The position numbers and the translations under genes were made by a program. Of a stretch of DNA of 64,000 nucleotides, positions 1-64,000 are shown one piece after another. The DNA is from Patescibacteria group bacterium. GTDB lineage: Bacteria > Patescibacteriota > Minisyncoccia > Moranbacterales > UBA2206. Positions within the stretch are counted from its first letter, which is position 1. Every line of letters starts with the position of its first letter. The notes under the pieces are model-generated. The model did no database searches. It saw only the letters and a program-made list of their open reading frames with translations, and had not been told where the DNA came from. The stretch spans positions 405,754 through 469,753 of the forward strand of contig JAKLFF010000001.1 in the NCBI GenBank assembly GCA_022711335.1, in the 5' to 3' direction.

Positions 1-367
1 AAATGTGATGGATGTATTGATTAACCTTATCACTAAAATAATCGCTCTTTATTCCTTCTCTCCTGTCTGAGGAGAGATGTCCCGAAGGGACAGAGAGGTG
101 GGAGCCAATATTCGGTTTAACTAATAAATGACCAGTCATTTTGAGATGTATGTATAGCGTTTTTCCGCCAGAAAGATCAACAAAAATATTTTTTCCGATT
201 CTCCTAGCTCCCAGAATCTTCAGGTTTTTGATTTCTTTTTTTAACTCTTTAATAGATTTTCCCTTAATCGCTTTTCCCCAATCACTCCAAAAATCAGTGA
301 TCGCGTCACCTTTGATTTTTTTGTTCAGATCATCGATTATGGTTTGGACTTCAGGTAGTTCCGGCAT
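1..367 (-). CDS. Formamidopyrimidine/endonuclease VIII-family DNA glycosylase (Fpg/Nei), N-terminal part only; gene runs off the window start
   Basis: Reverse-strand translation from the ATG at 367 gives MPELPEVQTIIDDL...GKNIFVDLSGGKTLYIHLKMTGHLL. The N-terminal PELPEV catalytic-proline motif and the H2TH-family fold pattern are classic Fpg/Nei. There is no stop before position 1. It contains an in-frame palindromic insert (~55-108). Confidence 0.6.
   Translation of the reverse strand, partial: MPELPEVQTIIDDLNKKIKGDAITDFWSDWGKAIKGKSIKELKKEIKNLKILGARRIGKNIFVDLSGGKTLYIHLKMTGHLLVKPNIGSHLSVPSGHLSSDRREGIKSDYFSDKVNQYIHHI
55..108. repeat. Intragenic palindromic element copy inside fpg
   Basis: TCTCCTGTCTGAGGAGAGATGTCCCGAAGGGACAGAGAGGTGGG has the same core as 27661-27712. 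It is translated in frame within fpg as ...GSHLSVPSGHLSSDRRE.... Confidence 0.55.
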
Positions 368-370
368 TTT

Positions 371-703
371 TTAAATTTCCAATAGTTTAATTCCTCTTTT
401 TATTGCAACAAAAGCATATCCCCAAAGCAATGGCAGCCATATAGGCATTATTCCAAAAAGTGTGTTTCTGTTAAAAACCTCCACTCCTGTACTGAGAAAT
501 ATAGCTTCACAAATAATCATTATAAATAATCCAAAAAGTATTATTATATATTCTCTTTTTTCATATTTTATCCAAAAGGAAATGGTTATTATAAGACAAT
601 ATATAAGTGCTAACCAATAATCATTCCCAACAACAGGAATTAATCCAATCATAATCAAAATCGGAATTGAATTTAGAAAAATTTTGAAAATATTATTTTT
701 CAT
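371..703 (-). CDS. Hypothetical small polytopic membrane protein (about 4 TM)
   Basis: 110-aa ORF, strongly hydrophobic and helix-like throughout, with its stop abutting the fpg start. No recognisable motif. Confidence 0.4.
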   Translation of the reverse strand: MKNNIFKIFLNSIPILIMIGLIPVVGNDYWLALIYCLIITISFWIKYEKREYIIILFGLFIMIICEAIFLSTGVEVFNRNTLFGIMPIWLPLLWGYAFVAIKRGIKLLEI

Positions 704-710
704 CTTGTTA

Positions 711-1721
711 TTATAAAAGATTAGTAATCAGCGCGATCATTAGATCTTTGTCTTTTGGATTACTTTGGGCAACGAGAAGTGCCAAAGCCACAAGAGCATT
801 GTCATTGATTTTCTTCTCGCCTTTTTTATTGAGAAGATAATTATTTTGAGAAAGATAAGCGATAAACAAAAATGACCCAATGCGCTTGTTGCCATCGACA
901 AATGGATGATCTTTGATGAAGAAATATAAAAGATGAGCCGCCTTTTCGGAAACAGTCGGATAAAGAAACTTGCCACCGAATGATTGATTGAGGTTTCCTA
1001 AAATTCCTTCAAGGCTTTGGCCACGTTCCTGGCCAAAAATTTCCGTGGCTTCTTTTTGCTTTGTCAGTTTGTTTTTGAGCTCAAAAATTTCTCTCTGGAC
1101 CTTTTCATAATCCAAGATACTTTTCTCTTTCGTTTCTTTCTTGATAGCCAGTTTTTCCTGATCAAATTTATTGAGCAGCACCCAGGAATTGGCATATTCC
1201 GTAATCACATGCAAAAGCCCGTTCGCTTCGCCTTGACTGAGCAGCTTACTTTGTCTGGTATATTGAAATAGCCGGATAACTTTTTCCAATTCCTGCAATT
1301 TTATATCTCTTTGCCTTAATCTTTTTTCATTAACTGTATAACCCTTGATTAAGTGATTTTTTAAAGTCTTTGTGGCCCAAATGCGGAATTGAGCAGCTCT
1401 CCCAGAATTTACTCGATAACCTACTGACAAAATAGCATCTAGATTATAGAAGCTTGTTTTATAAGTTTTTCCATCACTGGCAGTATGTTCCAAAATGGAA
1501 CATACTGAATTTTCCTTCAATTCACCCTCTTTGAATATATTTTTGAGGTGTTTAGTTATAGCTGGCCTTTGAGTTCCAAATAATTCTGCTATTTGCGCCT
1601 GTGTCAGCCAAACAGTCTCATCCTGAAGATTAACTTCAAGCTTTGTTTGGCCATCTTTGGCTTTATAGATTACAATTTCACCTCTATTTTTTGGTTCTTT
1701 TTTATCTTTTTCTTTTTTCAT
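711..1721 (-). CDS. Fic/DOC-family protein with N-terminal RhuM-like domain
   Basis: C-terminal HPFVDGNKRIG matches the Fic motif HPFx[DE]GNGR. The N-terminal region (KDGQTKLEVNL...TVWLTQAQIAELFG...RVNSGRAAQFRIWATKTL) resembles the RhuM virulence-protein family. The likely start is the second Met (MKKEKDKK) at 1721; the ORF track start is 1757. Confidence 0.65.
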   Translation of the reverse strand: MKKEKDKKEPKNRGEIVIYKAKDGQTKLEVNLQDETVWLTQAQIAELFGTQRPAITKHLKNIFKEGELKENSVCSILEHTASDGKTYKTSFYNLDAILSVGYRVNSGRAAQFRIWATKTLKNHLIKGYTVNEKRLRQRDIKLQELEKVIRLFQYTRQSKLLSQGEANGLLHVITEYANSWVLLNKFDQEKLAIKKETKEKSILDYEKVQREIFELKNKLTKQKEATEIFGQERGQSLEGILGNLNQSFGGKFLYPTVSEKAAHLLYFFIKDHPFVDGNKRIGSFLFIAYLSQNNYLLNKKGEKKINDNALVALALLVAQSNPKDKDLMIALITNLL

Positions 1722-1796
1722 AGGTATTGTTAGCTGATTATAGTGATATAATATCACTATAAATCATCCTTGTCAATCTCCCTGCTTATCAAATTC

Positions 1797-2564
1797 CTAT
1801 TTCTTAGCCAATTTCCAGAGAGTTTCGAAAAATTGCTTATACGAACCAGCTAAAACTGGATTATATATGATGAAACTGGTCACAGGCTCTCCGAACATAT
1901 TAAAACCAATAGCGTTTGCCCAGACATTGGTGTTTACCATTCCAGTAAAAAGTCCGGGAAGTATTTTATATTCAAATAATTGCCTGTTTTTTACATTATT
2001 TGCCAGATATTCAAGTTGATCTTGACTTCCTATGTAACGGACTTTGATTTTTTTTCTTATTCTTAGCTTCTCATATTGTTTGATTTCTTCTCCCATGTTC
2101 TTAAAAAATTCATCGCCAGATCCACCAATAATCAGCAGCTCGCTTTCTTCTTCAGCTTTCTCTAGAAGTTCGAATTCATGAGTAATATATGATTCTTTCC
2201 CCTGAAAAACTTCGTATTCCTGCTCCTGCGGCAAAACCATTAACCGATTTAGTTTTTCCGCTACACCTTGAGCAATCCTTTTTTGATGTTCGGCCAATCT
2301 TTCCAAGACACGCGGATTTTTTGCACTGAATTTTTTTCTTCCGTGCTTTATTACATGTCCAACAAGATTTTTTTGTTCAAGACTATCAAGCGCATTATAC
2401 ACAAACTGCCCGTGAAGACCGGTTTTTTTGACTATTTTCGAACTTCCGACCTCTCCCAGCCGGAGAAGTGCCATATATACTCCTACTTCCTTCTCACCAA
2501 GTCCCAACAATTTTAGATCATCTATAATTCCATCATTTTCATTTTTATCAACTATTTTTGACAT
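1797..2564 (-). CDS. TrmB-family transcriptional regulator
   Basis: N-terminal winged-HTH pattern (GLGEKEVGVYMALLRLGEVGSSKIVKKTGLHGQFVYNALDSLEQKNLV) followed by a C-terminal TrmB-like effector domain. It is a paralog of the ORF at 33610. Confidence 0.55.
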   Translation of the reverse strand: MSKIVDKNENDGIIDDLKLLGLGEKEVGVYMALLRLGEVGSSKIVKKTGLHGQFVYNALDSLEQKNLVGHVIKHGRKKFSAKNPRVLERLAEHQKRIAQGVAEKLNRLMVLPQEQEYEVFQGKESYITHEFELLEKAEEESELLIIGGSGDEFFKNMGEEIKQYEKLRIRKKIKVRYIGSQDQLEYLANNVKNRQLFEYKILPGLFTGMVNTNVWANAIGFNMFGEPVTSFIIYNPVLAGSYKQFFETLWKLAKK

Positions 2565-2625
2565 TAATTATATATTTGTCCTTTTTATAGATATATTTTA
2601 TCATACATTTTATCATCAATCAATA

Positions 2626-2654
2626 TTGACATTTAATAAATTTTGATGTATAAT
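2626..2654 (+). promoter_or_regulatory. Sigma-70-like promoter (TTGACA - 17 nt - TATAAT) upstream of ORF 2723
   Basis: TTGACA at 2626-2631, a 17-nt spacer, and TATAAT at 2649-2654. A GGAG RBS precedes the ATG at 2723. Confidence 0.45.
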
Positions 2655-2722
2655 AGAACGTTACAATGAGAAATGGCAGAGGAATGGCAAATAACAAGTA
2701 GTTCTTTGAAAAGGAGCAAAGT

Positions 2723-3208
2723 ATGAGAGTTTCAATTGAAGTGGAGAAAGAAGTAAGAACAAACGGAGTTGTCATAGTGTGGTGTAATAATGGTTTATAT
2801 TTTGACGAGGGATATGAAGATTGGGAGGAAGGTCTGTTTGCCAACGTTAGTCATGCAGAGAAATTTATAAAAGATGTACTGGCAACTAAAGCTGGGACGG
2901 ATTATACTTTTACAATTCGTCCATATATCAGGAAAGGAACAATGGATGAATTGTATGAGGTTCTGTATAACAAGAGAACGAAAACAGTTCAGCTCTTCGA
3001 TATCGGTCGCCAACCTATCTGGATTGGTGGTGATAACAAGCTCAATATGAGTCTCGAAGTCTTGCATGTTTTGCTTTGCTTTCTCAAAACATTTGGTCAT
3101 AACTTCCAGCCACTCTGGGATGTAGATTCAAGGGAGTGCTGGGTTCATACGCGGGTATACGAGGATGGAAGGGAGAAGTATATAAACAATCGATATTATG
3201 ATTTATAA
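2723..3208 (+). CDS. Hypothetical protein
   Basis: 161-aa ORF with a good RBS (AAAAGGAGCAAAGTATG) and its own promoter, followed by a terminator hairpin. No recognisable domain. Confidence 0.5.
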   Translation: MRVSIEVEKEVRTNGVVIVWCNNGLYFDEGYEDWEEGLFANVSHAEKFIKDVLATKAGTDYTFTIRPYIRKGTMDELYEVLYNKRTKTVQLFDIGRQPIWIGGDNKLNMSLEVLHVLLCFLKTFGHNFQPLWDVDSRECWVHTRVYEDGREKYINNRYYDL

Positions 3209-3241
3209 CAAATGATCCGTGTAGTTTGCTAAAAGAGTTTT

Positions 3242-3272
3242 TCCCCGACGACAGCGTTCGTCGGGGTTTTTA
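3242..3272 (+). terminator. Rho-independent terminator
   Basis: CCCCGACGACAGCG/TTCGTCGGGG hairpin followed by TTTTTATTT. Confidence 0.5.
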
Positions 3273-3278
3273 TTTCCA

Positions 3279-3316
3279 CAAAAAAGACGCGAGTATTTCG
3301 CGTCTCTACATTTTTT
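3279..3316 (-). terminator. Rho-independent terminator downstream of polA (possibly bidirectional)
   Basis: AGACGCGAGTATTTCGCGTCT hairpin, flanked by an A-run on the + strand (a U-run for the minus transcript) and TTTTTT on the other side. Confidence 0.45.
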
Positions 3317-3346
3317 GTTCCATGTTTTATGTTATATGCTATATGA

Positions 3347-6052
3347 CTAAATTTCTCCCCAATTATCCCCAATCTTCACGTCGACGAGTAGCGGAACTTT
3401 GAGCTTATAAACTGATTCCATAATTTCCTTAACTTTCTTTGCTACTTCTTCGGCAATTTCTTCCTTTACTTCAAGTATTATTTCGTCGTGAACCTGTAAT
3501 ATCATTCGTATATTCGTATTGGATTCGTAGTTCGTAGAGACTTCTATCATCGCCAGTTTCACAATGTCGGCTGCCAGACCCTGGATCGGCATATTAATTG
3601 CCATTCGCTCGGCGGCGTTTTGAACTTGGAAGTTAGGAGAATTTATTTCGTGGATATAGCGCCGGCGGCCGACTTCCGTTTCCACATATTCATGCTCCCT
3701 GGCAAATGCTTTCGTGTTTTTGATATAACTGGCCACTCCCTGAAACTTTTCCATATATTCATCGATGAATTTTTTGGCTTCTTCGCGATCGATTCCAGCG
3801 GACTGGGAAAATCCGAAGACACTCATGCCATAAATTATCCCGAAATTAAGAGCTTTCGCTTTTCTCCTCATAGCTTCCGTGACTTGGGACAAGGTAACCT
3901 TGTTTATTTCTGCCGCTGTTGCCCGATGGATATCTTCCCCTTTCCAAAAAAGATCAATGAGTTTTTTGTCTTCACTGACGTGAGCAACCACTCGAAGATC
4001 AATTTGAGAATAGTCAGCACTGACGAGTTTCCAGCCTTTTTCCGCTTCAAATGCTACACGAAGAAGTTGGCCCAAGTCTGTCCGAATAGGAATATTTTGG
4101 AGATTGGGTTCAGAAGAGCTTAGTCTCCCCGTGGCTGTAACAGCTTGATTATAGGTCGTGTGAATTCTTTGATCTTTATCAACAAGAAGCGGCAGCGCAT
4201 CAAGGTAGGTGGTTTTTAGTTTGAAAACTTCCCGGTATTCTTCTATTTTTTCAATAATTTTATGTTCCTGCTTGATTTTCTGCAGTTCCGTGGAAGCCGT
4301 GGAATAGTCGGTTTTCCCTTTTTTGATATCCACCGTGGGAATTTTCAGCTTTTCAAATAATATCGGTGCCAATTGCTTTGGAGAATTGATATTAAATTTT
4401 TCTCCTGCTAATTTGTAGATGCTTTTTTCCAAGTTTTCAATCCTTTTTCCAATTTTAGCTGAAATGCCTTTGAAAATAATCGTATTTAATTTTACTCCGA
4501 ATATTTCCATTTCAGAGAGAATCCTGATGAGCGGTGTTTCAATATTTTCAAAAACGTATTTCAAATTATTCTTTTTGTCCTGCGTTTCGCATATTTTTTC
4601 CATTTTTTCTTCCAATATATTTTTCAACTTGAAGATATAGCCGGCACTCTGGCAATATTTTTCCGCCATAACTTTCGGGGATTCTATTTCCAGCCCCAGC
4701 TGCCCTTTTTTTTCCAGAGTTTCTATTTCTTCACCTAGATTCTCTAAAACCAGCTTTTCCATTTCTATTTTGGCACCGGGATTAAGAACATAAGCCGCCA
4801 GCATTATATCAAATAATTTCCCCTCGATATTTATTCCATAGCGTTCCATTATTTCTATGTCCTTTTTCAAATCAAAACCGATTTTCATGATTTTTTTGTT
4901 CTGAAATATTCTTTTGATGGCTGCTTTATTTTTTTCACTATACTCAATATAATTCGCCCGGCCAGTCTTCCAACTGAAAGCCACGCCCCAAAGCTCCCGT
5001 TCTAAAATTTTCTCCCCGCTGGTTTTAAGTTGAATGGATATTTCTTCCTGTTTTTCAAGATTTTTAAAAAATTCATCTATATTTTTATCATCTACATATT
5101 CATACTTAAAGTCTCTTACCCCTTTTGTATTTTTATTCGTAGATTCGAATTTTATTCGTAGATTCGAATCGGTCATGGGTATTCTTTTTACCAGGCTATA
5201 GAAATTTAGGTCATTAAATAATCTCACTAATTTTTCCCGGTCAAATTCATGCGTCCTGGCTTTTTCAAGATCAATTTCCACCGGAACATTAGTTCGAATA
5301 GTGGCCAGTTTTTTGCTTTGAATGGCAATGCTTCGATCACGTTCCAGTTTGTCTTTCACCGCCCCTTTTACTTCATCCAGATTGGCATATACATTTTCCA
5401 AAGTTTCATATTTTTTAAGAAGTTCGATGGCGGTTTTTTCCCCAATACCTTTTACACCGGGGATATTGTCCGACGCATCTCCGCGAAGACCTTTAAAATC
5501 AATAAGTTGTTCCGGGGTAAGTGCATAGCGTTCTTTTATTTTTTCACTGTCATATAAAACAGCATCAGAAAGACCCCGACGCATAGTATAAACTTTAGTT
5601 TTCCCATTAACGAGCTGCAACGTATCTAAATCTCCGGTTACAATTATATTTTCGATTCCGCCAGCCGGCGGATTTTCTTCGACATATTTCACAACTGTTC
5701 CAATCACATCGTCCGCTTCAAACCCTTGCTTTTCCAAAATGGGAATATTCATTGCCCGCACCACCTCTTTGACGCGTCCAATCTGCGCATATAGTTCATC
5801 CGGAGCTTTCACTCTCGTTGCTTTGTATTCTTTGTATTCCTCATGCCGAAAAGTCGGTCCGGCCAGGTCGAAGGTAGCAATGATATAGTCCGGCTGGAAT
5901 TTGGCAATCACCGAAAGAATGGTCGAAGCAAACCCATAAACCGCATTGACCAGCTCACCGCTTTTTGTTGAAAGCGGCGGCAGGGCATGATAAGAACGAT
6001 GAATAATAGCATTGCCATCAATAAGAATCAATTTTGGAGATGATTTATTCAT
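3347..6052 (-). CDS. polA: DNA polymerase I
   Basis: 901 aa. The N-terminal 5'-3' exonuclease pattern (LILIDGNAIIHRSYHALPPL, ...GIGEKTA) is followed by the family-A polymerase motifs (RRKAKALNFGIIYG, QVHDEIILEV). Confidence 0.9.
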   Translation of the reverse strand: MNKSSPKLILIDGNAIIHRSYHALPPLSTKSGELVNAVYGFASTILSVIAKFQPDYIIATFDLAGPTFRHEEYKEYKATRVKAPDELYAQIGRVKEVVRAMNIPILEKQGFEADDVIGTVVKYVEENPPAGGIENIIVTGDLDTLQLVNGKTKVYTMRRGLSDAVLYDSEKIKERYALTPEQLIDFKGLRGDASDNIPGVKGIGEKTAIELLKKYETLENVYANLDEVKGAVKDKLERDRSIAIQSKKLATIRTNVPVEIDLEKARTHEFDREKLVRLFNDLNFYSLVKRIPMTDSNLRIKFESTNKNTKGVRDFKYEYVDDKNIDEFFKNLEKQEEISIQLKTSGEKILERELWGVAFSWKTGRANYIEYSEKNKAAIKRIFQNKKIMKIGFDLKKDIEIMERYGINIEGKLFDIMLAAYVLNPGAKIEMEKLVLENLGEEIETLEKKGQLGLEIESPKVMAEKYCQSAGYIFKLKNILEEKMEKICETQDKKNNLKYVFENIETPLIRILSEMEIFGVKLNTIIFKGISAKIGKRIENLEKSIYKLAGEKFNINSPKQLAPILFEKLKIPTVDIKKGKTDYSTASTELQKIKQEHKIIEKIEEYREVFKLKTTYLDALPLLVDKDQRIHTTYNQAVTATGRLSSSEPNLQNIPIRTDLGQLLRVAFEAEKGWKLVSADYSQIDLRVVAHVSEDKKLIDLFWKGEDIHRATAAEINKVTLSQVTEAMRRKAKALNFGIIYGMSVFGFSQSAGIDREEAKKFIDEYMEKFQGVASYIKNTKAFAREHEYVETEVGRRRYIHEINSPNFQVQNAAERMAINMPIQGLAADIVKLAMIEVSTNYESNTNIRMILQVHDEIILEVKEEIAEEVAKKVKEIMESVYKLKVPLLVDVKIGDNWGEI

Positions 6053-6087
6053 ATCCTAAGTATAATTTGAGATTTAACTTAAGGCAA

Positions 6088-6122
6088 CAAAAAAAGAGTT
6101 GTCTTAAAACAGCTCTTTTTTG
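6088..6122 (-). terminator. Possible intrinsic terminator after the cyclophilin gene
   Basis: Imperfect hairpin AGAGTTGTCTTAAAACAGCTCT flanked by A/T runs. Weak. Confidence 0.3.
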
Positions 6123-6143
6123 AAAAATTAGACCTAAAAAATA

Positions 6144-6896
6144 TTATTTTTCTAAAAGCTCCACACTGCTTATTATTACATTTTCAACCGGCCGGTCATT
6201 AGCCCCAGTCTGAACATTTTCAATCTTGAGCGCCGTGTCCATGCCGGAAACTACATGGCCAAAAACGGTGTAGCTGGGAGGAAGCGGATAGCTGGGGCTA
6301 GCCGTCACAATAAAAAACTGGCTGCCATTGGTGTTGGGCCCGGAATTGGCCATAGCGAGCGTTCCTTGGGCGTATTTTTCCGTTCCTTTGAGCTCATCGG
6401 CAAACTTATATCCCGGTCCGCCAGTTCCCCACATATTTATTTTACTTTCATCTTTTGAAAGAGGATCGCCGCCCTGAATCATAAAACTTTTAATTACCCG
6501 GTGAAATTTGGTTCCGTCATAAAACTTTTCATTTGCAAGTTTTAGAAAATTATTGACTGTGTTTGGCGCGTTTTTCGCGTCAAATTTTATCTTAATGTCG
6601 CCAAGGTTGGTTTTGAGCGTTGCTTCCATATATTTTTTAGATAAATTATTATTTTCATCATTTTCCCCTTTCACATTTCCCTCATTAAGAGCGTTTTGCA
6701 ATCTTTCGTTTTCCTTATTTACCGCGTTATTTGTATCTTCATGCGCTTTTTTGTTGATATCGACCATCTCAGGCACATAATTGGCTGCATCTTCGATCGG
6801 CTGTTCTGCGGCTTTTTTTACATCAGATCCCACGCAACCGGACAAAAGAGCGGCCAAAAAAATTATGCTGATGGATAATAATATTTTTTTATTCAT
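6144..6896 (-). CDS. Cyclophilin-type peptidyl-prolyl cis-trans isomerase, lipoprotein
   Basis: Lipobox LLSGC at the N-terminus, then a low-complexity linker. The cyclophilin core is FHRVIKSFMIQGGDP...GTLAMANSGPNTNGSQFFIV. Confidence 0.8.
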   Translation of the reverse strand: MNKKILLSISIIFLAALLSGCVGSDVKKAAEQPIEDAANYVPEMVDINKKAHEDTNNAVNKENERLQNALNEGNVKGENDENNNLSKKYMEATLKTNLGDIKIKFDAKNAPNTVNNFLKLANEKFYDGTKFHRVIKSFMIQGGDPLSKDESKINMWGTGGPGYKFADELKGTEKYAQGTLAMANSGPNTNGSQFFIVTASPSYPLPPSYTVFGHVVSGMDTALKIENVQTGANDRPVENVIISSVELLEK

Positions 6897-7224
6897 TTCT
6901 TTTGTTTTTATTAATTAGATAAACAATTAAAAAAATAATCAGATAAATTAAAATAAAAATAAAGATCCAGCCATTGCGTTCCAGGCGGCAGCCGATTATG
7001 CTTTTTTTGTCCCGGCACCAGCTAAAAAACCGGTTTTGCAGAAACGGGAAAACCACCCAAGCCGGAACAATAAAATATTTGTCGAAAATATAAAGAGCAA
7101 CGTTGATAATGCTGCCGATTTGCAATGTTACCTTCAAATTATTATTTAATTTTATTTTCATAATTATTTTGCCATCCTGAATATGCTTACCTCGCCGGCA
7201 GGCATGGAAAGTTTGGAATGGCAA
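6889..7224 (-). CDS. Hypothetical small membrane protein (probable start at 7161)
   Basis: ORF with a C-terminal hydrophobic helix. An internal Met at 7161 (MKIKLNNN) is a more plausible start. No motif. Confidence 0.3.
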   Translation of the reverse strand: MPFQTFHACRRGKHIQDGKIIMKIKLNNNLKVTLQIGSIINVALYIFDKYFIVPAWVVFPFLQNRFFSWCRDKKSIIGCRLERNGWIFIFILIYLIIFLIVYLINKNKRNE

Positions 7225-7698
7225 TTATTTAATGCTTATTTTTCTTTCCTTTTCGCCGATCCATTCGAATTTAATCCAAAGCGCGTCAGCCGGAATAATT
7301 TTTTTAATCCTATCCGCCCACTCAATAATTATAACATTTTTTTTATTCCCCGTAATTTCCTGCCAGCCAAGACTTAAAATGTCTTTAGAATTAACTCTGT
7401 ATGCATCGATGTGATAAATATTCTGGAACATGGAGCATGGGACATGGAGCATGCCTTTGTTTTTTGTTTTTTGTTTTTTGTTATGTGCTTTATGATATTG
7501 CTTCATCACTACAAATGTTGGGCTGGTATACGGCCCTTTAATCCTTAGCCCCTTTAAAAACCCTTGCGTAAAGGTAGTTTTCCCGCATCCTAAATCGCCT
7601 TCCAGGGCTATAATTTTCCCGTCTTTCAATTCCTTAGCTAGAATTTCGCCTAGTTTTTGGGTTTCTTTAGAATTTTTAGTGATAAATGTTTCTTGCAT
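7225..7698 (-). CDS. tsaE: tRNA threonylcarbamoyladenosine biosynthesis protein TsaE (YjeE ATPase family) carrying an in-frame repeat insertion
   Basis: P-loop LEGDLGCGKTTFTQG is typical of TsaE, and the C-terminal ...YHIDAYRV pattern is present. About 24 extra residues (KAHNKKQKTKNKGMLHVPCSMFQN) are encoded by a dispersed CATG-rich repeat at 7425-7500. Confidence 0.7.
   Translation of the reverse strand: MQETFITKNSKETQKLGEILAKELKDGKIIALEGDLGCGKTTFTQGFLKGLRIKGPYTSPTFVVMKQYHKAHNKKQKTKNKGMLHVPCSMFQNIYHIDAYRVNSKDILSLGWQEITGNKKNVIIIEWADRIKKIIPADALWIKFEWIGEKERKISIK
7425..7500. repeat. CATG-rich dispersed palindromic repeat copy (inside tsaE, in frame)
   Basis: CTGGAACATGGAGCATGGGACATGGAGCATGCC followed by (TTGTTTT)n and TTGTTATGTGCTTTATG. 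Related copies occur at 18336-18420, 19136-19226 and partly at 3318-3346. Confidence 0.6.
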
Positions 7699-7780
7699 AT
7701 TTTAATGTTAACTTGGATTTTTAATTAAGTCGAGACTCACCCTGTTGAGTAATTTTTGAGTGATTTACATTAAGTGTGCA

Positions 7781-7840
7781 TGGAGGGTTTACCCTGTGGA
7801 ATTCCGCCGTAGGCGGACGGCTACGCCGTATTCCACAGGG
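7781..7840. repeat. Near-perfect palindrome (potential stem-loop), intergenic
   Basis: TACCCTGTGGAATTCCGCCGTAGGCGGACGGCTACGCCGTATTCCACAGGGTA has 13-bp arms (CCCTGTGGAAT/ATTCCACAGGG) and a GC-rich loop that contains a second small hairpin. Confidence 0.5.
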
Positions 7841-7923
7841 TAAATTTGACACAAAAATCAATCCTTGCTATTTTACACAACTAACTTGCCGGTCCGAAGC
7901 TAAAAAATAACTCGGTCATTCTT

Positions 7924-9051
7924 ATGTCTCTCACTCCCCAAGAACAATTCAAGAAATTTCTGGAAAGTTCCAAAGATATCCTTATTCTTATTCCGGAAAA
8001 TCCTTCTGCTGACGCAGTTGGATCCGCTTGGGCACTCTATTTCTTCCTCCAAAACAAAAAATTAGTTCCGACAATTGCTTTTTCCAACAATTTATCCCAA
8101 AAATACAGTTTTTTGCCAAAACCTGAACGAATTCTTTCTGAAATTTCCGGCGCACGCGATTTTGTTTTGTCTTTCGATATCAGCCGAAATAAAATCACAG
8201 GTCTCCGAAGCGAAGAAAAGGACGGAAAATTCGTCATCTATCTAACTCCGGAAAAAGGCACTATTGATCCGAGGGATTTTTCGTTTATCTTGGCCAAATT
8301 CAAATATGATCTCATAATCGCGCTCGACAGTCCGGATTTGGAAAAGCTTGGAAAAATATACACGGAAAATACTGATTTGTTTTTTGAAGTTCCTATTGTG
8401 AATATAGATCATCGAAGCGATAACGATAATTTCGGGCAAATTAATCTCGTTGATGTGACTGCCTCATCCTGCTCGGAAATTCTCTCAGGAGCGTTTGAAA
8501 GCATTGATCCGCTTTCAATAGACAAGCTTGTGGCCACATGCCTTCTTTCCGGCATTATCGGCGCTACCGACAGCTTTCAGAAAAAAAATACTACTCCCAG
8601 ATCTTTTTCCACTGCCGCTATCCTTATGGATAAAGGCGCCGACCAGCAGGAAATTGTCCGCTGGCTTTATAAAACTCATCCTTTGCATATCTTGAAGCTC
8701 TGGGGCCGTGCCATGGCCAAGCTTAATTGGGATCCGGATTCCAAATTGGTCTGGTCGGAAATCAGCCTTGAAGATTTCATTCAAAGCCGGGCTAATCCCG
8801 CCGACCTGACTTTGATTTTGGAAAAACTGCAAGAAAGCTATTCGGATGGAAAAATTTTTATGGCCATACATAATGACACGCCGGCATCTTCCACGGCCTG
8901 TATAAAGACGGCTGATATTGAAATTGCCAAGAAAATTTATTTAGCTTTTGGCGGAGAAATAAGACGAGGAATTTTGGAAATAAAATTTGAAAAATCCAAC
9001 CTGACTGGAGTTGGAAAAGCCGTAGCAGAAAAAATAAAAAATATTGTTTGA
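7924..9051 (+). CDS. DHH/DHHA1-family phosphoesterase (NrnA-like)
   Basis: 375 aa. The N-terminal DHH-like region (ILILIPENPSADAVGSAWAL; IDHRSDND) and a C-terminal DHHA1-like region resemble the NrnA/RecJ-like family; the motif is DHR rather than canonical DHH. Confidence 0.5.
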   Translation: MSLTPQEQFKKFLESSKDILILIPENPSADAVGSAWALYFFLQNKKLVPTIAFSNNLSQKYSFLPKPERILSEISGARDFVLSFDISRNKITGLRSEEKDGKFVIYLTPEKGTIDPRDFSFILAKFKYDLIIALDSPDLEKLGKIYTENTDLFFEVPIVNIDHRSDNDNFGQINLVDVTASSCSEILSGAFESIDPLSIDKLVATCLLSGIIGATDSFQKKNTTPRSFSTAAILMDKGADQQEIVRWLYKTHPLHILKLWGRAMAKLNWDPDSKLVWSEISLEDFIQSRANPADLTLILEKLQESYSDGKIFMAIHNDTPASSTACIKTADIEIAKKIYLAFGGEIRRGILEIKFEKSNLTGVGKAVAEKIKNIV

Positions 9052-9142
9052 ATATTGAATTTAGTATTTGTGGAATTTAGAATAAAAATGCTACTAATAT
9101 ATTCCACATTCAAGATTCCCATTCAAAATTTGAAATTCTCAA

Positions 9143-9170
9143 GACCCTTCGGTCTTTTTTATTTTTTTAT
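9143..9170 (+). terminator. Rho-independent terminator after the DHH gene
   Basis: AGACCCTTCGGTCT hairpin followed by TTTTTTATTTTTTT. Confidence 0.5.
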
Positions 9171-9190
9171 CTTTATGCTAAACTTATCAT

Positions 9191-12100
9191 ATGATAAAGA
9201 TAGTGAAAAAAATATCGTCCGAAGAAAAATCCGAAAAAGAAATACAGACTCAAAAAATTCTTTCCAAAATGCGCCGGGAATCTGAAGAAGAGCAAGCCTC
9301 TGTTTTTGCCGCGTCTCTTAATCTTCCTTACATAGACACCAATCTTGTTCCAATTGCAACTGACGCCATAAAAACTCTGACGGAAGAAGAATCTAAAAAA
9401 TATAATCTGGCCATTATCCAAAAAATGGCCCGGATTGTGACAGCTGTTTCTACCGATCCATTTGAAAATAAAACCCAGGATTTTATCAAAAAACTTACCC
9501 GAGAAAATGGCTGGCAGATAAAAGTTTTTGTAGTTTCCCGCACCAATCTTGAACGCATTTGGGAAAAATACAAAAAAATCGTCTTTGTCGATTATCTTGA
9601 TCAGATGGCAGTAAACTTGTCGGGGGAAGAACTGGAAAATTTTGAAGAAGAACTTAAGGAGCTCATTACCCTGAAACAGAGGATATCAGAGCTTTCCACA
9701 ACCCAAATAATTGATATTATCATGGCCGGAGGCCATAAGCTTGGCGCCTCCGATATCCACCTTGAGCCTCAAGAAAAAGAAGTTAGGCTTCGATACAGAA
9801 TCGACGGAGTTCTCCAAGATATCGCCTTTTTCCCGCTTAATGTTTTCAAATCCATAACTTCAAGAATAAAAATGATGGGCGGCATGAAGATTAATGTCCG
9901 AGACATCGCCCAAGATGGAACTTTTAAAATTAAAATTAAGTCCAAAAAAGACGAAAAGAAAATTGATACCCGGGTTTCGATTATTCCTGGAAATTTCGGA
10001 GAGTCTATTGTAATCCGGCTTCTTAATCCTGAATCCGTAAATGTTAAATTGGAAACTCTGGGGCTTCGGGGTCTGGCTTATGAACAAATCCAAAAACAAA
10101 TAATAGCTCCCAATGGAATGATCTTAAATACCGGTCCGACCGGCAGCGGAAAAACGACTACGCTTTATGCCATCATCAACAAACTTAATGAGCCGGACAA
10201 AAAAATAGTCACTATTGAAGATCCGATTGAATACGAACTTCCCGGAATTTCCCAATCCCAAGTTGAAAAATCAAGAGGCTATACGTTTGCTTCCGGACTT
10301 CGCGCCATTGTCCGGCAAGATCCAGACATAATTCTAGTCGGAGAAATCCGCGACGACGAAACAGCTGATATTGCCATAAATTCAGCGCTTACCGGACATC
10401 TGGTGCTTTCATCGCTTCACACCAACAATGCTATCGGATCTATCCCAAGGCTTATTGAGCTTGGGACCAAACCTTCCCTCATCTCGCCGTCAATCAACGC
10501 AATCATCGGACAAAGGCTGGTGCGGAAGCTTTGCGATTGCAAAGAGGCTTATGAACCAGCCAAGGAATCCATTGAATCTCTAAAAAAAATCCTTTCAATT
10601 ATCTCTCCCAAATCTAAAATTGATGTTCCCAAAAATATTTTCAAACTTTATCGGGCCAAGGGATGCCCGAAATGCAATAGCCTGGGATATAAGGGACGCA
10701 TTGGAATATTCGAAGTTCTCACTATTAATCCGGAAATAGAAAAATTAGTCATGGATTTGGCATCAGAAACAGAGCTTACCTTAGCCGCGCTAGAATCAGG
10801 CATGATCACCATGCTCCAGGATGGAATCCTAAAAGCCTTGGAAGGGATAACTTCGATTGACGAAGTGAAAAGAGTAACCGGCGAAGGAGAATTTTTAGAA
10901 GATATTTATGAAAAACTGATGGCTGCAACATTGGGGAGATCAATTCTTATCGATTCCAAAAGTTATAAGTCCGCCAAAGATAATATTGGAAATTTTAAAA
11001 AATTTCAGAAAATTATTTCTAAAGCCAAAACCACTGAAATTGCAAAAATACTTTTTGCCGCCGCTTCTATTTTGGGTGTGGGAGATATTCACATTGAGCC
11101 CCAGGCAAAATCCGTGAAAATAAGATTTCGGATTGACGGGATCCTTCAAGATGTAGCATCTATTTCACTTACTGAATACCCAGCTTTTTTAGGAGAAATA
11201 AAATTGCTTTCCGGAGTGAAAACAGAAGTGCGCCAGGGAGTAGTTGACAGCCGCTTTACTATAAAATTTGACGAAGATATTAAAGATGCTCGTGAACCAG
11301 CCACTGATGTACGTGTTTCCATAATATTAGGCGGTTATGGAGAAACTGTAGTACTTCGTCTATTGTTTAAAACCAATCTCGAATACGATTTAAAAAAATT
11401 AGGCATCCGGCAGCAAAATCTGGACAAAATAATGGAAGAAATATCAAAGCCTAATGGCGTAATCCTCAATACCGGGCCAACTGGAAGCGGAAAAACTACG
11501 ACACTTTATAGTATTTTGAAGCATCTCAATAAGCCGGAGGCAAAAATAATCACCGTGGAAGACCCGATTGAATATCAAATGGAAGGAATTTTGCAAACGC
11601 CCGTCAATGACAAAGAAGGTTATACTTTTGCAACAGCTCTTCGCCAGCTTCTTCGCCAGAATCCAGATGTAATGATGATCGGAGAAATTCGAGATGATGA
11701 GACCGCTAAAATTGCCATGCAAGCCGCACTCACCGGACACTTAGTTTTTTCCACGCTTCATACGAACAGTGCTGCCGGAGCCGTAGCAAGACTGGCTAAT
11801 ATGGGAATATCGCCCCAGGATATCGCTATGGCCTGCGATGCTTTTATCGCCCAGCGCCTTATTCGAAGACTTTGCGATTGCAAAAAGAAAGTTAAACCGA
11901 CTGTCGAAGAAAAAGCTACAATTGAAAAAGTTTTGAAAACCATTTCCCAAAAATCCGGAGTGACTGTTCCAAAAATCGGAGATATTTACAAACCGGGAGG
12001 ATGCAAAAAATGCAATCACATCGGATACAAAGGCCGCATGACTGTAAGTGAAGTGTTTAAAATAACAAAAAACATTCAAGAGCTCGTCACTCGCGGAGCT

Positions 12101-12226
12101 ATCACTTCTGAACTTCAAGATAAAGCCGTAACTGATGGAATGCTGACTATGACACAAGACGGGATTTTACGGGTTTTGGAAGGAGAAACAACGCTGGAAG
12201 AAGTGGAGAGGGTGACGGATTTATAG
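9191..12226 (+). CDS. Tandem-fused double GspE/PilB-type secretion ATPase (type II secretion / type IV pilus assembly ATPase family)
   Basis: 1011 aa with two complete ATPase units. Each unit has a Walker A (GPTGSGKTTTLYAII and GPTGSGKTTTLYSIL), an Asp/His box (DPDIILVGEIRDDETA...LSSLHTN and NPDVMMIGEIRDDETA...FSTLHTN), and a tetracysteine motif (CDCK...GCPKCN and CDCK...GCKKCN). Confidence 0.8.
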   Translation: MIKIVKKISSEEKSEKEIQTQKILSKMRRESEEEQASVFAASLNLPYIDTNLVPIATDAIKTLTEEESKKYNLAIIQKMARIVTAVSTDPFENKTQDFIKKLTRENGWQIKVFVVSRTNLERIWEKYKKIVFVDYLDQMAVNLSGEELENFEEELKELITLKQRISELSTTQIIDIIMAGGHKLGASDIHLEPQEKEVRLRYRIDGVLQDIAFFPLNVFKSITSRIKMMGGMKINVRDIAQDGTFKIKIKSKKDEKKIDTRVSIIPGNFGESIVIRLLNPESVNVKLETLGLRGLAYEQIQKQIIAPNGMILNTGPTGSGKTTTLYAIINKLNEPDKKIVTIEDPIEYELPGISQSQVEKSRGYTFASGLRAIVRQDPDIILVGEIRDDETADIAINSALTGHLVLSSLHTNNAIGSIPRLIELGTKPSLISPSINAIIGQRLVRKLCDCKEAYEPAKESIESLKKILSIISPKSKIDVPKNIFKLYRAKGCPKCNSLGYKGRIGIFEVLTINPEIEKLVMDLASETELTLAALESGMITMLQDGILKALEGITSIDEVKRVTGEGEFLEDIYEKLMAATLGRSILIDSKSYKSAKDNIGNFKKFQKIISKAKTTEIAKILFAAASILGVGDIHIEPQAKSVKIRFRIDGILQDVASISLTEYPAFLGEIKLLSGVKTEVRQGVVDSRFTIKFDEDIKDAREPATDVRVSIILGGYGETVVLRLLFKTNLEYDLKKLGIRQQNLDKIMEEISKPNGVILNTGPTGSGKTTTLYSILKHLNKPEAKIITVEDPIEYQMEGILQTPVNDKEGYTFATALRQLLRQNPDVMMIGEIRDDETAKIAMQAALTGHLVFSTLHTNSAAGAVARLANMGISPQDIAMACDAFIAQRLIRRLCDCKKKVKPTVEEKATIEKVLKTISQKSGVTVPKIGDIYKPGGCKKCNHIGYKGRMTVSEVFKITKNIQELVTRGAITSELQDKAVTDGMLTMTQDGILRVLEGETTLEEVERVTDL

Positions 12227-12350
12227 TTGAATTTAGAATTGTGAATTTAGTATTTTGAATGGGAATATAGAATTTTGAATACTAGTGAATTCTAAATTCT
12301 TTATCCTTAACTCCCATTCTAAATTCTAAATACTAAATTCAAAATTCCAT
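12227..12350. repeat. AATTCTAAAT-family intergenic inverted-repeat element
   Basis: GAATTTAGAATT / GAATTTAGTATTT / GAATGGGAAT units are followed by their inverse complements (ATTCTAAATTC, CCCATTCTAAATTCTAAATACTAAATTC). The same motif family recurs at 9058-9090, 27270-27440, 35310-35345, 39695-39720 and 40210-40340, always just downstream of genes. Confidence 0.55.
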
Positions 12351-12782
12351 TAATAAAAGGCAGGTTCCTTTCTGTTTCTGTTTTGTTAACTATTAAAGGT
12401 AATCAGTGGTTCTGACAATAATCTGCAGGCAAGATCCCAAAGCAAGGCCCCGGGGGAAGAAACAGTGTCGAGGAACGGCACAGCCGAAACCAAACCGCCC
12501 ATGTCTGGACAAAAAAGTTTCCTAATTGAAGACAAAAGATAGAAGCCTCCAATTGCCTACAGTTTACTGCTAATCATCTAAAAAACGCGCAAATGCGATG
12601 TTTTTGATGACTTTAGAGCGTAGCATAACTTCCTTTTTTTGTCAAACGGGTATATAATAACACTAGGATTAATTTACAATGATCAATTATCAATTTACAT
12701 TGAATTAACAATTGATTAATTTTCAAAATTGAGTCATTGAAAATTGATTGAAAATTGTAAATTGAAAATTGAAAATTTACTG

Positions 12783-13802
12783 ATGATTGTTAATGCAAGC
12801 GAACAAAGCGAAGATATAAGTTTAGACATTACACTAAGACCTCAATCTTTCAATGAGTATGTCGGCCAGGAAAAGGTCAAAAAAAATCTGGACATTCTGA
12901 TCCGCGCCGCCAAAAAAAGAGAGGAACCGATTGAGCATGTTTTGCTTTACGGCCCGGCGGGACTTGGCAAAACGACTCTGGCCAATATCATTGCCAAAGA
13001 AATGGGGGTGAATATCAAGACTACTTCCGGTCCGGCAATTGAAAGAGTGGGAGATTTTGGATCGATTCTCACCAATCTGTCCGACGGCGATATACTTTTC
13101 ATTGATGAAATCCATCGGCTCAACAAATCCATTGAAGAAATTCTTTATCCGGCCATGGAAGACTATAAGCTGGATATTATCATCGGAAAAGGCCCTTCGG
13201 CCCGAACCATTCAGCTCGATCTTCCCAAATTCACTTTAATCGGCGCTACTACAAAGTTGGGATCGATTTCCAATCCCCTGCGAAACCGCTTTGGTGCCAT
13301 TCATCGGCTGGATTTTTATGAAAACAGCGAGATTGAAAAAATAATTGAGCGTTCATCTAAAATTTTGGAAGTGCCAATGGAAAAATCGGGTTTGTGCAAA
13401 ATTGCCAGCTGCGCGCGGCGCACTCCAAGAGTGGCTAACAGGCTACTTAAGCGCGTCCGCGATTTTTCCCAAATCAATAATCATAAGTCTATTGACAGCG
13501 CCATTGCCGAGGAAGCCCTTGAACTCATCGACGTTGATCATATCGGACTTGAACCGGCTGATCGGCAAATTTTGAAAACTATCATTGAAAAATTCGGAGG
13601 CGGACCGGTAGGGCTTGGAACAATCGCCGCCGCTACGCAAGAAGAAATAAAAACCATTGAGGATGTTTATGAGCCATATCTTATCCAGATCGGATTTTTG
13701 GCCAGAACTCCGCGCGGAAGGATGGCTACCCAAAGTGCCTACGATCATTTGGGGATTTTGCCTTCTCAAAATCAAAATACCACAGCATCTTTAGATATAT
13801 AA
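12783..13802 (+). CDS. ruvB: Holliday junction branch migration ATPase RuvB
   Basis: [13 protein letters not shown], Walker [15 protein letters not shown], Walker [10 protein letters not shown], and the sensor/arginine finger region ...[21 protein letters not shown]. The track ORF starts at 12744; the ATG at 12783 is more plausible. Confidence 0.85.
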
Positions 13803-13881
13803 GCCAAGCCCGAACCTGAATTTGCAATTTTGGCGAGGGAGTAAATATTTTCACCCTGTTGAATAATCCCGCTAAGCGGAA

Positions 13882-14139
13882 TTGCGCCAAAGGCGTATTC
13901 AACAAAACAAGCCTATTATGATTATTTTAATTTGGTCTCTTTATTTAATAATTATATTCATATTTCTGGCTATTTCCGCGTTTATTATCTACCATCTCAA
14001 AAAATATTCTCAAAATTCCCCCCTCAACAAAATGTTTCTTCCTTTTTTCGCGATAATTTCAGCGCTTCTCCTGTTTTCTAATCTTCTCCTGTTTTCTTCA
14101 ATAAATTGGAGCGGCATACTCGCTAAAATTTCAATCTAA
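13882..14139 (+). CDS. Hypothetical small membrane protein
   Basis: 85-aa ORF with two hydrophobic helices. Co-directional with and immediately upstream of the PH-domain membrane protein. Confidence 0.3.
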   Translation: MRQRRIQQNKPIMIILIWSLYLIIIFIFLAISAFIIYHLKKYSQNSPLNKMFLPFFAIISALLLFSNLLLFSSINWSGILAKISI

Positions 14140-14148
14140 ACTTTCATT

Positions 14149-14739
14149 ATGAGAAATTATAAAAACTTCCACTTTGAGGGGCAAAAATCAGACGAACAAA
14201 TTCTTATCGTTCTTCATCGCTTTTGGTTTGATATCTTAAGCCAATTCTTTGTCATTTTCGCGATGCTCTTCATTCTCATCGGAAGCTTTATCTGGCTGCC
14301 TTTGTTTTTTCCGGAACTCCAAAATGAATCGGCTCGAAAATTTTTTCTTTTTTTGGAAAATACATTTTTCATGCTGCTTTGGATTATTTCTTTCCTAGTT
14401 TGGATTGATTATTATTTCGACGTCTGGATTGTTACTGATCGGCGCATAGTAAATATTGAACAAAAAGGGCTCTTTTCTAGAACTATAAGCGAACTGGAAC
14501 TTGAAAAAGTCCAGGATATCACGACTAATGTGCATGGAGTAATTCCCACCTTTCTAAATTATGGCGATCTCCAGGTGCAAACAGCCGCCGAACAGGAAAA
14601 ATTCCTTTTTCACAACATCCCGGATCCCTATTCAGTCAAGGATCTTATTATGAATCTTCAAAAAAAGCAGGAAAGAAAAGAGAAGCATATCTTTTCTGAA
14701 ATGATTGCCAAAAAAGTCCATCACGAAGATTCAATTTAG
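14149..14739 (+). CDS. Membrane protein with bacterial PH (bPH_2/YdbS-like) domain
   Basis: Two N-terminal TM helices, then VWIVTDRRIVNIEQKGLFSRTISELELEKVQDITTNVHGVIPTFLNYGDLQVQTA, the typical bPH_2 fold pattern. Confidence 0.45.
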   Translation: MRNYKNFHFEGQKSDEQILIVLHRFWFDILSQFFVIFAMLFILIGSFIWLPLFFPELQNESARKFFLFLENTFFMLLWIISFLVWIDYYFDVWIVTDRRIVNIEQKGLFSRTISELELEKVQDITTNVHGVIPTFLNYGDLQVQTAAEQEKFLFHNIPDPYSVKDLIMNLQKKQERKEKHIFSEMIAKKVHHEDSI

Positions 14740-14864
14740 TTGTCGTTTTGAACTTGTCTGCCTGTCCGATAGGCGGGTTTCGAAATCTCTTAGCCAGTTA
14801 AATTAGATACTGAAACCTTCCATAAGCGGGCGAGTAAGTTCAGGATGACAAATTAAGTAAGGAG

Positions 14865-16760
14865 GTGAAAAATAAAATAAAAATAATTATACGTTTTTTT
14901 ATATTCGCACCGCTTTTGTGTATAGCGATTTTTATTTTCCCTAAAAAATGCCTATCTGAATCTTCGTTAAAACTTGGCCAGATACAATATAGCGGAGGAG
15001 CTGGAAAAACAGACGAGGATTTTATTAAAATACTCAATCCTACTGATGATAAAATTAATCTTAAGGGACATCGCCTGGTTAAAAGATCCACAGCATCAGC
15101 ACATGATACAACTATAAAAGCCTGGACAGAGGATGACTTTATTCCTCCAGAAGGATTTTATCTGTGGGCAAACAGCAAAAATGGATTCGCCGCAAGCATT
15201 AACGCAGGCGCCAGTACCACAGAAACAATTGCGGAAGGAAACGGCATCGCCTTAAGATTTGGAAAAGAAGATGAAGGAATCATTATTGACAGTATCAATT
15301 GGCAAGAAGAAAAAGAGCCGTCAGAAGAAAACCCTTCTCAAACAGAAGCAAAGAATTACCTGGAAAAAGTCAGATTCAATGAGATATTGCCTTCACCGAT
15401 CAGCGGCGAGAAAGAATTCGTGGAAATTATCAATTTGACTGAAGAAAGCATTGATTTTTCCAAATGGTATGTCAAAGATGAAAAAAATAACAAAAAATCA
15501 CTTTCTGGCGGAATTATAAAAAATAATTTTTATTACAAGCTTGATGCTTTTTCCTTGAACTCGGAAGGAGACTCTGTTTTTCTGTACGATGAAAATGATA
15601 ATCTAGTGGACAGCTTAAGCTATATCCGTTCAAAATCAAGCTATTCATATTCCTTCGATAAATCATCCTGGCGCTGGACAAAATATCCGACACCTGGAGA
15701 AGAAAATCGTTTTGAAAAAATTCTTGATGGAAAAATAAAAATGGACAGCGAAATATACGCCAATGTTTATGCTGATTTTGAAGCAAAAACCGGAAAAGAA
15801 ACCCAGAAATTCAAATGGAATTTTGGCGACAGCCGCGGAAGCACTCTCAAAAAAACCCGCCACAAATATGAAAAAGCCGGAACATATAATGCCTCCCTTA
15901 AAATATCCGGCGATGGAGAAGAAAGTATCCTATATTTTACAGTCAAAGTTGAAAATTACTCGGCTCCAAAAGTCAGGATTATAAAAATCGCCCCCAATCC
16001 GAAAGGCAAGGATTCAAAAGAATATATTGTTATTGAAAATAAATCCAAAAATAAAATCGATCTTGAAGGCTGGAGCATTGCCACCGGCTGGAAAGGTCTG
16101 GTTAACCATCCGATCAGAGACGATTTTATAATCAAGCCCGGAAAATCTAAAAAGCTTACCAAAAAAATATGCGCTTTCACGCTCAATAATTCCCAAAACA
16201 AGATTGAGTTGCGCTATCCAGATGGAAATGTGGCCCAAAAAATAAAATATAATCGAAAAAAAGACAAGATTGAAGATGATGAAATTTTTGAAATAACAGA
16301 AAAAAACTGGACGTGGAATAAACCGCAAAATAGCACGGGAGAAACATTGGCTGACGCAAAAAATGCTTCAACAAGTTCTTCCACCCTTGTCCCGCCAGAA
16401 GGCAAAGCACCAGAAGAAGACCCGGGGAACGCCGACCCAGAAAAAGAAAACGCTGCAAATCAGGAAGAAAATGTGCTAAATACTGATATTCAAATAGACA
16501 ACTTGGAATTCGAATCCAATCTCGGAAAATTTTCCGAAAACCCGAGCTTTACTGCCAAAAAGAAAAACCGCATCCAATTGGTAAGCTACGCCACGCAGAT
16601 TAATATGCCCGATTTTGTTCCAAAACCAACCGGCCAAATTGCCGGCGCTTACACGGAAAAAATTGTTTTTTTCGAAAAAAAACACTGGCTCCTCAAGACA
16701 ATCAGTCAAACATGGACTGGGCTTAATTCTGGAATAAACCAGCTTCTAAACAAACTTTAG
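14865..16760 (+). CDS. Secreted lamin-tail-domain (LTD) repeat protein with a PKD-like domain
   Basis: Signal peptide, then three LTD-like units (LKLGQIQYSGG...DDKINLKGHRLV; VRFNEILPSP...EFVEIINLTEESIDFSKWYV; VRIIKIAPNPKGKDSKEYIVIENKSKNKIDLEGWSI). A PKD-like segment (KFKWNFGDSRGS...YEKAGTYNASLKISGD) is also present. The track starts at a GTG at 14865, with AAGGAGG immediately upstream. Confidence 0.6.
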   Translation: MKNKIKIIIRFFIFAPLLCIAIFIFPKKCLSESSLKLGQIQYSGGAGKTDEDFIKILNPTDDKINLKGHRLVKRSTASAHDTTIKAWTEDDFIPPEGFYLWANSKNGFAASINAGASTTETIAEGNGIALRFGKEDEGIIIDSINWQEEKEPSEENPSQTEAKNYLEKVRFNEILPSPISGEKEFVEIINLTEESIDFSKWYVKDEKNNKKSLSGGIIKNNFYYKLDAFSLNSEGDSVFLYDENDNLVDSLSYIRSKSSYSYSFDKSSWRWTKYPTPGEENRFEKILDGKIKMDSEIYANVYADFEAKTGKETQKFKWNFGDSRGSTLKKTRHKYEKAGTYNASLKISGDGEESILYFTVKVENYSAPKVRIIKIAPNPKGKDSKEYIVIENKSKNKIDLEGWSIATGWKGLVNHPIRDDFIIKPGKSKKLTKKICAFTLNNSQNKIELRYPDGNVAQKIKYNRKKDKIEDDEIFEITEKNWTWNKPQNSTGETLADAKNASTSSSTLVPPEGKAPEEDPGNADPEKENAANQEENVLNTDIQIDNLEFESNLGKFSENPSFTAKKKNRIQLVSYATQINMPDFVPKPTGQIAGAYTEKIVFFEKKHWLLKTISQTWTGLNSGINQLLNKL

Positions 16761-16764
16761 GCAA

Positions 16765-16806
16765 AACATTCCGGAGAACCCGGAATGTTTCAGCTGTCTT
16801 TTTTAT
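16765..16806. terminator. Bidirectional intrinsic terminator between convergent genes
   Basis: AACATTCCGGAGAACCCGGAATGTT hairpin followed by a T-run on + and an A-run upstream. Confidence 0.55.
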
Positions 16807-16816
16807 TTTTCTTTTT

Positions 16817-18160
16817 TTAATACAGATATCCCCACATCTGAAGCTTATCTGACTCATGAAGCCACTTTTCCCCGATATCTGTCCGGTAATACATATTTTG
16901 CAAGATAATATTGTTCACTCTGAAATAGGCCTGCTTTCGGGCGCCTTCAACAGTTATGCCTGACCCCGTCACAACGAGAACATATCCCGAGTCTCCAGCC
17001 ACTGAAAATGAGCCGTTGGTTTTTTTGACATCCCCCAGATGAATCCCGTCCAGGCTCGGCTTTTTGAAAAGAATGGAAAGATCTTTATGCAGCGCAGTCT
17101 CCGAAGGATCTTCAAAAGGAAATGGAGGAACAACGACGACAACTCCCACTTGAAATCCTTTTTTCACCTTAAGATCAACTTTTTTCTTATTGGCTATATC
17201 GAAAAGAAATTCCCCCCAGCTGCTTAAAACTCCTTCCGACTGGATGCTGATGGTCGGGTAGCCAAAACGGGAAGTAAATTCCAAAGGATAAACTCCCCTG
17301 GCATTGGCAATGCAATTTATATCAATATACCCGACATAGCCCGACTCAGCCAGCGCATCTTTCATCTTGAAAAGGGTGTCATTAAATATTTTATTGGGCG
17401 GAGACCAGTACATCAAAGTCCCCATTTCCCCGGTATAGGGGCCGATGTCTCCCGGAAACAGCTTTTTGTGCTCAAAATTGATATTAACAGGATAGACAAA
17501 GTCTTCTCCGTTGAAAAAAGCTCCAGCTGCCACTTCTACGCCTACGGCCATTTTTTGAAGCTGAAATTTTTTTATCTTTTTCGCCCAGGCTTTTTTATTT
17601 TGTTCCAAAATTTCAATCAGATCTTTTCCGTCGTCTTCATGAGCCATAAAAAGTACTTTCTGATCGGACATAAGAAATCCGGAAGGCTTGAAAACATACC
17701 GGCCGGGATTATTTCTAACAAATTCTATCGCTTCATCAAAACTTTCAAAATCCCAATGCGGAAGAACAGAAAGGCCGAATTTTTTCATTTCATTTTGCCC
17801 AAACTCCCGATCTTCTTCTAATTTGTCAGTGTATTTGCTTCCGCCGACAACCGGTTTCCCCTTGGCTCTAAGCTCATCAGCTTCTTTGCCATAGCCGATA
17901 TCATCAAATACGATAATATCCGCCCAATCAACAAATTCTTTCCAATTTTTTACCTTTTCCAAAAGTCCGTCGTAAACATCCTGATCTTGCTCCCTCTCAA
18001 AAGATACTTTTACCTCATGGCCTTCTTTTTTAATCTGCCAGGCTAGATCGCCATTCAAACTTTCCGGGGAAACAAACAGGAATTTCTTCGGACTTTCGGT
18101 CGGCTTCATTTTATTTCCGTTTGACATAATTTTTTTTGAAACTGAATAAATTTTAAACAA
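16817..18160 (-). CDS. ATP-grasp enzyme, phosphoribosylamine-glycine ligase (PurD)-like
   Basis: ATP-grasp pattern with ...GPYTGEMGT... and CIANARGVYPLEFTSRFGYP, resembling the PurD ET..RFGDPE region. The start may be an internal Met (MSNGNK at 18127). Confidence 0.5.
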   Translation of the reverse strand: MFKIYSVSKKIMSNGNKMKPTESPKKFLFVSPESLNGDLAWQIKKEGHEVKVSFEREQDQDVYDGLLEKVKNWKEFVDWADIIVFDDIGYGKEADELRAKGKPVVGGSKYTDKLEEDREFGQNEMKKFGLSVLPHWDFESFDEAIEFVRNNPGRYVFKPSGFLMSDQKVLFMAHEDDGKDLIEILEQNKKAWAKKIKKFQLQKMAVGVEVAAGAFFNGEDFVYPVNINFEHKKLFPGDIGPYTGEMGTLMYWSPPNKIFNDTLFKMKDALAESGYVGYIDINCIANARGVYPLEFTSRFGYPTISIQSEGVLSSWGEFLFDIANKKKVDLKVKKGFQVGVVVVVPPFPFEDPSETALHKDLSILFKKPSLDGIHLGDVKKTNGSFSVAGDSGYVLVVTGSGITVEGARKQAYFRVNNIILQNMYYRTDIGEKWLHESDKLQMWGYLY

Positions 18161-18335
18161 AACAAAAATATCAATTTCTTCTTAAAAGATATCCAAGAAT
18201 GTTTTTTAAAATTAAAAAGTTTTTTATTTCTTTTTCATAATAATGCAAAAAAAAATATTGTCAATGTTTTTTTAATATTTTTAATCGAAAAGTTTTTTCT
18301 TGAAAATAAATTATTAAAATGCTACTGTTGTCATA

Positions 18336-18420
18336 TAACGTATGACATGAAACATATAGCAAAATGCCGGAAAATAATTTTTTTTGTTATGTGCTATATG
18401 TTTCATGTTCCATAATTTTA
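18336..18420. repeat. CATG-rich dispersed palindromic repeat copy (5' of yebC)
   Basis: 16-bp inverted arms CATGAAACATATAGCA / TGCTATATGTTTCATG around a spacer that contains TTTTTTTTGTTATGTGCTATATG. Confidence 0.55.
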
Positions 18421-19133
18421 TGTCAGGCCACTCGCACTTCGCCGGAATAAAACACAAAAAAGGGATAAATGATGCCAAGCGCGCTAAGATTTTTACAAAA
18501 TTCGCAAAACCTATCGCCATCGCAGCGCAAGAAGGCGGAGGAAATCCCGATACCAATTTCAAATTGAGAATGGCGATTGATAAAGCGCGCCAGTTTAATA
18601 TGCCCAAAGAAAATATCGAAAGAGCCATCAAGCGCGGCACAGGAGAACTGAAAGGAGAAACGCTTCAAGAAATTGTTTATGAGGCCAAGGGGCCGGGAAA
18701 TGTTTTAATGCTTATTAGCGCGACAACTGATAATCGCAACCGCACTGTTTCAGAAATTAAAAGCATTCTTGCCAAGCTGGGAGGAAAAATGGGCGAAGCC
18801 GGATCAAGTATGTGGAATTTCGAACAAGCAGGAATCATTTTAGCCGATCCCGAAACACAAGCTCTGGATGAATTGGAACTTATGGCTATCGACTCCGGCG
18901 CCAAAGATATAAAAACAGAAGAAAATATTGTATCTGTTTTTACCGAAATGAGAGATCTTCAAAAAGTGAAAAATAAACTGGAAGAAAAGAAAGTCAAAGT
19001 TTTGGAGGCCAGCCTTGTTTTTATCCCTAAAAGCACCATCAAGCTGGATGAGAATGCCAAAGCTAGCTATGAAAAACTTCTGGAAGCGCTTGATGATCAA
19101 GATGATGTAAATGAAATTTATGACAACCTTTAA
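18420..19133 (+). CDS. yebC: YebC/PmpR-family probable transcriptional regulatory protein
   Basis: MSGHSHFAGIKHKKGINDAKRAKIFTKFAKPIAIAAQEGGGNPDTNFKLRMAIDKARQFNMPKENIERAIKRG is a textbook YebC N-terminus. The start was moved to the ATG at 18420. Confidence 0.8.
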   Translation: MSGHSHFAGIKHKKGINDAKRAKIFTKFAKPIAIAAQEGGGNPDTNFKLRMAIDKARQFNMPKENIERAIKRGTGELKGETLQEIVYEAKGPGNVLMLISATTDNRNRTVSEIKSILAKLGGKMGEAGSSMWNFEQAGIILADPETQALDELELMAIDSGAKDIKTEENIVSVFTEMRDLQKVKNKLEEKKVKVLEASLVFIPKSTIKLDENAKASYEKLLEALDDQDDVNEIYDNL

Positions 19134-19135
19134 CC

Positions 19136-19226
19136 ATAGAACATGAAACATGAAGCATGTAACAAAAATGAATACGGATTTATCCAAAAATGGTTTGTCC
19201 CATGCTCCATGTTCTATGTTACGTGT
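19136..19226. repeat. CATG-rich dispersed palindromic repeat copy (yebC-ruvC spacer, overlapping the ruvC start)
   Basis: CATAGAACATGAAACATGAAGCATG ... CCCATGCTCCATGTTCTATG with inverted arms CATAGAACATG/CATGTTCTATG. Confidence 0.55.
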
Positions 19227-19716
19227 TTTAGGAATTGACCCCGGGACGGCTACCACCGGCTGGGCTATAATAGAAACAAGCAAAAGCCGGGGCATCAAAC
19301 CTCTTAGTTATGGCGTCATCAGCACGAAAAAAACCGGCTCTGAAGAAGAAAGGCTTTTTGAAATATCCAGAGATCTTCAAAAAATCATAGAAAAATACAA
19401 GCCTGATGAAGCTGCAATTGAAAAGATATTCTTTTTCAAAAATCAAAAAACCATTATTCAAGTTTCCCAGTCGAGAGGCGCCGTTCTCTTGACGCTTAGA
19501 CAAAAAAGTATTAGAATATCGAGTTATACTCCGCTTCAAATCAAGCAGGCGCTCACAGGATATGGAAAGGCAGAAAAAAAACAAATGCAAGAAATGACCA
19601 AAAGCATTTTGAGCTTAAAATCCATTCCCAAACCAGACGATGCTGCTGATGCCATTGCCGCAGCGATTTGCCATATAAACAGCCGCATTTATAATAATTT
19701 AAATTCACCCCGTTGA
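19216..19716 (+). CDS. ruvC: Crossover junction endodeoxyribonuclease RuvC
   Basis: MLRVLGIDPGTATTGWAIIE... and ...DAADAIAAAICH give the characteristic RuvC N- and C-terminal catalytic-Asp regions. Confidence 0.8.
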   Translation: MLRVLGIDPGTATTGWAIIETSKSRGIKPLSYGVISTKKTGSEEERLFEISRDLQKIIEKYKPDEAAIEKIFFFKNQKTIIQVSQSRGAVLLTLRQKSIRISSYTPLQIKQALTGYGKAEKKQMQEMTKSILSLKSIPKPDDAADAIAAAICHINSRIYNNLNSPR

Positions 19717-19771
19717 ATTCTGCCTAAAAATAATTGCGCCTGGCAGAAACTTTGACGGAATAAAAAATATT

Positions 19772-20431
19772 ATGGAAATACATTTAAGTCCGATAGTTGG
19801 CTTTTTTGCCGGACAGGGAGTGCCTTTGGAAACCATTCTTCTTCTCCTTATGCTTCCAATTATCGCCACATTTATCGCTTTCCTCCGCCAAGTCGTCGGG
19901 ATCAAGGCCTTTGGAATCTATACTCCTCTCATAGTCACTTTTTCCTTCCTAGCTACCAACGGAGTGAAGTATGGAGCAACAATTTTTCTTTCCGTTGTTA
20001 TTATCGGAATGCTCATGAGATTTGCACTCAAGCCTTTCAGGCTTCTTTATCTTCCGCGCGTCGCCATAATGCTCACCGTCGTCACTATTGTGATTTTGGG
20101 CATTTTGGTTTTAGGAGGAAATGCAAGAAGAACCGGTTTAGCTCACGTTTCAATTTTTCCAATTTTAATAATGATCACCATTGTTGAAAAATTCGTCGCT
20201 GTCCAAATTGAAAAAGGAGACAAGATGGCCATCCGGCTGGCGTTAGAAACTTTGGTTATTTCCATTTTAGGATATTACTTGGCCAGTTCAAAAATTCTTT
20301 TGGAATTTATTGCCAGCTATCCATGGACAATTCTTTTTACTATTCCAATAAATATTCTTCTCGGCAAGTGGACCGGTCTTCGCCTCACAGAATATTTCCG
20401 GTTTAAAGAAGTAATTAAGAAAATGCCTTAA
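19772..20431 (+). CDS. Polytopic (about 7-TM) membrane protein, partner of the RimK-like ligase/aspartic-protease system
   Basis: 219 aa, about 6-7 predicted helices, with its stop 3 nt before the RimK-like gene. It resembles the 7-TM module that is fused to an inactive transglutaminase domain in the three-gene system described for these ligases; the synteny argument is inference. Confidence 0.4.
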   Translation: MEIHLSPIVGFFAGQGVPLETILLLLMLPIIATFIAFLRQVVGIKAFGIYTPLIVTFSFLATNGVKYGATIFLSVVIIGMLMRFALKPFRLLYLPRVAIMLTVVTIVILGILVLGGNARRTGLAHVSIFPILIMITIVEKFVAVQIEKGDKMAIRLALETLVISILGYYLASSKILLEFIASYPWTILFTIPINILLGKWTGLRLTEYFRFKEVIKKMP

Positions 20432-20433
20432 TT

Positions 20434-21876
20434 ATGTTTGGATTTATAAAAAAAAGCCGGAAAATTTTAGGGATGGATGCAAGAAATCTTATCTACATCC
20501 GCCCTTTTAACTTGAAATCAGCCAAAAAAATTGCTGATGATAAGCTTCTTTGTAAAAAAATCCTCAAAAAAAACGGCATTTCTGTCCCTAAGCTTATCGC
20601 GAAAATAAAAACCTATGAAGAGCTGGAGAATTTTGACTGGTCCACTCTTCCAGACAGCTTTGCGTTGAAACCGAATCGCGGCCTTGGCGGAGAAGGGATT
20701 ATTGTCGTTTATGGAAAAAAGAAGCCTGCCCGCAATGCTTTGCTCGGCAATGCAGACGAAAATACGCCTGCCTGCTGGATAAAAGCCGACGGAAGCCTTA
20801 TCTCAATAGAAGACTTAAAAGCTCACATCCGAAATATTCTGGATGGTTCCTTTTCTCTTTCCAATACTCCCGACACGGCTTTTTTTGAGGAAAGAATCCG
20901 GCTTTTGAAATTATTTAAACCCTATTCATATAAAGGAATCCCGGATATTCGTATCATTGTTTTTAATAAAGTCCCGGTTATGGCCATGCTACGCCTGCCA
21001 ACCGAGGCATCTAAAGGAAAGGCTAATCTCCAACAAGGCGCTATTGGCGTGGGAATAGACCTTGCCACCGGAACCACAACGACAGCCGTCCTAGGAAAAA
21101 ATAAACTTATTGAATATGTTCCAGGCACGAGAATGTTGCTTTCGGGAATAAAAATCCCCTATTGGAATGATATTTTAAATTTGGCCGTAAAGACACAAGA
21201 AATTTCGGGACTGGGATATTTAGGCGTTGATGTAGCCATCGACAAGGAGGATGGCCCGATTATTTTGGAACTCAATGCCCGTCCGGGCCTTTCCATTCAA
21301 ATTGCCAACCTTGCCGGACTCAAAGAACGGCTGGAAAGAGTTTCGGAGCTCAAAATAAAAACCGCCAAAAAAGGCATCCGGGTCGGAATGGATCTCTTTG
21401 GAGGAGAAATTGAGGAAGAATTGGAAGAAATTTCCGGAAAAAAAGTAATAGGCACCGTGGAAAAGGTAAAATTAATTGGAAAAGACGAAAGAGAAATAGA
21501 GTCAGAAGCCCGAATTGATACAGGCGCGTATTCCAGCTCAATTGATGCAGAATTAGCCAAGGAGCTTGGCTTTCAAAAAACACTTGAAGAATTTTCAAAA
21601 ATTGATTTGGCCGCATATGAAATATCACACGAAAAAGAAAATGAAATAAAAAAGGTTTTTATGGAAAAATACAAAAAAATTATACCTGAGATCGAAGATG
21701 TCGCCGTGGTGATCTCCTCAAGCGGCTCCTCAATTAGGCCAACAATAAAAATTAATTTTATTTTAGACAAAATAACTATCGCGTCTAAGGTTAACGTCAT
21801 TGACAGAGGAAATCTAAAATACCCCATATTGATTGGCCGAAGCGATCTTAAGAAATTTCTAATTGAAATAAAATAA
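20434..21876 (+). CDS. RimK-type ATP-grasp ligase (alpha-L-glutamate-ligase-like) fused to a C-terminal retropepsin-like ('ATP-dependent zinc protease' family) domain
   Basis: ATP-grasp core (KPNRGLGGEGIIVV..., DIRIIVFNKV..., NLQQGAIGV..., ILELNARPGL). The C-terminal ~130 aa contain ARIDTGAYSS (a D-T/S-G-A aspartic-protease signature) and ...YPILIGRSDL. Confidence 0.6.
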   Translation: MFGFIKKSRKILGMDARNLIYIRPFNLKSAKKIADDKLLCKKILKKNGISVPKLIAKIKTYEELENFDWSTLPDSFALKPNRGLGGEGIIVVYGKKKPARNALLGNADENTPACWIKADGSLISIEDLKAHIRNILDGSFSLSNTPDTAFFEERIRLLKLFKPYSYKGIPDIRIIVFNKVPVMAMLRLPTEASKGKANLQQGAIGVGIDLATGTTTTAVLGKNKLIEYVPGTRMLLSGIKIPYWNDILNLAVKTQEISGLGYLGVDVAIDKEDGPIILELNARPGLSIQIANLAGLKERLERVSELKIKTAKKGIRVGMDLFGGEIEEELEEISGKKVIGTVEKVKLIGKDEREIESEARIDTGAYSSSIDAELAKELGFQKTLEEFSKIDLAAYEISHEKENEIKKVFMEKYKKIIPEIEDVAVVISSSGSSIRPTIKINFILDKITIASKVNVIDRGNLKYPILIGRSDLKKFLIEIK

Positions 21877-22799
21877 TGAAAGAACTGCTAGTGTTAATCC
21901 TTTATGACAAAAGCAATAAAAATGCAGAGGATTTTCCTTCCGCCTATAAAGATCTGTATGCATATTTAAAAAATAAGAATGTTATTCTCTGTAGAGCCAA
22001 AATAGCTTCTTTCGATAAAAAAACTGGTTTTTTTAAGAAGGCGCAATTTTATAACAAAAACTGGTTTTTTAGAAAAAATGTGCGTCCGGATTTGGTTTAT
22101 GACAAATCCCCTTTTATTACTGACAAAAATTTGATGGTTCTCAGAAAATTAATAGCTAGGTGCTATCCTTTTTGTAACTCCCTGAATCTGAGCAAGCTGC
22201 TAAGCGATAAATGGCTAACCTACAAAGCTTTCTCTGATTTTTCTCCAAAAGCAGTTCTTGTTACTAGTAAGAGTGACTTGGGAAAAATAAAGCAATTATC
22301 TTCCCAAAAAATAATCCTTAAGCCGCTTGGAGGTTCTGGCGGCAAAGGAATAAAAATATTTGAAAAGAGCGCTATGAAGCCGGTTCTTTATCCATTCCTG
22401 GCGCAAGAACTGATTGAAGTGAAAAAAGGGATTAAGGGCTTTGCATCGGGAGCACATGACTTGCGCATAATGATCAGGAATGAAAAGATTTTTTATTCTT
22501 TTCTCAGAATACCGCAAAAAAACAAGTTGCTTTCCAATCTTTCCCAGGGAGGGACAGTACGAGTTGTTCCCATAGACAAACTTCCTAAACTAGTTTTTCC
22601 ATTCATTAAAAAAATTCAAAGCAAACTGAAAAAATACAAGATAAAACTATATTCCATTGATATAATAATCGACGACAACAAAAAGCCATGGATTATTGAA
22701 ATGAATTCACGCCCGGGAATTACTCTCGAAAAAGAAGAATTGCCATATCGCGAATATTTTTATAATAATTTGATAATTTTTTTCAAAAAAGCCCTATGA
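21876..22799 (+). CDS. RimK-type ATP-grasp ligase paralog
   Basis: ILKPLGGSGGKGIKIF, DLRIMIRNEKIFYSFLRIPQKNKLLSNLSQGGTV, IIEMNSRPGI. Start/stop coupled with its neighbours. Confidence 0.55.
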   Translation: MKELLVLILYDKSNKNAEDFPSAYKDLYAYLKNKNVILCRAKIASFDKKTGFFKKAQFYNKNWFFRKNVRPDLVYDKSPFITDKNLMVLRKLIARCYPFCNSLNLSKLLSDKWLTYKAFSDFSPKAVLVTSKSDLGKIKQLSSQKIILKPLGGSGGKGIKIFEKSAMKPVLYPFLAQELIEVKKGIKGFASGAHDLRIMIRNEKIFYSFLRIPQKNKLLSNLSQGGTVRVVPIDKLPKLVFPFIKKIQSKLKKYKIKLYSIDIIIDDNKKPWIIEMNSRPGITLEKEELPYREYFYNNLIIFFKKAL

Positions 22800-23764
22800 A
22801 AAAAGTCATGATTCTTTTTGGAAAAGACAGCTGGAAAAAAAGCAAGCCTTTTTCTAATAAAAAATATATGTATTCTTATGAGTATTTCTACGCTTTGTGC
22901 AAAAAAGAAGGAATACAAATACTCAGAGCTTCTTATGAATGGTATGATTACAAAAATAAATTTTTCAAATATGCCTGGGTATTTGAAAAAAGCAGCAGCA
23001 TATGGAAAAGAGCTTATGACATCAGGCCAGATTTAATTTATGATAAAACAAAATCAACACCGGAAGCCTATTTAAAAAGCTCCTTGATACGCGCCAACTA
23101 TGCTTTTTTCAATGACATTGAATTTTCTAAAATAATAGACAATAAGCTGGCGGTCGGGCTCTTCTTTTCGGATTGGTCTAAAAAAAGCCTGCTAATTGAA
23201 GATTTGAAGCATTTATCTGTTGCTCTTAATAAAATTTCCAATAAACAAAAAATGGTTTTGAAGCCGGCGAATCTCAGCGGCGGAGAAAATGTATTCATAG
23301 GGCAAAAAGCTGAGTTGATAGAGAGAGTCGGCGCGGCCAAAATAAACCTTACTGATTGGATACTCCAGGATTTCATCGACTCATCTGATGGAATACCTGG
23401 GATAATGAGGGGCATTCATGATCTAAGATTAGTGATCATTGATACTGCTATAGTTTATTCCTATTATCGAACGCCAGCAAAAGGAAGCCTGCTGGCCAAT
23501 TTAGCCCAGGGAGGATCCATGGAAATTGTGCCTCTAAAAAAGCTCCCCAAAAGCATTCTTCCTATCGTAAAAAAGGCCAATCAACTTTTTTCCGGATTTG
23601 AGCATAAGATATATACTATTGACCTGATGTTTGACAAAGACAAGCAGCCTTGGATAGTGGAGCTTAATTCAATGCCTGGAATGTATTTTGCTCCAGGACA
23701 GGAAAAAACCAGAGACTTTTTTTATAAAAAGTTGGCATCTGTTTTTAAAAATATTTTGAACTGA
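22796..23764 (+). CDS. RimK-type ATP-grasp ligase paralog
   Basis: VLKPANLSGGENVFIG, DLRLVIIDTAIVYSYYRTPAKGSLLANLAQGGSM, IVELNSMPGM. Overlaps the previous gene by 4 nt. Confidence 0.55.
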   Translation: MKKVMILFGKDSWKKSKPFSNKKYMYSYEYFYALCKKEGIQILRASYEWYDYKNKFFKYAWVFEKSSSIWKRAYDIRPDLIYDKTKSTPEAYLKSSLIRANYAFFNDIEFSKIIDNKLAVGLFFSDWSKKSLLIEDLKHLSVALNKISNKQKMVLKPANLSGGENVFIGQKAELIERVGAAKINLTDWILQDFIDSSDGIPGIMRGIHDLRLVIIDTAIVYSYYRTPAKGSLLANLAQGGSMEIVPLKKLPKSILPIVKKANQLFSGFEHKIYTIDLMFDKDKQPWIVELNSMPGMYFAPGQEKTRDFFYKKLASVFKNILN

Positions 23765-23770
23765 TTTTTT

Positions 23771-24631
23771 ATGCGAATCTGCGTAATTACAGACTACGAA
23801 AAATCCTATTCCTCAGTTAAATTACTTCGCGAAGCGGCTGGTTTTGGCGTTAAAATATTCTTTTTCAGATGGAAAGATATTGTTTTTGACGGGACAAATT
23901 TGGGTTTTGCATCAAATAAAAAAGTGGCCTTGGATAGTTTTGACGCTGTAATATTGCGCAGCTCCATCACTTCTTTGACGCCAAGCAGCCTGGTTGTAAA
24001 TTATTGCAAACACAAAAATATACGCCTTTTGAATGAAAACTTCTATCTTCGCCACCAATCGATAAATAAATTGACCCAACAATTTATTTTCCAGGCAAAG
24101 AAAGTCCCGTGCTTAAAAACCATTTATGGAGAGAATCTGTCCTTTTCCCAGCTTAAAACTAAGCTTGGATCGCCCTTCGTGGCAAAACTTGCCAAGGGAA
24201 GCCTGGGAAAACAGGTATTTAAAATTGACTCGCAAGGCGCTTTTTCCCATTTTCTTCGCCAGCGAAAAAAAGACAAGCAGCTTTATTTATTTCAAAAATT
24301 CTATAAGATATCCGGCGATTATCGCGCCTTCATTATTGGAAAAAATGTCTATGGCTCTTTAAAAAGAACGGCCCCCAAAGGAGAATGGCGGACAAATGTT
24401 CGCAGTTCAAAACATGAGAAAGTAGAAAATAAGCAGGTTCTTGAACTAGGAAAGCTTCTGATTAAGCGTATTGGGATTGAATTCGCCGGCCTTGACATTC
24501 TCATTGATTCTTCAGGGAAACCACGTATCATCGAGCTAAACACTATGGCTTGCTTCAGGGTCTTTGACCGGATTAATCCGGAAATAAATATTGCAAAAAA
24601 AATAATCCGGTTGCTAAAAAATACCAAATAA
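23771..24631 (+). CDS. RimK-type ATP-grasp ligase paralog
   Basis: VAKLAKGSLGKQVFKI, DYRAFIIGKNVYGSLKRTAPKGEWRTNVRSS, IIELNTMACF. Confidence 0.55.
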   Translation: MRICVITDYEKSYSSVKLLREAAGFGVKIFFFRWKDIVFDGTNLGFASNKKVALDSFDAVILRSSITSLTPSSLVVNYCKHKNIRLLNENFYLRHQSINKLTQQFIFQAKKVPCLKTIYGENLSFSQLKTKLGSPFVAKLAKGSLGKQVFKIDSQGAFSHFLRQRKKDKQLYLFQKFYKISGDYRAFIIGKNVYGSLKRTAPKGEWRTNVRSSKHEKVENKQVLELGKLLIKRIGIEFAGLDILIDSSGKPRIIELNTMACFRVFDRINPEINIAKKIIRLLKNTK

Positions 24632-24728
24632 AAGCATCCTTTCAAAAACAAAACGTCATTTGACTGCGTTGATGATTAATAAAATCTATATTAAAATAGC
24701 TATATCCTAAACTTTAGTTGTATTATTT

Positions 24729-27269
24729 ATGCGCATTTTTTCACCCAAAAACAATTTAGGTTGTCACAAAAAATTAAATTTTAATTTTAACTGGAAAAAA
24801 ATCTGGAAAATTATTGGTGTTTTGTCCGGAGCTGGATTTTTATTTGTCATTGGAATTTTTGCCTGGTTTGCCAAAGATCTTCCCAGCTCCGACAATATCA
24901 GCAGCCGCGTCGTTGTTGAATCGACCAAAATCTATGACCGCACGGGAGAACATATCCTTTATGAAGTCCACGGCGAAGAGAAAAGAACCCAGATTCCCTA
25001 TTCTGAAATGCCCGAAGCTATTCGTTATGCCACCATTGCTCTTGAAGATCAGGATTTTTATAACCATCACGGCATAAAGTTAAGCGCTATTTTACGCGCT
25101 GTTTTGAAAGATTTCATTGACATGGAAAAAACCCAGGGGGGGTCAACTATTACCCAGCAGCTGATTAAAAAAACCATGCTCACGGACGAAAAGACGCTAT
25201 CGCGAAAAATTAAAGAAGTTATTTTATCACTGGAGCTGGAACAAAAATTTTCCAAAGACGAAATCATGCACATGTATCTTAATACTATCCCTTATGGCTC
25301 CAACGCTTACGGCATTGAAGCAGCCGCCCAGACTTTTTTCGGAAAACACGCCAAAGAACTGGCGCTCGACGAATCAGCACTTATCGCTTCTCTTCCCCAG
25401 GCTCCAACCTATTTTTCCCCTTATGGATCCCACGTCGAAGATTTAAAATACCGCCAGGAAAACGCTCTTCGAAAAATGAAGGATCTTGGATATATCAGCG
25501 AGAAACAATATGAAGAAGCCAAATCATCCGATATTTTCGCTAAATTGAATCCCTATCGGGAAAAAATGGACGCCCCCCATTTCGTTATGTATGTAAAGGA
25601 ATATCTGGAAAAAAATTACGGCCAACAAGCAGTGGAACAGGGCGGCCTAAAAGTTTATACCACGCTTGATTGGAACAAGCAGCAATTGGGAGAAAGAGTG
25701 GTAAGAGAAGGAGCAGAAAAAAACAAAAAATATAAAGCGGAAAACGCATCGCTTGTCGCAATGGATCCAAAAACCGGACAAATTTTAACAATGGTCGGAT
25801 CGCGCGATTATTTTGACACGACTATTGACGGACAAGTTAACGTAGCCATTCGGGACCGCCAGCCAGGATCATCTTTCAAACCTTATGTATATCTTACCGC
25901 CTTTAAAAAAGGCTATACGCCAGAAACTCAGATTTGGGACGTGGATATTAATTTTTCAACCGACAGCGGAAAAGACTATAATCCCAAAAATTACGACGGC
26001 AAGAACCGGGGGCCGCTTCAAATGAAAGACGCATTGGCAATGTCGCTTAATGTCCCGGCCGTAGAAACGCTTTATCTCGCCGGAGTAAAAGATTCCGTTG
26101 CCCAAGCCAGAGAAATGGGCATAACCACCCTCACCCAGCCTGACCGCTATGGCTTGTCCCTGGTTCTCGGCGGAGGGGAAGTGAAGCTGCTTGAGCACAC
26201 CAATGCTTTTTCCACTTTTGCTACCGGAGGAATTCGCCATAAAAAAACCGCTATAATGAAAATTCTGGATTCATCCGGGCAAGTTCTCGAAGAATATAAG
26301 CCTGATGCAGGAGAAAGAGCGGTGGATGAAAAATATGTGGCCATGATTGATTATGTTATGTCCACTAATAGCTTGCGCGCCCCAGTTTTTGGAGAAAACA
26401 ATCCATTGAAATTCGATAACCGGCCAGTTGCCGCCAAAACCGGAACAACCAACGAATGGCGCGACGGTTGGACAATGGGCTACACTCCGTCGCTTGCCGT
26501 CGGCGTTTGGGCGGGAAATAATGATAATTCCACCATGGCCCAAGGCGCAGACGGAGTTTATGTAGCCGCGCCGATTTTCCGCGCTTTCATGGACGAAGCT
26601 CTTAAAAATTATCCTGTTGAGCAATTTCCCAAATACGAAAAAGAGGAGACAGGAAAAGATGTTCTGGACGGAAAAATTACAACCAAAGAAAAACTCGACG
26701 TCTGTGAAATTCCCGACGAAGATGATAAATATTGCCTAGCTAACGATGCTTGCCCGAAAGACGATTGGGAAGAAAAGAAGTTTTCTCAAGCCCATTCTAT
26801 CCTCTATTATGTCGACAAAGATAATCCTCGCGGCGACAAACCAAGCAGTCCTGAAAAGGATCCGCAATTTGCCAATTGGGAAAAAGCGGTAAAAAGCTGG
26901 ATCAAAGGCAATAAAGACTATTCAGACAGAGAAACCCCGACAGAAGAATGCAATCCGGAGGATTTCGGCAGAGACAAAAGCGACCTGGATATCAAGACAA
27001 CGGTTTCCACTCCTGGTGACGGAGATACTATTACCTCCTCGCCCTTCACTATTAGCGCTAAGGCTGTTTCCGGATATGACATCACAAAAATGAAAATAAC
27101 AGTTGATGGAAATGAAGTCTCTTCCCAAGACGATGAGAGCAGTATCAGTTTCTCTTATTCTGTTCCAGATGATAAAAAAACATCTACCCTCAACATCAAA
27201 GTTACAGCGACCGATGAAAAAGACCGTTCTGACTCAGACAAGCTAAGCGTGAAAATAAATATACCATAA
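24729..27269 (+). CDS. Class A penicillin-binding protein (bifunctional glycosyltransferase/transpeptidase, PBP1A-like)
   Basis: N-terminal TM, then GT51 motifs (EDQDFYNHHGI, GGSTITQQL) and transpeptidase motifs (SSFKP, SLN, KTGTT). The C-terminal ~200 aa are an acidic/Ig-like extension. Confidence 0.85.
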   Translation: MRIFSPKNNLGCHKKLNFNFNWKKIWKIIGVLSGAGFLFVIGIFAWFAKDLPSSDNISSRVVVESTKIYDRTGEHILYEVHGEEKRTQIPYSEMPEAIRYATIALEDQDFYNHHGIKLSAILRAVLKDFIDMEKTQGGSTITQQLIKKTMLTDEKTLSRKIKEVILSLELEQKFSKDEIMHMYLNTIPYGSNAYGIEAAAQTFFGKHAKELALDESALIASLPQAPTYFSPYGSHVEDLKYRQENALRKMKDLGYISEKQYEEAKSSDIFAKLNPYREKMDAPHFVMYVKEYLEKNYGQQAVEQGGLKVYTTLDWNKQQLGERVVREGAEKNKKYKAENASLVAMDPKTGQILTMVGSRDYFDTTIDGQVNVAIRDRQPGSSFKPYVYLTAFKKGYTPETQIWDVDINFSTDSGKDYNPKNYDGKNRGPLQMKDALAMSLNVPAVETLYLAGVKDSVAQAREMGITTLTQPDRYGLSLVLGGGEVKLLEHTNAFSTFATGGIRHKKTAIMKILDSSGQVLEEYKPDAGERAVDEKYVAMIDYVMSTNSLRAPVFGENNPLKFDNRPVAAKTGTTNEWRDGWTMGYTPSLAVGVWAGNNDNSTMAQGADGVYVAAPIFRAFMDEALKNYPVEQFPKYEKEETGKDVLDGKITTKEKLDVCEIPDEDDKYCLANDACPKDDWEEKKFSQAHSILYYVDKDNPRGDKPSSPEKDPQFANWEKAVKSWIKGNKDYSDRETPTEECNPEDFGRDKSDLDIKTTVSTPGDGDTITSSPFTISAKAVSGYDITKMKITVDGNEVSSQDDESSISFSYSVPDDKKTSTLNIKVTATDEKDRSDSDKLSVKINIP

Positions 27270-27448
27270 GGCTTTAAATCCAAAATTCTAATATCCCTGC
27301 CTACCGGCAGGCAGGTAAATTCTAAATAATTTCAAAATCATAATATTAAAATTCTAAATAATTCCATTTATTGTTTGGTAAATTTGAATTTTGGCAGTTG
27401 TGATTTATCTAGAATTTGATGCTTGAGATTTAGAATTTTTAACTATTT

Positions 27449-28276
27449 ATGACACTCTTCCAAGCCATCATCCTCGGCCTTGTCCAGGGTCTCGGAGAAT
27501 TTCTGCCCATCTCTTCCTCCGGACATCTGGTTATTCTCCCATGGCTTTTTGATTTTTCTGATCCCGGACTTTCTTTCGATATCGCGCTTCATCTTGGAAC
27601 ACTTATTGCCATCGTTCTATATTTTTGGAAAGATTTTGTAAATATTATTTCTGCTTCATTATCCTCCTCTCCCTTAGGGAGAGGATGTCCCAAAGGGACA
27701 GGAGAGGGAAAAAACTACAGCTATTCAAAGAATCTGCTTTGGCTCCTCATCCTCGCCACCATCCCTGGCGCGATTTTTGGACTGCTTTTCGAAAAACAAG
27801 CGGAAACAATTTTTAGAAACCCTCTGCTTATTGCTGGGACATTGTCTATTGCTGGCTTGGTTTTATATCTAGCCGACAAATATGCCCTGCACAAAAAAGA
27901 TATCAATGGTATAACAAAAAAAGACGCCGTTATTATTGGCATCTCGCAAGCTTTCTCTATTATTCCGGGAATTTCAAGAGCTGGGGCAACAATAACTTCC
28001 GGCTTATTTTTGGGTCTAAGCAGAACTGCCGCTGCCCGATTTTCTTTCTTGCTTTCCGCTCCGATTATCTTCGGCGCCACGATCATTAAGCTTCCTGATT
28101 TTTTAAAAAGCAGCGTTGGACTTTATGAAATCATTGCCATCATCACCGCCGCCGTCTCTGGCTATGTCGCTATCGCATGGCTTTTGAATTTTGTAGAAAA
28201 AGTCAGTTATAAAGTTTTTTTCTGGTATAGATTATTATTAGCCGTTATAATTGTTATAATTTGGTTTATAAAATAA
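27449..28276 (+). CDS. uppP: Undecaprenyl-diphosphatase UppP (BacA) with an in-frame palindromic insert
   Basis: MTLFQAIILGLVQGLGEFLPISSSGHL and ...SRAGATITSGLFLGL are both strong UppP signatures. The loop between helices carries extra residues SPLGRGCPKGTGEGK, encoded by the palindromic element at 27661-27712. Confidence 0.8.
   Translation: MTLFQAIILGLVQGLGEFLPISSSGHLVILPWLFDFSDPGLSFDIALHLGTLIAIVLYFWKDFVNIISASLSSSPLGRGCPKGTGEGKNYSYSKNLLWLLILATIPGAIFGLLFEKQAETIFRNPLLIAGTLSIAGLVLYLADKYALHKKDINGITKKDAVIIGISQAFSIIPGISRAGATITSGLFLGLSRTAAARFSFLLSAPIIFGATIIKLPDFLKSSVGLYEIIAIITAAVSGYVAIAWLLNFVEKVSYKVFFWYRLLLAVIIVIIWFIK
27661..27712. repeat. Intragenic palindromic element (family also present in fpg at ~55-108)
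   Basis: CCTCTCCCTTAGGGAGAGG + ATGTCCCAAAGGGACAG + GAGAGGG forms two consecutive hairpins. The core GAGAG[GA]ATGTCCC[GA]AAGGGACAG[AG]AGAGG is shared with 61-105. Confidence 0.6.
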
Positions 28277-28277
28277 T

Positions 28278-28721
28278 ATGGAAGTTTATAATGAAGAAAA
28301 GGCGATTGAAGAACATGCAAAAATCCAATCCCCTTCGGAAGAAACTCCGGAAAGAAGCGAAAAGAAAAGGGCTTTGGAATTTGGCAGAGAAAAGTTAGGC
28401 AAAATTTGTTATTCAATCAGTTCTTATAAAGAAATCGAAGAAAATCTCATTGGGCGATATGGCTTGGATCAAATTCAGGCAAAATGCCGTCATTTAGACG
28501 AAATTATTAAAAAATATCCGGATGAATTTATTGAAAACGGCCTTGAATTGCAAGATGCTATTGGAAATTTCGAAGGAGGGCTGGGCATGCTCGCCCGCAT
28601 ATCCAGCAATATCAAGAATGAAGCGATATTATCAAAGCCTTTGGAAAATATTGTCACAAAATTTGATAATTATCTTGATTCGCAAATCAAAAAAAGCCTA
28701 GGAAAACAGACCCTTCACTAA
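28278..28721 (+). CDS. Hypothetical protein
   Basis: 147-aa hydrophilic ORF, start-coupled to the uppP stop. No motif. Confidence 0.4.
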   Translation: MEVYNEEKAIEEHAKIQSPSEETPERSEKKRALEFGREKLGKICYSISSYKEIEENLIGRYGLDQIQAKCRHLDEIIKKYPDEFIENGLELQDAIGNFEGGLGMLARISSNIKNEAILSKPLENIVTKFDNYLDSQIKKSLGKQTLH

Positions 28722-28737
28722 TTTTTCAAATGTTCAA

Positions 28738-28764
28738 AAAACAGCCTTGCGGTTGTTTTTTTAT
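28738..28764. terminator. Intrinsic terminator between convergent genes
   Basis: AAACAGCCTTGCGGTTGTTT hairpin (one G·U pair) followed by TTTTTTT. Confidence 0.45.
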
Positions 28765-29042
28765 TTTAATTTTATCTCCTTGACCGCCCCTTCGCCCAAT
28801 TCCTCATTCATTTTCCGAATTATTTTCTGCCGGTTTATCCACAGTTCCGACGCAAATGTTGGGCTTTCGCTTTTCACGAAAACAGTCCTGTTCTTGAAAA
28901 AATCCGCTCTCAATTTTTCCGCGCCGTAATTGCCGTATTCTTCCTTAATCACGCGCGAAAAAACATAAAAAACATCCTTGTCGGAAAAAGAATGCACAAC
29001 GGCCTTTTTATGTTTTTCTAAAAGGTTTTTTAGGGATTTCAT
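28761..29042 (-). CDS. DUF721/DciA-like small protein
   Basis: 93 aa. ...KNRTVFVKSESPTFASELWINRQKIIRKMNEELGEGAVKEIKLK matches the DUF721 pattern (V.V.S..WA.EL...L...IN..LG...V..I). Confidence 0.45.
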   Translation of the reverse strand: MKSLKNLLEKHKKAVVHSFSDKDVFYVFSRVIKEEYGNYGAEKLRADFFKNRTVFVKSESPTFASELWINRQKIIRKMNEELGEGAVKEIKLK

Positions 29043-30676
29043 ATTTTTTCCAAAACATAATATAAATTTTCATCCCCCTCGCCGGTTTTCAGTGGCAATT
29101 TTTCAATCTTTTTAATCTTAAACCCGGTCAGTTTCGCCAATTCTTCAATGTCTTCATGAGAATAGGCATATCTTGTCGCAAAATGCTGCCCGTCGGGAGA
29201 ATCATAAATGCTTCCGTACCGAAAATTCCGAATGCCCCGCTTTTTCATTTCACTAGCATATTCTTCCACCATTTTTTTGTACCCACCTTTTTCTCGATTG
29301 GGAATGTCAAAAATAAACTGTCCGCCCGATGCCAAAATCCGGTTGGCTTCACGGAATAATTGAACCTGATCAATGATGGAATAATCATGCAAAATATTTC
29401 TTCCCAGAGAATAAACTGTATTCATACTTTCATTTTGAATCGCATTATTGTGCCAGTCGCCCTGAAAAACTTTTGCAACATGACCAGTTTTTTCAATGGC
29501 TTCTTTAGTTTTCTCCACGTGCCTCTGGGTGAAATCATATCCAGATATATCGTATCCGTCTTTAGCTAGTTCAGTTATCAGTCTTCCCGCTCCGCAGCCC
29601 ATTTCCAACGCTTTTTCATCCTTTCTGATCAAAGATTCCAAAAGCTCTACTTCTTTTTCATTCATTCTTTCATTGACTTTATATTCTTCGAATTTTATAT
29701 TTTCCTCGTAAAATTTTTGCAGATTTGAAATGGCGATTTTGTCATGGTTGGGAGTAATTAATGATCTGGCGTAAGCATATTCCTCATTCATATCGGAACT
29801 ACCCTCAATACGCTCGTTAATTTTTTTGCGAACAATCTCTGCGCCATATGCTTCCGTCAAAACAAACATGATCACTTTCGCTTTTTCTATTGGTCCGAAT
29901 CTCAGATAATCGAATAAAGCTACGTCAAAATCAGGAGAAATTTCTTTTCGGCCTTTAAGGCATTCGGCTATTTCTCTAGCATGGTATCTGGAATAAAAAT
30001 CACGATCAATATAATTAAGAAGATAAAAGTCAGTCTTCCAATCGCCAATTTTCTCTTTGTGTTTTTTGAAATTCTTGAGTATCTCTGACGTTGTTCTGCC
30101 AAATATTTCGTGATAATCCATCATTTCTAGAATGGCATCGCGTTCCAAATTTTCCGGTTCTTTTTCTCCTCTTTCTTCCAAATCATCTTGATCTGGCTGA
30201 TGGATGCTCCGACAATATTCCAATCTTTGTCTTTCTTCTTCAGTATAATCATCGGGTTCGTAGTCGGAAAGATTGGCCCACATGGCTCTGTCCAGCCATT
30301 CTTTTCTTCTTTCCTTGTATAATTTTATAAGGTATTCTCCGAAAAATTCTGCCGCTCTTTTTGGATTATTTTCAAACATTTGGGAAATAAGCACCGCCTT
30401 GAAGTCTCCAAATTCATCAACGTCATTATCATAAAGATAATCAGTGTTGTATTTTTCCGGGAAATTATTTGAAATGAAAATTTCCCCGACCATTCGCCAA
30501 CCTGCTTGGCTTTTCAATATTTCATCCGCGTTTTTACCGCGCAATTCTTCAGGCAATCCGTCCTTTAATGTATCAAAAAATTCCTGTACGTCTTTCTCAT
30601 TAAAAATAACTTTCTCCTCTGGCAGAACGATTTCTTCTTTTTCAGAATTACCCTGAACCGGTATTTTTTCAAACAT
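29039..30676 (-). CDS. Class I SAM-dependent methyltransferase domain protein with a large N-terminal region of unknown function
   Basis: C-terminal motif I LEMGCGAGRLITELAKDGYDISGYDFTQ and a post-I region ...ILASGGQFIFDIPN. The N-terminal ~330 aa show no match. Confidence 0.55.
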   Translation of the reverse strand: MFEKIPVQGNSEKEEIVLPEEKVIFNEKDVQEFFDTLKDGLPEELRGKNADEILKSQAGWRMVGEIFISNNFPEKYNTDYLYDNDVDEFGDFKAVLISQMFENNPKRAAEFFGEYLIKLYKERRKEWLDRAMWANLSDYEPDDYTEEERQRLEYCRSIHQPDQDDLEERGEKEPENLERDAILEMMDYHEIFGRTTSEILKNFKKHKEKIGDWKTDFYLLNYIDRDFYSRYHAREIAECLKGRKEISPDFDVALFDYLRFGPIEKAKVIMFVLTEAYGAEIVRKKINERIEGSSDMNEEYAYARSLITPNHDKIAISNLQKFYEENIKFEEYKVNERMNEKEVELLESLIRKDEKALEMGCGAGRLITELAKDGYDISGYDFTQRHVEKTKEAIEKTGHVAKVFQGDWHNNAIQNESMNTVYSLGRNILHDYSIIDQVQLFREANRILASGGQFIFDIPNREKGGYKKMVEEYASEMKKRGIRNFRYGSIYDSPDGQHFATRYAYSHEDIEELAKLTGFKIKKIEKLPLKTGEGDENLYYVLEKI

Positions 30677-30724
30677 ATTTTTTGTGCTTAAGCAATTCTA
30701 TTCTATCAAATCCAGGGAAAAGAA

Positions 30725-30815
30725 AAAAGGCGAGCGGGTCGTGGCGTGGTAGCCTATCCCGGATGCTCGCCCTTAGCGGTTTCGGTTTTTTTAGGGAGAC
30801 CGAAAACTCCCGCCG
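30725..30815. repeat. Structured ~85-bp element, copy 1 (direct repeat of 31737-31827)
   Basis: GGCGAGCGGGTCGTGGCGTGGTAGCCTATCCCGGATGCTCGCC (stem GGCGAGC/GCTCGCC) + TTAGCGGTTTCGGTTTTTTTAGGGAGACCGAAAACTCCC (second stem GGGAG/CTCCC). Nearly identical to the copy 1 kb away. Confidence 0.6.
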
Positions 30816-30841
30816 GCTATTCAGGGGATGCCGGTCACTCC

Positions 30842-31093
30842 TCAAAAAATTTGTTTTTTTCGGCCGGTCCACCAGCCGACTTCCTCCTCCCGCACCTTCA
30901 AGATGCAGGAGATCTCGAAGTAGTCCTTGGGCTCTCCAAAGCCCTCAGACTCTTCGACTGTGTCTAAAAACAACTGTTCCTCGCCGGTGGCGAGGAACTT
31001 CTTCTCTAATTCCCTGACCACGTCGCCGTGGCCAGAGTCGAACAACAGGCCGTGTCGCAGCCCGTTGTCCTTGATTTCAAATTTCTTTCCCAT
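30842..31093 (-). CDS. Hypothetical small protein (GC-rich islet)
   Basis: 83 aa from the ATG at 31093, with a strong RBS (AGAAAGGAGAAAAATATG). The codon usage is visibly GC-richer than in flanking genes. Confidence 0.4.
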   Translation of the reverse strand: MGKKFEIKDNGLRHGLLFDSGHGDVVRELEKKFLATGEEQLFLDTVEESEGFGEPKDYFEISCILKVREEEVGWWTGRKKQIF

Positions 31094-31251
31094 ATTTTTC
31101 TCCTTTCTATGGGAAATTAACTTCACTTCTGAACCCGCAAAGCCAATCTTTACGGGTTCGGAATGAAGGGCAAAACTTTTGTCGTGGTAGACTCAAGTCT
31201 TGCCATTCAAGTGGTTCCCTTTTTATATACCGCTGGGACAGCGGTCGGAAA

Positions 31252-31590
31252 TCAGAGTTTTTCAAAAATCACTCTGATTTCCTTAATCCGGAACCATCCT
31301 GCGTGGCGAAAGCCAAGCAGTTTGGTTCCGTCGACCGGGTCCATGACCCGGTCATTCTTGCAAAAGAGCACGGGCTTGTCAGGCCCGGCTATCTGCAAAA
31401 ACTGCTGCTGCAGCGGAAGTGGGGCCACGATGGCCACCACGTCCGCCGCAGCGATCTCCTCGGCCAATTCATGCGCCGAAGAGATCGTCCGATTGACCTG
31501 GTGAACTTCCACCAGGCCAAAAATTCTTTTCAAGTCGGCCGATTGCTCGGCCGACATCTCATGCCTGGAAAACCACAAGACTTTCGTCAT
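31252..31590 (-). CDS. Hypothetical small protein (GC-rich islet)
   Basis: 112 aa from the ATG at 31590 (RBS AGGAAAGGAGAATCTCATG): MTKVLWFSRHEMSAEQSADLKRIFG.... No motif recognised. Confidence 0.4.
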   Translation of the reverse strand: MTKVLWFSRHEMSAEQSADLKRIFGLVEVHQVNRTISSAHELAEEIAAADVVAIVAPLPLQQQFLQIAGPDKPVLFCKNDRVMDPVDGTKLLGFRHAGWFRIKEIRVIFEKL

Positions 31591-31736
31591 GAGATTCTCC
31601 TTTCCTGCTGAACATTTCCCTTGCGCCGTTTCGCTCCCAACCACATCCTGATCAGCATTCAGGACTGGGCCAAGCGCAAAGAAAATTTTTTCACTTCCGA
31701 TTCTGCGAAGACAATCCTCACAGACTCGGAATGAAA

Positions 31737-31827
31737 GGCGAGCGGGTTGTGGCGTGGTAGCCTATCCCGGGTGCTCGCCTATTTTAGGTTTCGGTTTTTT
31801 TAGGGAGACCGAAAACTCCCTTGAGAG
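31737..31827. repeat. Structured ~85-bp element, copy 2
   Basis: GGCGAGCGGGTTGTGGCGTGGTAGCCTATCCCGGGTGCTCGCC + TATTTTAGGTTTCGGTTTTTTTAGGGAGACCGAAAACTCCC. A truncated third partial copy (CGGAATGAAGGGC) is at ~31140-31165. Confidence 0.6.
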
Positions 31828-32067
31828 CTACCACATCCGGTTGTCACACCGGGGGCAGCCCTCGTTCTTGACGTAGACATACTCGTCTACGCCAAATTCC
31901 TGCCCGCACCGCGGGCAGGAGAAAAAATTTTCATAGACTGCCAGATGGCAGTCTATGCATTCCCTCGCCTTCCCGGCGAGGGAAAAAATCTGGTGTGGAC
32001 AATCGTCCACACCAGATAAAATTCCTTCACTGCTGCAAATTTCGCAGCAGACGAATTTCTTTGCCAT
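31828..32067 (-). CDS. Zinc-ribbon (multi-CxxC) small protein
   Basis: 79 aa from the ATG at 32067 (perfect RBS GAAAGGAGGAACGCC-ATG): MAKKFVCCEICSSEG...CPHQ...CIDCH...CPRCGQEF...CPRCDNRMW, with four CxxC pairs. GC-rich. Confidence 0.5.
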   Translation of the reverse strand: MAKKFVCCEICSSEGILSGVDDCPHQIFSLAGKARECIDCHLAVYENFFSCPRCGQEFGVDEYVYVKNEGCPRCDNRMW

Positions 32068-32326
32068 GGCGTTCCTCCTTTCATGGCAAATGTTAACCTT
32101 TCCCCAGCCAGTGTAACTCCCGACCAGTCCGACACAACGTCGGACCCGGGCCATAGCTGGTTTGTCCAGCACCAACTACTCCTCACTAACAAAAGTTTGT
32201 TTAATAAAGAAAAGTTGGTGCTGGATTTATTCGCATGTGCCCATTCGTTAGGGCTATTCGCATACTTCAACCGAGAGAAAATAAAAGCTAATTGAAATAT
32301 GTAATAATTTATGCTAAGCTATTGCT

Positions 32327-32632
32327 ATGAGTACGGAGCAAATAGAACAAAAACTTATAGAAGCCATTGAAAAAGATCCTCATAAAAAGGACATGAAAAA
32401 AGTGTCTCTTTTCGGTTCTTATATCTATGGCCAACCCCGTGAAGATTCTGACGTGGATGTTTTAGTGGAATTTGAACCTAATTCTAGTATTAGTCTTTTT
32501 GACTTGGTTCATATCCGCCGAAATTTTTCTGAATTTATCGGGAAAAAAGTTGATCTTCTGACACCCTCCGCTCTTAGCAAGTATTTCCGCGATGAAGTAC
32601 TAGCCAAAGCTAAAACCATTTATGAAAAATGA
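32327..32632 (+). CDS. Nucleotidyltransferase (MNT/MntA-type) antitoxin
   Basis: ...VSLFGSYIYGQPREDSDVDVLVEF has the GS...D.D pol-beta NTase signature. Its stop overlaps the start of the HEPN gene. Confidence 0.7.
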   Translation: MSTEQIEQKLIEAIEKDPHKKDMKKVSLFGSYIYGQPREDSDVDVLVEFEPNSSISLFDLVHIRRNFSEFIGKKVDLLTPSALSKYFRDEVLAKAKTIYEK

Positions 32633-32954
32633 TCTCGTTTTTATAGGACATATTCAGGACTCTATCAATAACATCAATGAGTTTATTGGAAACTCTGATT
32701 TTGAAAGTTTTTCTAAAAATAAACTAGTGCTTAGCGGCGTAGTTCACGAATTTGAAATTATTGGCGAAGCCTCCAATAAAATCAGCCGTGAATTTTGCGA
32801 TTCTCACCCGGAAATACCCTGGAGAGACATGATTGATATGCGAAATGTGCTTATTCATGAATATTTTGGTATTATTCCTGAATCCGTCTGGGAAGCTTAT
32901 AAAAAAGACCTCCCCAAGCTTAAAACGGCCATAGACCAAATACTCATTTCTTAA
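32622..32954 (+). CDS. HEPN-domain (DUF86/HepT-type) toxin
   Basis: ...DMIDMRNVLIHEYFGI carries the R-x(4-6)-H HEPN motif. Translationally coupled to the MNT gene. Confidence 0.7.
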   Translation: MKNDLVFIGHIQDSINNINEFIGNSDFESFSKNKLVLSGVVHEFEIIGEASNKISREFCDSHPEIPWRDMIDMRNVLIHEYFGIIPESVWEAYKKDLPKLKTAIDQILIS

Positions 32955-33609
32955 CTTCCATTTTTTCTCGGTTGAATAATATTCAATTTTCAAAGATCCG
33001 TTTTGCGGATTTTTTGATTCCACAAAAATGCCAGTGAGTGTTCATCCATTAAAGAGAAGAGAGATTTTCTTTAGCTAATGAATAAATAATACTCACTGAC
33101 ATTTTTTGACTCTCTTCTCTAGACTTTTAGAAAGCCTGCTCCTGATTCCTACCTCACCCTGCCCTCTCCTTATAAAGGAGAGTGGGATTTGATAAGAACC
33201 AAGGACCACTTTCTATCCCGACGATGGCTCGTTGGGAGAGAAATAAGCTTATTGCCATTCATCCAGCTATCTTTTTTTGGAACGCATGTATGCGTTCCCT
33301 ACAATCTCTCTTCCCTTTGGATGAATTTAGTATGCTGCTTATTTCCAGTGCCATTTTATGATCCTTACCGCCCTTTCAGGCGATTTGGATACATATTATG
33401 TATATTTAATGTTCTTGGTTACGTGTCTCTCTCCTCTTTGGGCGATATTTCATCGTAACGGGCCATTATATCAGATATTACACTAAATGTCAATTTAAAT
33501 AGACTTATACTATTTTTATCCTATCGTAAATAAGCCATTTATACCTTTAATTTGACAAATTATGGCTTATTTGCTATACTATAAATGTTGACTTATTTTT
33601 TCGACATAT

Positions 33610-34374
33610 ATGAATCTATCTGACCAACTTACTCAATTTGGCCTTAATGATAAGCAAGCCATTGTATATCTGGCTCTTTTGGAGCTAGGCGCTAGTTCTG
33701 CTATTAATCTAGCTAAAAAGACCGGTATTTTGCGCACTACTGTCTATGACGTGCTTATCGAACTGGAAAAAAAAGGGCTTTTAAGCCAGACCAAAAAAGG
33801 CAAAAAAAGGCTTTTTCTGGCTGAAGAACCGGAAAATCTGGAAAATATTTTGGAAGAAAAGAGGGAAAAGCTGGCCAGTCTTATGCCGGCACTCAAAGGG
33901 CTTCTCAATACTTCCGGAACCAAGCCGGTAATCCGCTATTACGAAGGCTTGGAAGGCATCAAAGAAGTTTACCGAGATACCTTGAAATATAAAGGCGAAC
34001 TGGTGGCATTTGTAACGGAAAATATCATAAATAAACTGGGTCAGGATTTTGCTGACGAATATAAAGCAAAAAGAGTTAAATCACAAATTACGGTGCGCGT
34101 CATCGGGCCGGATACCGAAGAAATTATTGAGTATAAAAAAACAGACCAAAAAGATCTGAAAGAAACGCGGCTGGTTTCCAAAGAAAAGTTTCCCTTTTCC
34201 ATTGAAATGAATATTTACGGCAACAAAATCGCTTTTATGAGTTTTTCTGAATCTTTAGGGCTTATTGTAGAAAGCAATGAAATCGCTAAAAATATGAAAT
34301 TTATGTTTGAATTGGCCTGGAAGGGTGCCGGAAAAGAAATTGAAATTAAAAAAGAAGATGAATATTGGAGCTAG
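33610..34374 (+). CDS. TrmB-family transcriptional regulator
   Basis: FGLNDKQAIVYLALLELGASSAINLAKKTGILRTTVYDVLIELEKKGLL wHTH + C-terminal TrmB effector-like domain. Confidence 0.55.
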   Translation: MNLSDQLTQFGLNDKQAIVYLALLELGASSAINLAKKTGILRTTVYDVLIELEKKGLLSQTKKGKKRLFLAEEPENLENILEEKREKLASLMPALKGLLNTSGTKPVIRYYEGLEGIKEVYRDTLKYKGELVAFVTENIINKLGQDFADEYKAKRVKSQITVRVIGPDTEEIIEYKKTDQKDLKETRLVSKEKFPFSIEMNIYGNKIAFMSFSESLGLIVESNEIAKNMKFMFELAWKGAGKEIEIKKEDEYWS

Positions 34375-35309
34375 GATTTTGCTTTGAGATAATTAAAAAC
34401 GCTCCTCACAGCAATGGCACCTTCGGCGGCCGCGGTAATGACTTGGCGGAATTTGTTTGATCCGTCGGTTATGTCTCCGGCCGCAAAGATGCCAGGAACC
34501 GAAGTGGAGCCGTCTGATTTTATTTTTATATACCCGTCTTTGTCGCTTTTAATATCCAAGTCATCCGCATAATTTATATATGGATCCGATCCGGCTTCAA
34601 TAAAGAGTCCGCTTATTTCAAGCAAACTGCTATTTTTATGTGGATTATCCAGTTCAACCCTTTCCAGTTTTTCCTGGCCGGATATTTTCACTACGTTGGT
34701 GTTATAAATAACTTCTATTTTCTCATTCTTCTTGATTGAATCAGCCCAAAAAGGCTCGCAGCGAAGCTCGCTTTTACGATAAATTATATAAACTTTCTTA
34801 CAGATATCAGCCAGATATAATGCCGCGCCTGCCGCGCTGTTGGATCCGCCAATCACTCCAACAGTCTTGTTTTTATAGAAAAAACCGTCGCAAGTGGCGC
34901 AATAGGAAACGCCTTTTCCCGCAAATTCTTTTTCTCCTAAAATGTCCAGCTTTCTCCTCTTCATGCCAGTGGCTAGTAACACAGTTTTAGTTTTTAAGGC
35001 TTCGTTATTTTCTAGTTCTGCAATAAATCTCCCTTCCTCTTCTTTTTTTATATTTTTAACCAAGCCTGGGATTATTTCTGCGCCGTACTTTTTAGCATGT
35101 TCTCCTAGTTTTTTTCCAAGCTCGGCTCCAGTCAGGTTTTCAATGCCTGGATAATTGTCGATTAGATGAGCTTCGGAGATCTGTCCGCCCAAAATCTGCC
35201 CGATAATAGCATGTTTTATCCCGTAGCGGGAAGCATAAATAGAAGCAGAAAGCCCCGCCGGACCAGAACCTATTATAATTAAATCATAAGATTTATCCAT
35301 AGCTTTCAT
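34371..35309 (-). CDS. trxB: Thioredoxin-disulfide reductase
   Basis: FAD site DLIIIGSGPAGLSASIYASR, redox-active CATCDG, NAD(P) site VGVIGGSNSAAGAALYL, and C-terminal IFAAGDITDG. Confidence 0.85.
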   Translation of the reverse strand: MKAMDKSYDLIIIGSGPAGLSASIYASRYGIKHAIIGQILGGQISEAHLIDNYPGIENLTGAELGKKLGEHAKKYGAEIIPGLVKNIKKEEEGRFIAELENNEALKTKTVLLATGMKRRKLDILGEKEFAGKGVSYCATCDGFFYKNKTVGVIGGSNSAAGAALYLADICKKVYIIYRKSELRCEPFWADSIKKNEKIEVIYNTNVVKISGQEKLERVELDNPHKNSSLLEISGLFIEAGSDPYINYADDLDIKSDKDGYIKIKSDGSTSVPGIFAAGDITDGSNKFRQVITAAAEGAIAVRSVFNYLKAKS

Positions 35310-35338
35310 TCAAAATTCCCAATTCTAAATTCAAAATT

Positions 35339-36496
35339 CTAATTTTTAATTGGCATCACGATATAGGTAAAATCATGTAAAACTTCGCCGGTTTGTTCAT
35401 TTATTTCCTTTAAAGCGATTGGCGTTGATTCACTGTTCATAAGAAAAGCCACTTTGGAAGTTGAGATGCTATTAATTCCATCTAAAAGATATTTTGAATT
35501 TAAAATTACTTCTTGAGATGGTCCAGAAACGTCAAATTTGAGCTCTGTTGAGTTTTCTCCAGTTTCCGCACTGCTAGCGCCTATAAAAATTTTCTTTACT
35601 CCAGAGTCAATTTTAATCGAAATCTCTCCTGATTTTCCCGAAGCAAAAATATTAGCCATTTTTACCGCGTTTTGAAACACGCTTTTTTCCAAAACTACCC
35701 TGGTTTTATAATCTTTTGGCATTATATGCTTATATTCAGGATATTTTCCATTAATCAACCTTGAAACAATTTTAGTCTCTTCTATTTCAAAAAAAATTTG
35801 CCCGGATTCAATCGTTATTTTCACATCACATTCTTCATTATTAGAAATAATTCTCATTACTTCATTTAATGTTCCAAATGGAATAATAATACTGTCTTTT
35901 TTGTTTATATAAGCCTCAAACACCTCTTTATTTATATTTTCCTTGTTTATACTAATTCTACTTTCAGAAAGACGAAAACTATCAGTTGAAGCAAAAAATA
36001 TCTCTTTTTGGCTTAAAATAAGGTTTATTCCAGTAAGCTCTTGTCTGGCTTCATTTTGAGCCACAGACACCATTTCCTTAGATAAGATATTTTTTAGATC
36101 AATACTATTAATATTTAATAGATATTCACTGCTTTTTTTAGGAATTAATGGAAAATCATCAGCTGATACCCCTTTTATAATTGCCTTAAAAGAGCCACTT
36201 TTTATTTTTATTCCCTGTTCAACACTTTCTATTAAAACATTATCTCCTTGAGGAAGATTATTAGAAAAACTACTAATTATTTTCGCTGGAATAGTTATTT
36301 TACCTTCTTTTTCCACTTTAACTCCCACTTTTACCTGAGCTCCCATTTCTAAATTTGTCGCGGAAAACACTAAAAACCCTTTTTTTGCTTCAAATAAAAT
36401 ATTATTTAGTATAGGCAAGGTGTTTTGCTTAGAAACAATCCTTTCTGTGTTGTATATCGCTTTTTTAAAGTTATCTTGAGTACAAATTAATTTCAT
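35339..36496 (-). CDS. dnaN: DNA polymerase III beta subunit (sliding clamp)
   Basis: 385 aa; MKLICTQDNFKKAIYNTERIVSKQNTLPILNNILFEA, three-domain length, positioned immediately downstream of dnaA. Confidence 0.85.
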   Translation of the reverse strand: MKLICTQDNFKKAIYNTERIVSKQNTLPILNNILFEAKKGFLVFSATNLEMGAQVKVGVKVEKEGKITIPAKIISSFSNNLPQGDNVLIESVEQGIKIKSGSFKAIIKGVSADDFPLIPKKSSEYLLNINSIDLKNILSKEMVSVAQNEARQELTGINLILSQKEIFFASTDSFRLSESRISINKENINKEVFEAYINKKDSIIIPFGTLNEVMRIISNNEECDVKITIESGQIFFEIEETKIVSRLINGKYPEYKHIMPKDYKTRVVLEKSVFQNAVKMANIFASGKSGEISIKIDSGVKKIFIGASSAETGENSTELKFDVSGPSQEVILNSKYLLDGINSISTSKVAFLMNSESTPIALKEINEQTGEVLHDFTYIVMPIKN

Positions 36497-36785
36497 AATA
36501 ATTTATATATAAAATTATTTAAAGTTATTACTATTTATTATATAAGCTTATTTTTGTGGATAAGTTTAGTTTTTAGCTTAAATAAAGCAAATAAAATGTT
36601 AATATATATTGGATAAGTTTTATTTTTATATACCCAGAGAGTGATGATAAGATATTAATTTAATTAAATAAAAAAGTAAACCACAAGCCGGAAACAGACG
36701 GAAAAATTATTTTGGACAAATTTTACACAGAGTTATTCTAGTGGTTTTACACAAATTATCCACCAAAGCAACCTGGAATCAGTAA
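36497..36785. promoter_or_regulatory. Putative oriC segment with DnaA boxes (dnaN-dnaA spacer)
   Basis: Perfect DnaA box TGTGGATAA at 36555-36563, TTATCCACC at 36755-36763 (1 mismatch), and ATTGGATAA at 36608-36616 (2 mismatches). The surrounding region is extremely AT-rich (a possible DUE). A further CGTGGATAA lies upstream of dnaA at ~38230. Confidence 0.5.
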
Positions 36786-38153
36786 TTAATTTATAGAATA
36801 GAGCTGTTCTCTGAGATAGTTTATTTCCTCGGCTATTTTTTCTTCCCTTTCTATTAATTCAGCTATTTTTTCGTAAGCGTGAAGGGCGGTAGTATGGTCG
36901 CGGCCTCCCATTCGATCCCCGATATTGGGAAAAGAATATTGAAGCTCGCTTCTCATGAGATACATTGCGATTTGTCTTGGTTTTACGACTTCCTGCTTCC
37001 TGTTTTTAGCTATTAAATCAGTTTCAGTTATATCATAAAAAGCAGACACTGTTTTTATGACGTGTTTATGGGTTACTCCCTTTTTTTTGCCACTGGAAAT
37101 AATTTCCGACAACATTTTTTTTACATAATTGAGATCAATTTTATTTTTAGAAAGCTGGGCGGAAACAAAAACCCTATTAAAAGCCCCTTCTAGTTCGCGG
37201 ATGTTGTTTTTTATGTTTTCGGCAATAAATTCTAGGGCATCGTCGTTAATTTCCATTTCCTGGTCAAGAGCTTTTTTTCTTAATATGGCCACTCTTGTTT
37301 CAAAATCTGGGCGGATAATATCAGCTATCATGCCGCCTTCAAAGCGCGATTTAAGCCTTTCTTCCAATATTTGTATGGCCTTGGGTGCTCTGTCGCTAGA
37401 AAGAACTATTTGCTTGTTTAATTGGTATAAATGGTTGAAAATATGAAAAAATTCTTCCTGCGTTTTTTCCTTTCCTGATATAAATTGGATATCGTCAATG
37501 ATCAATAAGTCGATTTTTTGGTAATAATCCTTAAAATCCCTTATCTTTCCTGTTTTTATGGAATCAATAAGCTCACTTGTGAATCTTTCTGAAGTTATAT
37601 ACTTTATCTTATGTTCAGGATTGTTTTTTAGTATTTCGTTGCCAATCGATTGGATTAAATGGGTTTTTCCCAGGCCTACGCCTCCATAGATAAAAAGAGG
37701 GTTATAAACGCTCCCCAGGTTTTGAGAAACAGCAAAACAAGCCGCTTTTGCAAGTTCATTGCTGCCTCCTACTACAAAATTATCAAAAGTATATTTGTGG
37801 TTCAAATTGCTTTCCTGATTTATAGGAGCCCTTTTTTCCCGAAAAAAAGCGTTATTTGAAGGAACTACGGCATCAACCATAGAGATCTTTTTTTCTGTCG
37901 ATTCTTGGTTAGCGGCGATGATGCAGGAAACCGTTTTTATGTCTTCCTGGATATTTCTCAATGCTCGCAGGATATAGAGGTTGTATTTGTTTTCAAGCCA
38001 TTCCTTGGCAAATCCATTGGGAACACTTATGATTACTTGACCATTTTTATTGGAAAAAATTGACGTATTTTTGAACCAGGTTATAAAGTTGGCCTTGGAA
38101 ATAGAAAGCTCAATTTCCGAAAGGACAGCTTGCCAAAGCTCTGTATTAGTCAT
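36786..38153 (-). CDS. dnaA: Chromosomal replication initiator protein DnaA
   Basis: Walker A GGVGLGKTHLIQSIGNEI, LLIIDDIQFISGKEKTQEEFFHIFN, sensor region VLSSDRAPK, and the C-terminal DNA-binding helix region (...KPRQIAMYLMR...). The start was set at the Met (MTNTELW) at 38153 rather than the track's upstream Met at 38330. Confidence 0.9.
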   Translation of the reverse strand: MTNTELWQAVLSEIELSISKANFITWFKNTSIFSNKNGQVIISVPNGFAKEWLENKYNLYILRALRNIQEDIKTVSCIIAANQESTEKKISMVDAVVPSNNAFFREKRAPINQESNLNHKYTFDNFVVGGSNELAKAACFAVSQNLGSVYNPLFIYGGVGLGKTHLIQSIGNEILKNNPEHKIKYITSERFTSELIDSIKTGKIRDFKDYYQKIDLLIIDDIQFISGKEKTQEEFFHIFNHLYQLNKQIVLSSDRAPKAIQILEERLKSRFEGGMIADIIRPDFETRVAILRKKALDQEMEINDDALEFIAENIKNNIRELEGAFNRVFVSAQLSKNKIDLNYVKKMLSEIISSGKKKGVTHKHVIKTVSAFYDITETDLIAKNRKQEVVKPRQIAMYLMRSELQYSFPNIGDRMGGRDHTTALHAYEKIAELIEREEKIAEEINYLREQLYSIN

Positions 38154-38425
38154 AAATATTTCATAAACTAGAAAACTCGCTAGCCTAAGTATACCATACC
38201 CGAAATATAAAAGAATAGAGAAACGTGGATAAACTTGTTGATAATCTGTGATAACTGACGCAAAGCAGGCAACTCCCCCGATTAATAAATAGCATATTGG
38301 TAATTTTTGCATTAGTAAAGCCTGACGCATTTATGATTGGCAAGTTTTTCATTGACTTTGGCCCTAAAAACTGATAAACTTTTAATTGAATTGACGGATG
38401 TATTAATAATTTATCTAACAATATT

Positions 38426-38560
38426 ATGAGCCAAACGTATAAGCCTAAAAGCTTGAAAAGAAAGAAAAAACACGGATTTAGAAAAAGAAAAATGACCAAA
38501 TGCGGAAAAAAAGTTGTCAAAAGAAGGCGGCAAAAGGGCCGAAAAAGGTTAACTGTTTAG
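38426..38560 (+). CDS. rpmH: 50S ribosomal protein L34
   Basis: 44 aa: [44 protein letters not shown]. Not in the ORF track because it is under 60 aa. Confidence 0.85.
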
Positions 38561-38562
38561 CT

Positions 38563-38910
38563 ATGCTACCGCAAAAAAATCGCCTGACTGAAAGAAAAGA
38601 CTTTGAAAAAGTGTACAAATACGGCAATTTTTTTTGTTTTGAAAATATTTCCCTAAAATATGCAAAAAACGGCCTGGATGAATCCAGAATTGGATTTTCA
38701 GTAGGAGCAAAATATTTTTCGAAAGCGACAGAAAGAAACAGGATAAAAAGACAGCTCAGAGGATTTTTTAAGGATAATCTGAAAAAAATAAAGAAAGGGA
38801 TGGATATTGTAGTTATTGTTAAAAAAGACAAAAATAGCGCGGAAAAGCCAGAAAAAAAGCGGGAAAAAATGGAAAAAATTTTGCAAAAAGCTAACTTGAT
38901 AATCGATTAA
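38563..38910 (+). CDS. rnpA: Ribonuclease P protein component
   Basis: Follows rpmH. MLPQKNRLTERKDFEKVYKYGNFF...GFSVGAKYFSKATERNRIKRQLR carries the RNR-motif region. The start was set at 38563. Confidence 0.7.
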   Translation: MLPQKNRLTERKDFEKVYKYGNFFCFENISLKYAKNGLDESRIGFSVGAKYFSKATERNRIKRQLRGFFKDNLKKIKKGMDIVVIVKKDKNSAEKPEKKREKMEKILQKANLIID

Positions 38911-38927
38911 AATTAAAAAAATAAATT

Positions 38928-39692
38928 ATGGTTTTTTTATTTAACGAATTTGTTTATAGGCCTATATATAATTTGCTTGTTTTTGTATATGATATAATCC
39001 CTCTTCACGATTTTGGAATTGCTATTGTTATAATTACCCTGATTATAAAATTTATTCTTATTCCTTTGAGCCGGAAGCAAATAGAATCTCAGAAAAAAAT
39101 GCAAGATCTCCAGCCAAAAATAAAGGAAATACAGGAAAAATATAAAAAAGACAAAGAAAAACAAAGTCGAGCGCTCATGGAGTTTTATAAAACCAACAAA
39201 GTCAACCCTTTTTCCGGTTGTTTGCCTGTCGTTTTCCAGCTAGTTTTTTTAATAGCTATTTACAGAGTTTTGTTCAATATATCCCAAGGGGGTCTAGTAG
39301 TTGAACAAAACATTCTTTATTCTTTTGTAAAAAATCCAGGCCAAATAAACCAATATTTTTTGGGTATTGTGGATTTGTCAAAAGCGCTCGATTTCCGTAG
39401 CCTTACGCTTGAGAGCTTGCCGCATATTCTTCTGGTTGTCCTAGCCGCGTTTGCTCAATATTATCAGACAAAAATGCTGATGAAGAGCCAGCCCGCGGTG
39501 GTCAAAAAAGCGGATAATCAGGATTTTTCCCAAATTATGACCCAGCAGATGCTTTATCTCGGACCTCTCCTTACATTGTTTATTGGTATAAAGTTTCCGG
39601 CAGGGCTGGCGCTTTATTGGCTTGTTTCAACGGTTTTTGCCATAATCCAGCAGAAAGAGCTTCTGCTTAAAAAAGAAAAAGCGGAAAAATAA
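38928..39692 (+). CDS. yidC: Membrane protein insertase YidC (short Oxa1-type)
   Basis: 254 aa; TM helices with ...NPFSGCLPVVFQLVFLIAIY... and the conserved order rnpA-yidC-jag. Confidence 0.8.
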   Translation: MVFLFNEFVYRPIYNLLVFVYDIIPLHDFGIAIVIITLIIKFILIPLSRKQIESQKKMQDLQPKIKEIQEKYKKDKEKQSRALMEFYKTNKVNPFSGCLPVVFQLVFLIAIYRVLFNISQGGLVVEQNILYSFVKNPGQINQYFLGIVDLSKALDFRSLTLESLPHILLVVLAAFAQYYQTKMLMKSQPAVVKKADNQDFSQIMTQQMLYLGPLLTLFIGIKFPAGLALYWLVSTVFAIIQQKELLLKKEKAEK

Positions 39693-39721
39693 TTCAAAGA
39701 TAATATTTAAATTCTAAATAC

Positions 39722-40210
39722 ATGGAAAAGAATAATGAAGATCTTGAAATGGAAAAAAAAATAAAAAGAATTATTGAAGAGATGATTTCAAAAATGGGGT
39801 TCAAAGGAAGCGTGGAAATAATAAAGAAGGAAGAAGGTGAAAAAAAATCATATGTTTGCAATGTAAAAACACAAGAATCCAATTTCTTAATCGGACAATA
39901 TGGAATCAATTTGCAGTCGCTGCAGCACATCGCTCGGATGCTGGTCAGAAAAGAAATTTCGGAGAGAATTAATTTTATTATTGACATTAATTCTTATCGG
40001 ATGGATAAAAATGATTCAATTGTAAAATTGGCTAAAAATTTGGCTGAGGAAGCTCTTCAGGAAAAGAAAGCCGTAGTATTGCGTCCTATGGGCCCCTATG
40101 AACGCAGAATTGTCCATCTTGAACTGGCCAAAGACGATAGGATTAAAACAGAAAGCATAGGAGAGGGTGAAGACAGAAGAGTTGTAATCAAGCCAATAGA
40201 CCTTATTTAA
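39722..40210 (+). CDS. Jag/KhpB-like RNA-binding protein (KH + R3H domains)
   Basis: C-terminal R3H: VLRPMGPYERRIVHLELAKDDRIKTESIGEGEDRRVVIKP. The KH-like middle region is present. Confidence 0.7.
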   Translation: MEKNNEDLEMEKKIKRIIEEMISKMGFKGSVEIIKKEEGEKKSYVCNVKTQESNFLIGQYGINLQSLQHIARMLVRKEISERINFIIDINSYRMDKNDSIVKLAKNLAEEALQEKKAVVLRPMGPYERRIVHLELAKDDRIKTESIGEGEDRRVVIKPIDLI

Positions 40211-40340
40211 AAGAATTTAGAATTGGGAATTTCGAATTTAGAATGGGAATATGGAGCTTAGATCTTGAAGGAAATTAAAACCCAGTTTATTTTTAGTAGT
40301 TTTATTCTAAATTCTAAATACTAAATTCAAAATTCTATTT
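40210..40340. repeat. AATTCTAAAT-family intergenic inverted-repeat element
   Basis: AAGAATTTAGAATTGGGAATTTCGAATTTAGAATGGGAATATGGAG ... TTTTATTCTAAATTCTAAATACTAAATTCAAAATTC. Confidence 0.5.
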
Positions 40341-40342
40341 TT

Positions 40343-41785
40343 ATGGTTATAGCTCGTAAAATTGCTTACAATGTTCTTGTTAGTTCTATATCAAAAATAT
40401 TAGCCACAGTTTTAGCGTTGGTCTCTATTGGGCTGATAACAAGATATCTTGGCAAAGATGGATTTGGCAATTATTCTACGGTAATTGCCTTTTTTGCTTT
40501 TTTTACGGCGCTTTCTGATTTGGGGCTGTCATCAATTTCTACCCGGGAGATTTCAAGAAATGGGGCGGATGAAGAAAAAATAATGGGAAATGTTTTCACG
40601 CTGCGCGTTGCAACAGCCCTTCTGGTTGTAATTGTTTCTCCGGCAATAATTTTTTTCTTTCCTTATGACCCAGAGGTAAAAAGGGGTATTTTGGTCGCAG
40701 CTCTGGCTTTTTTCTTCTCCTCTTCTTATCAAATCTTAAACGGAGTATTTCAAAAGAATCTAGCGATAGATAAAATAGCCTTTTCAGAGCTTATCGGGAA
40801 ACTGATCCAGGTTTCTGGAGTATTTTTAGCGATAAAATTCGGGCTGGGGTTTGACTGGATTATTGCATCACTGCTGGCTTATATGATCGCCAGCTTCTTG
40901 ATGATATTTTTTTGGTCGAAAAAATACATTAAAATCAGGCTGAGGTTTAATATAGGCTATTGGAAGGAATTTCTTAAAGAATCCTATCCGATAGGCGCAG
41001 TCACGATAATCACATTCATTTATTTCAAAATAGACACGATAATGCTTTCTTTGATGCGAACGAGCGCTGATGTGGGCATATATAATGCCGCTTATAAAAT
41101 TATCGAGAATATTACTTTTTTTCCAGGCATGATAATGGGGCTTATTTTTCCAATAATGTCCCATAGCATTTTTTCAGATAGGGAGAAATTTCAGGATATT
41201 TCCAATAAAACATTCAAGGTTTTTTTAATCTTTGTCTTGCCTTTGGTTGTAGGAACCGTTTTTCTTTCTGATGGGATAATAAACCTTATCGGTGGGGCGG
41301 GTTTTTTCGAATCAGCTAATGTTCTTAGGATTTTGGTTTTTTCTCTGGCTTTTATTTTCTTTGGCAATTTCTTTAATGCTATTTTGATATCCGGAAATCA
41401 GCAGAAAAAACTTATGTATATACTAGCATTGGCGGCGGTTATCAATGTTTCTCTGAATTATATATTGATTTCAAAATTTTCTTATTTTGGAGCTGCTTGG
41501 GTGGCAGTCGCCACGGAATTTTTCGTAGCTTCCGGGACATTTCTTTTGGTTTTTAAAAAAATAAAATATATGCCAAAAGCGGAAAAATTTTTAGGCATAG
41601 CTGGCGCTGCCTTTTTCATGGGGCTCGTGCTCTATCTTTCTGAAAGCGCGGGCTTTTTTGCGAGAGGTTTCATGTCAGTGGCAACTTATATGCTGTTTCT
41701 TTGGGTTTTTAAGGCTGTAAAAACAGAAGAAATTACGAGCATTATCAGCAAACGGGGAATAAAAGAATATGAAGAAATATCCTAA
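40343..41785 (+). CDS. Polysaccharide biosynthesis/export flippase (Wzx-like, MOP superfamily)
   Basis: 480 aa with about 12-14 TM helices. The N-terminal pattern ...NVLVSSISKILATVLALVSIGLITRYLG... is typical of PST-family transporters. Confidence 0.6.
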   Translation: MVIARKIAYNVLVSSISKILATVLALVSIGLITRYLGKDGFGNYSTVIAFFAFFTALSDLGLSSISTREISRNGADEEKIMGNVFTLRVATALLVVIVSPAIIFFFPYDPEVKRGILVAALAFFFSSSYQILNGVFQKNLAIDKIAFSELIGKLIQVSGVFLAIKFGLGFDWIIASLLAYMIASFLMIFFWSKKYIKIRLRFNIGYWKEFLKESYPIGAVTIITFIYFKIDTIMLSLMRTSADVGIYNAAYKIIENITFFPGMIMGLIFPIMSHSIFSDREKFQDISNKTFKVFLIFVLPLVVGTVFLSDGIINLIGGAGFFESANVLRILVFSLAFIFFGNFFNAILISGNQQKKLMYILALAAVINVSLNYILISKFSYFGAAWVAVATEFFVASGTFLLVFKKIKYMPKAEKFLGIAGAAFFMGLVLYLSESAGFFARGFMSVATYMLFLWVFKAVKTEEITSIISKRGIKEYEEIS

Positions 41786-42632
41786 AGTTTTTATCGTCAT
41801 TCTTAACTATAATAGGAAGGATTTTTTAAAAAAATGCCTGGATAGCGTTTATAAAACCACCTATCCTAATTTTGAGGTTGTTTTGGTGGATAATAATTCT
41901 AAAGACGGTTCTTTAGAAATGGCTATGACCGGATATTCCCGGTTTATTTTTATTAAAAACGAAGAGAATCTAGGATATGCCGCCGGAAATAACAAAGGCA
42001 TAAGATACGCGCTGGAAAGGATGGCAGACTATGTGCTTTTGCTCAATAACGATGTCAATGTCAAAGAAAATTTCTTGGATTGCCTTATCGAAGAAGCTGA
42101 AAAAAATTCTCTGACAGGAATTTTAAGCCCGTTGATTTTTGACGGATATTCGGGAAAAGTCTGGTTTTCCGGAGGAAAAATAGACTGGCTTAGGATGAAA
42201 ACTGTCCATGAAACTGAAATCAAAACAGCGGATAATTTCGAAACAGATTTTATTTCCGGCTGCGCGATGCTTGTAAAAAAAGAGGTTTTTAGAAAAATCG
42301 GACTTTTAGATGAAGACTTTTTTCTTTATTGGGAAGATGCTGATTTTAGTTTTCGAGCTAAAAAAGCTGGATTTAAGCTGGGAGTGGCCATGTCGAGCTG
42401 GATAGACCATTATGAAAGAAAAAAAAACGGATCCAACATGAAGACATACTGGCTGGTGCTTTCCGGACTCATTTTTTTCAAAAAAAACGCACGATCTTTT
42501 ATGAAATATTGGATTTTAATATATACTTGTCTCCGCAGATTAAAAAATTTGGCTGATATTGCGTTTGGGACGAATAAACAAGCCAAATTTGTCCAAAAAG
42601 CTTATGGAGATTTCAGCCGCTCAAAAATATAA
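41769..42632 (+). CDS. Family 2 glycosyltransferase
   Basis: VFIVILNYNRKDFLKKCLDSV...VVLVDNNSKDGS...LLLNNDV (DxD-type region) is the GT-A fold pattern. Confidence 0.7.
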   Translation: MKKYPKVFIVILNYNRKDFLKKCLDSVYKTTYPNFEVVLVDNNSKDGSLEMAMTGYSRFIFIKNEENLGYAAGNNKGIRYALERMADYVLLLNNDVNVKENFLDCLIEEAEKNSLTGILSPLIFDGYSGKVWFSGGKIDWLRMKTVHETEIKTADNFETDFISGCAMLVKKEVFRKIGLLDEDFFLYWEDADFSFRAKKAGFKLGVAMSSWIDHYERKKNGSNMKTYWLVLSGLIFFKKNARSFMKYWILIYTCLRRLKNLADIAFGTNKQAKFVQKAYGDFSRSKI

Positions 42633-43410
42633 AGTTTCAATTGTAATTGTCAATTTTCAAAGCAAGAAATATCTGGCATCAAATTTGCTGTCGATTAGAA
42701 ACAAGATTAGCTCTGAATTAATAAGTGAAATAATAATTGTCAATAACGACAGAAAAGAAAATCTGGAAGAAATAGAAGCTGAATTTCCAAAAATAAAATT
42801 AATTGAATGCGAAAAAAATATCGGTTTTGGAGCGGCTAATAATTTGGCCGCAAAAAAGGCGCTGGGGCGCTATTTATTTTTTTTAAACCCGGATTGTGAA
42901 ATAATAAATTGCGATATTAAAAAAATTATTTTTGAGATGGAAAAAGATGCGAAAATAGGCATTATAGGGGGACAACTTCTTAAAAAAAACGGAGAAACTC
43001 AGCAATGGAGCGCGGGAATCGAAACAAGCCTTTTAAATTTGATTAAAAATAACTTAGGTTTTTCCAGAAGCCGGAAAATTTGGAAAAGTGAAAAAAAAAT
43101 TACAACCGATTGGGTATCTGGAACGGCTATGATTATCGAGAAAAATTTATTTCAAAAAATCGGCGGTTTTGATGAAAAATTCTTTATGTATTTTGAAGAT
43201 ATGGATTTATGCGGAAGAATAAGAAAAATCGGCCGAAAGATTGTTTATTTTCCCCAGCTTAAAGCGAGACATTTAGAAGGCGGAAGCTATGAAAGGCGAG
43301 AGGTTAAAAAAAAGGATTATTACGATTCACAAGAATATTTTTTTAAAAAAAACCGACCAAAAATTGAGTTTTGGATTATAAAATCAATCAGGAATTTTTT
43401 GTATGTTTAA
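42604..43410 (+). CDS. Family 2 glycosyltransferase
   Basis: VSIVIVNFQSKKYL...IIVNNDRKEN...FLNPDCEI.... The start is probably the ATG at 42604 (track ORF 42559). Confidence 0.65.
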   Translation: MEISAAQKYKVSIVIVNFQSKKYLASNLLSIRNKISSELISEIIIVNNDRKENLEEIEAEFPKIKLIECEKNIGFGAANNLAAKKALGRYLFFLNPDCEIINCDIKKIIFEMEKDAKIGIIGGQLLKKNGETQQWSAGIETSLLNLIKNNLGFSRSRKIWKSEKKITTDWVSGTAMIIEKNLFQKIGGFDEKFFMYFEDMDLCGRIRKIGRKIVYFPQLKARHLEGGSYERREVKKKDYYDSQEYFFKKNRPKIEFWIIKSIRNFLYV

Positions 43411-44647
43411 TTTTATCCTGCTTTTCTTAATCTACCTGCCTTTTCAGCTGGCGCTTAATCCAACCGAGGGTATCGATCTGGCTTCAATCAGGGTTATTAT
43501 CCTCCTCCTTTTTCTGCTATGGCTGGCTAAGGGACTCAAAAATAAAAAGGTGCTCATAAAGAACAATTCGAGCACAGTTTTAATTATTTTTTTTCTAGCT
43601 TTTAATTTAATTTCAATCGCTGTTTCGGGAAATTTAGACTGGTCAGTAAGGAAGCTCCTGTTTCTTTTTTCAATTTTTCCCGTTTATTTTGTGTTTTCTG
43701 ATATCATTTCCGATAAAAATAAGATGGAAAAAGCGGCAAAGGTTTTAGTCTGGAGCGGGAGCGCCGCCGCTTTTTTGGGAATCATCCAGTTTTTGTTACA
43801 ATTTTTGATAGGTCTTGAAAAAACTTATAAAATTTGGGCGAATTTCATCATCTGGCCTTTTTTGGGAAACAATTTCAGCGAAGCGGTTCTTAAAAATTCC
43901 AGCTGGCTTGTGAATATTTCAGGAAAAACGATTCTTAGGGCAACTTCTACTTTCCCAGATCCCCATATGCTTGCTTTTTTTCTAGGAATCTTGATTCCCT
44001 TGTCGCTGGGATTATTTCTAAAATCAAAAAAACCGCTATACCTGTTTTTTTTCACAGTTTTATTTGTTGGCGATGTCCTAACTTTTTCTAGAGGCGGATA
44101 TATTGGGCTTTTAGCGGGAGCTCTGGCAATGTTTTTTTCACTTTGGAAAAAATTCGGCCTAAAATATAAAATAACTTTATTTTTAGCAGCAGGGATGATA
44201 GCTGGCGTTCTGCTTATCCCCGGTCCGATTTCAACCAGATTTATTTCTAGTTTGCATCTGAATGAAGGTTCAAATGCCGGAAGAATTGAGATGTGGCAAA
44301 GAGCCGGAGAAATTATTTTAGACAAGCCGCTTTTTGGAACGGGGATTGGCAATTATCCCCTTGAAATCAAACCTGACGCCAGTTATCGCGATCCTATTTA
44401 TGCGCATAATACCTATTTGGATGTTGCTGTGGAAACAGGAATAGCCAATGCCATTATTTGGATAACGCTTCTGGCGGGCTCCGCTTTTATTTTTATAAAA
44501 AAAGCGAAAAAAGAGCCTTTCTTTTTTTGGCTGGCGATAAGTCTGGTTATTTTTTTTGCTCATTCTTTGGTTGAAACGGCTATTTATTCACCGGTTGTAC
44601 TGATATTGCTTTTGGTAATAATAAGTTTTACAAATGTTGAAGAGTAA
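43403..44647 (+). CDS. O-antigen ligase/polymerase-family membrane protein (Wzy_C-like)
   Basis: 414 aa polytopic with a large loop and ...FSRGGYIGLLAGALAMFF..., typical of the O-antigen ligase family. Confidence 0.5.
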   Translation: MFNFILLFLIYLPFQLALNPTEGIDLASIRVIILLLFLLWLAKGLKNKKVLIKNNSSTVLIIFFLAFNLISIAVSGNLDWSVRKLLFLFSIFPVYFVFSDIISDKNKMEKAAKVLVWSGSAAAFLGIIQFLLQFLIGLEKTYKIWANFIIWPFLGNNFSEAVLKNSSWLVNISGKTILRATSTFPDPHMLAFFLGILIPLSLGLFLKSKKPLYLFFFTVLFVGDVLTFSRGGYIGLLAGALAMFFSLWKKFGLKYKITLFLAAGMIAGVLLIPGPISTRFISSLHLNEGSNAGRIEMWQRAGEIILDKPLFGTGIGNYPLEIKPDASYRDPIYAHNTYLDVAVETGIANAIIWITLLAGSAFIFIKKAKKEPFFFWLAISLVIFFAHSLVETAIYSPVVLILLLVIISFTNVEE

Positions 44648-44696
44648 AATGTCCGCCAAAGGCGGATCCGCCTTTGGCGGAAAGAAAATATTTAAC

Positions 44697-45863
44697 ATGG
44701 AAAATCTAATTTATTTGGCAGTTATCTTTTTGCCGGCATATCTCGTCCGGTTTAAAATATTTGGTATCCCGACTAATATTCTAGAAATGCTGATTTTGAT
44801 AATTTTTATTAGATGGATTATTGGTTGTGGTAGAGACGCATTGCAATGCGTCTCTACGATAGGCTATAAAAAATATATTATACCGATATTTTTTATTTTT
44901 CTAGGGCTTGCCATTTCAACATTAGCTAACGGGGGGTATGCGGCAGGCCTTGGCATAATCAAAAGCTGGTTCTTTTTTCCAATGCTATTTGTTTTTTTGG
45001 CAAGTCAGATTTTAGATAAAGAAAAAATAATAAATGTTTATAAATCCCTTTATTTATCCGCTTTTTTAGTTTCATTGATATCTTTGGGATATTTGTTTTC
45101 GGGGCATATTACATATGATGGAAGATTGCAGGGGTTTTTCAATTCGCCGAATTATTTGGCGATGTACCTTGCGCCGGCGCTGATAATGTTGGTGCAAGTT
45201 CAAAGTTTTCCATCGAAGGCGGATCAGCTTATGGCTGAAAAGCTAAAAGTTTTGATTTTATTATCCGGATCAATTATATTAATTACTTTTTATTTTACTT
45301 ACTCTTACGCTGCTTGGATTTCTGTGATTTTGAGCCTAATTATGGTTTCTATTATTAAAAACAAAGCGCTGGTTAAAAATAAAACAATAATCATTTTAGT
45401 TTTGTTAGCTGCGTCGTTATTTATAATCCAGCTAAATAGTGAAAAATTAATTAATCTTAAAAATTATAATCGATCTTCCTTGGAATCAAGGATAATAATC
45501 TGGAAATCAGCTGAAAAAATGTTGGAGAATAACTGGGTTTTTGGAATCGGACCGGGGAATTTTCAGGAAAAATATCTTGAGTATCAAAAATATTACCCGC
45601 CTTATCTCGAATGGGCGGTTCCCCACCCGCACAACTTATACCTGGCTTTTTGGCTCTACGGAGGAGTTTTAGGGATTTTGGGATTTATCTTTCTGCTTGG
45701 TTTTTGGCTTGAGGATATTATTAAAAAAAGCGACAGCATAGTTAAATTTATCGCTTTTAGCATAATGTTCTATATTTTGATCCACGGAGCGATTGATACG
45801 AATTATTTCAAAAATGATCTGGCGATAATTTTTTGGCTGAATTTTCTGATTTTTAAAATATAA
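44697..45863 (+). CDS. O-antigen ligase-family membrane protein (WaaL/Wzy-like)
   Basis: Polytopic. ...HPHNLYLAFWLYGGVLGILGFIFLLG... is the O-antigen ligase signature region. The start was set at 44697 because the upstream part of the track ORF contains a 28-bp perfect palindrome (44651-44678). Confidence 0.55.
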   Translation: MENLIYLAVIFLPAYLVRFKIFGIPTNILEMLILIIFIRWIIGCGRDALQCVSTIGYKKYIIPIFFIFLGLAISTLANGGYAAGLGIIKSWFFFPMLFVFLASQILDKEKIINVYKSLYLSAFLVSLISLGYLFSGHITYDGRLQGFFNSPNYLAMYLAPALIMLVQVQSFPSKADQLMAEKLKVLILLSGSIILITFYFTYSYAAWISVILSLIMVSIIKNKALVKNKTIIILVLLAASLFIIQLNSEKLINLKNYNRSSLESRIIIWKSAEKMLENNWVFGIGPGNFQEKYLEYQKYYPPYLEWAVPHPHNLYLAFWLYGGVLGILGFIFLLGFWLEDIIKKSDSIVKFIAFSIMFYILIHGAIDTNYFKNDLAIIFWLNFLIFKI

Positions 45864-45908
45864 AAAACGCTTTCCCAAGGTGCTTAATGAAGTTTTATTT
45901 ATAATATT

Positions 45909-47069
45909 CTACAAGCTTATTTGATATAGTTTCCCGTCAAGCTTGTTTATAAAAAATAGCAATCCTTCATCTGGGGACAGAAATAAATCAGATGCGTCGA
46001 ATTGCGCGTTTATTTTTTGGAGCTCGGAAAGTTCGATTATTCTTTCTGATTGCCGGGATGCCATATCCATTTTCCAGAAAGTATCGCTGGTTTTTATTTT
46101 TCCATTGTTGTAATCGTTGGGAAACATGGCGGATTCAGGAAGGTTTCCCGGTAGGGCATAATATAAAATTTTATTGTTTTTGGACCAGGTGCATTTCGAG
46201 ACAAATGTAGGAATGCCCAGGTTTGAATATTCTCCCCCATTGTAGTTCACAATGGCTAGCTGTATTTTCGATCCGCCTTTGGCGTCGCTGTGGCTTATAA
46301 GAATGTTATTTCCAGAATTGTCCCAGAGATAGTCAGCTCCAAATTTTTCCTTAAACAGGGATTTTTTTTGGCCGCCGACAGTCGGAATTGATTCTAGGCT
46401 GGTTTGGGACATATTATCAGGCTTGTTCCAAAAAGAAACGCTTCCACTTTGAGGAATTGGTGCGACAGAAGCGTTTAAATAGGCCAAGTCAGCCAGTTTT
46501 TTCCAATTGCTTCCGTCGGGATCTGAAATATTAAGCGTAGCCTTTTTTCTTTTGGGATCAATATAAACGTAGAAGATCTTGTCGCTTGACTGGTTCCAAA
46601 CAGCTTCGCGGATATTTTTGTCAAGGGAATATCCTTTTCCAGCCGAATAATTGTAAGAAGAAAATCGAGTGCTGCTATCAGATTGGAAAAATTTTGAAAT
46701 AACTTTAGTTTTATCTGGCGACCAAAGAATATTTTTTAAATCAATTAAATCATTGGCAGAAAGAGTTTTTTTGTTTGTTCCATCAAGATCAATTTCATAG
46801 GCATGGCCATCTTTTTGCGAATAATATTTAATAGACAGTCCGTTGGGGGAAAGAACTGGGGATAAAACAGCTTCATCGGAAATGGCAGAAATTTTAGCGG
46901 TATCTTTTTCCGGTTGAGTGGCAGAAACGGGCTGTGCGGGATTTTCTTTTTTAACGGTCGGGGCGACTTCTTTGGGTTTATAAAAAGACAAGCGATAAAT
47001 GCCCAAAAAAAGGATAGAAACGATGAAAATAATAAGAGACGCAAAAAAAAGTTTTTTAAGAAGAGACAC
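45909..47069 (-). CDS. Membrane-anchored WD40-like beta-propeller (PD40/TolB-like repeat) protein; last gene of the T4SS-like operon
   Basis: N-terminal TM anchor, a Pro/Ala-rich linker, then repeated ...DG..I.Y......IW..D..G.N...L... blocks (e.g. KDGHAYEIDLDGTNKKTL; DKIFYVYIDPKRKKATLNISDPDGSNWKKL). Confidence 0.45.
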   Translation of the reverse strand: MSLLKKLFFASLIIFIVSILFLGIYRLSFYKPKEVAPTVKKENPAQPVSATQPEKDTAKISAISDEAVLSPVLSPNGLSIKYYSQKDGHAYEIDLDGTNKKTLSANDLIDLKNILWSPDKTKVISKFFQSDSSTRFSSYNYSAGKGYSLDKNIREAVWNQSSDKIFYVYIDPKRKKATLNISDPDGSNWKKLADLAYLNASVAPIPQSGSVSFWNKPDNMSQTSLESIPTVGGQKKSLFKEKFGADYLWDNSGNNILISHSDAKGGSKIQLAIVNYNGGEYSNLGIPTFVSKCTWSKNNKILYYALPGNLPESAMFPNDYNNGKIKTSDTFWKMDMASRQSERIIELSELQKINAQFDASDLFLSPDEGLLFFINKLDGKLYQISL

Positions 47070-47072
47070 TTT

Positions 47073-48407
47073 TTAGTTATTAAATCTTATATGAAGAATG
47101 CCGTTGGGCTCATTATAACCGTCGCAATTTTTTCTGAGTCGAGAGTTTGCGCTATCTGTACAAAGTTGAGCTACATTTAGCTGGCTGCTGTTATTATAGA
47201 CGCATTGTGCTTGGGTTGAGCTTGCTTCTACATCAAAAGTCAGTCCGTTATGAGATGAATGTCCAGTTTCATTTGCTCCTGTGATGGTGTTTATACCGCA
47301 AGTGTTTTTAACTGCAATAATCTCATTAATAGCATTATTTTCCATTCCATCAAGACTGGTGCATCTGGAATTATTGCGATCTGAACAATTTCCGGAACTT
47401 TTAATAGAAAAACCGGCATCAGTGAGAATTTTTCTTAGTGCTGCATCAGTTCCCGTACCCGTTGAAGTTGTTATAGCTCCTCCGCTGGTGGTTCCGCTTC
47501 CGGTCAGTGCTGAACTGGCTGTGTCGCAAGTGAACGTGTGCCAGCTGGATTTTCCAATTCCAAGCTGCGGATCGGCATTGGCCACCCAGGTTATCGTAAC
47601 ATCCACAATCAGCCAGGCGGCGAGAGTAATGGCAAATCCGACCAGGCTGGCCGTGAGAAAATCCTTAGCTTGAGTAATCATTTTCTCGCTTCCAGTGGAA
47701 ACCGTGTACATTATTCCGGAAATGAAGATAGCTACAATAGCTACGGTTACCAGGATATTTTTCCCCCATTCAATAAGATTCCAGATACCGATGATAAGAT
47801 GGCAAAGGGTGCAGGGGTCAGATTCTCCCCCGCAAGGGACAATGCCGGAAGAACTTGAAGAAGACGAAGTTTGGCTATATGTAATTTTCAATACGCTGCA
47901 GCATATTTTTCCGCTATCGCAATTCGAATCATATTCAGATACATGCATAGAATAACTGCCGCTGCAGCTGCTGCCACTCTGACACTCTCCCTGATCATAC
48001 AGAGTATCGTTATCTGGCACGCAAGTTGTTGAAGAGCTGCTGCTGGTTTTTGTTTCGGTGCAGCAAACTCCATCACTGCCTATTTTTGATACGCAATCAA
48101 GAGAATAATCAAGTTGTTTGCTGCAATTGCTTTTCTTTGCACAAATTGCTTCTCCAATATTTTTTTTTATTTCATTACTGTTGCATTGAAGAACACAACA
48201 ATATTCATCAGAACTACAGCCATATTTTCCTCCGGCAGTATCCAGGGGAATTTCTGCAGAAACAGCGCAGTTTTTATTTACAGAACAAGTCCCACCATAA
48301 ATATCTTCGCATTCAGAAGCAAAAGCAATTTGAAAAGAAAGAAAACTTCCAACAAATAACATTAAAAAGAAAATAAATATATTTATTTTTGATGTTTTTT
48401 TATGCAT
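47073..48407 (-). CDS. VirB2/TrbC-type (CPR 'T4SS pilin'-like) protein with N-terminal Cys-rich domain and C-terminal putative LAS/M15-like peptidase domain
   Basis: Signal peptide, then a Cys-rich region (ECEDIYGGTCS...CCVLQCNS...). The pilin core is PCGGESDPCTLCHLIIGIWNLIEWGKNILVTVAIVAIFISGIMYTVSTGSEKMITQAKDFLTASLVGFAITLAAWLIVD, two TM helices with a conserved Cys pair. The C-terminus has ...TGHSSHNGLTFDV, resembling the S-x-H-x-x-G-x-A-x-D zinc site of the VanY/M15 LAS peptidases. Confidence 0.55.
   Translation of the reverse strand: MHKKTSKINIFIFFLMLFVGSFLSFQIAFASECEDIYGGTCSVNKNCAVSAEIPLDTAGGKYGCSSDEYCCVLQCNSNEIKKNIGEAICAKKSNCSKQLDYSLDCVSKIGSDGVCCTETKTSSSSSTTCVPDNDTLYDQGECQSGSSCSGSYSMHVSEYDSNCDSGKICCSVLKITYSQTSSSSSSSGIVPCGGESDPCTLCHLIIGIWNLIEWGKNILVTVAIVAIFISGIMYTVSTGSEKMITQAKDFLTASLVGFAITLAAWLIVDVTITWVANADPQLGIGKSSWHTFTCDTASSALTGSGTTSGGAITTSTGTGTDAALRKILTDAGFSIKSSGNCSDRNNSRCTSLDGMENNAINEIIAVKNTCGINTITGANETGHSSHNGLTFDVEASSTQAQCVYNNSSQLNVAQLCTDSANSRLRKNCDGYNEPNGILHIRFNN
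47509..47856. repeat. ~350-bp near-identical duplicated segment (pilin core), copy A
   Basis: ~90% identical by eye to 50485-50830, e.g. GCTGAACTGGCTGTGTCGCAAGTGAACGTGTGCCAGCTGGATTTTCC... in both. Confidence 0.6.
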
Positions 48408-48464
48408 TTCTGGATTTATACTAGCATATTTTTTGACAAAAAAACAGGATTTTGAATGATGTCG

Positions 48465-49178
48465 CTATTTATGTCTTTTTTTCCAAAAAAAATAAATTGC
48501 TAAAATACCCAAAGTGAACGCAGCTGCTAATAAATATAAAAGGTGGTTTGCTTGGTTTTTGGTTTCAGATCTCGGGTTGCTTTCAACAATATTAAATTTA
48601 GAAAGAGTATTTTTTAGACTGCAATCGGATGGACAATTTTCCTGATTTTCCCCCTGGTCGCACTCGTTATTTTCATTGCAAGTTGCGACGGAAGATAGAT
48701 CAATGGAAAAAACTTTATTGCCCTTTTCATCATAAATATCCGCGAATTTTCCATTGGGGAAATAAGGAATATTTATGAGAAGGTTGCCTTTTGAAACTTC
48801 TTCACAGCCTCCTTTTATTTCCCCGGTCTTTTCATTGAATTCATCGCTACAAATAATTGTCTTGAGACTGCCCACAGGGAAATATCCCAAATTCTTTCCC
48901 TGAAAAGAAACAACTCTTCCATCAGGTTCTTCCTGATATATGCTGTTGCTGTAGACATACTCTCCGTTGGCTATTCGCAGCCCAATAGTTTTGAACTTGG
49001 AGTCGGTTTTCTGAATTGAAGCTGCGACAAACTTCGAAGTTGACAGTTGATCGGCAGCGGAATTTTTTCCCAAAATGGCAAAGAAGCAGGAAAAAATAAC
49101 AAAAAGAACCAAATTTATTTTTTTTATGTTTTTCATTTTTTCCTCCAACCTCTTTTCAAATTGATATTTTTTAAACAA
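48465..49178 (-). CDS. Hypothetical secreted protein with C-terminal TM anchor
   Basis: Signal peptide, a Cys-containing ectodomain (CNENNECDQGENQENCPSDCS), and a C-terminal hydrophobic helix + KKRHK. Confidence 0.4.
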   Translation of the reverse strand: MFKKYQFEKRLEEKMKNIKKINLVLFVIFSCFFAILGKNSAADQLSTSKFVAASIQKTDSKFKTIGLRIANGEYVYSNSIYQEEPDGRVVSFQGKNLGYFPVGSLKTIICSDEFNEKTGEIKGGCEEVSKGNLLINIPYFPNGKFADIYDEKGNKVFSIDLSSVATCNENNECDQGENQENCPSDCSLKNTLSKFNIVESNPRSETKNQANHLLYLLAAAFTLGILAIYFFWKKRHK

Positions 49179-49238
49179 ATCAACTTGCGAGGATAATACG
49201 AATTAATGAAAAAAGTCAAGTGAATTATGCAAAACTTT

Positions 49239-50963
49239 CTATTCATCAAGACTTTTAAGTTGGACATGCTGATTGGGATAACTCGAAATTGTTTTTTTGA
49301 TTATATATTCCTGCAGCGCGGAAAATGCCGAAGCTGTCAAATGGTTATTCATTAAACTGTTTTCTGACGATCTATAGCTGTCCTGTGTCAAACAGCCGGA
49401 ATGGCAGCCAGTTTCTATTGTTTTCCACTTGGTACATTCTTTGTTTGTTGTGCAGTTATAATTATGTTCTAGTTTGGCATCGTTAAATTTTTTATATGGG
49501 CTGTATTCATCTGATAGAAACGCAAAATTATGGCCAATCTGTTCATGGGCTAAAACATTAGGACTTATATTTCCGATGCAATAATAAGCATTATTTCCCA
49601 TATCGCCGTAAGCAGTTTTGCCACTGCCATTTTGGATCCATCCGTAACTAACATATTCCTTTTTTGATTCCACATCCGGGCAAATATTTGTTTGTGTTGT
49701 TGTAAACACTTTGTCTGATCGGTATACGCCGAAATTATCCGATAAATTATTAGCATTGGCTCCGCTGGATGCAAAAGAGACTTTCGTTTTGAAAGTGTCC
49801 GTTTGATCCGTATTATTTTCGTCCCACATTTCAACAGAATCTGAACAAGGCTGGCTTGATAAACCTATAAAATGTGTATTTATTCTAGCCAGAATTAGAA
49901 TAAACTTGGCGTCCTTGTTTCCATAAATAAACTGGCATCCGTCTGCATCGTCGCTGATAGATAGCGACTTTGATACGACAGCTGTTTCGGAGCTGCTTAT
50001 GACTATCCCAAAATCATAATCTCCCGCCAAAAGAGCGGTGCTGGTGTTATATTTTTCCGATTCATAGGGAAAAGTTATGGTGTAAGTTTTTGTGCTGGCT
50101 TTGGCGTCTTCGGAAATTATTTTGAAGTTCTGGCTGGTTGCATAGAATTTTTTGGAAACATTTCCTTCGGCTATGCCTATTCCTATGGCAAACTTTGTCG
50201 GATTTTTTACATTAGTGCAAACGCTTACTGAAAGGCTGCCTTTTTCCTTAATATCTTTTAGCGAGGCTGAAGATGGATTTAGTCCGCTTATAAAATAGCT
50301 GTTTTCTCCATCAGTTATTTCGGCGGCTTGTGCCTTATTTATACTGATAACTTCAGGCGCCAAACTTCGGTTATTCATAGTAAATTCAGGAGGGGTGGAT
50401 ATGACCTGAGTTTCTCCTGAAGGTACGGCGCAGGTTGGCGGCGCGGTGCTTTCAATTCCGGTACTGCTGCTCCCGCCTGATGCCGAACTGGCTGTATCGC
50501 AAGTGAACGTGTGCCAGCTGGATTTTCCGATTCCAAGCTGCGGATCGGCATTGGCCACCCATGTTATCGTAACATCCACAATCAGCCAGGCGGCGAGAGT
50601 AATCGCAAAACCAACGAGGCTAGCCGTAAGAAAAGCTTTAGCTTGAGTAATAAGCTTCTCATTTCCTGTAGAAATCGTATACATTATCCCGGAAATGAAG
50701 ATGGCGACAATGGCTACGGTTACCAGGATATTTTTCCCCCATTCAATAAGATTCCAGATGCCGACGATAAGATGGCAAAGGGTGCAGGGATCAGATTCTC
50801 CTCCGCAGGGAACAATGCCTGTGTGTGTAGATTCTGTGGTAGGATTTGTGACAGTAATCATTGGTCTGTTTCCGCTCATGTCAATCGGGTCGGAAGCAAA
50901 AACAGCATTACCGGAAAACAATGCGAATGCAAAAAAAAATACAAAAAAGAAGAATTTTTTCAT
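49239..50963 (-). CDS. VirB2/TrbC-type pilin-like protein fused to a C-terminal HExxH zinc-metalloprotease-like domain
   Basis: Signal peptide, then the pilin core PCGGESDPCTLCHLIVGIWNLIEWGKNILVTVAIVAIFISGIMYTISTGNEKLITQAKAFLTASLVGFAITLAAWLIVD. A ~400-aa extracellular domain ends in ...VLAHEQIGHNFAFLSDEY (HExxH). Confidence 0.55.
   Translation of the reverse strand: MKKFFFFVFFFAFALFSGNAVFASDPIDMSGNRPMITVTNPTTESTHTGIVPCGGESDPCTLCHLIVGIWNLIEWGKNILVTVAIVAIFISGIMYTISTGNEKLITQAKAFLTASLVGFAITLAAWLIVDVTITWVANADPQLGIGKSSWHTFTCDTASSASGGSSSTGIESTAPPTCAVPSGETQVISTPPEFTMNNRSLAPEVISINKAQAAEITDGENSYFISGLNPSSASLKDIKEKGSLSVSVCTNVKNPTKFAIGIGIAEGNVSKKFYATSQNFKIISEDAKASTKTYTITFPYESEKYNTSTALLAGDYDFGIVISSSETAVVSKSLSISDDADGCQFIYGNKDAKFILILARINTHFIGLSSQPCSDSVEMWDENNTDQTDTFKTKVSFASSGANANNLSDNFGVYRSDKVFTTTQTNICPDVESKKEYVSYGWIQNGSGKTAYGDMGNNAYYCIGNISPNVLAHEQIGHNFAFLSDEYSPYKKFNDAKLEHNYNCTTNKECTKWKTIETGCHSGCLTQDSYRSSENSLMNNHLTASAFSALQEYIIKKTISSYPNQHVQLKSLDE
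50485..50830. repeat. ~350-bp near-identical duplicated segment (pilin core), copy B
   Basis: Matches 47509-47856. Confidence 0.6.
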
Positions 50964-51013
50964 GGATATATAAATAATTTTATAAGTAAATCTAAAAATT
51001 CTACAAATTTAAA

Positions 51014-52126
51014 CTAAGTGGGACAGTTTTTATATACATTATAGTTAGCTATTATTCCATCGCAATAGTTTCCTCCGCAAGCGTTTCTATCTGTACAAGA
51101 TCCACAGTAGAGCTTAGCAGCCTTTCTAATTCCAGCTTCGCTATAATCGCCGCCGCTATCAAGACGGATTTTATTTGCTGCACATTTAAGTGCGTCTTGC
51201 CGATTAAATTTGCTTCCTGAGCACCCATATCTCTTGTCATACCATGTTCCGTCTGTGAATTGCATTGCTCCTCCAGCCCCATAAAGATTATTTTTATTAC
51301 AAGCGCTTGGATTAGACATAGCAGGAGAACATTCTCTTAGCATAAAAGAAGCTAAGAGGGCAGTAGGAACTCCGCCACCGGCATTATTGAGCTCGTTTTT
51401 CAGAGAATCATTCAGATCACTGCATGTTCCAGTTGCACGTACGGCTGTCCCGCTTCCGCATCCTGCAATACATTCTGATGTCCAGCTTTGATTTCCTCCG
51501 GCATCCCGACACCATTTTTCACACTCGGCCTGATTTTGAGAAGAACTTGCACCTGACATGCTAATTGTTTTTATCTTCACCAGTTCCGGATTAATGACAT
51601 AAAGAATAAGATAAGCAGAGAGGGCCATAAGCACTCCGATTATGGCGTCGGTAATAATTCCCTTGGCTTTTTCCATTGAAGCGTTGTTTCCGGCGCTGGT
51701 GATGTACATAAAACCGCCGATCATAATCATAAGTAGCGCAGAAAGGCCGATAGTCCAAATGCCGAAATTATAAACTGCCAGAACATAGGTCGAAAAATCT
51801 CCGGTAGCGTCAAATCCCGGTATTTTTTCCATGGGAGTATAATCAAAAGATGCTGAATCTGAACTGCCGGTGCCAGTCTTAGGTTGGCTAGCGCTGGGAT
51901 TGGTTTTTGAGGCATCCGTTGATCCTGAAGGGTCATTTTTTGTAGTATAGTTTGAAACACCGCTGCTTGAGGAATCATTTTCTGGAGTATAATTTGAATC
52001 GCCTCCAAAATCTTCCGCAAAGGCCTGATTTGAATAGCTGAATAAAAAACAAAGAGACAAAACGAACAGGGCGAAAACAAAGATTGAAAATAACAAAACC
52101 GGATATTTTTTTATTTTAGTATTCAT
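51014..52126 (-). CDS. VirB2/TrbC-type pilin-like protein fused to a C-terminal lytic-transglycosylase-like (VirB1-like) Cys-rich domain
   Basis: Signal peptide and a Ser/Thr-rich linker, then the pilin core YVLAVYNFGIWTIGLSALLMIMIGGFMYITSAGNNASMEKAKGIITDAIIGVLMALSAYLILYVINP. The C-terminal domain has LRECSPAMSN...LYGAGGAMQFTDGTWYDKRYG, an E-x-S...G-x-MQ-x...Y pattern of family-1 SLT lytic transglycosylases, and many Cys. Confidence 0.55.
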   Translation of the reverse strand: MNTKIKKYPVLLFSIFVFALFVLSLCFLFSYSNQAFAEDFGGDSNYTPENDSSSSGVSNYTTKNDPSGSTDASKTNPSASQPKTGTGSSDSASFDYTPMEKIPGFDATGDFSTYVLAVYNFGIWTIGLSALLMIMIGGFMYITSAGNNASMEKAKGIITDAIIGVLMALSAYLILYVINPELVKIKTISMSGASSSQNQAECEKWCRDAGGNQSWTSECIAGCGSGTAVRATGTCSDLNDSLKNELNNAGGGVPTALLASFMLRECSPAMSNPSACNKNNLYGAGGAMQFTDGTWYDKRYGCSGSKFNRQDALKCAANKIRLDSGGDYSEAGIRKAAKLYCGSCTDRNACGGNYCDGIIANYNVYKNCPT

Positions 52127-54794
52127 TTTTATTTAAATTAGGAAAAAACGACAGAAGCACTTTGGAAAAAACGAGCATAAAAAAAGCTGTCAGAACCATT
52201 CGGATGAGGAGAATAATATATTCCGGAGCAGCCGAATACATAGAAGCCATAATTTTTTTTGGCGTATTTTTACCGGCGCTCTGAATATCAGATATTGACC
52301 CGACAAAACTGATTTGGACATTTGTTCCGATTTTCTTTTCATAAAATTCATTTATAGGCACGCCCCAATATTTAGAAAGAGCTCTTTTGGTGTTTTTGTC
52401 TTGAGTGTAAACTAGGCCTACGCCAACGCTATATGACTCACTGATTGCTTTTTCAGAAAGCGTTATTGTTCCGTCGCTGGATATTGAATATCCATAGCTG
52501 GAAGCGTTGTTTGTGTTGATTTCATATCCGTCAACATACCAGGAATAATCGCTGGCTGCCGGAGAAATTCCATAAAATTCAGCTTTTAACTTTATAGGTG
52601 TCTCAGAAAGAGCCGAAAAATTTGTCTGGCTATAATCCGGCCAATACTTTCCGTCAAGATCGATATAATATCCTAAAAGATTGGCATTGCAGACGGAAGT
52701 GTCGCCTGAAATTATTTTAACTTCCGGATCAGCCACTTCGAATGTCCTTACGAGATTTATTTTTTCTCCTTTGCTGTTTGTTGCAGAAACTTCTACGGTA
52801 TAACGGTGCCCGTTTTCTTCCAGGATCGGCAGATAAGCAGTTGATCCAACTTCCGAACTTCCAATGGGAACCAGAGCCTTTCCGTCGGCCGTCCAAATAA
52901 AATCAGTGAAATCCGACTTATTTATAGAAAGAGCTACTAGTTCATTCTTGGAGACATAACAAATGGCGTCTATTTCTCCATTGGTAACGCATAACTCTTT
53001 ACTTTTCGGGCTTAGCGATAGGTCAGAAGAAACGCTTGTTCCATAGGCCTTTATTCGTTGAGTTATATTTGAAACAGGAATAATAATTTCAGCGTAGCCT
53101 TTTCTTAGCGTGGAAGACGCTGAAATTCCTTCAGAAAGAGTAAGTTTTACGCGCAGATATTTTTTAAGATTGGGAATGTTGAGCCTTAATTTGAGAGAAT
53201 TAAGATTAAGTCCGGACAGTTGGATATTTTCAGGGAGGCGCGACTTTACGATTCTATCCCACGAATCAGGGTTGGGAGCATCGCTTTCAAATAATTCCCA
53301 GGTGTATTTGAGATAATCTTCACTTTGGGCGTTGGTTATGGACGATTGGACAGAAAGTTCGTCACCATCTTTATTATCAGGATCGTTCATGGGAAATTCA
53401 GGAGTATAGGAGAGTGATATATCCATTTTTTCCTTAGCGCCTCCTCCTTCAGAGGGATCAAAAAAATTTCCATAAAGGCAGCTATTTATGTCAGAAGCCT
53501 TTTTTATTTCAGAAAGAGAAACTCCCTGCTCATCCAAATTGACAATATCATCGAATCCGGTACAAGTTATCCCGTTGTATTGGCCAAGATAATTGGGCCC
53601 ATTAGGACAAGTGGTTGTTTGAGCATAGGCGGCGCCGGCAGTTTCTTCATAGTTTCCGTCACAATTGCTGTCTTCAATATCTGTTTTATGGGTTGTCGTT
53701 CTTATGGTTGCGATGTTTGCTACTTGAGATATCATTGTTTTTTCTGTGGTAGTGGTTGTTTGCACCGTGGCCGAACTTCCATCCGGACAGGTGCTTCCTG
53801 TCCCGACACTTACAGATTTAGATGTGCTGGTATCGGGATAGTCTTCAATATCCGTATCTCCCAAACTGCACTTGTTGTTTACTAGAGCCCACATTATTTT
53901 AAATGAAGAATCTGATTCTTGGGTCGGCTCAATGGAAATTCCTTCAATAACAACTCCAATTTCATCTCCTTCCTGATAATTCCAGGAAAAAGTATTCATT
54001 CCTAAGCCGACAACATTAGCCTCGTCGCCATTGCCTGTGTCTGCCGTATCAGGATCTTTAGGATCAGTGCGAAAAAATTCTTCTTCTCCCGAGCCGTATG
54101 AATCATCTCCAGCCTCAAAATCATGGCCTGGAGCCTCGGCAAAAAGATGTTTATTGCAGGAAATTTCATATTCATCCCCAGTGTCAACGTCGTGAATAAA
54201 ACAATGATCGCCAGTTTTTGTTCCTTTTTCTTTTTGATCATCGCCTCCCCAGATAGCCTTATATTCTTTTCCTCCGCCAGAATTATAATTTGCTTCAGCC
54301 CATTCAAAGCCATCTCCGGCAAGAATTCTTGCTGCTTTCACTTTATAGTCATTTATGTCGATTTCTCCATTTCCATCAAAGTCGCATTTTTCTTTTTGTG
54401 TTCCGGATGGAGAAGTATTTTTCTCATCTGGGCATTCGTCTGGTTTCAAATACCAGGTGAAATAAAGATTTTCAGCGGTATTTAGAAAATAGGTCGGAGT
54501 GGCGACTGCGCTGACTTTTTTTCCGGAAACGGGATTTTCAGGATTTAGGGAGATTTCAACCTGGGGCTGCTGTTTTTTTCTTCGGGAGACATTAGCGGTT
54601 TGAATTGTGTATCTAAGTTCGCTTTGATCGACTCCCATTTTGTCAAAAGCCTGATCCATAGCGGTTCCGACAACGTCTCCGGCTATGCCGCTTAAATCAA
54701 ACCAGTCTGCCTGTGCTCGGGGAGCCAAAAAAAAGGCAAAACAATCAGCGATGGCAAATGCAATCAATAATAATTTTTTAATTCTATTGTTCAT
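52116..54794 (-). CDS. Large secreted surface protein with C-terminal membrane anchor (T4SS-operon component, function unknown)
   Basis: 892 aa: signal peptide, a long hydrophilic Thr/Ser/Asp-rich ectodomain, and a DFDGNGEIDINDY calcium-binding-like loop. The C-terminal hydrophobic helix is YIILLIRMVLTAFFMLVFSKVLLSFF. Confidence 0.5.
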   Translation of the reverse strand: MNNRIKKLLLIAFAIADCFAFFLAPRAQADWFDLSGIAGDVVGTAMDQAFDKMGVDQSELRYTIQTANVSRRKKQQPQVEISLNPENPVSGKKVSAVATPTYFLNTAENLYFTWYLKPDECPDEKNTSPSGTQKEKCDFDGNGEIDINDYKVKAARILAGDGFEWAEANYNSGGGKEYKAIWGGDDQKEKGTKTGDHCFIHDVDTGDEYEISCNKHLFAEAPGHDFEAGDDSYGSGEEEFFRTDPKDPDTADTGNGDEANVVGLGMNTFSWNYQEGDEIGVVIEGISIEPTQESDSSFKIMWALVNNKCSLGDTDIEDYPDTSTSKSVSVGTGSTCPDGSSATVQTTTTTEKTMISQVANIATIRTTTHKTDIEDSNCDGNYEETAGAAYAQTTTCPNGPNYLGQYNGITCTGFDDIVNLDEQGVSLSEIKKASDINSCLYGNFFDPSEGGGAKEKMDISLSYTPEFPMNDPDNKDGDELSVQSSITNAQSEDYLKYTWELFESDAPNPDSWDRIVKSRLPENIQLSGLNLNSLKLRLNIPNLKKYLRVKLTLSEGISASSTLRKGYAEIIIPVSNITQRIKAYGTSVSSDLSLSPKSKELCVTNGEIDAICYVSKNELVALSINKSDFTDFIWTADGKALVPIGSSEVGSTAYLPILEENGHRYTVEVSATNSKGEKINLVRTFEVADPEVKIISGDTSVCNANLLGYYIDLDGKYWPDYSQTNFSALSETPIKLKAEFYGISPAASDYSWYVDGYEINTNNASSYGYSISSDGTITLSEKAISESYSVGVGLVYTQDKNTKRALSKYWGVPINEFYEKKIGTNVQISFVGSISDIQSAGKNTPKKIMASMYSAAPEYIILLIRMVLTAFFMLVFSKVLLSFFPNLNKNEY

Positions 54795-55465
54795 CTGTTT
54801 ATGCCGTATATTATATAACTGTTTACAATTATTATAAACAGCAGGCCCGAAAGATAAGGAAAAATAAACGATTTACTTTTGTAGGCCAAAAAGCCATTGG
54901 TAACCGAGAGAGCAATCGGCGCGGAAAATTGCCAGAAAAAACCGTTGCTTAAGGAGGAAAACAGGATAAATACTGCTGCCTGAATCAGAATTGACCAATG
55001 TCCGAATTTTTTGGAGAGCGCGGACAACATGAATCCTCGATAGAAAAATTCCTGGGAAAACAGCAATATATTCATAAGAAGCAGCTCATAAAGGACAAAA
55101 AATGAAAACTGGCCTATCGTATTGCTTGGCAAAGCGTATCTTTTTTGCAGCGAGGTGTAGCTGAACAGAAAATAATAAAAAATAATCAGGCTTATGAATA
55201 AAATAGCTCCGAACAGCATGCCCGTCTTCTTGTCTTTTATGTTCAATCCAAAATCCGAAAGATTTTTTTTGAGAACTATTTTTATATAGAGTGTTGGAAG
55301 TACAACTAGAAAAAAAATATTTCTAATGATGAGCTGAATAAGGCTGCCATTGTCAACCGGGAAAATGACAGACAAAATAAGGCAGGAAAAAAGCAAAAAC
55401 AAATCTATTAGCAATTCTCTATTTTCGCAGCATTTCTTGTTAAGGGGTATTGTAAAAAACGCCAT
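54791..55465 (-). CDS. CPBP (CAAX-protease/Abi)-like polytopic membrane protein, possibly degenerate
   Basis: Polytopic. SQEFFYRGF resembles CPBP motif 1 (EExxxR) with Q for E, followed by KFGHW.... The other motifs are not clearly conserved. Confidence 0.35.
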   Translation of the reverse strand: MAFFTIPLNKKCCENRELLIDLFLLFSCLILSVIFPVDNGSLIQLIIRNIFFLVVLPTLYIKIVLKKNLSDFGLNIKDKKTGMLFGAILFISLIIFYYFLFSYTSLQKRYALPSNTIGQFSFFVLYELLLMNILLFSQEFFYRGFMLSALSKKFGHWSILIQAAVFILFSSLSNGFFWQFSAPIALSVTNGFLAYKSKSFIFPYLSGLLFIIIVNSYIIYGINR

Positions 55466-55517
55466 TGTTTAATTTATTTAGAATGTTACCAGACAAATGA
55501 AGGAATGCCGCCTTGAT

Positions 55518-56000
55518 TCATGCCGGGAGAAATTCCCCTCCGCCCATCTTCTCCAATATTTTTGCATCATTTTCAATCTTTCTTTTGGATCGCATGTATG
55601 CATACACAACGCACGCAGTGCTAAGCGGGAGTATGCTGATGAAAGGAAAAAAATCTATCAATAAGCAAATATAATAAACAGCCCTTATTCTCCAGCTTCC
55701 TTTTCCCCATAGAAAAAGAAACAAAAGTGGCCTGAAAAACAGAGAAACGATCCATCCGGCAATCGGTATCATATCCATGCAATCGCAGGAGATCGCAACC
55801 GCAAGAACAATGAGCCAGGGCGCTTTTTTGTGATTTTCAGCATCTTTTCTTAGTTCTCCGGCAAGCCTTATGGCTTCAATTGGAGCCATAAAAGCCGGTC
55901 TTTTTAGCGTTCGAGACAGTGATCGGTAAGATTTTTCATAGGAATTATTCCTGGCCTTTTCCAGATTATTTTTATATTGATGTTTTTGGTATATATCCAT
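55518..56000 (-). CDS. Hypothetical membrane protein immediately downstream of virB4
   Basis: 160 aa: a charged N-terminal region followed by 2-3 TM helices. Confidence 0.35.
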   Translation of the reverse strand: MDIYQKHQYKNNLEKARNNSYEKSYRSLSRTLKRPAFMAPIEAIRLAGELRKDAENHKKAPWLIVLAVAISCDCMDMIPIAGWIVSLFFRPLLFLFLWGKGSWRIRAVYYICLLIDFFPFISILPLSTACVVYAYMRSKRKIENDAKILEKMGGGEFLPA

Positions 56001-56005
56001 TGATT

Positions 56006-57823
56006 TTATTCATTTTCCAATTCTTTTTTGGCTTCCTCAATTTCCAAAAGCTGCGCCGGATCGGTGGTGATTATCTGGTCTTCTGAATAGGAAGCAATGA
56101 TTTTTATCGCGACATGCCTGGTTCCGGCAAAAAATATGCCCTCTCCCACATTGGATTCCAAAAGCAAGAATTTTTCCTGATCAGTAAGATAAAAAGTTTC
56201 GCTGATAACATCAATTCCAGCAGGAGATTGTTTGAGAAGCAGTTGAATGGATGAGTTGGTAACAATGGCTTTCCCGTACCTTGAAGCTAAAAAGTCATTG
56301 ACATCCTGGGTAATAGTTGTAAACCCTGTATAATATTTCCGGCATCTTTTGGCGATTCCGAACATAAAAGAAGCCGCATCTTCATATTTCATCATAACCC
56401 AGGCTTCATCAACAAGAACCAGCCTTTTTTTGAGATTGCTTCTCATTTCATTCCAGATAAACTGAAGCACGGTGTACATGGCCACTGGGCGGAGGTCTTC
56501 TTCCATGTCCCGGATGTTAAAAACAAACATCTGATTGTCAACTTTTACATTGGTTGTATGGTTTAAAAATCCGGAAAAAATTCCTTCCGTATATTTTTCC
56601 AGCCTTATCGCCAGCAATTCCCCGCCTTCCATATTGCGAAGAACCTGGTAAAGATCTGACATGGTTGGAAAAGATTCTTTTGAAAGCGCGTTAAAATTGG
56701 TTTGAGCCGTAATATCCCGAACTTCATAGGTTTCGCGCACAGCTCGGTCCAGAATAGAATCTTCTTCAGGTGTGATATTTCCAAGCATAATATGAAGAAG
56801 TCCGAGGATGTTGGCAATATTATTTCTCAAAATATCCTCCGGATCTTCGTCCTCTTTTATGTGTGGAAGATCAAACGGATTGATATGGTTTTCAGAACTT
56901 AAGGATATTTTTACAAACGTTCCTCCGACAGTTTCGCAAAGATGCTTGTATTCATTTTCTGGATCAATGACAATTATTTCTGTTTCCAACATCATTGAGC
57001 GGAGAATTTCCAGTTTTACCGCATAGCTTTTTCCAGCGCCAGATTTGGCAAAGACCACCATATTGGCATTTTCCATCTGAAAGCGGTCAAAGATGACCAG
57101 GCTGTTGTTGTGGCGGTTGATTCCGTAAAGAATTCCGTTGTTATCCGAAAGATTTGAGGAAACAAAAGGAAAGGTTGTGGAAAGCGGAGCGCTGTTCATG
57201 CTGGTTCCTGTATCCAGTTCATCATTAGCCAGGGGAAGCGACGAGTTGAATCCTTGTTCAGATTTGAAAACGGCCGGCTTGACGTAGACTAATTGCGCTT
57301 CAAGGATAGATTCAATGTTTTTGGCTGCCTCGCTGACTTCTTTTTCTGTTTCTCCATAAACAGTTATATATAGGCCGAAGCGGAAGAATTTTTCGGTTCC
57401 CTGCTGAAGCTTGTCACGCAATTCCTCAATGTCCTGAATAGCAGTTTCGAGGGCTGGATCGCGAATGAGGCCCTTTTCTTGCTCCATATGCGCTCTTGAT
57501 TGAACTTGAGTGGCGCTTTTTTTGAGGGTTTTCAAAACATCATAAGTTTCGATGGGATGGACAAACATGGAAATATCAATCGGCATGTCGATGTTTATAA
57601 TCGGAGAAAACCAATTGCTTTGGAGATAGCGGGGATAAGCAATGACAAAAATAGTCTGAGCCAGAGTTTCTCCGACGCGAATGCTTCTGGGATTTATCTT
57701 TATGGCGGCTGGGGCAATCAAATCATTGAGGCGCGCCACTCCCTCCTGGTAATATTTCTCCGATTCCAAAATTTCGTCTTTTCTTGTTTCGATGCCGCTT
57801 GTTTTTTTGAATGGGTTAAGCAT
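56006..57823 (-). CDS. Type IV secretion VirB4/TraC-family ATPase
   Basis: Walker A VVFAKSGAGKS, Walker B RLVLVDEAWVMM, and a C-terminal ...ITQDVNDF...LLLKQ region. The N-terminal region (IKINPRSIRVGETLAQTIFVIAYPRYLQSNWFSPIINIDMPIDISMFVHPI) is characteristic of VirB4. Confidence 0.85.
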   Translation of the reverse strand: MLNPFKKTSGIETRKDEILESEKYYQEGVARLNDLIAPAAIKINPRSIRVGETLAQTIFVIAYPRYLQSNWFSPIINIDMPIDISMFVHPIETYDVLKTLKKSATQVQSRAHMEQEKGLIRDPALETAIQDIEELRDKLQQGTEKFFRFGLYITVYGETEKEVSEAAKNIESILEAQLVYVKPAVFKSEQGFNSSLPLANDELDTGTSMNSAPLSTTFPFVSSNLSDNNGILYGINRHNNSLVIFDRFQMENANMVVFAKSGAGKSYAVKLEILRSMMLETEIIVIDPENEYKHLCETVGGTFVKISLSSENHINPFDLPHIKEDEDPEDILRNNIANILGLLHIMLGNITPEEDSILDRAVRETYEVRDITAQTNFNALSKESFPTMSDLYQVLRNMEGGELLAIRLEKYTEGIFSGFLNHTTNVKVDNQMFVFNIRDMEEDLRPVAMYTVLQFIWNEMRSNLKKRLVLVDEAWVMMKYEDAASFMFGIAKRCRKYYTGFTTITQDVNDFLASRYGKAIVTNSSIQLLLKQSPAGIDVISETFYLTDQEKFLLLESNVGEGIFFAGTRHVAIKIIASYSEDQIITTDPAQLLEIEEAKKELENE

Positions 57824-57919
57824 TGATATGCTGTTATCCTTTGTTCAGATCCAAGTCTGAACTAAGGATCTATAATGTATTATTTGTAGTTTTGTTTGTA
57901 TAATATAATTCCAGCTAAT

Positions 57920-57992
57920 TTTTTGCAGATCCCTGCCTGCCGACAGGCAGGCTTCGCGTTGATTTCGCGATCAACGTTCAGGATGGCGCCGT
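57920..57992. repeat. Two adjacent hairpins in the spacer between the two VirB4-related ORFs
   Basis: CCCTGCCTGCCGACAGGCAGG (the same hairpin family as 27291-27312 downstream of PBP1A) followed by CGCGTTGATTTCGCGATCAACG. Confidence 0.5.
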
Positions 57993-58002
57993 TTTAAGAG
58001 TG

Positions 58003-58689
58003 TTAATTTAGTTCCAATTTGCCGCTGTCAGCAAGGCCGACTGAATTATAAACGCTGGGATTGTATGAATTGAACAATAACTCAATTATTTCCTGGGTTT
58101 TGAGCGGAACGATCCGAACCCCGATTCCAGAAAGAGCGGCAGTTACATGGTCTACTCTTTGAAAAAGCTGGCTTTTGTAAGTTTCAAAATTTTCTCTTTT
58201 TTCCAGGATATTTTTTCTGGGATTAATCAGGCTTCCGATGTTCGAAAAAAATCCTTTTTCTTGATTTTCAATCGGAGAAAAGGGAATGATAATATAGAAA
58301 TTTTTGTCCATTATATTGGATGAGGATGTCAACTGGCTGATGAAATTTTTATATTCGGAAATTTGAAACCTCAAAAGCTCATTGGGCTGCTGCTTTTCAT
58401 GCTGGGAAAGAAAATCCAGATAGTTTTCCATATTCAATTTTCGCGAACTTATGAGAATTTGAAGGGGAAAATCTATGGAATTGAGAAAATTTTGGTATTG
58501 GCTGACAATTGCTTCCTGCTCGTCGGTAGATTTTAGCTCAAAATTGATTGCAGAGACAGCCAAAACTGCCCGAAGCGCTCCGTTTTTTAGAACAATAACG
58601 TCTTCCCTGATCTCTGCGACATCCAGATATTTTTGGGTAGCGGCAGTGGAAGTTTCAGCCGTTATTTTTTTTGAGTGTAATATTTCCAT
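58003..58689 (-). CDS. VirB4 N-terminal-domain-like protein (probable detached first part of VirB4)
   Basis: Hydrophilic 228 aa. VAEIREDVIVLKNGALRAVLAVSAINFELKSTDEQEAIVSQYQNFLNSIDFPLQILISSRK matches the conserved start of the CagE/TrbE/VirB4 N-terminal domain (...l.dGs...v..v.g..f.l.s.eeq......f..fLn.l....qi...s.r). 228 + 605 aa is about the length of a full-size VirB4. Assigned from memory of family patterns. Confidence 0.4.
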   Translation of the reverse strand: MEILHSKKITAETSTAATQKYLDVAEIREDVIVLKNGALRAVLAVSAINFELKSTDEQEAIVSQYQNFLNSIDFPLQILISSRKLNMENYLDFLSQHEKQQPNELLRFQISEYKNFISQLTSSSNIMDKNFYIIIPFSPIENQEKGFFSNIGSLINPRKNILEKRENFETYKSQLFQRVDHVTAALSGIGVRIVPLKTQEIIELLFNSYNPSVYNSVGLADSGKLELN

Positions 58690-58693
58690 AAAT

Positions 58694-59086
58694 CTATTTT
58701 AAATCCAGTATTTTTGAAATTTCTTCTATTTTTTGGCTGTTTAATTCTTTTTTCTTTAGCGGTCTAGGCTTATTTTTGGCTGTTTTTCTGACTGGCACGT
58801 CATTTTCTGCAGCCCTTTTCCATATATACATACGAGGGCGGAAAATAAAAGAAATTGACGATCCGATAAAAGTAATCAGAGAGACGTTGTAAGGACGATA
58901 AAAAGCTAAGGCTCCGAAAATAATTCCTACGATTACGCAAGAAATGACAAAGGCGGACGTATCGAGCAGATTAAAAAGAACAAGAAGGACTACTCCTCCG
59001 AGCGCCAGCCAGCCCAGCTGCTTGGCAGTGAGCGGACCTACGATCTTGTCTTCGATGTCTATAAATTGTGGAACATTGAACAGCAT
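58694..59086 (-). CDS. PrgI-family (VirB3-like) small membrane protein
   Basis: 130 aa: FIDIEDKIVGPLTAKQLGWLALGGVVLLVLFNLL + a second TM, matching the PrgI/VirB3-like pattern (a charged motif, then 2 TM). It sits directly upstream of the VirB4-related ORFs. Confidence 0.55.
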   Translation of the reverse strand: MLFNVPQFIDIEDKIVGPLTAKQLGWLALGGVVLLVLFNLLDTSAFVISCVIVGIIFGALAFYRPYNVSLITFIGSSISFIFRPRMYIWKRAAENDVPVRKTAKNKPRPLKKKELNSQKIEEISKILDLK

Positions 59087-59188
59087 TTGTCATATAGCAT
59101 ATATCATACAACATATAACAAAAATTATAGTTGTTCTGATATGCGCTTTTTTAATTTTACCATACTTTAAATCCAAAGTCCCCTTTTT

Positions 59189-60790
59189 TTATTCCATTGT
59201 GGATGGAAAAATTCTGTACGGCTGAGCTTTGGGTTTTGGGGGAACTTCCGGCTGAATCGGTTCAATCGATTTTTGCTCTAATTTTTCTTTTTCCTGTTCA
59301 AACGGGAGCTTATGCGGAGAGGAAAACTGCATGCCTGATCCGGAAGCGCCTTCAGTTGGCGAATAATAGCCTCCAGCCAGCTTTTTTTGAGCCAGATGGT
59401 TGTTGGTCTGGAATAATTTTTTTTCTGTTTCATCCAGCGATTCCCGGAAGCTTCCAGTATTTGATCCTTTTATATTTTGGGAATAGCTGTGAGGTATGAA
59501 ATTATTTTCCGGCGAAAGCGACAGTTTTTCTTTTCGGATTGAATTAATATCTGTTTTAATCTGCTGTTTCTCCGCCAGTTCTTTCTGCGAATCAAAGGGA
59601 AATGCCTGGAATGATTTCTTCGTTTCGCTTGGCCTGTTTTCCATGGCCGGTTTATCGTATGGAGCAGAAGCAGGATTATTCGCTTCCCTTTCTTTCCGGC
59701 TTTGCTCGACTAGTTCCTTGATATTTAGAAGATTCTTTGGCTGTGGCACAGATGGAGCAATTGCCGGCTTCTCTCTTTTTTCTTCCTTCAAATTTACTAT
59801 GCGGGGAGCGTTAAATGTCGGCGGCGCTTCTTCTTCCCTTTTTTCTCCAAATCCGATGACTTTTTCAAAATCATCTCCCGGTTCCTTAGTTTTTGGCTGG
59901 TAGGCAGGTTTATTTTCCATAGGAAAGCCTTTTATTTCTCCAGAGCCTATTTGGGGATTGGGAATCGGAAATTTATCGGAAATTGCTTGAGCTTCTTGCT
60001 TTTTTTCCGGAGCATAAGCTGAAAACACAACTTGTTTCGTGTTAAGATCGACAGCCAGTGGCGTTTTTTCATCAAATGATTTTAAAATTTGCGACAATCT
60101 CTGCCGGTCTTCATATCCCAAATTTCTCGTATTTTCATTTTGAAAAAGATAGTTGCCTCTTTCAATGGAATCGTGGCTCTCATATCCGAGCCGGGCGGTA
60201 TAATCTGAAAGCCAATTTTTAATGGAGGGGCGGATGAGGTCATTGAAATTTTTTATCCTGATTTGCTGCGAGGTTATGGTCTGCTCACCAAGGCCGGGAT
60301 ATTTTTTCATTGCGTCGATAAGGCTCAGTTTTTCAGAAGCAGTTTGATGCTCTTGTGTTTTTTCCAAAGAGATATTTTGGCTGGATTTTTCTTCTTCCAA
60401 AATCCACGGCTCGATTTCCAAAACTTTTTTCCAGGCTTCATCTTCGGAAATAACCGGAGCGGATTTCATTTGCGACCACTTCTGAAGAAGCGCTTCGGAA
60501 TCTTTGAAATATTCAGGAAAGCGATTAAAAATCCGTTTGTTAATTTCATAAGCCAAGCCATAAATTTGAGGTTTTTCAAGATGCAAATTTTCCCAGATAA
60601 TATGCGGAAGATTCTCCAGTTTTATATCACCTACAAAAATCAAGCCAATGGGGCTGGAAATATTTTTAATAGATTCTTCGGGTATGCGAAAAGCAAAGCA
60701 AGATTTTTCAAGAGCTAATCTTGGTTCATTGGAAATGAAATATTCTTTTATATTTTCTGGAAGTTTTTCAACTTTCTCAATAAAATCCAT
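59189..60790 (-). CDS. Hypothetical hydrophilic protein of the T4SS-like operon
   Basis: 533 aa, no TM. The C-terminal half is low-complexity and P/E/K-rich. Function unknown. Confidence 0.4.
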   Translation of the reverse strand: MDFIEKVEKLPENIKEYFISNEPRLALEKSCFAFRIPEESIKNISSPIGLIFVGDIKLENLPHIIWENLHLEKPQIYGLAYEINKRIFNRFPEYFKDSEALLQKWSQMKSAPVISEDEAWKKVLEIEPWILEEEKSSQNISLEKTQEHQTASEKLSLIDAMKKYPGLGEQTITSQQIRIKNFNDLIRPSIKNWLSDYTARLGYESHDSIERGNYLFQNENTRNLGYEDRQRLSQILKSFDEKTPLAVDLNTKQVVFSAYAPEKKQEAQAISDKFPIPNPQIGSGEIKGFPMENKPAYQPKTKEPGDDFEKVIGFGEKREEEAPPTFNAPRIVNLKEEKREKPAIAPSVPQPKNLLNIKELVEQSRKEREANNPASAPYDKPAMENRPSETKKSFQAFPFDSQKELAEKQQIKTDINSIRKEKLSLSPENNFIPHSYSQNIKGSNTGSFRESLDETEKKLFQTNNHLAQKKLAGGYYSPTEGASGSGMQFSSPHKLPFEQEKEKLEQKSIEPIQPEVPPKPKAQPYRIFPSTME

Positions 60791-60791
60791 A

Positions 60792-63056
60792 TTAGGCTAA
60801 ATTATTCAAATACAAATCTTTTTTAATTACTTTCAATGTGCTTTGTCCATTAATTCCAAGAGGAGTGGTTGAAGCTTTAAAATAACTGATGATATCTCTT
60901 TTTGTTTGATTGCTACTAATATTTTGGACAATTTCTTTGATTTTTCCTGAATTTATATTTTCAGTGAAGGAATTTCTTTGTGATGTGGTTAGTGAACCAA
61001 AATCAAGTTCTTTTAGGGTATCTTTGTTTCCGGTTTTGAAAATATTTTCCGTAAAGCTATCATCGGCTATTTTGCCCCAAACAGCAGTGTATGCTTTTTG
61101 TATATTTTTATGGACCTCATCAGTGTTCAAATTGAATTTTCCACTGGTAGCAAGTTTGTCGAGAGAGTTTTCGATATTCTTTTTGTAAGCTTCTCCTTTT
61201 CCTTTGGCTTCCAAAAGAGTGTCCATGTTTATAGCTCGTTCACTAAAGGCTAATTCCAAAATATTTTCATTTGCAAACACATTGCTAGACCATTTTTTAG
61301 GATCGGACTGGTTGCTGTTTAGGTATGCTTTTATGGCTGATTCCCAATTCGCTGGATCTGATTTTAGGTGCGAGAAAGCTGTTTCTGGATCATAGGCCTT
61401 GAGTTTGTTGTTGATCTGATTGAATACTTGGCTATCTGTTCCAAATTCTTTGCGCATTTGTTCGTAAGCTATTTTGTCAACGCCTGAAGCGTAAAGCGCA
61501 TTTTTATTAGCCAATTCCTTAAGAGCGGCTGCTCTTACAAATTTGTCCTTGGAAGAAGCAAGTTGCCTTAGTTCGTCAGGAGTTTTGTTTTCCATATCAT
61601 TTCTTTTGGATTCATTTTCCACTTTTTGGGACAAATCTCTTTGATATCTAAGCCGGGCATCTTTTGAAGCTACTCCAAAAAGCCGATCTTGCTGGCTTCC
61701 GGCGAAAGTTCCTAAGCGATTCCTCCACCAGTCCTTTTGAGCTTCTTTTCGTCTGGTTCTATAAGATTCCCAGGCACCCATCGCGAATCCGGCCGGAGTG
61801 AGGGTTTTTCCGGCCCAGCCCATAAACTTCTGTCCCCTTCCCACCACCGCGCTGGCGCCGGCAATGCTCATAGTTTGGGCGGTGCCGATGCCGATCCAAA
61901 GAATCACTATAGGGATGGCGAAAAATGAAGCGGCAGCAATAAACCCAGGATCACTGGCACTTTGTCCTGTGATTGCATTCATCGAGCCTTTTGTATAGCT
62001 AATAGCCCCCATCATTCTGGTAGCAACAACGAGCATAAAAAGCATAATTGGACCAAAAAAAGCATATTTAAAGAGCATATCCCACCACTTGCTGGCATAT
62101 GAGGAAAGAAAAGGAACAATTGATCCGACAAAAGCAATGGAGGAAAAAATAACCAAAATAGTGAGTGCGACAAGTCGTATTATAAAGAGAATGGCAATGA
62201 TTAGAAGGGTAACTGCCAGAATAAAACTAAAAATTACGGCAGCAATAAGAAATGACAGATCGGCACCGATTTTTTGGGGCGGGTGAAGTATTAAATCCAA
62301 ATTAGAATTTTTAGCGATTTCCGCAAACCATGAACCAGCACTTTTATCAAAACCTAATGCTTTTGCAAAATAGTACATTATAATATTAGAAAAATCGATA
62401 ATGACTCTGGCAATTGGGAAACTGAAATTAACAAGAAGCGCCATGATAATCAGCGTTAGGAGAATTTTTTTGTAGTTGAATTTTTCAACCTGGAAAACTG
62501 TGCAAAAAGCAGAAAAAAGAAGAACTAAAATAAAAGAGATATTGAGAGTGTCTCGCACCATACCCCATATTTGATAAATTATAGGGTTGCTCATAACATC
62601 AGTAAAATTTTTTGCATCTAGAATCCAAATAAAAAGAGTTGAAGACACTTCCAACATTTTCTCTAAAAACAGAAGTACATAAAGCAATAGGCACTTTACA
62701 AAATTAATTAGAACGCTAAGACTTATAATATCTCCCATTCCCATTCCACAAACAGTGTCTCCCATCTGTTGTTGAACTATCTCGCCAGTTGTTTTTTTGA
62801 TTTCATCTGATCCATTATCGAATTTAAAATTAGCTGTTTGATTATTGGAATTACAGTATTGAGCACAAGCTTCTTTCGTGGGCTGATCAACTGGGGTTAA
62901 ATAGATAAAATTGCCTCGTTCCCAATCTTCTTTTGAAGCGCATTCACATGATTTAGCATGAACATGAGTAGAAAATCCAAAACCAGCCGCGAAGACAAAA
63001 ATGAAAATCGCAGCCAGAATAAGTTTTTGTTTTTTCTTTATATTTTGATTAAACAT
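60792..63056 (-). CDS. VirB6/TrbL-like polytopic inner-membrane protein with N-terminal Cys-containing ectodomain and long cytoplasmic C-terminal tail
   Basis: 754 aa: signal peptide + CxC...C...C domain, at least 6 TM helices in the middle (…ILAVTLLIIAILFIIRLVALTILVIFSSIAFVGSIVPFL…), and a ~300-aa hydrophilic tail. This architecture is typical of VirB6/TrbL channel subunits. Confidence 0.5.
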   Translation of the reverse strand: MFNQNIKKKQKLILAAIFIFVFAAGFGFSTHVHAKSCECASKEDWERGNFIYLTPVDQPTKEACAQYCNSNNQTANFKFDNGSDEIKKTTGEIVQQQMGDTVCGMGMGDIISLSVLINFVKCLLLYVLLFLEKMLEVSSTLFIWILDAKNFTDVMSNPIIYQIWGMVRDTLNISFILVLLFSAFCTVFQVEKFNYKKILLTLIIMALLVNFSFPIARVIIDFSNIIMYYFAKALGFDKSAGSWFAEIAKNSNLDLILHPPQKIGADLSFLIAAVIFSFILAVTLLIIAILFIIRLVALTILVIFSSIAFVGSIVPFLSSYASKWWDMLFKYAFFGPIMLFMLVVATRMMGAISYTKGSMNAITGQSASDPGFIAAASFFAIPIVILWIGIGTAQTMSIAGASAVVGRGQKFMGWAGKTLTPAGFAMGAWESYRTRRKEAQKDWWRNRLGTFAGSQQDRLFGVASKDARLRYQRDLSQKVENESKRNDMENKTPDELRQLASSKDKFVRAAALKELANKNALYASGVDKIAYEQMRKEFGTDSQVFNQINNKLKAYDPETAFSHLKSDPANWESAIKAYLNSNQSDPKKWSSNVFANENILELAFSERAINMDTLLEAKGKGEAYKKNIENSLDKLATSGKFNLNTDEVHKNIQKAYTAVWGKIADDSFTENIFKTGNKDTLKELDFGSLTTSQRNSFTENINSGKIKEIVQNISSNQTKRDIISYFKASTTPLGINGQSTLKVIKKDLYLNNLA

Positions 63057-64000
63057 TTAATATCTATATCTTCCCGACGAACTGCTGTTATATAGTGAAC
63101 TCGGACCATATTTGCTAAGATTGCCATTGACTTCATTTACAACTTTATCGGTCACTTGATTGACTTGCCGGTCAACTACGCTGGAAACGGCGCCGATCCC
63201 GGAAAGCATCGCTTTTGTGACAATATTGGAAACGACCGATGAAATTATTTCAGCCGGATGAGTGGCGGCGGCAATAATCTTGTTGCCCATGTCCTGGACA
63301 TTGGCCATGGTCTGGGCGGTGAGCGATCCGGGGGTGACAATAACTCCGTTTCTCATTGTTCCCTTGTATCCTTCATAAGCAACTGCTTGAGTGGAAGCTA
63401 TTTGTCTCTGATTTTGCAAATATTCCTGATATTTATTTTGGGCATGAATATCAAAAGCCCAAGGATTATTTATTCCGGACAAATAAAGATTCATTTTTTT
63501 GAAATTTCCGTCGCTAAACATATAAGCCGGGCTTTCTTCGTATGTTACTTTCGGATCAGTCCTTTCTGAAGTAGACTTTTTCCCGACATTTAGTAGTTCT
63601 TCATAATAATTTCCGGAAGAATAGGTTTCATCGTCAGATCCTAGCACCTTTCCGCCAAAAAAACCTTCATTATTTTTTGAATCAGACGCGCCGAGGACAT
63701 AGGAGCGGGGAACGGAAACATAGGAAGAATATGAACCTCGTCCCCGCGTCAGCTGGGACAGATAATCATTGACATATCTGTCGGCTTGGCGCTGGGGTTC
63801 GGTGATAAGGAAGCTTTCCCAATTGGTGATAAACATAGCGCCGGAACCAACAGTTCCGCCGATAAGCTTGCTGACTTGCTGGTCAAGCATCCTGGCGGCT
63901 TGCATCTTAAGAGTTCCCAAAATTATGCCATTGAGATTATAGTCTATTTTTTCCAAAGTTTGCTTGAATATCTGCCCTGGAATTTCGGTCCAGGCGAAAG
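63057..64000 (-). CDS. Hypothetical protein, 3' part only (gene continues beyond the window end)
   Basis: The open frame continues without a stop to position 64000. The track's Met at 63956 is a TTG. Hydrophilic, Ser/Tyr/Asn-rich. Stop-to-start overlap with the VirB6-like gene. Confidence 0.4.
   Translation of the reverse strand, partial: FAWTEIPGQIFKQTLEKIDYNLNGIILGTLKMQAARMLDQQVSKLIGGTVGSGAMFITNWESFLITEPQRQADRYVNDYLSQLTRGRGSYSSYVSVPRSYVLGASDSKNNEGFFGGKVLGSDDETYSSGNYYEELLNVGKKSTSERTDPKVTYEESPAYMFSDGNFKKMNLYLSGINNPWAFDIHAQNKYQEYLQNQRQIASTQAVAYEGYKGTMRNGVIVTPGSLTAQTMANVQDMGNKIIAAATHPAEIISSVVSNIVTKAMLSGIGAVSSVVDRQVNQVTDKVVNEVNGNLSKYGPSSLYNSSSSGRYRY

Follow-up and report, generated by a model that had tools for sequence, protein, structure and literature searches.

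A chromosomal Patescibacteria-clade type IV secretion gene cluster with fused pilin genes in a Candidatus Moranbacteria genome

What kind of machine is encoded at the end of the window, the 64,000-nucleotide stretch of DNA analysed here, and what might it transport? Positions 45909-64000 are filled in the ORF listing by 14 minus-strand ORFs, all co-directional and spaced from an 11-nt overlap up to 179 nt, exactly where an earlier sequence-only reading had placed 14 packed genes, and the block is confirmed as a real T4SS-like gene cluster as first described there. That reading also expected the operon to run on past 64000. On identical contigs it does so, stopping two genes further upstream where a divergent UbiA gene begins the next unit, so that 16 genes span ~19.4 kb, from window position 45909 to about 65309. 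In place of the ATPase or coupling protein guessed for this position, the upstream part encodes a bitopic protein of 375 aa and a TSP3-repeat protein (TSP3_bac) of 358 aa. The ORF at 63057..64000 (all ORFs given here by coordinates lie on the minus strand) is the 3′ part of the second operon gene and is cut by the window edge; since its frame is open to base 63998 and its full-length product on the identical contigs is 375 aa, the TTG start at 63956 is an artefact of the ORF listing. The label operon is used because the genes are packed, point the same way and keep their order in relatives, and not because of signals, scans of the block for promoters and terminators having returned sites no more numerous than in shuffled sequence. 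The G+C content of the block (0.36-0.43) lies inside the range of the remaining window (0.33-0.47), and its 3′ end is 7.6 kb from dnaA, which the cumulative GC-skew minimum adjoins.

The 605-aa VirB4 ATPase (56006..57823), which comprises the end of the N-domain and the P-loop C-domain, is of the CD1110/MPF_FATA type. It matches NCBIfam conju_CD1110 with 1.8e-113 and 380 bits (cutoff 325) over profile positions 185-733 of 752 and Pfam P-loop_TraG with 2.1e-27, and its closest solved relative is the VirB4 structure 4ag5 (1.5e-52; TrwK, 1.1e-8), which upholds the original assignment. The 228-aa TrsD-like gene (58003..58689), absent from the earlier reader's list, encodes the VirB4 N-terminal domain on its own, as judged by NCBIfam matches to VirB4_plasma (3.3e-10), TrsD (1.6e-8) and positions 2-120 of the CD1110 VirB4 profile and by a precomputed Pfam label, PF26593 TraC-like; VirB4 is thus split into two genes, the TrsD-like one being a separate ORF of 198-255 aa in 30/30 full-length related loci. 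The 130-aa PrgI/VirB3-like protein (58694..59086), with two TM helices, was correctly recognised, passing the Pfam PrgI threshold of 27 with 39.9 bits (6.2e-10), and is likewise found in 30/30 full loci, as is the PrgI-TrsD-VirB4 set. For the 754-aa polytopic protein (60792..63056), predicted to carry ~7 hydrophobic segments in residues 1-390 followed by a ~360-aa hydrophilic C-terminal domain, the proposed VirB6/TrbL-like identity holds through relatives and escapes detection in the window protein itself. The latter has no Pfam TrbL match and only a weak one to the NCBIfam CD3337/EF1877 mobilome membrane protein (5.7e-4), and a profile search against PDB sequences found nothing; its homologues P0034 and P0097 (36-40% identical) reach 27.3 and 25.3 bits against Pfam TrbL (threshold 25.9), many homologues carry PF19590 or PF04610, and the family occupies a conserved position in 26/30 full loci. 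By homology, these genes show a predicted membrane translocon in which PrgI/VirB3 and an extended VirB6-like protein accompany a VirB4 split into TrsD-like and ATPase genes.

The three proteins initially called pilin-domain proteins form one family that includes members passing the Pfam T4SS_pilin threshold of 26.6 bits, and because of these the VirB2-like reading is kept, through relatives, for three window cores that each fall below it (20-24 bits). The 370-aa fusion (51014..52126; 7.7e-5, 23.1 bits) consists of an N-terminal hydrophobic segment, a two-TM core at ~96-184 and a Cys-rich domain at 186-370 that is assigned with moderate confidence to the VirB1-like GH23 (lytic transglycosylase/lysozyme-like) domains. 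The family of this C-terminal domain numbers 15 members in 1.84 billion representatives, five of them pilin-fused and two with CHAP after the domain, and its invariant residues include E80 and G101-x-x-Q104-F105; its profile best matches a goose-type lysozyme in the PDB (E 0.014), in an alignment spanning the catalytic-Glu segment, and the positional orthologue L008:15980-16927 matches Pfam SLT above threshold; an hhalign comparison gave P = 8.7e-4. The 574-aa protein (49239..50963; 7.9e-4, 19.9 bits) has an N-terminal hydrophobic segment and a core at ~49-156, and ends in a 414-aa domain for which searches of Pfam, NCBIfam, PDB sequences and 80 related loci gave no match. The 444-aa protein (47073..48407; 4.6e-5, 23.9 bits) carries an N-terminal hydrophobic segment, three Cys-rich ~45-aa repeats, a core at ~187-295 and a 150-aa C-terminal domain, and no homologues were detected for the domains flanking its core. 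The last two cores are 88% identical over 121 aa, and a 300-nt repeat, also 88% identical, ties the 444-aa gene to 50460-50759. Kinship of the 444-aa protein with VanY was considered, and hhalign against a VanY-carrying pilin cluster was unsupportive. Between these two genes lies a 237-aa Cys-containing protein (48465..49178) with a predicted hydrophobic segment at each end, no Pfam or NCBIfam match and one weak relative in 80 loci; it is lineage-specific. Across related loci the extensions on pilin cores are hypervariable, 66 of them falling into 34 clusters, and all that could be assigned are peptidoglycan hydrolases, namely GH23 here and SLT and VanY in other loci.

Several further operon products face the outside or the membrane. 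The 892-aa gene (52116..54794) bears out the earlier description of a large anchored surface protein: it starts with a hydrophobic segment, presumably a signal peptide, continues through several beta-sandwich domains and closes at the C-terminus with a conserved motif followed by a TM helix and a charged tail. It overlaps by 4 nt the gene for a 224-aa CPBP (Rce1-like) intramembrane protein of myxosortase-like type (54791..55465), whose CPBP-like call likewise stands at 28.1 bits against Pfam Rce1-like (threshold 22.4); this protein has a motif-1-like QEFFYRG and a single, non-conserved His. The two families strictly co-occur, with both in 19 loci, one alone in none and neither in 25. As in myxosortase-type CPBP systems (Haft, bioRxiv 10.1101/2023.06.07.544157; PMC11980579), the CPBP gene adjoins and is co-inherited with a protein ending in motif, TM helix and charged tail; unlike in those systems, the 892-aa tail lacks an invariant Cys, the best NCBIfam matches, which are myxosortases (MrtA 3.1e-10), score far under the model cutoffs (40.6 vs 200), and the CPBP family has neither an invariant motif-1 Glu nor a conserved His. 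The last operon gene encodes a 386-aa beta-propeller of TolB type (PD40), anchored in the membrane by its N-terminus (45909..47069), found in 25/30 full loci, every time on the same strand and downstream of VirB4; the propeller call is weak for the single sequence (NCBIfam TolB propeller, 5.6e-6, partial) and clear for a 33-orthologue profile against the PDB (TolB 9.5e-9; PD40-derived designed propellers 1.7e-13). Directly after VirB4 comes a 160-aa protein with three predicted TM helices (55518..56000), without a Pfam or NCBIfam match, whose family occurs in 33 related loci and 17/30 full loci. The 533-aa protein (59189..60790) is cytoplasmic, lacks a TM helix and has conserved modules at ~1-100 and ~140-300 before a low-complexity tail; its conserved, T4SS-linked family matches no solved fold. 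No VirB8-like subunit was identified in the operon, and a candidate for such a bitopic slot is the 375-aa protein, which has one TM helix near the N-terminus (residues 42-60), a large extracytoplasmic part, no Pfam, NCBIfam or PDB-sequence match, and a family in 13/30 full loci, all at Moranbacteria level.

Is the block, then, an integrated conjugative element or a remnant of one, with relaxase, coupling protein and integrase beyond the examined region? The VirB4 is of the CD1110 conjugative type, most plasmid-collection records matching it are typed conjugative, and relaxases are present in a small number of Patescibacteria (109 across 103 genomes; PMC12102498), in a group where coupling proteins distant from the T4SS cluster are common (PMC12102498). 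Against this, no relaxase, coupling protein (T4CP) or integrase occurs among window ORFs of at least 150 aa, as the sequence-only reading had noted, or is named by a Pfam label on any gene call of the next 10 kb upstream, where their presence would have meant an ordinary conjugative element, and neither a tRNA gene nor a compositional break was found in the 64 kb plus 10 kb. The order KsgA/UbiA(-)/358/375/VirB6-like/533/PrgI/TrsD/VirB4/160/CPBP/892/pilins/propeller is moreover kept in ~20 related species with VirB4 78-85% identical, and the protein identities of the locus and of its housekeeping neighbours KsgA and UbiA fall together across these species, as vertical descent would predict. The dnaA gene also adjoins the locus, as in many Patescibacteria (PMC12102498), and a conjugative element is thus a very improbable explanation.

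The best 80 VirB4 relatives (55-85% identity) all belong to syntenic CPR-type loci, in agreement with the CPR-type organism originally supposed; it is a Candidatus Moranbacteria, the name under which the exact VirB6-like protein is deposited. Non-CPR relatives reach 36% identity at most, the best on plasmids coming from Bacillota and Actinomycetota. This similarity ranking, with the synteny, places the locus in the Patescibacteria-clade T4SS (Quinonero-Coronel et al. 2025, PMC12102498; Wang et al. 2023, PMC10633639), published systems that the non-conjugative T4SS-like machine first proposed for this CPR organism matches. Their parts are VirB4, TrsD, PrgI/VirB3, VirB6 and VirB2-like pilin arrays without relaxase, sited close to dnaA/dnaN/ksgA (PMC12102498); the present cluster shares these components, its pilins being of PF18895 type, as well as the missing relaxase and coupling protein and the chromosomal site. 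In the experimentally studied example, Southlakia epibionticum SEML1_0006-0019 (PMC10633639), the core order VirB6-like...PrgI-TrsD-VirB4 is the same (SEML1_0013/0011-0010-0009-0008), but six short pilins (103-185 aa) form a divergent array and a lysozyme/glucosaminidase is a separate gene adjoining virB4; the present cluster has its pilin cores inside the VirB4 operon, at its distal end, fused to 150-430-aa extra domains of which one is GH23-like, and lacks a stand-alone hydrolase. The CPBP/892-aa pair, the propeller and the 533-, 375- and 358-aa families go unmentioned in the main text of PMC12102498 and PMC10633639.

Monoderm MPF_FATA conjugative T4SSs (CTn2 CD1110 type, pCF10 Prg, pGO1 Trs, Mycoplasma ICE) share the CD1110 VirB4 as best model (380 bits), TrsD and PrgI homologues, the absence of outer-membrane core proteins, and, in GH23 family members, a fusion to CHAP as in monoderm VirB1. 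Unlike them, the present locus has VirB2-like pilin cores, is chromosomal and vertically inherited and not on a mobile element, and has no detected relaxase, coupling protein, VirB8-like protein (PrgL/TcpC) or PrgB-type adhesin. The closest non-CPR relative found, on the 897-kb replicon of the free-living Bacillota species Pontibacillus sp. ALD_SL1 (NZ_CP062975, 351-361 kb), has the same order, with two pilin-like proteins (one named 'Mbov_0395 family pilin-like conjugal transfer protein'), a 779-aa protein, a PrgI-like protein (116 aa), a TrsD-like protein (274 aa, 30% identical, E 4e-31), a short VirB4 (621 aa, 36%) and a peptidoglycan hydrolase; it too has no relaxase annotated within 12 kb on each side, on a replicon typed non-mobilizable. 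Its pilin-like proteins are however short and unfused, its hydrolase stands alone as a 1050-aa M23 protein, and it has neither the CPBP/892 pair nor the propeller. Helicobacter pylori ComB and archaeal Ced, DNA-uptake machines related to T4SSs, also pair a VirB4-family ATPase with a polytopic membrane protein and small TM/pilin-like proteins, and have neither relaxase nor coupling protein, but ComB has a diderm VirB7-10 core, and the window VirB4 matches CedB far more weakly than conjugative VirB4 (7.9e-15, 54 bits vs 380).

Taken together, the block is read, with a probability of about 0.85, as a chromosomal, vertically inherited Patescibacteria-clade T4SS derived from monoderm (MPF_FATA) conjugation machinery. 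VirB4 would power the building of a conduit or short pilus from pilins across the cell's own wall, the GH23 domain on one pilin core would cut that wall locally, a role of a separate VirB1 elsewhere, and the surface proteins may hold the host cell, so that the machine would move macromolecules between the two cells and not its own DNA. What passes, and in which direction, we infer purely. Import of nucleic acid or other macromolecules from the host, at slightly short of even odds, is favoured by ComB/Ced-like logic because this would be a VirB4-only machine without relaxase or nearby coupling protein. Import by T4SS has been proposed for Patescibacteria (PMC11665869, PMC12102498), the T4SS proved essential in S. 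epibionticum, where ComEC could be dispensed with (PMC10633639), and a cultivated relative shows tubular epibiont-to-host connections and host RNA uptake (bioRxiv 10.64898/2026.06.21.733656).

Export of effector proteins, possibly including the pilin-fused variable domains, into the host bacterium or onto its surface, so as to manipulate or lyse the cell, would fit the hypervariability of the extracytoplasmic domains (66 extensions in 34 clusters), of which the identified ones are peptidoglycan hydrolases; Wang et al. suggest that the system may export proteins (PMC10633639), and effector delivery has been speculated on (PMC11665869). We nonetheless consider it doubtful, as most effector translocators need a coupling protein (PMC12102498, PMC12857230) and none lies nearby, the operon holds no candidate soluble effector genes, and proteins with an N-terminal hydrophobic segment presumably surface via Sec with no T4SS required. 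Still less probable is an organelle of attachment only, in which VirB4, VirB6 and PrgI assemble the VirB2-like pilins and surface proteins without transport: the three pilin-core genes, the beta-sandwich protein, the TSP3 Ca-binding repeat protein and the propeller are all extracytoplasmic, and tubular connections were observed in the cultivated relative (bioRxiv 10.64898/2026.06.21.733656), yet type IV pili already serve adhesion and motility in Patescibacteria (PMC10633639, PMC12857230), a PilB-type ATPase is also encoded in the window, and translocation is argued for because the VirB6-type channel subunit is retained.

The T4SS interpretation is right, yet already published in 2023-2025 (PMC10633639, PMC12102498, PMC12857230): a T4SS gene cluster near the replication origin is carried by most CPR bacteria, and the Moranbacteria copy is typical, its fused pilin genes being an unusual trait. 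Beyond the published descriptions in the cited papers are the hypervariable extra domains on the pilin cores, one of them GH23-like, the constant pairing of CPBP and 892-aa proteins, and the conserved 533-aa cytoplasmic family.

The type IV secretion (T4SS) genes of this Moranbacterales contig form a block as tightly packed as the sequence-only reading had described, with fourteen co-directional minus-strand ORFs between 45909 and 64000 whose spacing ranges from an 11-nt overlap to 179 nt. The fourteenth ORF (63057-64000) is truncated by the window edge, its frame being open up to base 63998. The 754-aa protein of the block recurs with identical sequence on seven public contigs, including a 103.9-kb ENA contig and JGI metagenome contigs, with a longest recorded contig of 470,928 bp. 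On these identical contigs the full product of the edge ORF is 375 aa, and the gene before it encodes 358 aa containing TSP3 repeats of the bacterial type. A UbiA-family gene lies 74 nt beyond the 358-aa gene and is divergent, so that the operon comprises 16 genes over ~19.4 kb, from window position 45909 to ~65309. The predicted continuation past position 64000 was thus recovered, but the secretion ATPase or coupling protein suggested to lie upstream was not found there. The term operon is used because of the packing, the orientation, and the conserved gene order; consensus promoter and terminator scans of the window returned sites no more frequently than in shuffled sequence. The G+C content of the block (0.36-0.43) falls inside the range of the remaining window.

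The surroundings of the operon are chromosomal. Farther upstream lie genes for KsgA, an RpfB-like G5/DPBB protein, a ComM-like Mg-chelatase ATPase, a DksA/TraR zinc-finger protein, and YraN, and the other side carries those for two Wzy_C proteins, two GT2 glycosyltransferases, a Wzx-like flippase, KhpB/Jag, YidC, DnaA (36786-38330), and DnaN (35339-36496). The position of dnaA and the minimum of the cumulative GC skew at 36-38 kb together point to a replication origin about 8 kb from the 3' end of the operon, which would place the whole T4SS operon on the lagging strand, head-on to replication. This orientation contrasts with a suggestion in the literature that origin proximity boosts T4SS expression. 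The GC skew is +0.12-0.15 at 38-46 kb and drops to about 0 across the operon.

Among the core components, the assignment of the 605-aa protein as VirB4 was upheld by a score of 380 bits on the NCBIfam model CD1110 (cutoff 325), covering profile positions 185-733 of 752; it also matches Pfam P-loop_TraG at 2e-27, and its closest solved relative is the C-domain of Thermoanaerobacter VirB4 (4ag5, 1.5e-52). Just upstream of virB4, a TrsD-like ORF of 228 aa (58003-58689) matches TrsD at 1.6e-8 and the CD1110 VirB4 profile at positions 2-120. This match to the N-terminal profile positions indicates that VirB4 is split into two genes, and the TrsD-like gene is separate from virB4 in 79/81 loci. Likewise, the 130-aa protein exceeds the Pfam PrgI threshold (39.9 bits vs 27), in keeping with its earlier reading as PrgI/VirB3-like. 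The proposed VirB6/TrbL-like assignment of the 754-aa protein held in part. With about seven hydrophobic segments followed by a 360-aa hydrophilic tail, its topology and position fit VirB6/TrbL, and Pfam TrbL does not match the window protein itself but reaches homologues 36-40% identical to it at 27.3 and 25.3 bits (threshold 25.9). Many homologues carry PF19590 or PF04610, the window protein shows a weak NCBIfam match to a mobilome membrane protein family, and a profile of 32 VirB6-like homologues searched against PDB sequences returned no VirB6 or TrwI match. An extended VirB6-like protein is therefore a probable, not a proven, identity. No sequence match to a VirB8-like bitopic NTF2-fold subunit was obtained in the locus; the bitopic 375-aa protein, whose family profile gave no match among PDB sequences, is a positional candidate for the VirB8-like (PrgL/TcpC/TraM) slot.

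A T4SS of this kind has been reported in most Patescibacteria (CPR). VirB4 was found in 2,417/3,035 Patescibacteria genomes and falls almost always into a single clade inside MPF_FATA (Quinonero-Coronel et al. 2025, PMC12102498), where it is associated with TrsD, PrgI/VirB3, VirB6, and arrays of VirB2-like pilins, relaxases are almost absent, and the loci often lie close to dnaA, dnaN, and ksgA. In Southlakia epibionticum, Tn-seq showed the unusual T4SS cluster SEML1_0006-0019 to be essential for epibiotic growth (Wang et al. 2023, PMC10633639); its pilins are essential, and it has no recognisable relaxase or coupling protein. The present locus shares the TrsD-like neighbour of virB4, PrgI/VirB3, PF18895-type pilins, the lack of relaxase and coupling protein in the cluster, and the chromosomal site near dnaA/dnaN/ksgA. 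Similarity ranking agrees with membership of the Patescibacteria VirB4 clade, with CPR loci at 55-85% identity, non-CPR plasmid relatives at no more than 36%, and CD1110 as the best model. Since the locus fits this description closely, the earlier reading of a non-conjugative T4SS-like machine in a CPR organism was correct and had already been published: the feature is real and is a typical member of a known system.

Conservation of the gene order across related genomes supports this placement. A VirB4 scan of one genome per species yielded 575 relatives, of which the best 80 (55-85% identity) were taken as loci and proved to be CPR-type and syntenic. Most of the ~25 closest (73-85% identity) bear the label Moranbacteria/Moraniibacteriota or Parcubacteria; at 55-67% come loci labelled Falkowbacteria, Komeilibacteria, and further Patescibacteria, and the NCBI entry of the exact VirB6-like protein is assigned to Candidatus Moranbacteria. 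ORFs were extracted from the 80 related loci and searched iteratively, and the 30 loci with at least 9 kb on each side of virB4 were counted as full. VirB4, TrsD, and PrgI are each present in 30/30 of these, the cytoplasmic 533-aa family (59189-60790 in the window) in 28/30, the VirB6-like protein in 26/30, the TolB-type propeller in 25/30, pilin-core proteins in 24/30, the 160-aa protein in 17/30, the CPBP and 892-aa proteins in 15/30 each, and the 375-aa and 358-aa proteins in 13/30 each; each counted family is encoded on the same strand as virB4, at a conserved distance from it. In ~20 species the entire order is preserved, KsgA and the divergent UbiA gene included; VirB4 is 78-85% identical there and the other proteins 27-68%, a pattern that fits vertical descent of a chromosomal locus rather than an island. 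Several third-party MAGs titled Bdellovibrionales, Gammaproteobacteria, or Micavibrio (loci L017-L023, L028, L030, L053, L059, and others) carry Moranbacteria/Parcubacteria-type T4SS loci; because these show the same CPR gene order, the titles are probably mislabels.

The closest relative found outside the CPR is a locus on an 897-kb replicon of Pontibacillus sp. ALD_SL1 (L086, NZ_CP062975.1, 351-361 kb), which has the same core order, with two pilin-like proteins, a 779-aa protein, PrgI-like and TrsD-like proteins, a short VirB4 (36% identical), and an M23 hydrolase. One of its pilin-like proteins is named 'Mbov_0395 family pilin-like conjugal transfer protein' at NCBI. The locus adjoins flagellar genes; its replicon is typed as non-mobilizable, and the 12 kb on either side have no annotated relaxase. 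Pilin-like genes and a split VirB4 thus co-occur in at least one Bacillota genome and are not confined to the CPR, which bears on the origin of the CPR pilins.

The three pilin-domain proteins announced by the sequence-only reading also withstood profile searches. The 444-, 574-, and 370-aa proteins each combine an N-terminal hydrophobic segment with a two-helix hairpin, and Pfam T4SS_pilin (PF18895) matches the three hairpins exactly on the two-TM region, below threshold (E 4.6e-5 to 7.9e-4). They belong to one family whose other members pass the threshold (28.7-37.9 bits overall); the 370-aa hairpin alone retrieves 54 matches in related loci, several of them above it (28.7-33.1 bits). The 444- and 574-aa proteins have in common a 121-aa core that is 88% identical, with unrelated flanking domains. 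At the DNA level, the pilin core of these two genes is encoded by a 300-nt direct repeat (47487-47786 and 50460-50759, 88% identical), an arrangement compatible with shuffling of domains or gene conversion in the core region.

Extensions of the core are common and highly diverse. A C-terminal extension of at least 100 aa is present on 43/55 pilin-core proteins sampled, BLAST clustering divides the 66 extensions that reach 60 aa into 34 groups, and those of the window proteins have no relative among the 80 related loci. Two kinds of extension in related loci received a name. An SLT domain (23.5 bits vs 21.3) is found in L008:15980-16927, the positional orthologue of the 370-aa gene in a related locus, and a VanY domain (28.2 vs 25) in another, L073:14175-15395. 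Ahead of its pilin core, the N-terminal part of the 444-aa protein (47900-48320) carries three Cys-rich modules in tandem; each is ~45 aa long and closes with a CC pair, and there is no family match. For the window proteins, three leads on the extensions were first formed by eye from motifs. An M64-like metalloprotease at the C-terminus of the 574-aa protein was rejected, as the motif reads HEQIGH rather than HExxH and there is no Pfam, NCBIfam, or PDB match; a VanY/LAS peptidase at the C-terminus of the 444-aa protein was not supported either (hhalign P 0.003 over 16 columns, no other matches).

The third lead, an SLT-like domain at the C-terminus of the 370-aa protein, gained support once a family profile was built. 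Pfam SLT does not match the window sequence itself, and tblastn of the domain against plasmids returned nothing; residues 186-370, searched against 1.84 billion representatives, gave 15 relatives, five of them fused to pilin cores and two with CHAP after the domain. In monoderm VirB1 proteins, a GH23-type domain is followed by CHAP. The family alignment contains an invariant E80 and a G-x-M-Q-F motif (invariant G101, Q104, and F105), and when the profile was run against PDB, goose-type lysozymes ranked best (E 0.014), their alignment covering the segment with the catalytic Glu, ahead of RpfC and phiKZ gp144 lytic transglycosylase (E about 1.4). With moderate confidence, we thus propose a VirB1-like wall-cutting domain fused to the pilin core. 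This differs from S. epibionticum, where the pilins are short and unfused and the lysozyme is a separate gene, and from Pontibacillus, where the M23 hydrolase is likewise separate.

Another conserved unit consists of the CPBP and 892-aa genes, which overlap by 4 nt and occur strictly together: of the 44 loci that extend at least 6 kb past virB4 on its downstream side, 19 contain both, 25 neither, and 0 only one. The 224-aa protein was rightly called CPBP-like, scoring above the Pfam threshold (28.1 vs 22.4) and containing a QEFFYRG that resembles motif 1 (EExxxR, with the active-site Glu). The motif-1 Glu is replaced in 3/25 orthologues, and E127, farther upstream, is invariant. CPBP motifs 2 and 3 contain His residues in Rce1/CPBP work; the only His of the 224-aa protein falls at a variable position, and the 25 aligned sequences have no conserved His column. 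At the C-terminus of the 892-aa family, a conserved 'ILA[ST]..S..P.Y..FL.R' motif precedes a TM helix and a charged tail, an arrangement like that of the C-terminal sorting signals on which myxosortase-type CPBPs act (bioRxiv 10.1101/2023.06.07.544157; PMC11980579). In contrast to those systems, the motif and tail here have no invariant Cys, the motif-1 Glu is variable, and there is no family-wide His, so that a myxosortase-like sorting system is an idea, not a finding. A role for the CPBP protein in pilin maturation is weakened by the missing conserved His and by its tracking of the 892-aa gene (15/30) rather than the pilins (24/30).

Several other features of the window were recorded. A RhuM and Fic domain protein is encoded at 711-1757 (-), and 14865-16760 (+) encodes a surface protein of 631 aa that has a PKD domain and three lamin-tail domains. 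The cluster at 19772-24631 (+), in which a 7TM_transglut membrane protein is followed by four ATP-grasp proteins (ATPgrasp_ST/RimK-like), one of them with a Zn_protease domain attached, resembles a peptide-ligase or modification system. Between 30676 and 33610, ~2.9 kb contain no ORF above 130 aa and show raised G+C (0.466 at 30-32 kb), with nothing above the curated threshold in Rfam. A hairpin-rich element of ~95 nt occurs there twice (30726-30811 and 31734-31820; identical 34-nt core), in both cases just past the 3' end of a small minus-strand ORF, and a nucleotidyltransferase/HepT toxin-antitoxin pair (32327-32954) lies within 26-nt inverted repeats (32266-32291 and 32951-32976).

Conjugation is unlikely: a Pfam scan of every window ORF of at least 150 aa and the Pfam annotation already available for the 10 kb upstream revealed no relaxase (MOB) domain, no VirD4/TcpA-type coupling protein, and no integrase, as the sequence-only reading had stated for the window, and an ordinary conjugative element immediately upstream is likewise not seen. 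Rfam and tRNA scans of the window gave nothing. Within ~74 kb (the 64-kb window plus 10 kb upstream), no relaxase, coupling protein, integrase, tRNA target, or compositional break of the kind expected of an ICE was found. The only other secretion ATPase in ~74 kb is a 1011-aa protein outside the operon (9191-12226, +) with two T2SSE (PilB/GspE-type) stretches (Pfam 6e-221), which mark it as an ATPase of type IV pili or type II secretion fused in tandem. Among the remaining options, we lean towards import of host macromolecules, given the lack of a relaxase and of a nearby coupling protein, the dispensability of ComEC in S. epibionticum, the tubular connections and uptake of host RNA reported in a cultivated relative (bioRxiv 10.64898/2026.06.21.733656), and the precedents of the ComB and Ced systems. 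Effector export and a role in adhesion only are both live rivals to import.

Alongside the parts list, its conservation, the chromosomal site next to the origin, and the absence of nearby DNA-processing genes, all directly observed, a working scheme can be drawn. Briefly, VirB4 and TrsD would dock on PrgI and VirB6 at the membrane, VirB4 would drive extraction of the pilin cores and their assembly to form a conduit or a short pilus, peptidoglycan would be opened by the GH23 head, and surface functions would fall to the propeller and to the TSP3 and beta-sandwich proteins. In a bolder version, to which as a whole we would give perhaps one chance in four, the two-helix pilin core of the Parcubacteria-type T4SS serves as a reusable carrier for hypervariable extracytoplasmic heads, namely GH23 and VanY-type wall hydrolases and many Cys-rich modules without an assigned family. 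Head swapping by recombination at the conserved core is suggested by the 88%-identical 300-nt core with its unrelated flanks; the outcome would be an 'armed' pilus or a membrane-anchored toolkit cutting through the host wall, with a myxosortase-like CPBP processing the C-terminal anchor of the 892-aa beta-sandwich protein. Neither the pilin-carrier nor the CPBP-processing idea appears in the cited literature on Patescibacteria T4SS, which also does not mention the 533-aa family, the propeller, or the pair of CPBP and surface protein as components; the accessible part of the supplements of PMC12102498 contains no occurrence of PF01464, SLT, PF02517, PF07676, or 'fusion'.

Taken together, the locus is no new kind of system; it provides a complete and well-conserved parts list for the Moranbacteria/Parcubacteria version of a known one. 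The details specific to Moranbacteria, comprising the fused pilin heads (including the VirB1-like one), the CPBP/892-aa pair, and the 533-aa and propeller families, are leads rather than a discovery. The Patescibacteria T4SS is among the few machines shown to be essential for CPR epibiotic life, and these parts offer structural biologists and geneticists concrete entry points into the way ultrasmall bacteria exploit their hosts.

Follow-up and report, generated by a model that had tools for sequence, protein, structure and literature searches.

Pilin-like proteins with additional enzyme-like C-terminal domains in a type IV secretion gene cluster of a Patescibacteria group bacterium

Introduction

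The closest described relatives of the genes studied here are the arrays of VirB2-like pilins found in type IV secretion system (T4SS) loci of Patescibacteria (Wang et al., 2023, PMC10633639; Quinonero-Coronel et al., 2025, PMC12102498). They are regarded as small pilins of the T4SS_pilin family (PF18895), with several divergent pilin genes adjoining a monoderm-type set of VirB4, PrgI and VirB6 genes, in a chromosomal locus near dnaA where no relaxase is seen. According to published surveys, most Patescibacteria T4SS loci appear to be without a wall-cutting enzyme. Such enzymes are present in other T4SS loci, as with PrgK of pCF10 and TraG of pIP501, which are held at the membrane by one N-terminal anchor, followed in the same protein by several hydrolase domains (SLT included). 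PrgK also bears a LytM domain, a member of the LAS group.

In this study, we report a T4SS gene cluster of an ultra-small bacterium (Patescibacteria) in which all three pilin-like genes (A, B, and C) have an additional enzyme-like C-terminal domain. The window, that is, the whole stretch analysed, comprises 64,000 nucleotides of contig JAKLFF010000001.1 (405754-469753). The locus shares with the published arrays the neighbouring gene set, the position near dnaA, the lack of a visible relaxase and, probably, the pilin family; it differs from them in the C-terminal domains of 130-420 residues that are present on all of its pilins, and in the N-terminal Cys-rich modules that A has in addition. 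In contrast to PrgK and TraG, each domain is C-terminal to its own pilin hairpin, and no CHAP domain was seen. Fusions of pilins with enzymes are unmentioned in the two papers cited above and in a review (PMC12857230), and we found no paper describing the architecture common to A, B, and C.

Results and Discussion

Gene Organization

The annotation of the cluster is provided in Table 1. An earlier note on this DNA had placed three pilin-like ORFs between positions 47073 and 52126; they were found there on the minus strand, together with all the motifs it quoted, namely SSHNGLTFDV in A, AHEQIGHNFAF in B and REC...GGAMQF in C. In each protein, a Sec signal peptide precedes a two-helix hairpin of the T4SS_pilin (VirB2-like) type, and a large domain forms the C-terminus. 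All three are Cys-rich, with 28, 14, and 15 Cys in A, B, and C, and not just two of them as previously stated. The 237-aa gene that separates A and B had been omitted from that note.

TABLE 1. Features of the T4SS gene cluster, with positions counted from the first nucleotide of the window.
Feature	Position	Strand	Description
TolB-like beta-propeller gene	45909..47069	-	386 aa, membrane-anchored; 3 nt downstream of A
Gene A	47073..48407	-	444 aa; signal peptide, three N-terminal 6-Cys modules, Cys-type T4SS_pilin hairpin, C-terminal LAS-fold domain (predicted)
A, LAS-fold (hedgehog/DD-peptidase-like) domain (predicted)	47076..47459	-	residues 317-444
A, pilin core	47508..47843	-	residues 189-300; PCGGESDPCTLCH, helix 1, polar loop, helix 2, TFTCDT; repeat copy
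A, N-terminal Cys-rich modules	47844..48314	-	residues 32-188; predicted extracellular
237-aa gene	48465..49178	-	between A and B; hydrophobic segment at either end
Gene B	49239..50963	-	574 aa; signal peptide, Cys-type pilin hairpin, middle region, C-terminal zincin-motif domain
B, conserved C-terminal domain	49242..49937	-	residues 343-574; H473-E-x-x-G-H478...D485-E486-Y487
B, pilin core	50484..50819	-	residues 49-160; protein sequence near-identical to A core
Gene C	51014..52126	-	370 aa; signal peptide, low-complexity segment, Cys-free pilin hairpin, 4-Cys linker module, putative SLT-superfamily domain
C, lytic-transglycosylase-like (SLT superfamily) domain	51017..51433	-	residues 232-370
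C, pilin core	51557..51847	-	residues 94-190; FDYTPMEKIPG type
Secreted protein	52116..54794	-	892 aa, C-terminal anchor; gene overlaps start of C
CAAX/Rce1-like intramembrane protease	54791..55465	-	PF02517, E 2.5e-6
VirB4-like ATPase	56006..57823	-	CD1110 family, E 1.8e-113
TrsD/TraC-like protein	58003..58689	-	equivalent of the VirB4 N-terminal region, own gene
PrgI/VirB3-like membrane protein	58694..59086	-	130 aa; PF12666
VirB6-like polytopic membrane protein	60792..63056	-	weak CD3337/EF1877 family match, E 5.7e-4

The VirB4 gene is located 3.9 kb upstream of the pilin-like genes on the same strand. As suggested by the gene spacing, A, B, and C may be transcribed as one unit with the VirB4, PrgI-like and VirB6-like genes; intergenic gaps measure 3-60 nt, and the 892-aa gene runs at its end into the start of C. 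The PrgI/VirB3-like assignment is the annotation of the product in a contig 99.5% identical over the stretch, in which the TraC-like gene is also recorded. The 892-aa protein had no family match and is 100% identical in a sister strain.

Pilin Cores

The three proteins matched PF18895 with E values of 4.6e-5 (23.9 bits) for A, 7.9e-4 (19.9 bits) for B and 7.7e-5 (23.1 bits) for C, all slightly under the gathering score of 26.6 bits. Relatives sharing these cores reached an E value of 2.2e-11, four of them also matching TrbC (PF04956), and a plain pilin of a related locus scored 43.2 bits. The hydropathy scan placed two hydrophobic helices separated by a short polar loop after each signal peptide (residues 211-240 and 249-276 in A, 72-101 and 109-137 in B, 115-146 and 156-183 in C), and the signal peptides end in AFA or VFA. 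Together with the T4SS context, these matches support the two-helix VirB2/TrbC-type core proposed earlier for all three. The cores of A and B are a 300-nt direct repeat (88% identity) and share the Cys motif PCGGESDPCTLCHL, which is restricted to these two. The core of C is of a different type, Cys-free and opening with FDYTPMEKIPG, so that the conserved Cys pair attributed to the three proteins holds for A and B and not for C.

VirB2 and TrbC proteins are of about 100-170 aa and end soon after helix 2, whereas A, B, and C continue for about 170, 440, and 190 residues beyond it. Their T4SS locus and their hydrolase-type domains agree with VirB1/PrgK-type proteins, but in place of the single N-terminal anchor of the latter they have a signal peptide and a pilin hairpin, both preceding the enzyme-like domain. 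A, B, and C were the only ORFs with a pilin core in the 64 kb window, and no plain pilin able to act as major subunit was found in it.

VirB2-type pilins have both termini outside the membrane, and this topology would allow the fusions to polymerise into a T4SS pilus, or to cap it, and their heads to cut the host wall at contact, a reading that we consider possible though rather doubtful. It is favored by several metagenome loci in which the LAS-pilin fusion gene comes first in an array of small plain pilins, as expected of a minor or initiating subunit, and by the hypervariability of the exposed parts although the flanking genes are 99.5% identical between strains. A precedent of a filament with an enzymatic subunit is given by the proteolytic flagellins (flagellinolysin, PMC5595980), which likewise carry a metallopeptidase domain on the exposed part of a member of a filament subunit family; there it is a mid-subunit insertion in a flagellum with proven assembly, whereas here we have end fusions in a T4SS, and their assembly is putative. 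Against such a pilus stand the absence of a plain pilin from the window, the putative nature of the Patescibacteria T4SS pilus itself and the bulk of the heads; with 130-400 residues on each subunit, they might not be accommodated in a helical pilus.

Comparison of Strains and Metagenomes

In the sister strain L001, in which the flanking genes show the identity indicated above, the A, B, and C genes are mosaic, and one C-terminal domain has been exchanged along with the adjoining gene. The pilin at the C position keeps the same scaffold but bears an SLT_3 domain (PF18896, E 2.8e-6). A more distant relative, L102, has the same three-gene layout, and its C-position pilin also combines this scaffold with an SLT_3 domain, as judged by reading of the sequence. 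In both, the SLT_3 pilin gene is followed by a membrane-anchored gene of 168 or 173 aa; neither the SLT_3 domain nor this gene is present in the window. A gene of about 240 aa follows the B-type gene in all three genomes (237 aa in the window, 226 in L001 and 247 in L102). The N-terminal residues 32-188 of A are hypervariable across strains (dN 0.42, with a length difference of 53 aa), and its LAS domain has a between-strain dN/dS of 0.087. Of 30 metagenome loci measuring 12 kb or more, 22 had the LAS-pilin fusion and 8 had VirB4 no farther than 10 kb away. The TolB-like propeller gene is directly 3' of the LAS-pilin gene as a conserved partner in 22 metagenome loci.

These exchanges recall polymorphic effector-immunity cassettes, in which the hairpin would be a handle for VirB4 and the T4SS to extract and deliver exchangeable toxic heads; we regard this as unlikely. 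The cognate protector would then be encoded by the membrane-anchored gene that comes next after each pilin fusion. T4SSs that kill bacteria by delivering peptidoglycan hydrolases, with paired immunity proteins, are known (PMC6536674), and such cassettes would agree with the swap of heads on one scaffold together with the co-varying 168- or 173-aa gene, with the propeller gene after the LAS-pilin gene and with the recurrent gene after B. Nevertheless, C lacks such a downstream partner in the window, the propeller is equally plausible as a structural partner, and the comparison covers few strains.

C-Terminal Domains

The domain of C has as invariant residues R264-E265-C266, G285-G286-x-M-Q-F290, T294, and Y340, and its relatives are pilin fusions in 10 of 10 cases. 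Its profile aligned by hhalign with an Actinomadura protein, L012 (probability 95%, E 3.5e-8, 70 columns), placing E265 on the ET-motif Glu, in agreement with the lytic-transglycosylase-like character previously ascribed to C. The link to SLT is one step removed, because L012 itself is slightly under the Pfam SLT/SLT_2 threshold and it is a second, closely similar Actinomadura protein, L014, that exceeds it (SLT_2 5e-14, SLT 1.3e-9). In alignments with E. coli SLT domains E265 likewise fell on the catalytic Glu (the ES/ET Glu of Slt70 and others; P 5e-4). C gave no Pfam SLT match at E ≤ 10; in the 11 sequences scanned (C and 10 orthologues) there were three matches, all sub-threshold (E ≥ 0.0063). 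With the Family 1 lytic transglycosylases (Slt70, MltC/D/E/F) the domain shares significant profile-profile homology and the motif order Glu (within R-E-C in C, within E-S or E-T in those enzymes), GxxQ(F/I)xxxTW, Tyr. It differs from them in its richness in disulfide-forming Cys, its location behind a pilin hairpin and its lack of a Pfam SLT match. These alignments support a predicted membership of the C-terminus of C in the SLT lytic-transglycosylase superfamily, with the catalytic Glu kept.

The C-terminal domain of A is, according to its model, of the LAS fold. It belongs to a family of 352 representative clusters in which H386, D392, and H439, the candidate zinc ligands, are invariant. 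E380, H383, and E433 are also conserved in A, which has I437 instead of a near-invariant His. By hhalign, its GH.SH..G...D stretch aligned with MepA 103-121, with H386 and D392 on MepA H113 and D120 (P 0.0077 over 18 columns). None of 30 family members matched a Pfam peptidase family (M15 and VanY included) at E ≤ 1, and a PDB sequence search retrieved no solved LAS sequence. The M15/LAS-peptidase-like assignment made in the earlier note stands as regards the predicted LAS fold but not as membership in a Pfam M15 family, and the HxH motif lacks its initial His. Compared with the LAS metallopeptidases (MepA/M74, VanX, VanY, phage M15, Zn DD-peptidase, VldE and the hedgehog N-domain), A-type domains have no Pfam or PDB sequence-family match, possess an extra N-terminal Cys-bridged subdomain and are almost exclusively fused to pilins, and the branch of A has Ile for the first HxH His. 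A pilin core is present in 58 of the 64 representatives with a full-length LAS domain, and 93 of 148 representatives gave a T4SS_pilin match. The LAS-pilin fusion is widely distributed. The first His of HxH is catalytic in LytM/MepA-type enzymes. As it is replaced by I437 and the His-Asp loop is two residues shorter, the domain of A may be attenuated or binding-only.

In B, the motif HExxGHxFxxLxDEY is invariant in a 50%-identical homologue (P0012), and H473, E474, H478, D485, E486, and Y487 are invariant across the three known sequences. The HExxH with the downstream third ligand (DEY of M64) follows the pattern of 3p1v and 4df9, so that B carries the active-site signature of M64, the peptidase family that includes the Clostridium ramosum type of IgA protease. 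On both sides of the motif, the top local matches come in the same order. The hhalign score of B against M64 was 26.5, compared with 13.8 ± 2.4 for shuffled sequences. Once the motif was taken out, no significant similarity was left, as the N-terminal part scored 10.6 (shuffles 11.6 ± 2.4) and the C-terminal part 10.5 (10.4 ± 2.3). The domain had no match in Pfam (M64 included), NCBIfam or PDB. Its relatives numbered two among 5.8 billion clusters and none in the genome collection, and AlphaFold on a two-sequence alignment gave a pLDDT of 30.2. Consequently, of the HExxH zincin-like domain claimed earlier, what stands is the M64-like motif, the sole support for B as a candidate zincin, since similarity beyond it is at chance level.

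A loss of catalysis would suit a role in attachment, in which the LAS domain, and perhaps others, would bind wall ligands uncut, like the hedgehog N-domain. The first HxH His is missing in A and in close relatives of it (the L102 orthologue, P0018 and P0062), and the N-terminal Cys-rich modules resemble binding modules. Even so, this seems improbable to us, given that A keeps the other five conserved polar residues (E380, H383, H386, D392, E433/H439), 27 of 30 family members have the full HxH, C has the catalytic Glu and the HExxH of B is intact.

Proposed Function

Quite improbable is the remaining proposal, that the hairpin is an export and anchor device only and the heads are released after helix 2 as soluble secreted enzymes; that the putative cut lies, e.g., at the conserved WHTFTCDTASSA and is made perhaps by the CAAX-like protease is just as improbable, for although VirB2 and TrbC pilins are trimmed at the C-terminus, the segment directly past helix 2 is identical between A and B and the protease gene is inside the cluster and kept in the L001 locus, a homologue of it occurs in only one of 80 LAS-pilin loci.

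We favor, with a probability of about 60%, the reading that A, B, and C belong to the VirB2-like T4SS pilin family of Patescibacteria as modular proteins whose hairpin bears enzyme-like domains, and we read them as putative wall hydrolases displayed at the surface on pilin scaffolds. The Sec signal peptide would export each protein, and the hairpin would insert into the membrane so that both termini face outward, like VirB2, TrbC, and TraA. Accordingly, the Cys-rich modules at the N-terminus and the domains at the C-terminus would lie outside the cytoplasm, attached to the secretion machine or to any pilus that it builds. There, the head of C would cut glycan strands as an SLT-superfamily lytic transglycosylase, that of A, a LAS-fold zinc-peptidase-like domain, would cut or bind peptide stems, and B would contribute a domain with an M64-like zincin signature. 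Presumably, the heads act where the T4SS is located, on peptidoglycan and on proteins of the envelope.

This modular-pilin reading is weakened by PF18895 scores under the gathering threshold, by the Ile and the shortened His-Asp loop in A, by the loss of the B-M64 link once the motif is removed, by bulky heads on every subunit with no plain pilin in the window, and by the proximity of VirB4 in only 8 of the 30 large loci. With respect to the target, remodelling of the own wall, as by VirB1 and PrgK, and breach of a host wall, as suggested in the earlier note, are equally good explanations; our estimate is about 45% for the own wall, about 35% for the host wall and about 20% for others. The strain-level hypervariability is more easily reconciled with a surface or host interaction than with a VirB1-like housekeeping role and in this respect also counts against the favored reading.

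The arrangement of A, B, and C is new, while its component parts were already known. By means of it, the three proteins would provide this Patescibacteria T4SS with the wall-cutting role that VirB1, PrgK or TraG has in other T4SSs.

Gene organization of the locus

The interval read in an earlier note as three genes actually contains four, with a 237-aa gene lying between A and B (Table). A, B and C each encode a pilin-like protein with a signal peptide, a two-helix hairpin and a C-terminal domain (head). They extend a densely packed run of genes on the same strand. Upstream of C follow, in this order, genes for an 892-aa secreted protein, a CAAX/Rce1-like protease, a 160-aa protein, a VirB4-like ATPase (NCBIfam CD1110 family, E 1.8e-113), a TrsD/TraC-like protein, a PrgI/VirB3-like protein, a 533-aa protein and a VirB6-like protein. 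Downstream of A, after a gap of 3 nt, a 386-aa gene is found, with dnaA about 9 kb beyond. Together with dnaA, the genes rnpA and yidC, a gene for a KH/R3H protein and a polysaccharide-synthesis block (a flippase, two glycosyltransferases and two Wzy-like proteins) adjoin the T4SS cluster. Since the dnaA block adjoins it, the T4SS locus is close to the replication origin; T4SS loci near dnaA are known in some Patescibacteria from published surveys (PMC12102498).

Further traits of the cluster were recorded. The 228-aa TrsD/TraC-like gene is the equivalent of the VirB4 N-terminus, here separate and upstream of the 605-aa ATPase. The intramembrane protease gene (PF02517, E 2.5e-6), inside the T4SS cluster, overlaps the next gene by 4 nt. 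Its product could be a processor of the pilin fusions; a homologue was present in only one of 80 loci in which the hairpin is fused to an A-type LAS-fold domain (LAS-pilin). The 892-aa protein ends in a C-terminal anchor and gave no match in a family search. It has orthologues of 894 and 904 aa in the same position in L010 and L102 (the locus of a more distant relative), and its sequence is 100% identical in the sister strain despite its mosaic neighbours. An Rfam scan of the whole window detected no RNA family, and for the 299-aa ORF located at the edge of the window no record exists in the collection consulted.

Table. Features of the pilin locus and its surroundings.
Feature	Position	Strand	Length
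dnaA	36786-38330	-	
Genes adjoining the T4SS cluster with dnaA	38928-45863		
TolB-like membrane-anchored gene	45909-47069	-	386 aa
Gene A	47073-48407	-	444 aa
A, pilin core	47508-47843	-	
A, N-terminal 6-Cys modules	47844-48314	-	
Gene between A and B	48465-49178	-	237 aa
Gene B	49239-50963	-	574 aa
B, pilin core	50484-50819	-	
Gene C	51014-52126	-	370 aa
C, region with SLT-like domain	51014-51556		
C, 4-Cys module	about 51455-51526	-	
Secreted protein	52116-54794	-	892 aa
CAAX/Rce1-like protease	54791-55465	-	
TrsD/TraC-like gene	58003-58689	-	228 aa

Pilin cores

A, B and C are the sole ORFs with a pilin core in the 64-kb window. In all three, the N-terminus resembles a signal peptide and ends in AFA or VFA; two hydrophobic helices follow, with a short polar loop between them. 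Pfam T4SS_pilin matched them with E 4.6e-5, 7.9e-4 and 7.7e-5, respectively, all scores being slightly under the curated cut-off. Relatives with the same cores matched this model down to E 2.2e-11 and some of them matched TrbC/VirB2 too. The cores of A and B form a 300-nt repeat of 88% identity, with PCGGESDPCTLCH preceding helix 1 and TFTCDT following helix 2. The core of C is of a different, Cys-free type that starts with FDYTPMEKIPG. Therefore, the Cys pair formerly ascribed to all three proteins had to be rejected as a common trait, the motif being found in the A and B cores.

Four conserved Cys flank the hairpin in the A/B-type cores (C192, C199, C202 and C294 in A) and could form disulfides tying both outer ends together, which is reminiscent of the head-to-tail cyclisation of TrbC and VirB2 pilins. 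In addition, A carries three N-terminal modules (residues 32-188) of about 45-50 residues with six Cys each (pattern C..G.C...C...C....CC), while its orthologue in the sister-strain contig L001 has two. Apparently similar modules were recognized by eye in several copies in the protein P0015 and once on a plain 174-aa pilin (L010:8434-8958). They may be binding modules on an exposed N-terminus.

C-terminal domains

A single-sequence PDB search with domain C (residues 232-370) yielded no match at E ≤ 10, Pfam and NCBIfam gave no SLT match, and the family-alignment profile found nothing relevant among PDB sequences. The spurious matches of the A, B and C profiles were to a GPCR and to de novo TIM barrels. 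Ten relatives of domain C were found, all with the pilin scaffold, and the invariant residues include R264-E265-C266, GG.MQF, T294 and Y340. Three of the 11 C-domain sequences matched Pfam SLT, below threshold only. Against the catalytic domains of E. coli Slt70, MltC, MltD, MltE and MltF, hhalign gave a weak match in the correct register (probability 31%, P 5e-4, 40 columns), E265 being aligned with the catalytic Glu. Species-representative genomes, when scanned, yielded two orthologues from Patescibacteria and six proteins from Actinomadura or Spirillospora; a related locus with 72% C-domain identity belongs to a genome labelled Patescibacteria. Of the Actinomadura proteins, the one from L014 matched Pfam SLT_2 (5e-14) and SLT (1.3e-9) above threshold, and the SLT match of the closely similar L012 protein fell just under it. 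The C-domain profile aligned to the L012 protein with a probability of 95% and E 3.5e-8, the Glu and GAGGxMQFxxxTW being in register. The E. coli and Actinomadura alignments, with the Glu in register, thus point to a divergent SLT-superfamily domain with an intact catalytic Glu, in agreement with the lytic-transglycosylase-like head proposed before. A small 4-Cys module, ECEKWCRDAGGNQSWTSECIAGC (residues 201-224), lies between the hairpin and this domain. The L010 orthologue has two copies of the module, and the LAS-family protein P0018 contains one that resembles it.

Domain A (residues 317-444) had no match in Pfam, NCBIfam or PDB sequences (single-sequence PDB search, E ≤ 10). A word-index search returned no relatives, the family-alignment profile gave only spurious PDB matches, and an exhaustive search recovered 352 representative clusters. 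In a 30-member alignment, E64, G66, H70, D76, E117, H123 and three Cys were invariant, and H67 and H121 near-invariant. The GH.SH..G...D stretch was placed by hhalign on MepA 103-121 (P 0.0077), a segment that includes the zinc ligands H113 and D120. No match was obtained by hhalign with E. coli DdpX, a VanX homologue. The counterparts of the conserved residues in A are E380, H383, H386, D392, E433 and H439; Ile (I437) replaces the first His of HxH, which is near-invariant in the family, and the loop between His and Asp is shortened by two residues. This I437-type variant is retained in a more distant orthologue, and a dN/dS of 0.087 between strains indicates purifying selection on the domain. 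The LAS-fold domain of A thus belongs to a new sequence family, and its branch is putatively, though perhaps not fully, catalytic. The M15/LAS-peptidase-like assignment was correct as to the fold, but membership of M15 by sequence was rejected, because none of the 30 aligned family members matched a Pfam peptidase family.

Domain B (residues 343-574) has only two relatives in the large protein collection, 99% and 50% identical and both pilin fusions, the latter with an extra Big_2 domain; the genome-collection scan found none. It had no Pfam, NCBIfam or PDB sequence match (single-sequence PDB search, E ≤ 10; spurious profile matches only), and an AlphaFold model of its catalytic region from a 2-sequence alignment reached a pLDDT of only 30.2, too low to be of use. 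M64 reference sequences were obtained by querying the PDB with an M64 consensus; this query matched 3p1v and 4df9 with E about 1e-80. B aligned to them by hhalign with a score of 26.5 (P 0.0034), and the alignment could be extended in unchanged order to 197 columns with 26% identity; 100 column shuffles scored 13.8 ± 2.4 (maximum 20.0), and BLASTP against the M64 sequences gave E 6e-4. When the HExxH..DEY stretch was taken out, neither flank scored above the shuffles, so the evidence consists of an active-site signature, and the match was rejected as proof of homology. HExxGHxFxxLxDEY is kept in the 50%-identical relative. Judging from the motif, B bears an extended M64-like active-site signature; of the zincin-like proposal the HExxH signature stands, without a family or PDB match or similarity beyond the motif.

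Distribution of the fusions

Fusions recur in other relatives: besides all ten of C, a pilin core is present in 58 of the 64 representatives with a full-length LAS domain. Several of the other six are short (135-232 aa) and may be fragments. A metagenome scan, with an alignment of 6 closer sequences as query, recovered 454 loci; among 30 of at least 12 kb, 22 have a LAS-pilin fusion and 8 have VirB4 within 10 kb. At four loci (L040, L054, L074 and L086) the fusion gene is the first of a tandem array, followed by three to five pilin-core ORFs, mostly shorter than 200 aa. The C-domain family occurs on both core types (on the Cys type in P0005), and so does the LAS family; therefore, heads and hairpins have been shuffled. 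L102 preserves the entire arrangement, with an SLT_3-type pilin, a 173-aa gene, a B-type pilin, a 247-aa gene, a LAS pilin and a 392-aa gene, the last in the position of the TolB-like gene of the window.

LAS-pilin and TolB-like genes form a conserved gene pair. In 22 of 80 metagenome loci, the gene immediately following the LAS-pilin gene is a homologue of the 386-aa gene, and with the profile of this family the PDB search matched the TolB beta-propeller (E 1.4e-5). In many relatives the match to the LAS profile is confined to its first ~95 positions, and some of these have no pilin core (P0057, P0091, P0136, P0153 and others; L067, L079, L082 and similar soil loci), and single members among 148 scanned have PG_binding_1, SLT, PG_binding_3 or 3D domains. 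This suggests a related, peptidoglycan-linked non-pilin LAS branch in other bacteria.

Strain comparison

L001, obtained from another sample, is 99.5% identical to the window over the T4SS genes, and dS in the flanking genes was low, 0.002 for the 892-aa gene and 0.012 for the 386-aa gene. Between the two, the pilin genes are a mosaic: dS was 0.31-0.65 in the cores (dN/dS 0.02-0.10), the N-terminal modules of A showed a dN of 0.42 and a 53-aa length difference, and the C-terminal domain of C had zero DNA similarity. At the C position of L001 the head is a Pfam SLT_3 domain, matched above threshold with E 2.8e-6, and an additional membrane-anchored gene of 168 aa comes next. Such an SLT_3 pilin with a 168- or 173-aa membrane-anchored gene occurs at L001:8212-9974 and L102:8581-9979; the window has the SLT-like domain instead and lacks the extra gene. 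The difference looks like a cassette exchange with a co-varying neighbour. Taken as a whole, the strain comparison argues for recombination and exchange of cassettes in the exposed parts, and for purifying selection acting on the hairpin and the LAS head. The Pfam numbers of T4SS_pilin and SLT_3 are consecutive, which suggests that the curators had seen this pairing; we found no paper on pilin-enzyme fusions of this kind in the published literature.

Interpretation

In VirB2/TraA, both ends of the hairpin are outside the membrane. With the same topology in A, B and C, the heads would be exposed on the outer side of the membrane, either at the T4SS or on it, in agreement with the many Cys in the N- and C-terminal parts. 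The best-supported reading is that the three proteins are predicted wall hydrolases of the T4SS on a pilin scaffold. This would account for the absence of VirB1 in most Patescibacteria with VirB2 homologues, reported in a published survey. With respect to their target, the analogy to PrgK and TraG inclines towards remodelling of the cell's own wall. The candidates also include heads that decorate or tip a pilus attacking the host wall, and exchangeable effectors whose protectors are encoded downstream; host interaction is somewhat favoured by the hypervariability and by the conservation of the partners downstream.

It is also conceivable, though in our opinion unlikely, that the T4SS pilin hairpin of Patescibacteria is a universal carrier of exchangeable enzymatic heads. 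These would comprise a LAS peptidase, two lysozyme-like kinds, a zincin and probably more, each often accompanied by a membrane-anchored partner encoded downstream (for example, the TolB-like propeller or the 170-aa protein). In that case the pilus, or the pool of pilins that VirB4 extracts, would act on the host cell envelope as a strain-variable enzymatic drill or set of effectors, which would explain both the essentiality of the pilin array for epibiotic growth and the apparent absence of VirB1.

The LAS-fold family newly defined here, for which there is no Pfam model, comprises at least 352 clusters at 50% identity besides the metagenome loci, and is almost always fused to a pilin and frequently paired with a TolB-like propeller gene. 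In an otherwise near-identical strain pair, it is the pilin genes that form a recombination mosaic. In a cultivated Patescibacterium, no secretion machinery other than the T4SS with its pilin array has been shown to be required for epibiotic growth, and according to published surveys a recognizable wall-cutting VirB1 is missing from most of these loci. If wall hydrolases indeed sit on the pilin scaffold, this gap would be filled, and there would be concrete candidates for the means by which such small cells open a wall, be it their own or that of the host.

Follow-up and report, generated by a model that had tools for sequence, protein, structure and literature searches.

The VirB4 motor of a chromosomal T4SS of Candidatus Moranbacteria (Patescibacteria/CPR) is encoded by two adjacent genes, one for a TrsD-like protein and one for an ATPase. 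The best-supported explanation, with a probability of roughly 0.88, is that this represents an ancient two-gene VirB4, in which a CD1110-family ATPase starts where TrsD ends, and that the spacer between the two genes is a later insertion. Within the window, i.e. the whole 64-kb stretch of DNA that was analysed, the minus-strand open reading frames (ORFs) of 130, 228 and 605 aa and the 179-bp spacer were found where the original prediction had placed them (Table 1). The gene order that it proposed, a VirB3-like gene followed by the N-terminal part of VirB4 and the VirB4 ATPase, is likewise borne out by the PrgI, NCBIfam and motif evidence.

Table 1. Features of the T4SS cluster and of the repeats discussed in the text (positions in the window)
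Feature	Position	Strand	Evidence or remark
PrgI/VirB3-like small membrane protein, 130 aa	58694-59086	-	Pfam PF12666 PrgI, E = 6.2e-10, 39.9 bits (cutoff 27)
TrsD-like protein, 228 aa; separate protein homologous to the initial part of the VirB4 N-terminal domain	58003-58689	-	NCBIfam; AF2/Foldseek
Intergenic spacer, 179 bp; apparent decayed composite palindromic element, lineage-specific	57824-58002	-	RNA fold; comparison with relatives
Hairpin CGTTGAT-N6-ATCAACG	57957-57976	-	7-bp perfect stem; no other exact copy in the window
GC-rich hairpin CCTGCCTG-N4-CAGGCAGG, dispersed short repeat	57932-57951	-	8-bp perfect stem
Hairpin with 14-nt arms and 6-nt loop, AAAGGA in the 3' arm	57836-57869	-	Arms 93% complementary; no second copy in the window
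VirB4 ATPase, 605 aa, without the first ~180-280 positions of full-length VirB4	56006-57823	-	NCBIfam, PDB, Pfam
Candidate VirB6-like channel component, 754-aa polytopic membrane protein	60792-63056	-	Weak NCBIfam match; position
Three downstream genes with weak T4SS-pilin-like segments	51014-52126, 49239-50963, 47073-48407	-	Pfam PF18895
Second copy of GC-rich hairpin	27296-27315	+	27 nt after the stop codon of the + strand gene 24729-27269

The PrgI gene, which occupies the equivalent place in the relatives L001 and L002, lies 4 nt upstream of the TrsD-like gene, and the latter sits between the VirB3-like gene and the virB4 that it precedes. The 754-aa protein showed a match to the NCBIfam CD3337/EF1877 mobilome membrane protein profile below its cutoff (E = 5.7e-4), and in Pontibacillus and Staphylococcus plasmids large membrane proteins are encoded at the matching position, ahead of the VirB3-like gene, which would make it a candidate for a VirB6-like channel component within this cluster. 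Matches to PF18895 (T4SS_pilin) in the three downstream genes, in the order given in Table 1, had E values of 8e-5, 8e-4 and 5e-5, none of them reaching the gathering cutoff. Joining of the TrsD-like and ATPase ORFs by read-through or frameshifting was rejected, since they lie in different frames, the spacer contains stop codons in all three frames and its length is very variable among relatives.

The 605-aa protein carries Walker A (AKSGAGKS; 57026-57049) and Walker B (LVLVDE; 56405-56422) motifs on the minus strand and reaches the curated score of the NCBIfam profile conju_CD1110 (380.3 bits against a cutoff of 325), with residues 30-572 corresponding to profile positions 185-733 of 752. It matches the VirB4 C-terminal domain structure PDB 4AG5 (E = 1.5e-52), residues 115-553 align to residues 291-735 of TrwK, and Pfam recognised P-loop_TraG (E = 2e-27), AAA_10 and the tail of TraC_F_IV. 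As had been proposed, this Walker-motif protein does not align end to end with full-length VirB4s. A complete N-terminal domain is missing from the chain, the match starting at position 185 of 752, 282 of 894, 248 of 792 or 240 of 800 in the full-length profiles, and the protein start corresponds to approximately residue 177-291 of TrwK. The ATPase therefore lacks exactly the segment that is matched by TrsD.

The 228-aa protein, already catalogued by NCBI as a hypothetical protein from Candidatus Moranbacteria, had been taken for a homologue of the VirB4 N-terminus, and it does align to the N-terminal positions of NCBIfam VirB4 profiles, with E values from 3e-10 to 2e-3. Residues 6-136 correspond to positions 91-234 of 894 in Mbov_0397 VirB4 (E = 3e-10), residues 19-136 to positions 2-120 of 752 in CD1110 VirB4 and residues 24-166 to positions 14-148 of 792 in TIGR00929. 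A phmmer search of PDB sequences gave no match and a local Pfam scan gave a weak match to TraC_F_IV alone (E = 0.08), so that the homology is shown via the NCBIfam profiles and by comparison of folds. The AF2 model of the protein has a pLDDT of 86, and its 14 best Foldseek matches in the PDB are all TrwK/VirB4 (probability 1.0; TM-score normalised to the query 0.45-0.51). PF26593 ('TraC-like') is given in the precomputed annotation of the identical protein and of all 120 listed homologues, and is absent from the local Pfam-A scan even at E = 10. The best 120 of 1287 homologues are all 227-244 aa in length, while a representative search gave 2373 matches, the best 150 of which are all stand-alone proteins of 130-443 aa; a stand-alone length of about 228 aa is kept down to 35% identity. 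The NCBIfam TrsD profile NF041427 was matched with E = 1.6e-8 and 34.6 bits, missing the curated cutoff of 200, and the protein thus appears to be a remote relative that falls outside the staphylococcal TrsD/TraD subfamily as defined by NCBI. No significant hhalign match was obtained between the TrsD family alignment and one staphylococcal protein encoded at the TrsD position, making the relationship to the pGO1 prototype a remote one. The equivalent comparison with F-plasmid TraC was also not significant, and the aligned TraC region (180-219) agreed with the Pfam coordinates.

Both ORFs match collinear, non-overlapping parts of five full-length VirB4 profiles. When joined artificially (833 aa), they align as one continuous stretch and score higher, with residues 6-813 corresponding to positions 91-893 of 894 in Mbov_0397 VirB4 and residues 27-782 to positions 17-724 of 792 in TIGR00929. 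The expectation that the two ORFs tile a full-length VirB4 without overlap was thus upheld by the profile alignments, the joined alignment and Foldseek. About 50-60 more residues than the profiles predict lie between the matched blocks, and the junction region is therefore poorly modelled. Alternatively, TrsD could be an independent paralogue of the VirB4 N-terminus with a role of its own, in which case the 605-aa ATPase would be complete alone and the pair would not be a split protein. TrsD is confidently modelled on its own, some family members reach 300-443 aa through long C-terminal extensions, the TrsD-like domain on a haloarchaeal (Haloarcula) plasmid with the same split heads a 556-aa protein, and the TrsD homologues in Gracilibacteria are described as not associated with virB4 (PMC12102498), all of which would fit such a paralogue. 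The absence from the ATPase of precisely the TrsD-matched segment, the higher-scoring single-stretch alignment of the joined sequence and the adjacency and order of the two genes in every related locus compared argue against it, however, and render it very unlikely.

The comparison set comprised 144 related loci from metagenomes and GTDB genomes across the Patescibacteria; a search for related loci was seeded with an alignment of 14 closer sequences. The original prediction favoured a recent event, in which a small palindromic mobile element had split an intact virB4 into two fragments, and named a natural two-chain VirB4 as the alternative. A recent disruption would be in keeping with the strongly structured spacer, the dispersed hairpin repeat within it and the tiling of VirB4 by both ORFs. 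The fused gene lacking the insert that was sought among the relatives was, however, found in 0/144 loci; the two genes are separate in all of them, with adjacency and order kept, whatever the spacer, and the insert is confined to the closest relatives. The shortest TrsD-virB4 spacer is -35 nt and the longest +496 nt (median about 18 nt), and in many loci the stop and start codons overlap or almost abut (-1 to 10 nt) with no insert. Furthermore, the break point is shared by the Patescibacteria, a Pontibacillus (Bacillota) plasmid and the Haloarcula plasmid, and the stand-alone length of TrsD is held to the 35% identity level noted above. Values of dN/dS of 0.025-0.065 across both ORFs (about 0.06 for TrsD and 0.025-0.05 for the ATPase; 0.03-0.07 for the halves in round figures) show strong purifying selection on both, rather than the relaxed selection expected of fragments. 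The recent-disruption reading is thus refuted by the comparative data and retains next to no probability, and it was the alternative, the natural two-chain VirB4, that proved correct. As judged from sequence comparison, the fission is ancient, being common to Patescibacteria, Bacillota plasmids and a haloarchaeal plasmid, with both halves held by purifying selection.

Some relatives contain longer VirB4 ORFs of 724-900 aa, which were ruled out as fused full-length genes; TrsD is still separate in these loci and the surplus consists of low-complexity sequence added at the N-terminus. On the ATPase of some relatives, disordered N-terminal extensions rich in Pro/Ser span 130-330 aa.

As RNA, the spacer has a predicted folding energy of -49.1 kcal/mol (z = -4.44 against shuffled sequences). 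The GC-rich hairpin CCTGCCTG-N4-CAGGCAGG occurs twice in the window against 0 expected copies, and 14 copies are found in 10 related loci at assorted intergenic junctions. It also occurs at the TrsD-virB4 junction in lineages with 66-83% TrsD identity. The proposal that the spacer hairpins belong to a repeat family seen elsewhere therefore holds for this hairpin, while the other two of the three lack a second copy. The complete 179-bp spacer occurs once in the 64-kb window, where only the module of 20-23 nt is repeated and no link to a transposase emerged. Homologous spacers were found only in L003 (94%) and, in part, in L005, while the spacers of the other near relatives are 10-97 nt long with different palindromes or none. 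Long spacers in different lineages contain unrelated palindromes, and the TrsD-virB4 junction can even carry a PD-(D/E)XK gene. In the L005 spacer, the end that matches the 14-nt-arm hairpin has the sequence CTCAGGATGAC, which pairs with GTCATCCTGAAG from the opposite end of the element; such inverted ends are clear in L005, L010, L015 and L026 and decayed in the window (ATCCT...AGGAT). A spread of spacer lengths similar to that of the TrsD-virB4 junction is seen at the PrgI-TrsD junction, and palindromic insertions of this kind are common at several junctions of the operon in this clade. Together, these comparisons suggest that the spacer is a later REP/MITE-like palindromic insertion into a pre-existing intergenic junction and did not cause the split.

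In the window, the insert is most probably of little or no functional consequence. An Rfam scan of the spacer gave sub-threshold chance matches alone and no family, and a promoter and terminator scan of it found no site and no U-tract terminator. The motif AAAGGA lies 13 nt upstream of the virB4 start codon, and not at the nine-nucleotide spacing first reported. Its interpretation as a fresh ribosome-binding site is doubtful, as it falls within the 3' arm of the 57836-57869 hairpin and the virB4 of short-spacer relatives is not preceded by a Shine-Dalgarno sequence. The insert could nevertheless uncouple ATPase expression from that of TrsD or tune the one against the other, for instance if the GC-rich hairpin caused partial termination or stabilised the mRNA, or if AAAGGA were sequestered in the 57836-57869 hairpin. 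Among the spacers of the window, L003 and L005, the loops and the AT-rich core differ but the stems are kept, which leaves room for some function, and both the fold z-score of -4.4 and the recurrence of the GC-rich hairpin at this junction in more distant lineages point the same way. Such a role would nonetheless seem rather unlikely, given that most relatives have no insert, that other lineages carry unrelated palindromes or even the PD-(D/E)XK gene at the junction, that the PrgI-TrsD junction behaves alike, that no terminator or promoter was matched, that the relatives need no Shine-Dalgarno sequence and that the divergence between the window and L003 spacers (about 6%) equals the synonymous divergence. 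A functional insert is compatible with the ancient two-gene explanation of the split.

In the R388 structure, the ATPase is anchored to the membrane complex through the N-terminal domain of VirB4, which is in contact with VirB3. By analogy, TrsD may provide the ancient two-gene VirB4 with the part of this domain that lies nearest the membrane and serves as an adaptor, and the PrgI/VirB3-like protein, TrsD and the ATPase would assemble non-covalently. A speculative and quite doubtful extension is that the break point lies where the ancestral VirB4 had a flexible linker, with next to no constraint on what it can accommodate, be it overlaps, palindromes, the PD-(D/E)XK cassette or ATPase N-terminal extensions, and that the insert in the window was co-opted to set the TrsD:VirB4 ratio through hairpin-mediated mRNA stabilisation or attenuation, or sequestration of the ribosome-binding region.

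The two-gene TrsD and VirB4 arrangement is already known. The location of TrsD next to VirB4 in Patescibacteria has been published, with 2,272 TrsD homologues, of which 1,664 are VirB4-associated, and TrsD is described there as a remote homologue of the N-terminal portion of VirB4 (Quinonero-Coronel et al. 2025, Microb Genom, PMC12102498). TrsD is given there as essential for Southlakia epibionticum (Tn-seq of Wang et al. 2023, as cited in PMC12102498). The covered part of PMC12102498 contains no statement that the partner VirB4 lacks the TrsD segment and no discussion of intergenic palindromes; TrsD is unmentioned in the main text of Guglielmini et al. 2014, as is a split VirB4 in the T4SS nomenclature review. 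The points added here are modest, namely the explicit evidence that two chains tile one VirB4, the break point common to a Bacillota and a haloarchaeal plasmid, and the recognition of the hairpin insert as a probable secondary, lineage-specific passenger. Few systems have been shown to be indispensable to Patescibacteria as epibionts, and the T4SS is one of them, so that its two-chain motor is of consequence both to annotators and in structural modelling. Most TrsD-like genes bear the label 'hypothetical', and the ATPase can give the impression of being truncated.

Among known systems, the chromosomal T4SS of Patescibacteria is alike in having PrgI/VirB3, TrsD-like and virB4 genes side by side with pilin-like genes nearby, and nothing essential differs from the description in the covered part of PMC12102498. 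The staphylococcal TrsD/TraD and TrsE/TraE of pGO1/pSK41 (MPF_FATA, pGO1 subclass) similarly comprise a small VirB4 N-terminus homologue whose gene follows a VirB3-like gene and immediately precedes that of a shortened VirB4 ATPase. The similarity is, however, very remote by both profile score and hhalign, and these plasmids serve conjugation whereas the system in the window is chromosomal and thought to serve an epibiotic lifestyle. The closest annotated split pair is on the plasmid NZ_CP062975 of Pontibacillus sp. ALD_SL1, coding for a 274-aa TrsD-like protein (hhalign E = 1.4e-34) and a 621-aa CD1110-family VirB4, which shares 36% identity along its whole length and begins at the equivalent residue. 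Upstream, a large membrane protein followed by a small protein is the order in the window as well, but the Pontibacillus genes overlap by 11 nt with no spacer and reside on a Bacillota megaplasmid. Single-chain VirB4 proteins, including R388 TrwK (PDB 7O41/8RTD), F TraC and the CD1110 and Mbov_0397 families, share the fold and order of the segments, and the TrsD model superposes on TrwK, whereas the chain in the window is broken inside the N-terminal domain region, at approximately CD1110 positions 120-185. Finally, REP/BIME- or MITE-like repeats resemble the insert in their short GC-rich hairpins dispersed intergenically and in composite palindromes with inverted ends (GTCATCCTGA...TCAGGATGAC in L005) between genes of one operon, a likeness known from the 64 kb and the related loci, although within the 64 kb only the short module is repeated.

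The 228-aa and 605-aa ORFs tile one VirB4. Successive segments of the NCBIfam profiles for full-length VirB4 are matched by the former and the latter, respectively, namely positions 2-120 and 185-733 of CD1110 VirB4 (752 positions), 91-234 (E=3e-10) and 282-893 of Mbov_0397 VirB4 (894), and 14-148 and 248-724 of TIGR00929 (792), the 605-aa ORF exceeding the curated CD1110 cutoff of 325 with 380 bits. SCO6880_fam, Pfam TraC_F_IV and one PHROG (phrog_2666) are likewise matched collinearly, without overlap between the ORFs. When the two proteins are artificially joined, HMMER aligns residues 6-813 with positions 91-893 of the 894 of Mbov_0397 in one continuous stretch and residues 27-782 with positions 17-724 of the 792 of TIGR00929, with scores above those of the ATPase alone. 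The 605-aa protein, which carries the Walker A (AKSGAGKS) and Walker B (LVLVDE) motifs, matches Pfam P-loop_TraG and AAA_10, the VirB4 C-terminal domain structure 4AG5 (E=1.5e-52) and, over their final 100 positions, the TraC_F_IV and CagE_TrbE_VirB N-domain models, and its residues 115-553 align with residues 291-735 of TrwK, the single-chain VirB4 of R388. As its profile matches begin at 185/752, 282/894 and 248/792, it does not run end-to-end with full-length VirB4. The AlphaFold2 model of the 228-aa protein (input alignment of 86 homologues; mean pLDDT 86) retrieved TrwK/VirB4 chains of the R388 system as its best 14 Foldseek matches in the PDB (probability 1.0, TM-score 0.45-0.51 on the query), with subsequent matches below a probability of 0.2. 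The alignment of this protein to the VirB4 N-terminus, as stated in the original prediction, is thus borne out by the NCBIfam profiles and Foldseek: by sequence and fold, TrsD corresponds to the N-terminal part missing from this VirB4. The phrog_2666 family ('terminase large subunit'), in which the two halves match 4-89 and 130-364 of 555, is probably a VirB4-like ATPase under a wrong label. The NCBI entry identical to the 228-aa protein is a hypothetical protein from a Candidatus Moranbacteria MAG, which places the window in a CPR/Patescibacteria genome. PF26593 (TraC-like) appears in the precomputed annotation of this identical protein and of all its listed homologues, but not in a local Pfam-A hmmscan, even at E=10, a discrepancy which may stem from a library version difference.

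Features of the T4SS locus and its surroundings in the window
Feature	Position	Strand	Remarks
PrgI/VirB3-like protein, 130 aa	58694-59086	-	PF12666, E=6e-10
TrsD-like ORF, 228 aa	58003-58689	-	starts 4 nt after the 130-aa ORF
Spacer, 179 bp	57824-58002	-	between the 228-aa and 605-aa ORFs
VirB4-type ATPase, 605 aa	56006-57823	-	profile and structure matches
GC-rich hairpin in spacer	57932-57951		
Second copy of GC-rich hairpin	27296-27315		directly after a plus-strand gene
Secreted or anchored protein, 892 aa; CAAX protease, 224 aa	52116-55465	-	no family match; Rce1-like, PF02517, E=2.5e-6
Three large proteins, 370, 574 and 444 aa	47073-52126	-	downstream of the T4SS core
Two tandem O-antigen-ligase-like genes, 414 and 409 aa	43403-45863	+	Wzy_C, E~1e-22

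The two separate ORFs, their 179-bp spacer and the PrgI/VirB3-like gene upstream were confirmed; the two ORFs differ in frame and the spacer contains stop codons in all three frames. The original prediction took virB4 to have been split by this insert, with a natural two-chain VirB4 as the alternative. The former is wrong, since the genes are split in 144/144 loci whatever the spacer, and also on plasmids; the latter is right. Loci of relatives were fetched from metagenomes (80) and from GTDB species representatives (80), the latter covering Moranbacteria, Paceibacteria, Azam-, Giovannoni-, Doudna-, Sung-, Ryan- and Andersenbacteria. In all 144 with both genes readable, the TrsD-like ORF is terminated by a stop codon and the VirB4 ORF is separate, with spacers of -35 to +496 nt (median 18.5 nt), and in many loci the stop and start codons overlap or lie a few nucleotides apart, e.g. 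TAATG (1-nt overlap). The order PrgI, TrsD, VirB4 is conserved. A 90%-clustered database contains 1287 homologues of the 228-aa protein, and the best 120 (71-100% identity) are all 227-244 aa long. Among 1.84 billion 50%-cluster representatives searched, 2373 matched; the 150 best are without exception stand-alone proteins (130-443 aa), none of them as long as a VirB4, and nearly all have the domain close to their N-terminus. Purifying selection acts strongly on both ORFs, with dN/dS values of 0.065 (TrsD) and 0.025 (VirB4) against the 83% relative L005; the TrsD of L003 shows no non-synonymous changes at a synonymous divergence of 6%. The split is thus neither recent nor caused by the insert. 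In eight GTDB Moraniibacteriota loci (L101, L106, L111, L114, L116, L126, L127 and L130; TrsD identity 51-57%), the VirB4 ORF carries an extra Pro-, Ser- and Ala-rich N-terminal extension of 130-330 aa, probably disordered. A short motif, [IV][IV]F[RK][DE], is conserved at the beginning of this extension, directly after the trsD stop. These were considered as fused full-length VirB4s and rejected, as TrsD remains a separate gene there.

The same split occurs outside the Patescibacteria. On a Pontibacillus plasmid, the gene for a 274-aa TrsD-like protein (hhalign E=1.4e-34) shares 11 nt with that for a 621-aa ATPase annotated as 'VirB4-like ATPase, CD1110 family', which has 36% identity to the ATPase in the window and starts at the equivalent residue. 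On the Haloarcula pelagica plasmid NZ_CP126164 (L166:3986-7938), the TrsD-like domain forms the N-terminus of a 556-aa protein that overlaps a 761-aa VirB4-like ATPase at its beginning (E=1e-41 against that in the window), and the two-gene VirB4 therefore reaches haloarchaeal plasmids. A total of 171 plasmid records contained TrsD-like matches, Bacillus and Clostridium accounting for most of them.

The spacer is predicted to fold into a multi-branched structure (-49 kcal/mol, z=-4.4) with three hairpins; scans for Rfam families and for promoter- or terminator-like sites found none in it. The claim that its hairpins belong to a repeat family seen elsewhere in the window holds for the GC-rich hairpin CCTGCCTG-N4-CAGGCAGG (two copies observed, none expected) and fails for the others, which are single copies; the window holds no second copy of the whole spacer. 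Ten related loci (L003, L010, L017, L046, L048, L049, L055, L056, L058 and L063) together contain 14 copies of the 20-nt GC-rich hairpin (CCTGCCTRCCGRYAGGCAGG). It stands at differing intergenic junctions of AT-rich Moranbacteria genomes, often enclosed by larger palindromes with GTCATCCTGA-type ends, and is a candidate REP-like element, terminator or protein-binding site. The spacer is homologous only to that of L003 (94%; TrsD identical) and partly to that of L005 (83% TrsD identity). Among near relatives, L004 has a different palindrome of 97 nt at the junction and L007, L008 and L011 have spacers of just 10-38 nt, while more distant lineages with long spacers each have their own strong palindrome, many with GTCATCCTGA...TCAGGATGAC-type inverted ends. 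The 496-nt trsD-virB4 spacer of L019 (4691-5186; 74% TrsD identity) encodes a 131-aa PD-(D/E)XK nuclease-family protein (PF13366, E=2e-19) between long inverted repeats (AGCGATACGAATGACACGAATTGCATACGAATGC and its complement) and looks like a small mobile cassette at the same junction. Spacer lengths at the PrgI-TrsD junction vary comparably (median 33.5 nt; at least 80 nt in 47/142), and the TrsD-VirB4 junction is therefore not special. The AAAGGA taken for a fresh ribosome-binding site 9 nt before the virB4 ATG stands 13 nt before it and is what remains of the palindromic element's right arm (cf. CTCAGGATGAC in L005); no Shine-Dalgarno sequence was seen before virB4 in the short-spacer relatives. 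We read the spacer as a REP/MITE-like passenger which, recently in the ancestry of this lineage, inserted into an intergenic junction that was already there. That the junction serves as a permissive linker site, with the palindrome in the window tuning the TrsD:VirB4 ratio, appears unlikely.

In the R388 structures (PDB 7O41/8RTB), VirB3 is contacted by the N-terminal domain of VirB4, which also fixes the ATPase beneath the membrane complex. By analogy, TrsD would sit between the membrane protein PrgI and what is left of the N-domain in the ATPase (residues ~1-220), binding both, and these contacts would non-covalently rebuild a VirB4-like protomer. The confident stand-alone fold predicted for TrsD agrees with a break that separates subdomains and leaves each of them whole. 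The Southlakia epibionticum TrsD homologue is reported as essential by Tn-seq (PMC12102498), which fits a required subunit.

Further genes flank these components. All three large proteins show a T4SS_pilin (PF18895) segment, in each case a weak match below threshold, which would fit the VirB2-like pilin cluster described in Patescibacteria. The 892-aa protein and the CAAX protease come directly after virB4 and a 160-aa membrane protein, while the O-antigen-ligase-like pair adjoins the T4SS cluster on the opposite strand.

The two-gene arrangement has already been described by Quinonero-Coronel et al. 2025 (PMC12102498), who report TrsD as the most abundant T4SS component recovered in Patescibacteria, with 2,272 homologues, 1,664 of them VirB4-associated. 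The absence of the corresponding segment from the partner VirB4 is not mentioned in the passages searched. Compared with the staphylococcal TrsD/TraD subfamily, the protein in the window is a remote relative (34.6 bits; curated cutoff 200), and hhalign of the TrsD family against a single staphylococcal TrsD-position protein was not significant. It has the position and the predicted TrsD-like working, yet falls outside the narrow staphylococcal subfamily. The TrsD and VirB4 arrangement being known, the small additions made here are the tiling of one VirB4 by the two proteins and a break point that they share with a Bacillota plasmid and a haloarchaeal plasmid.
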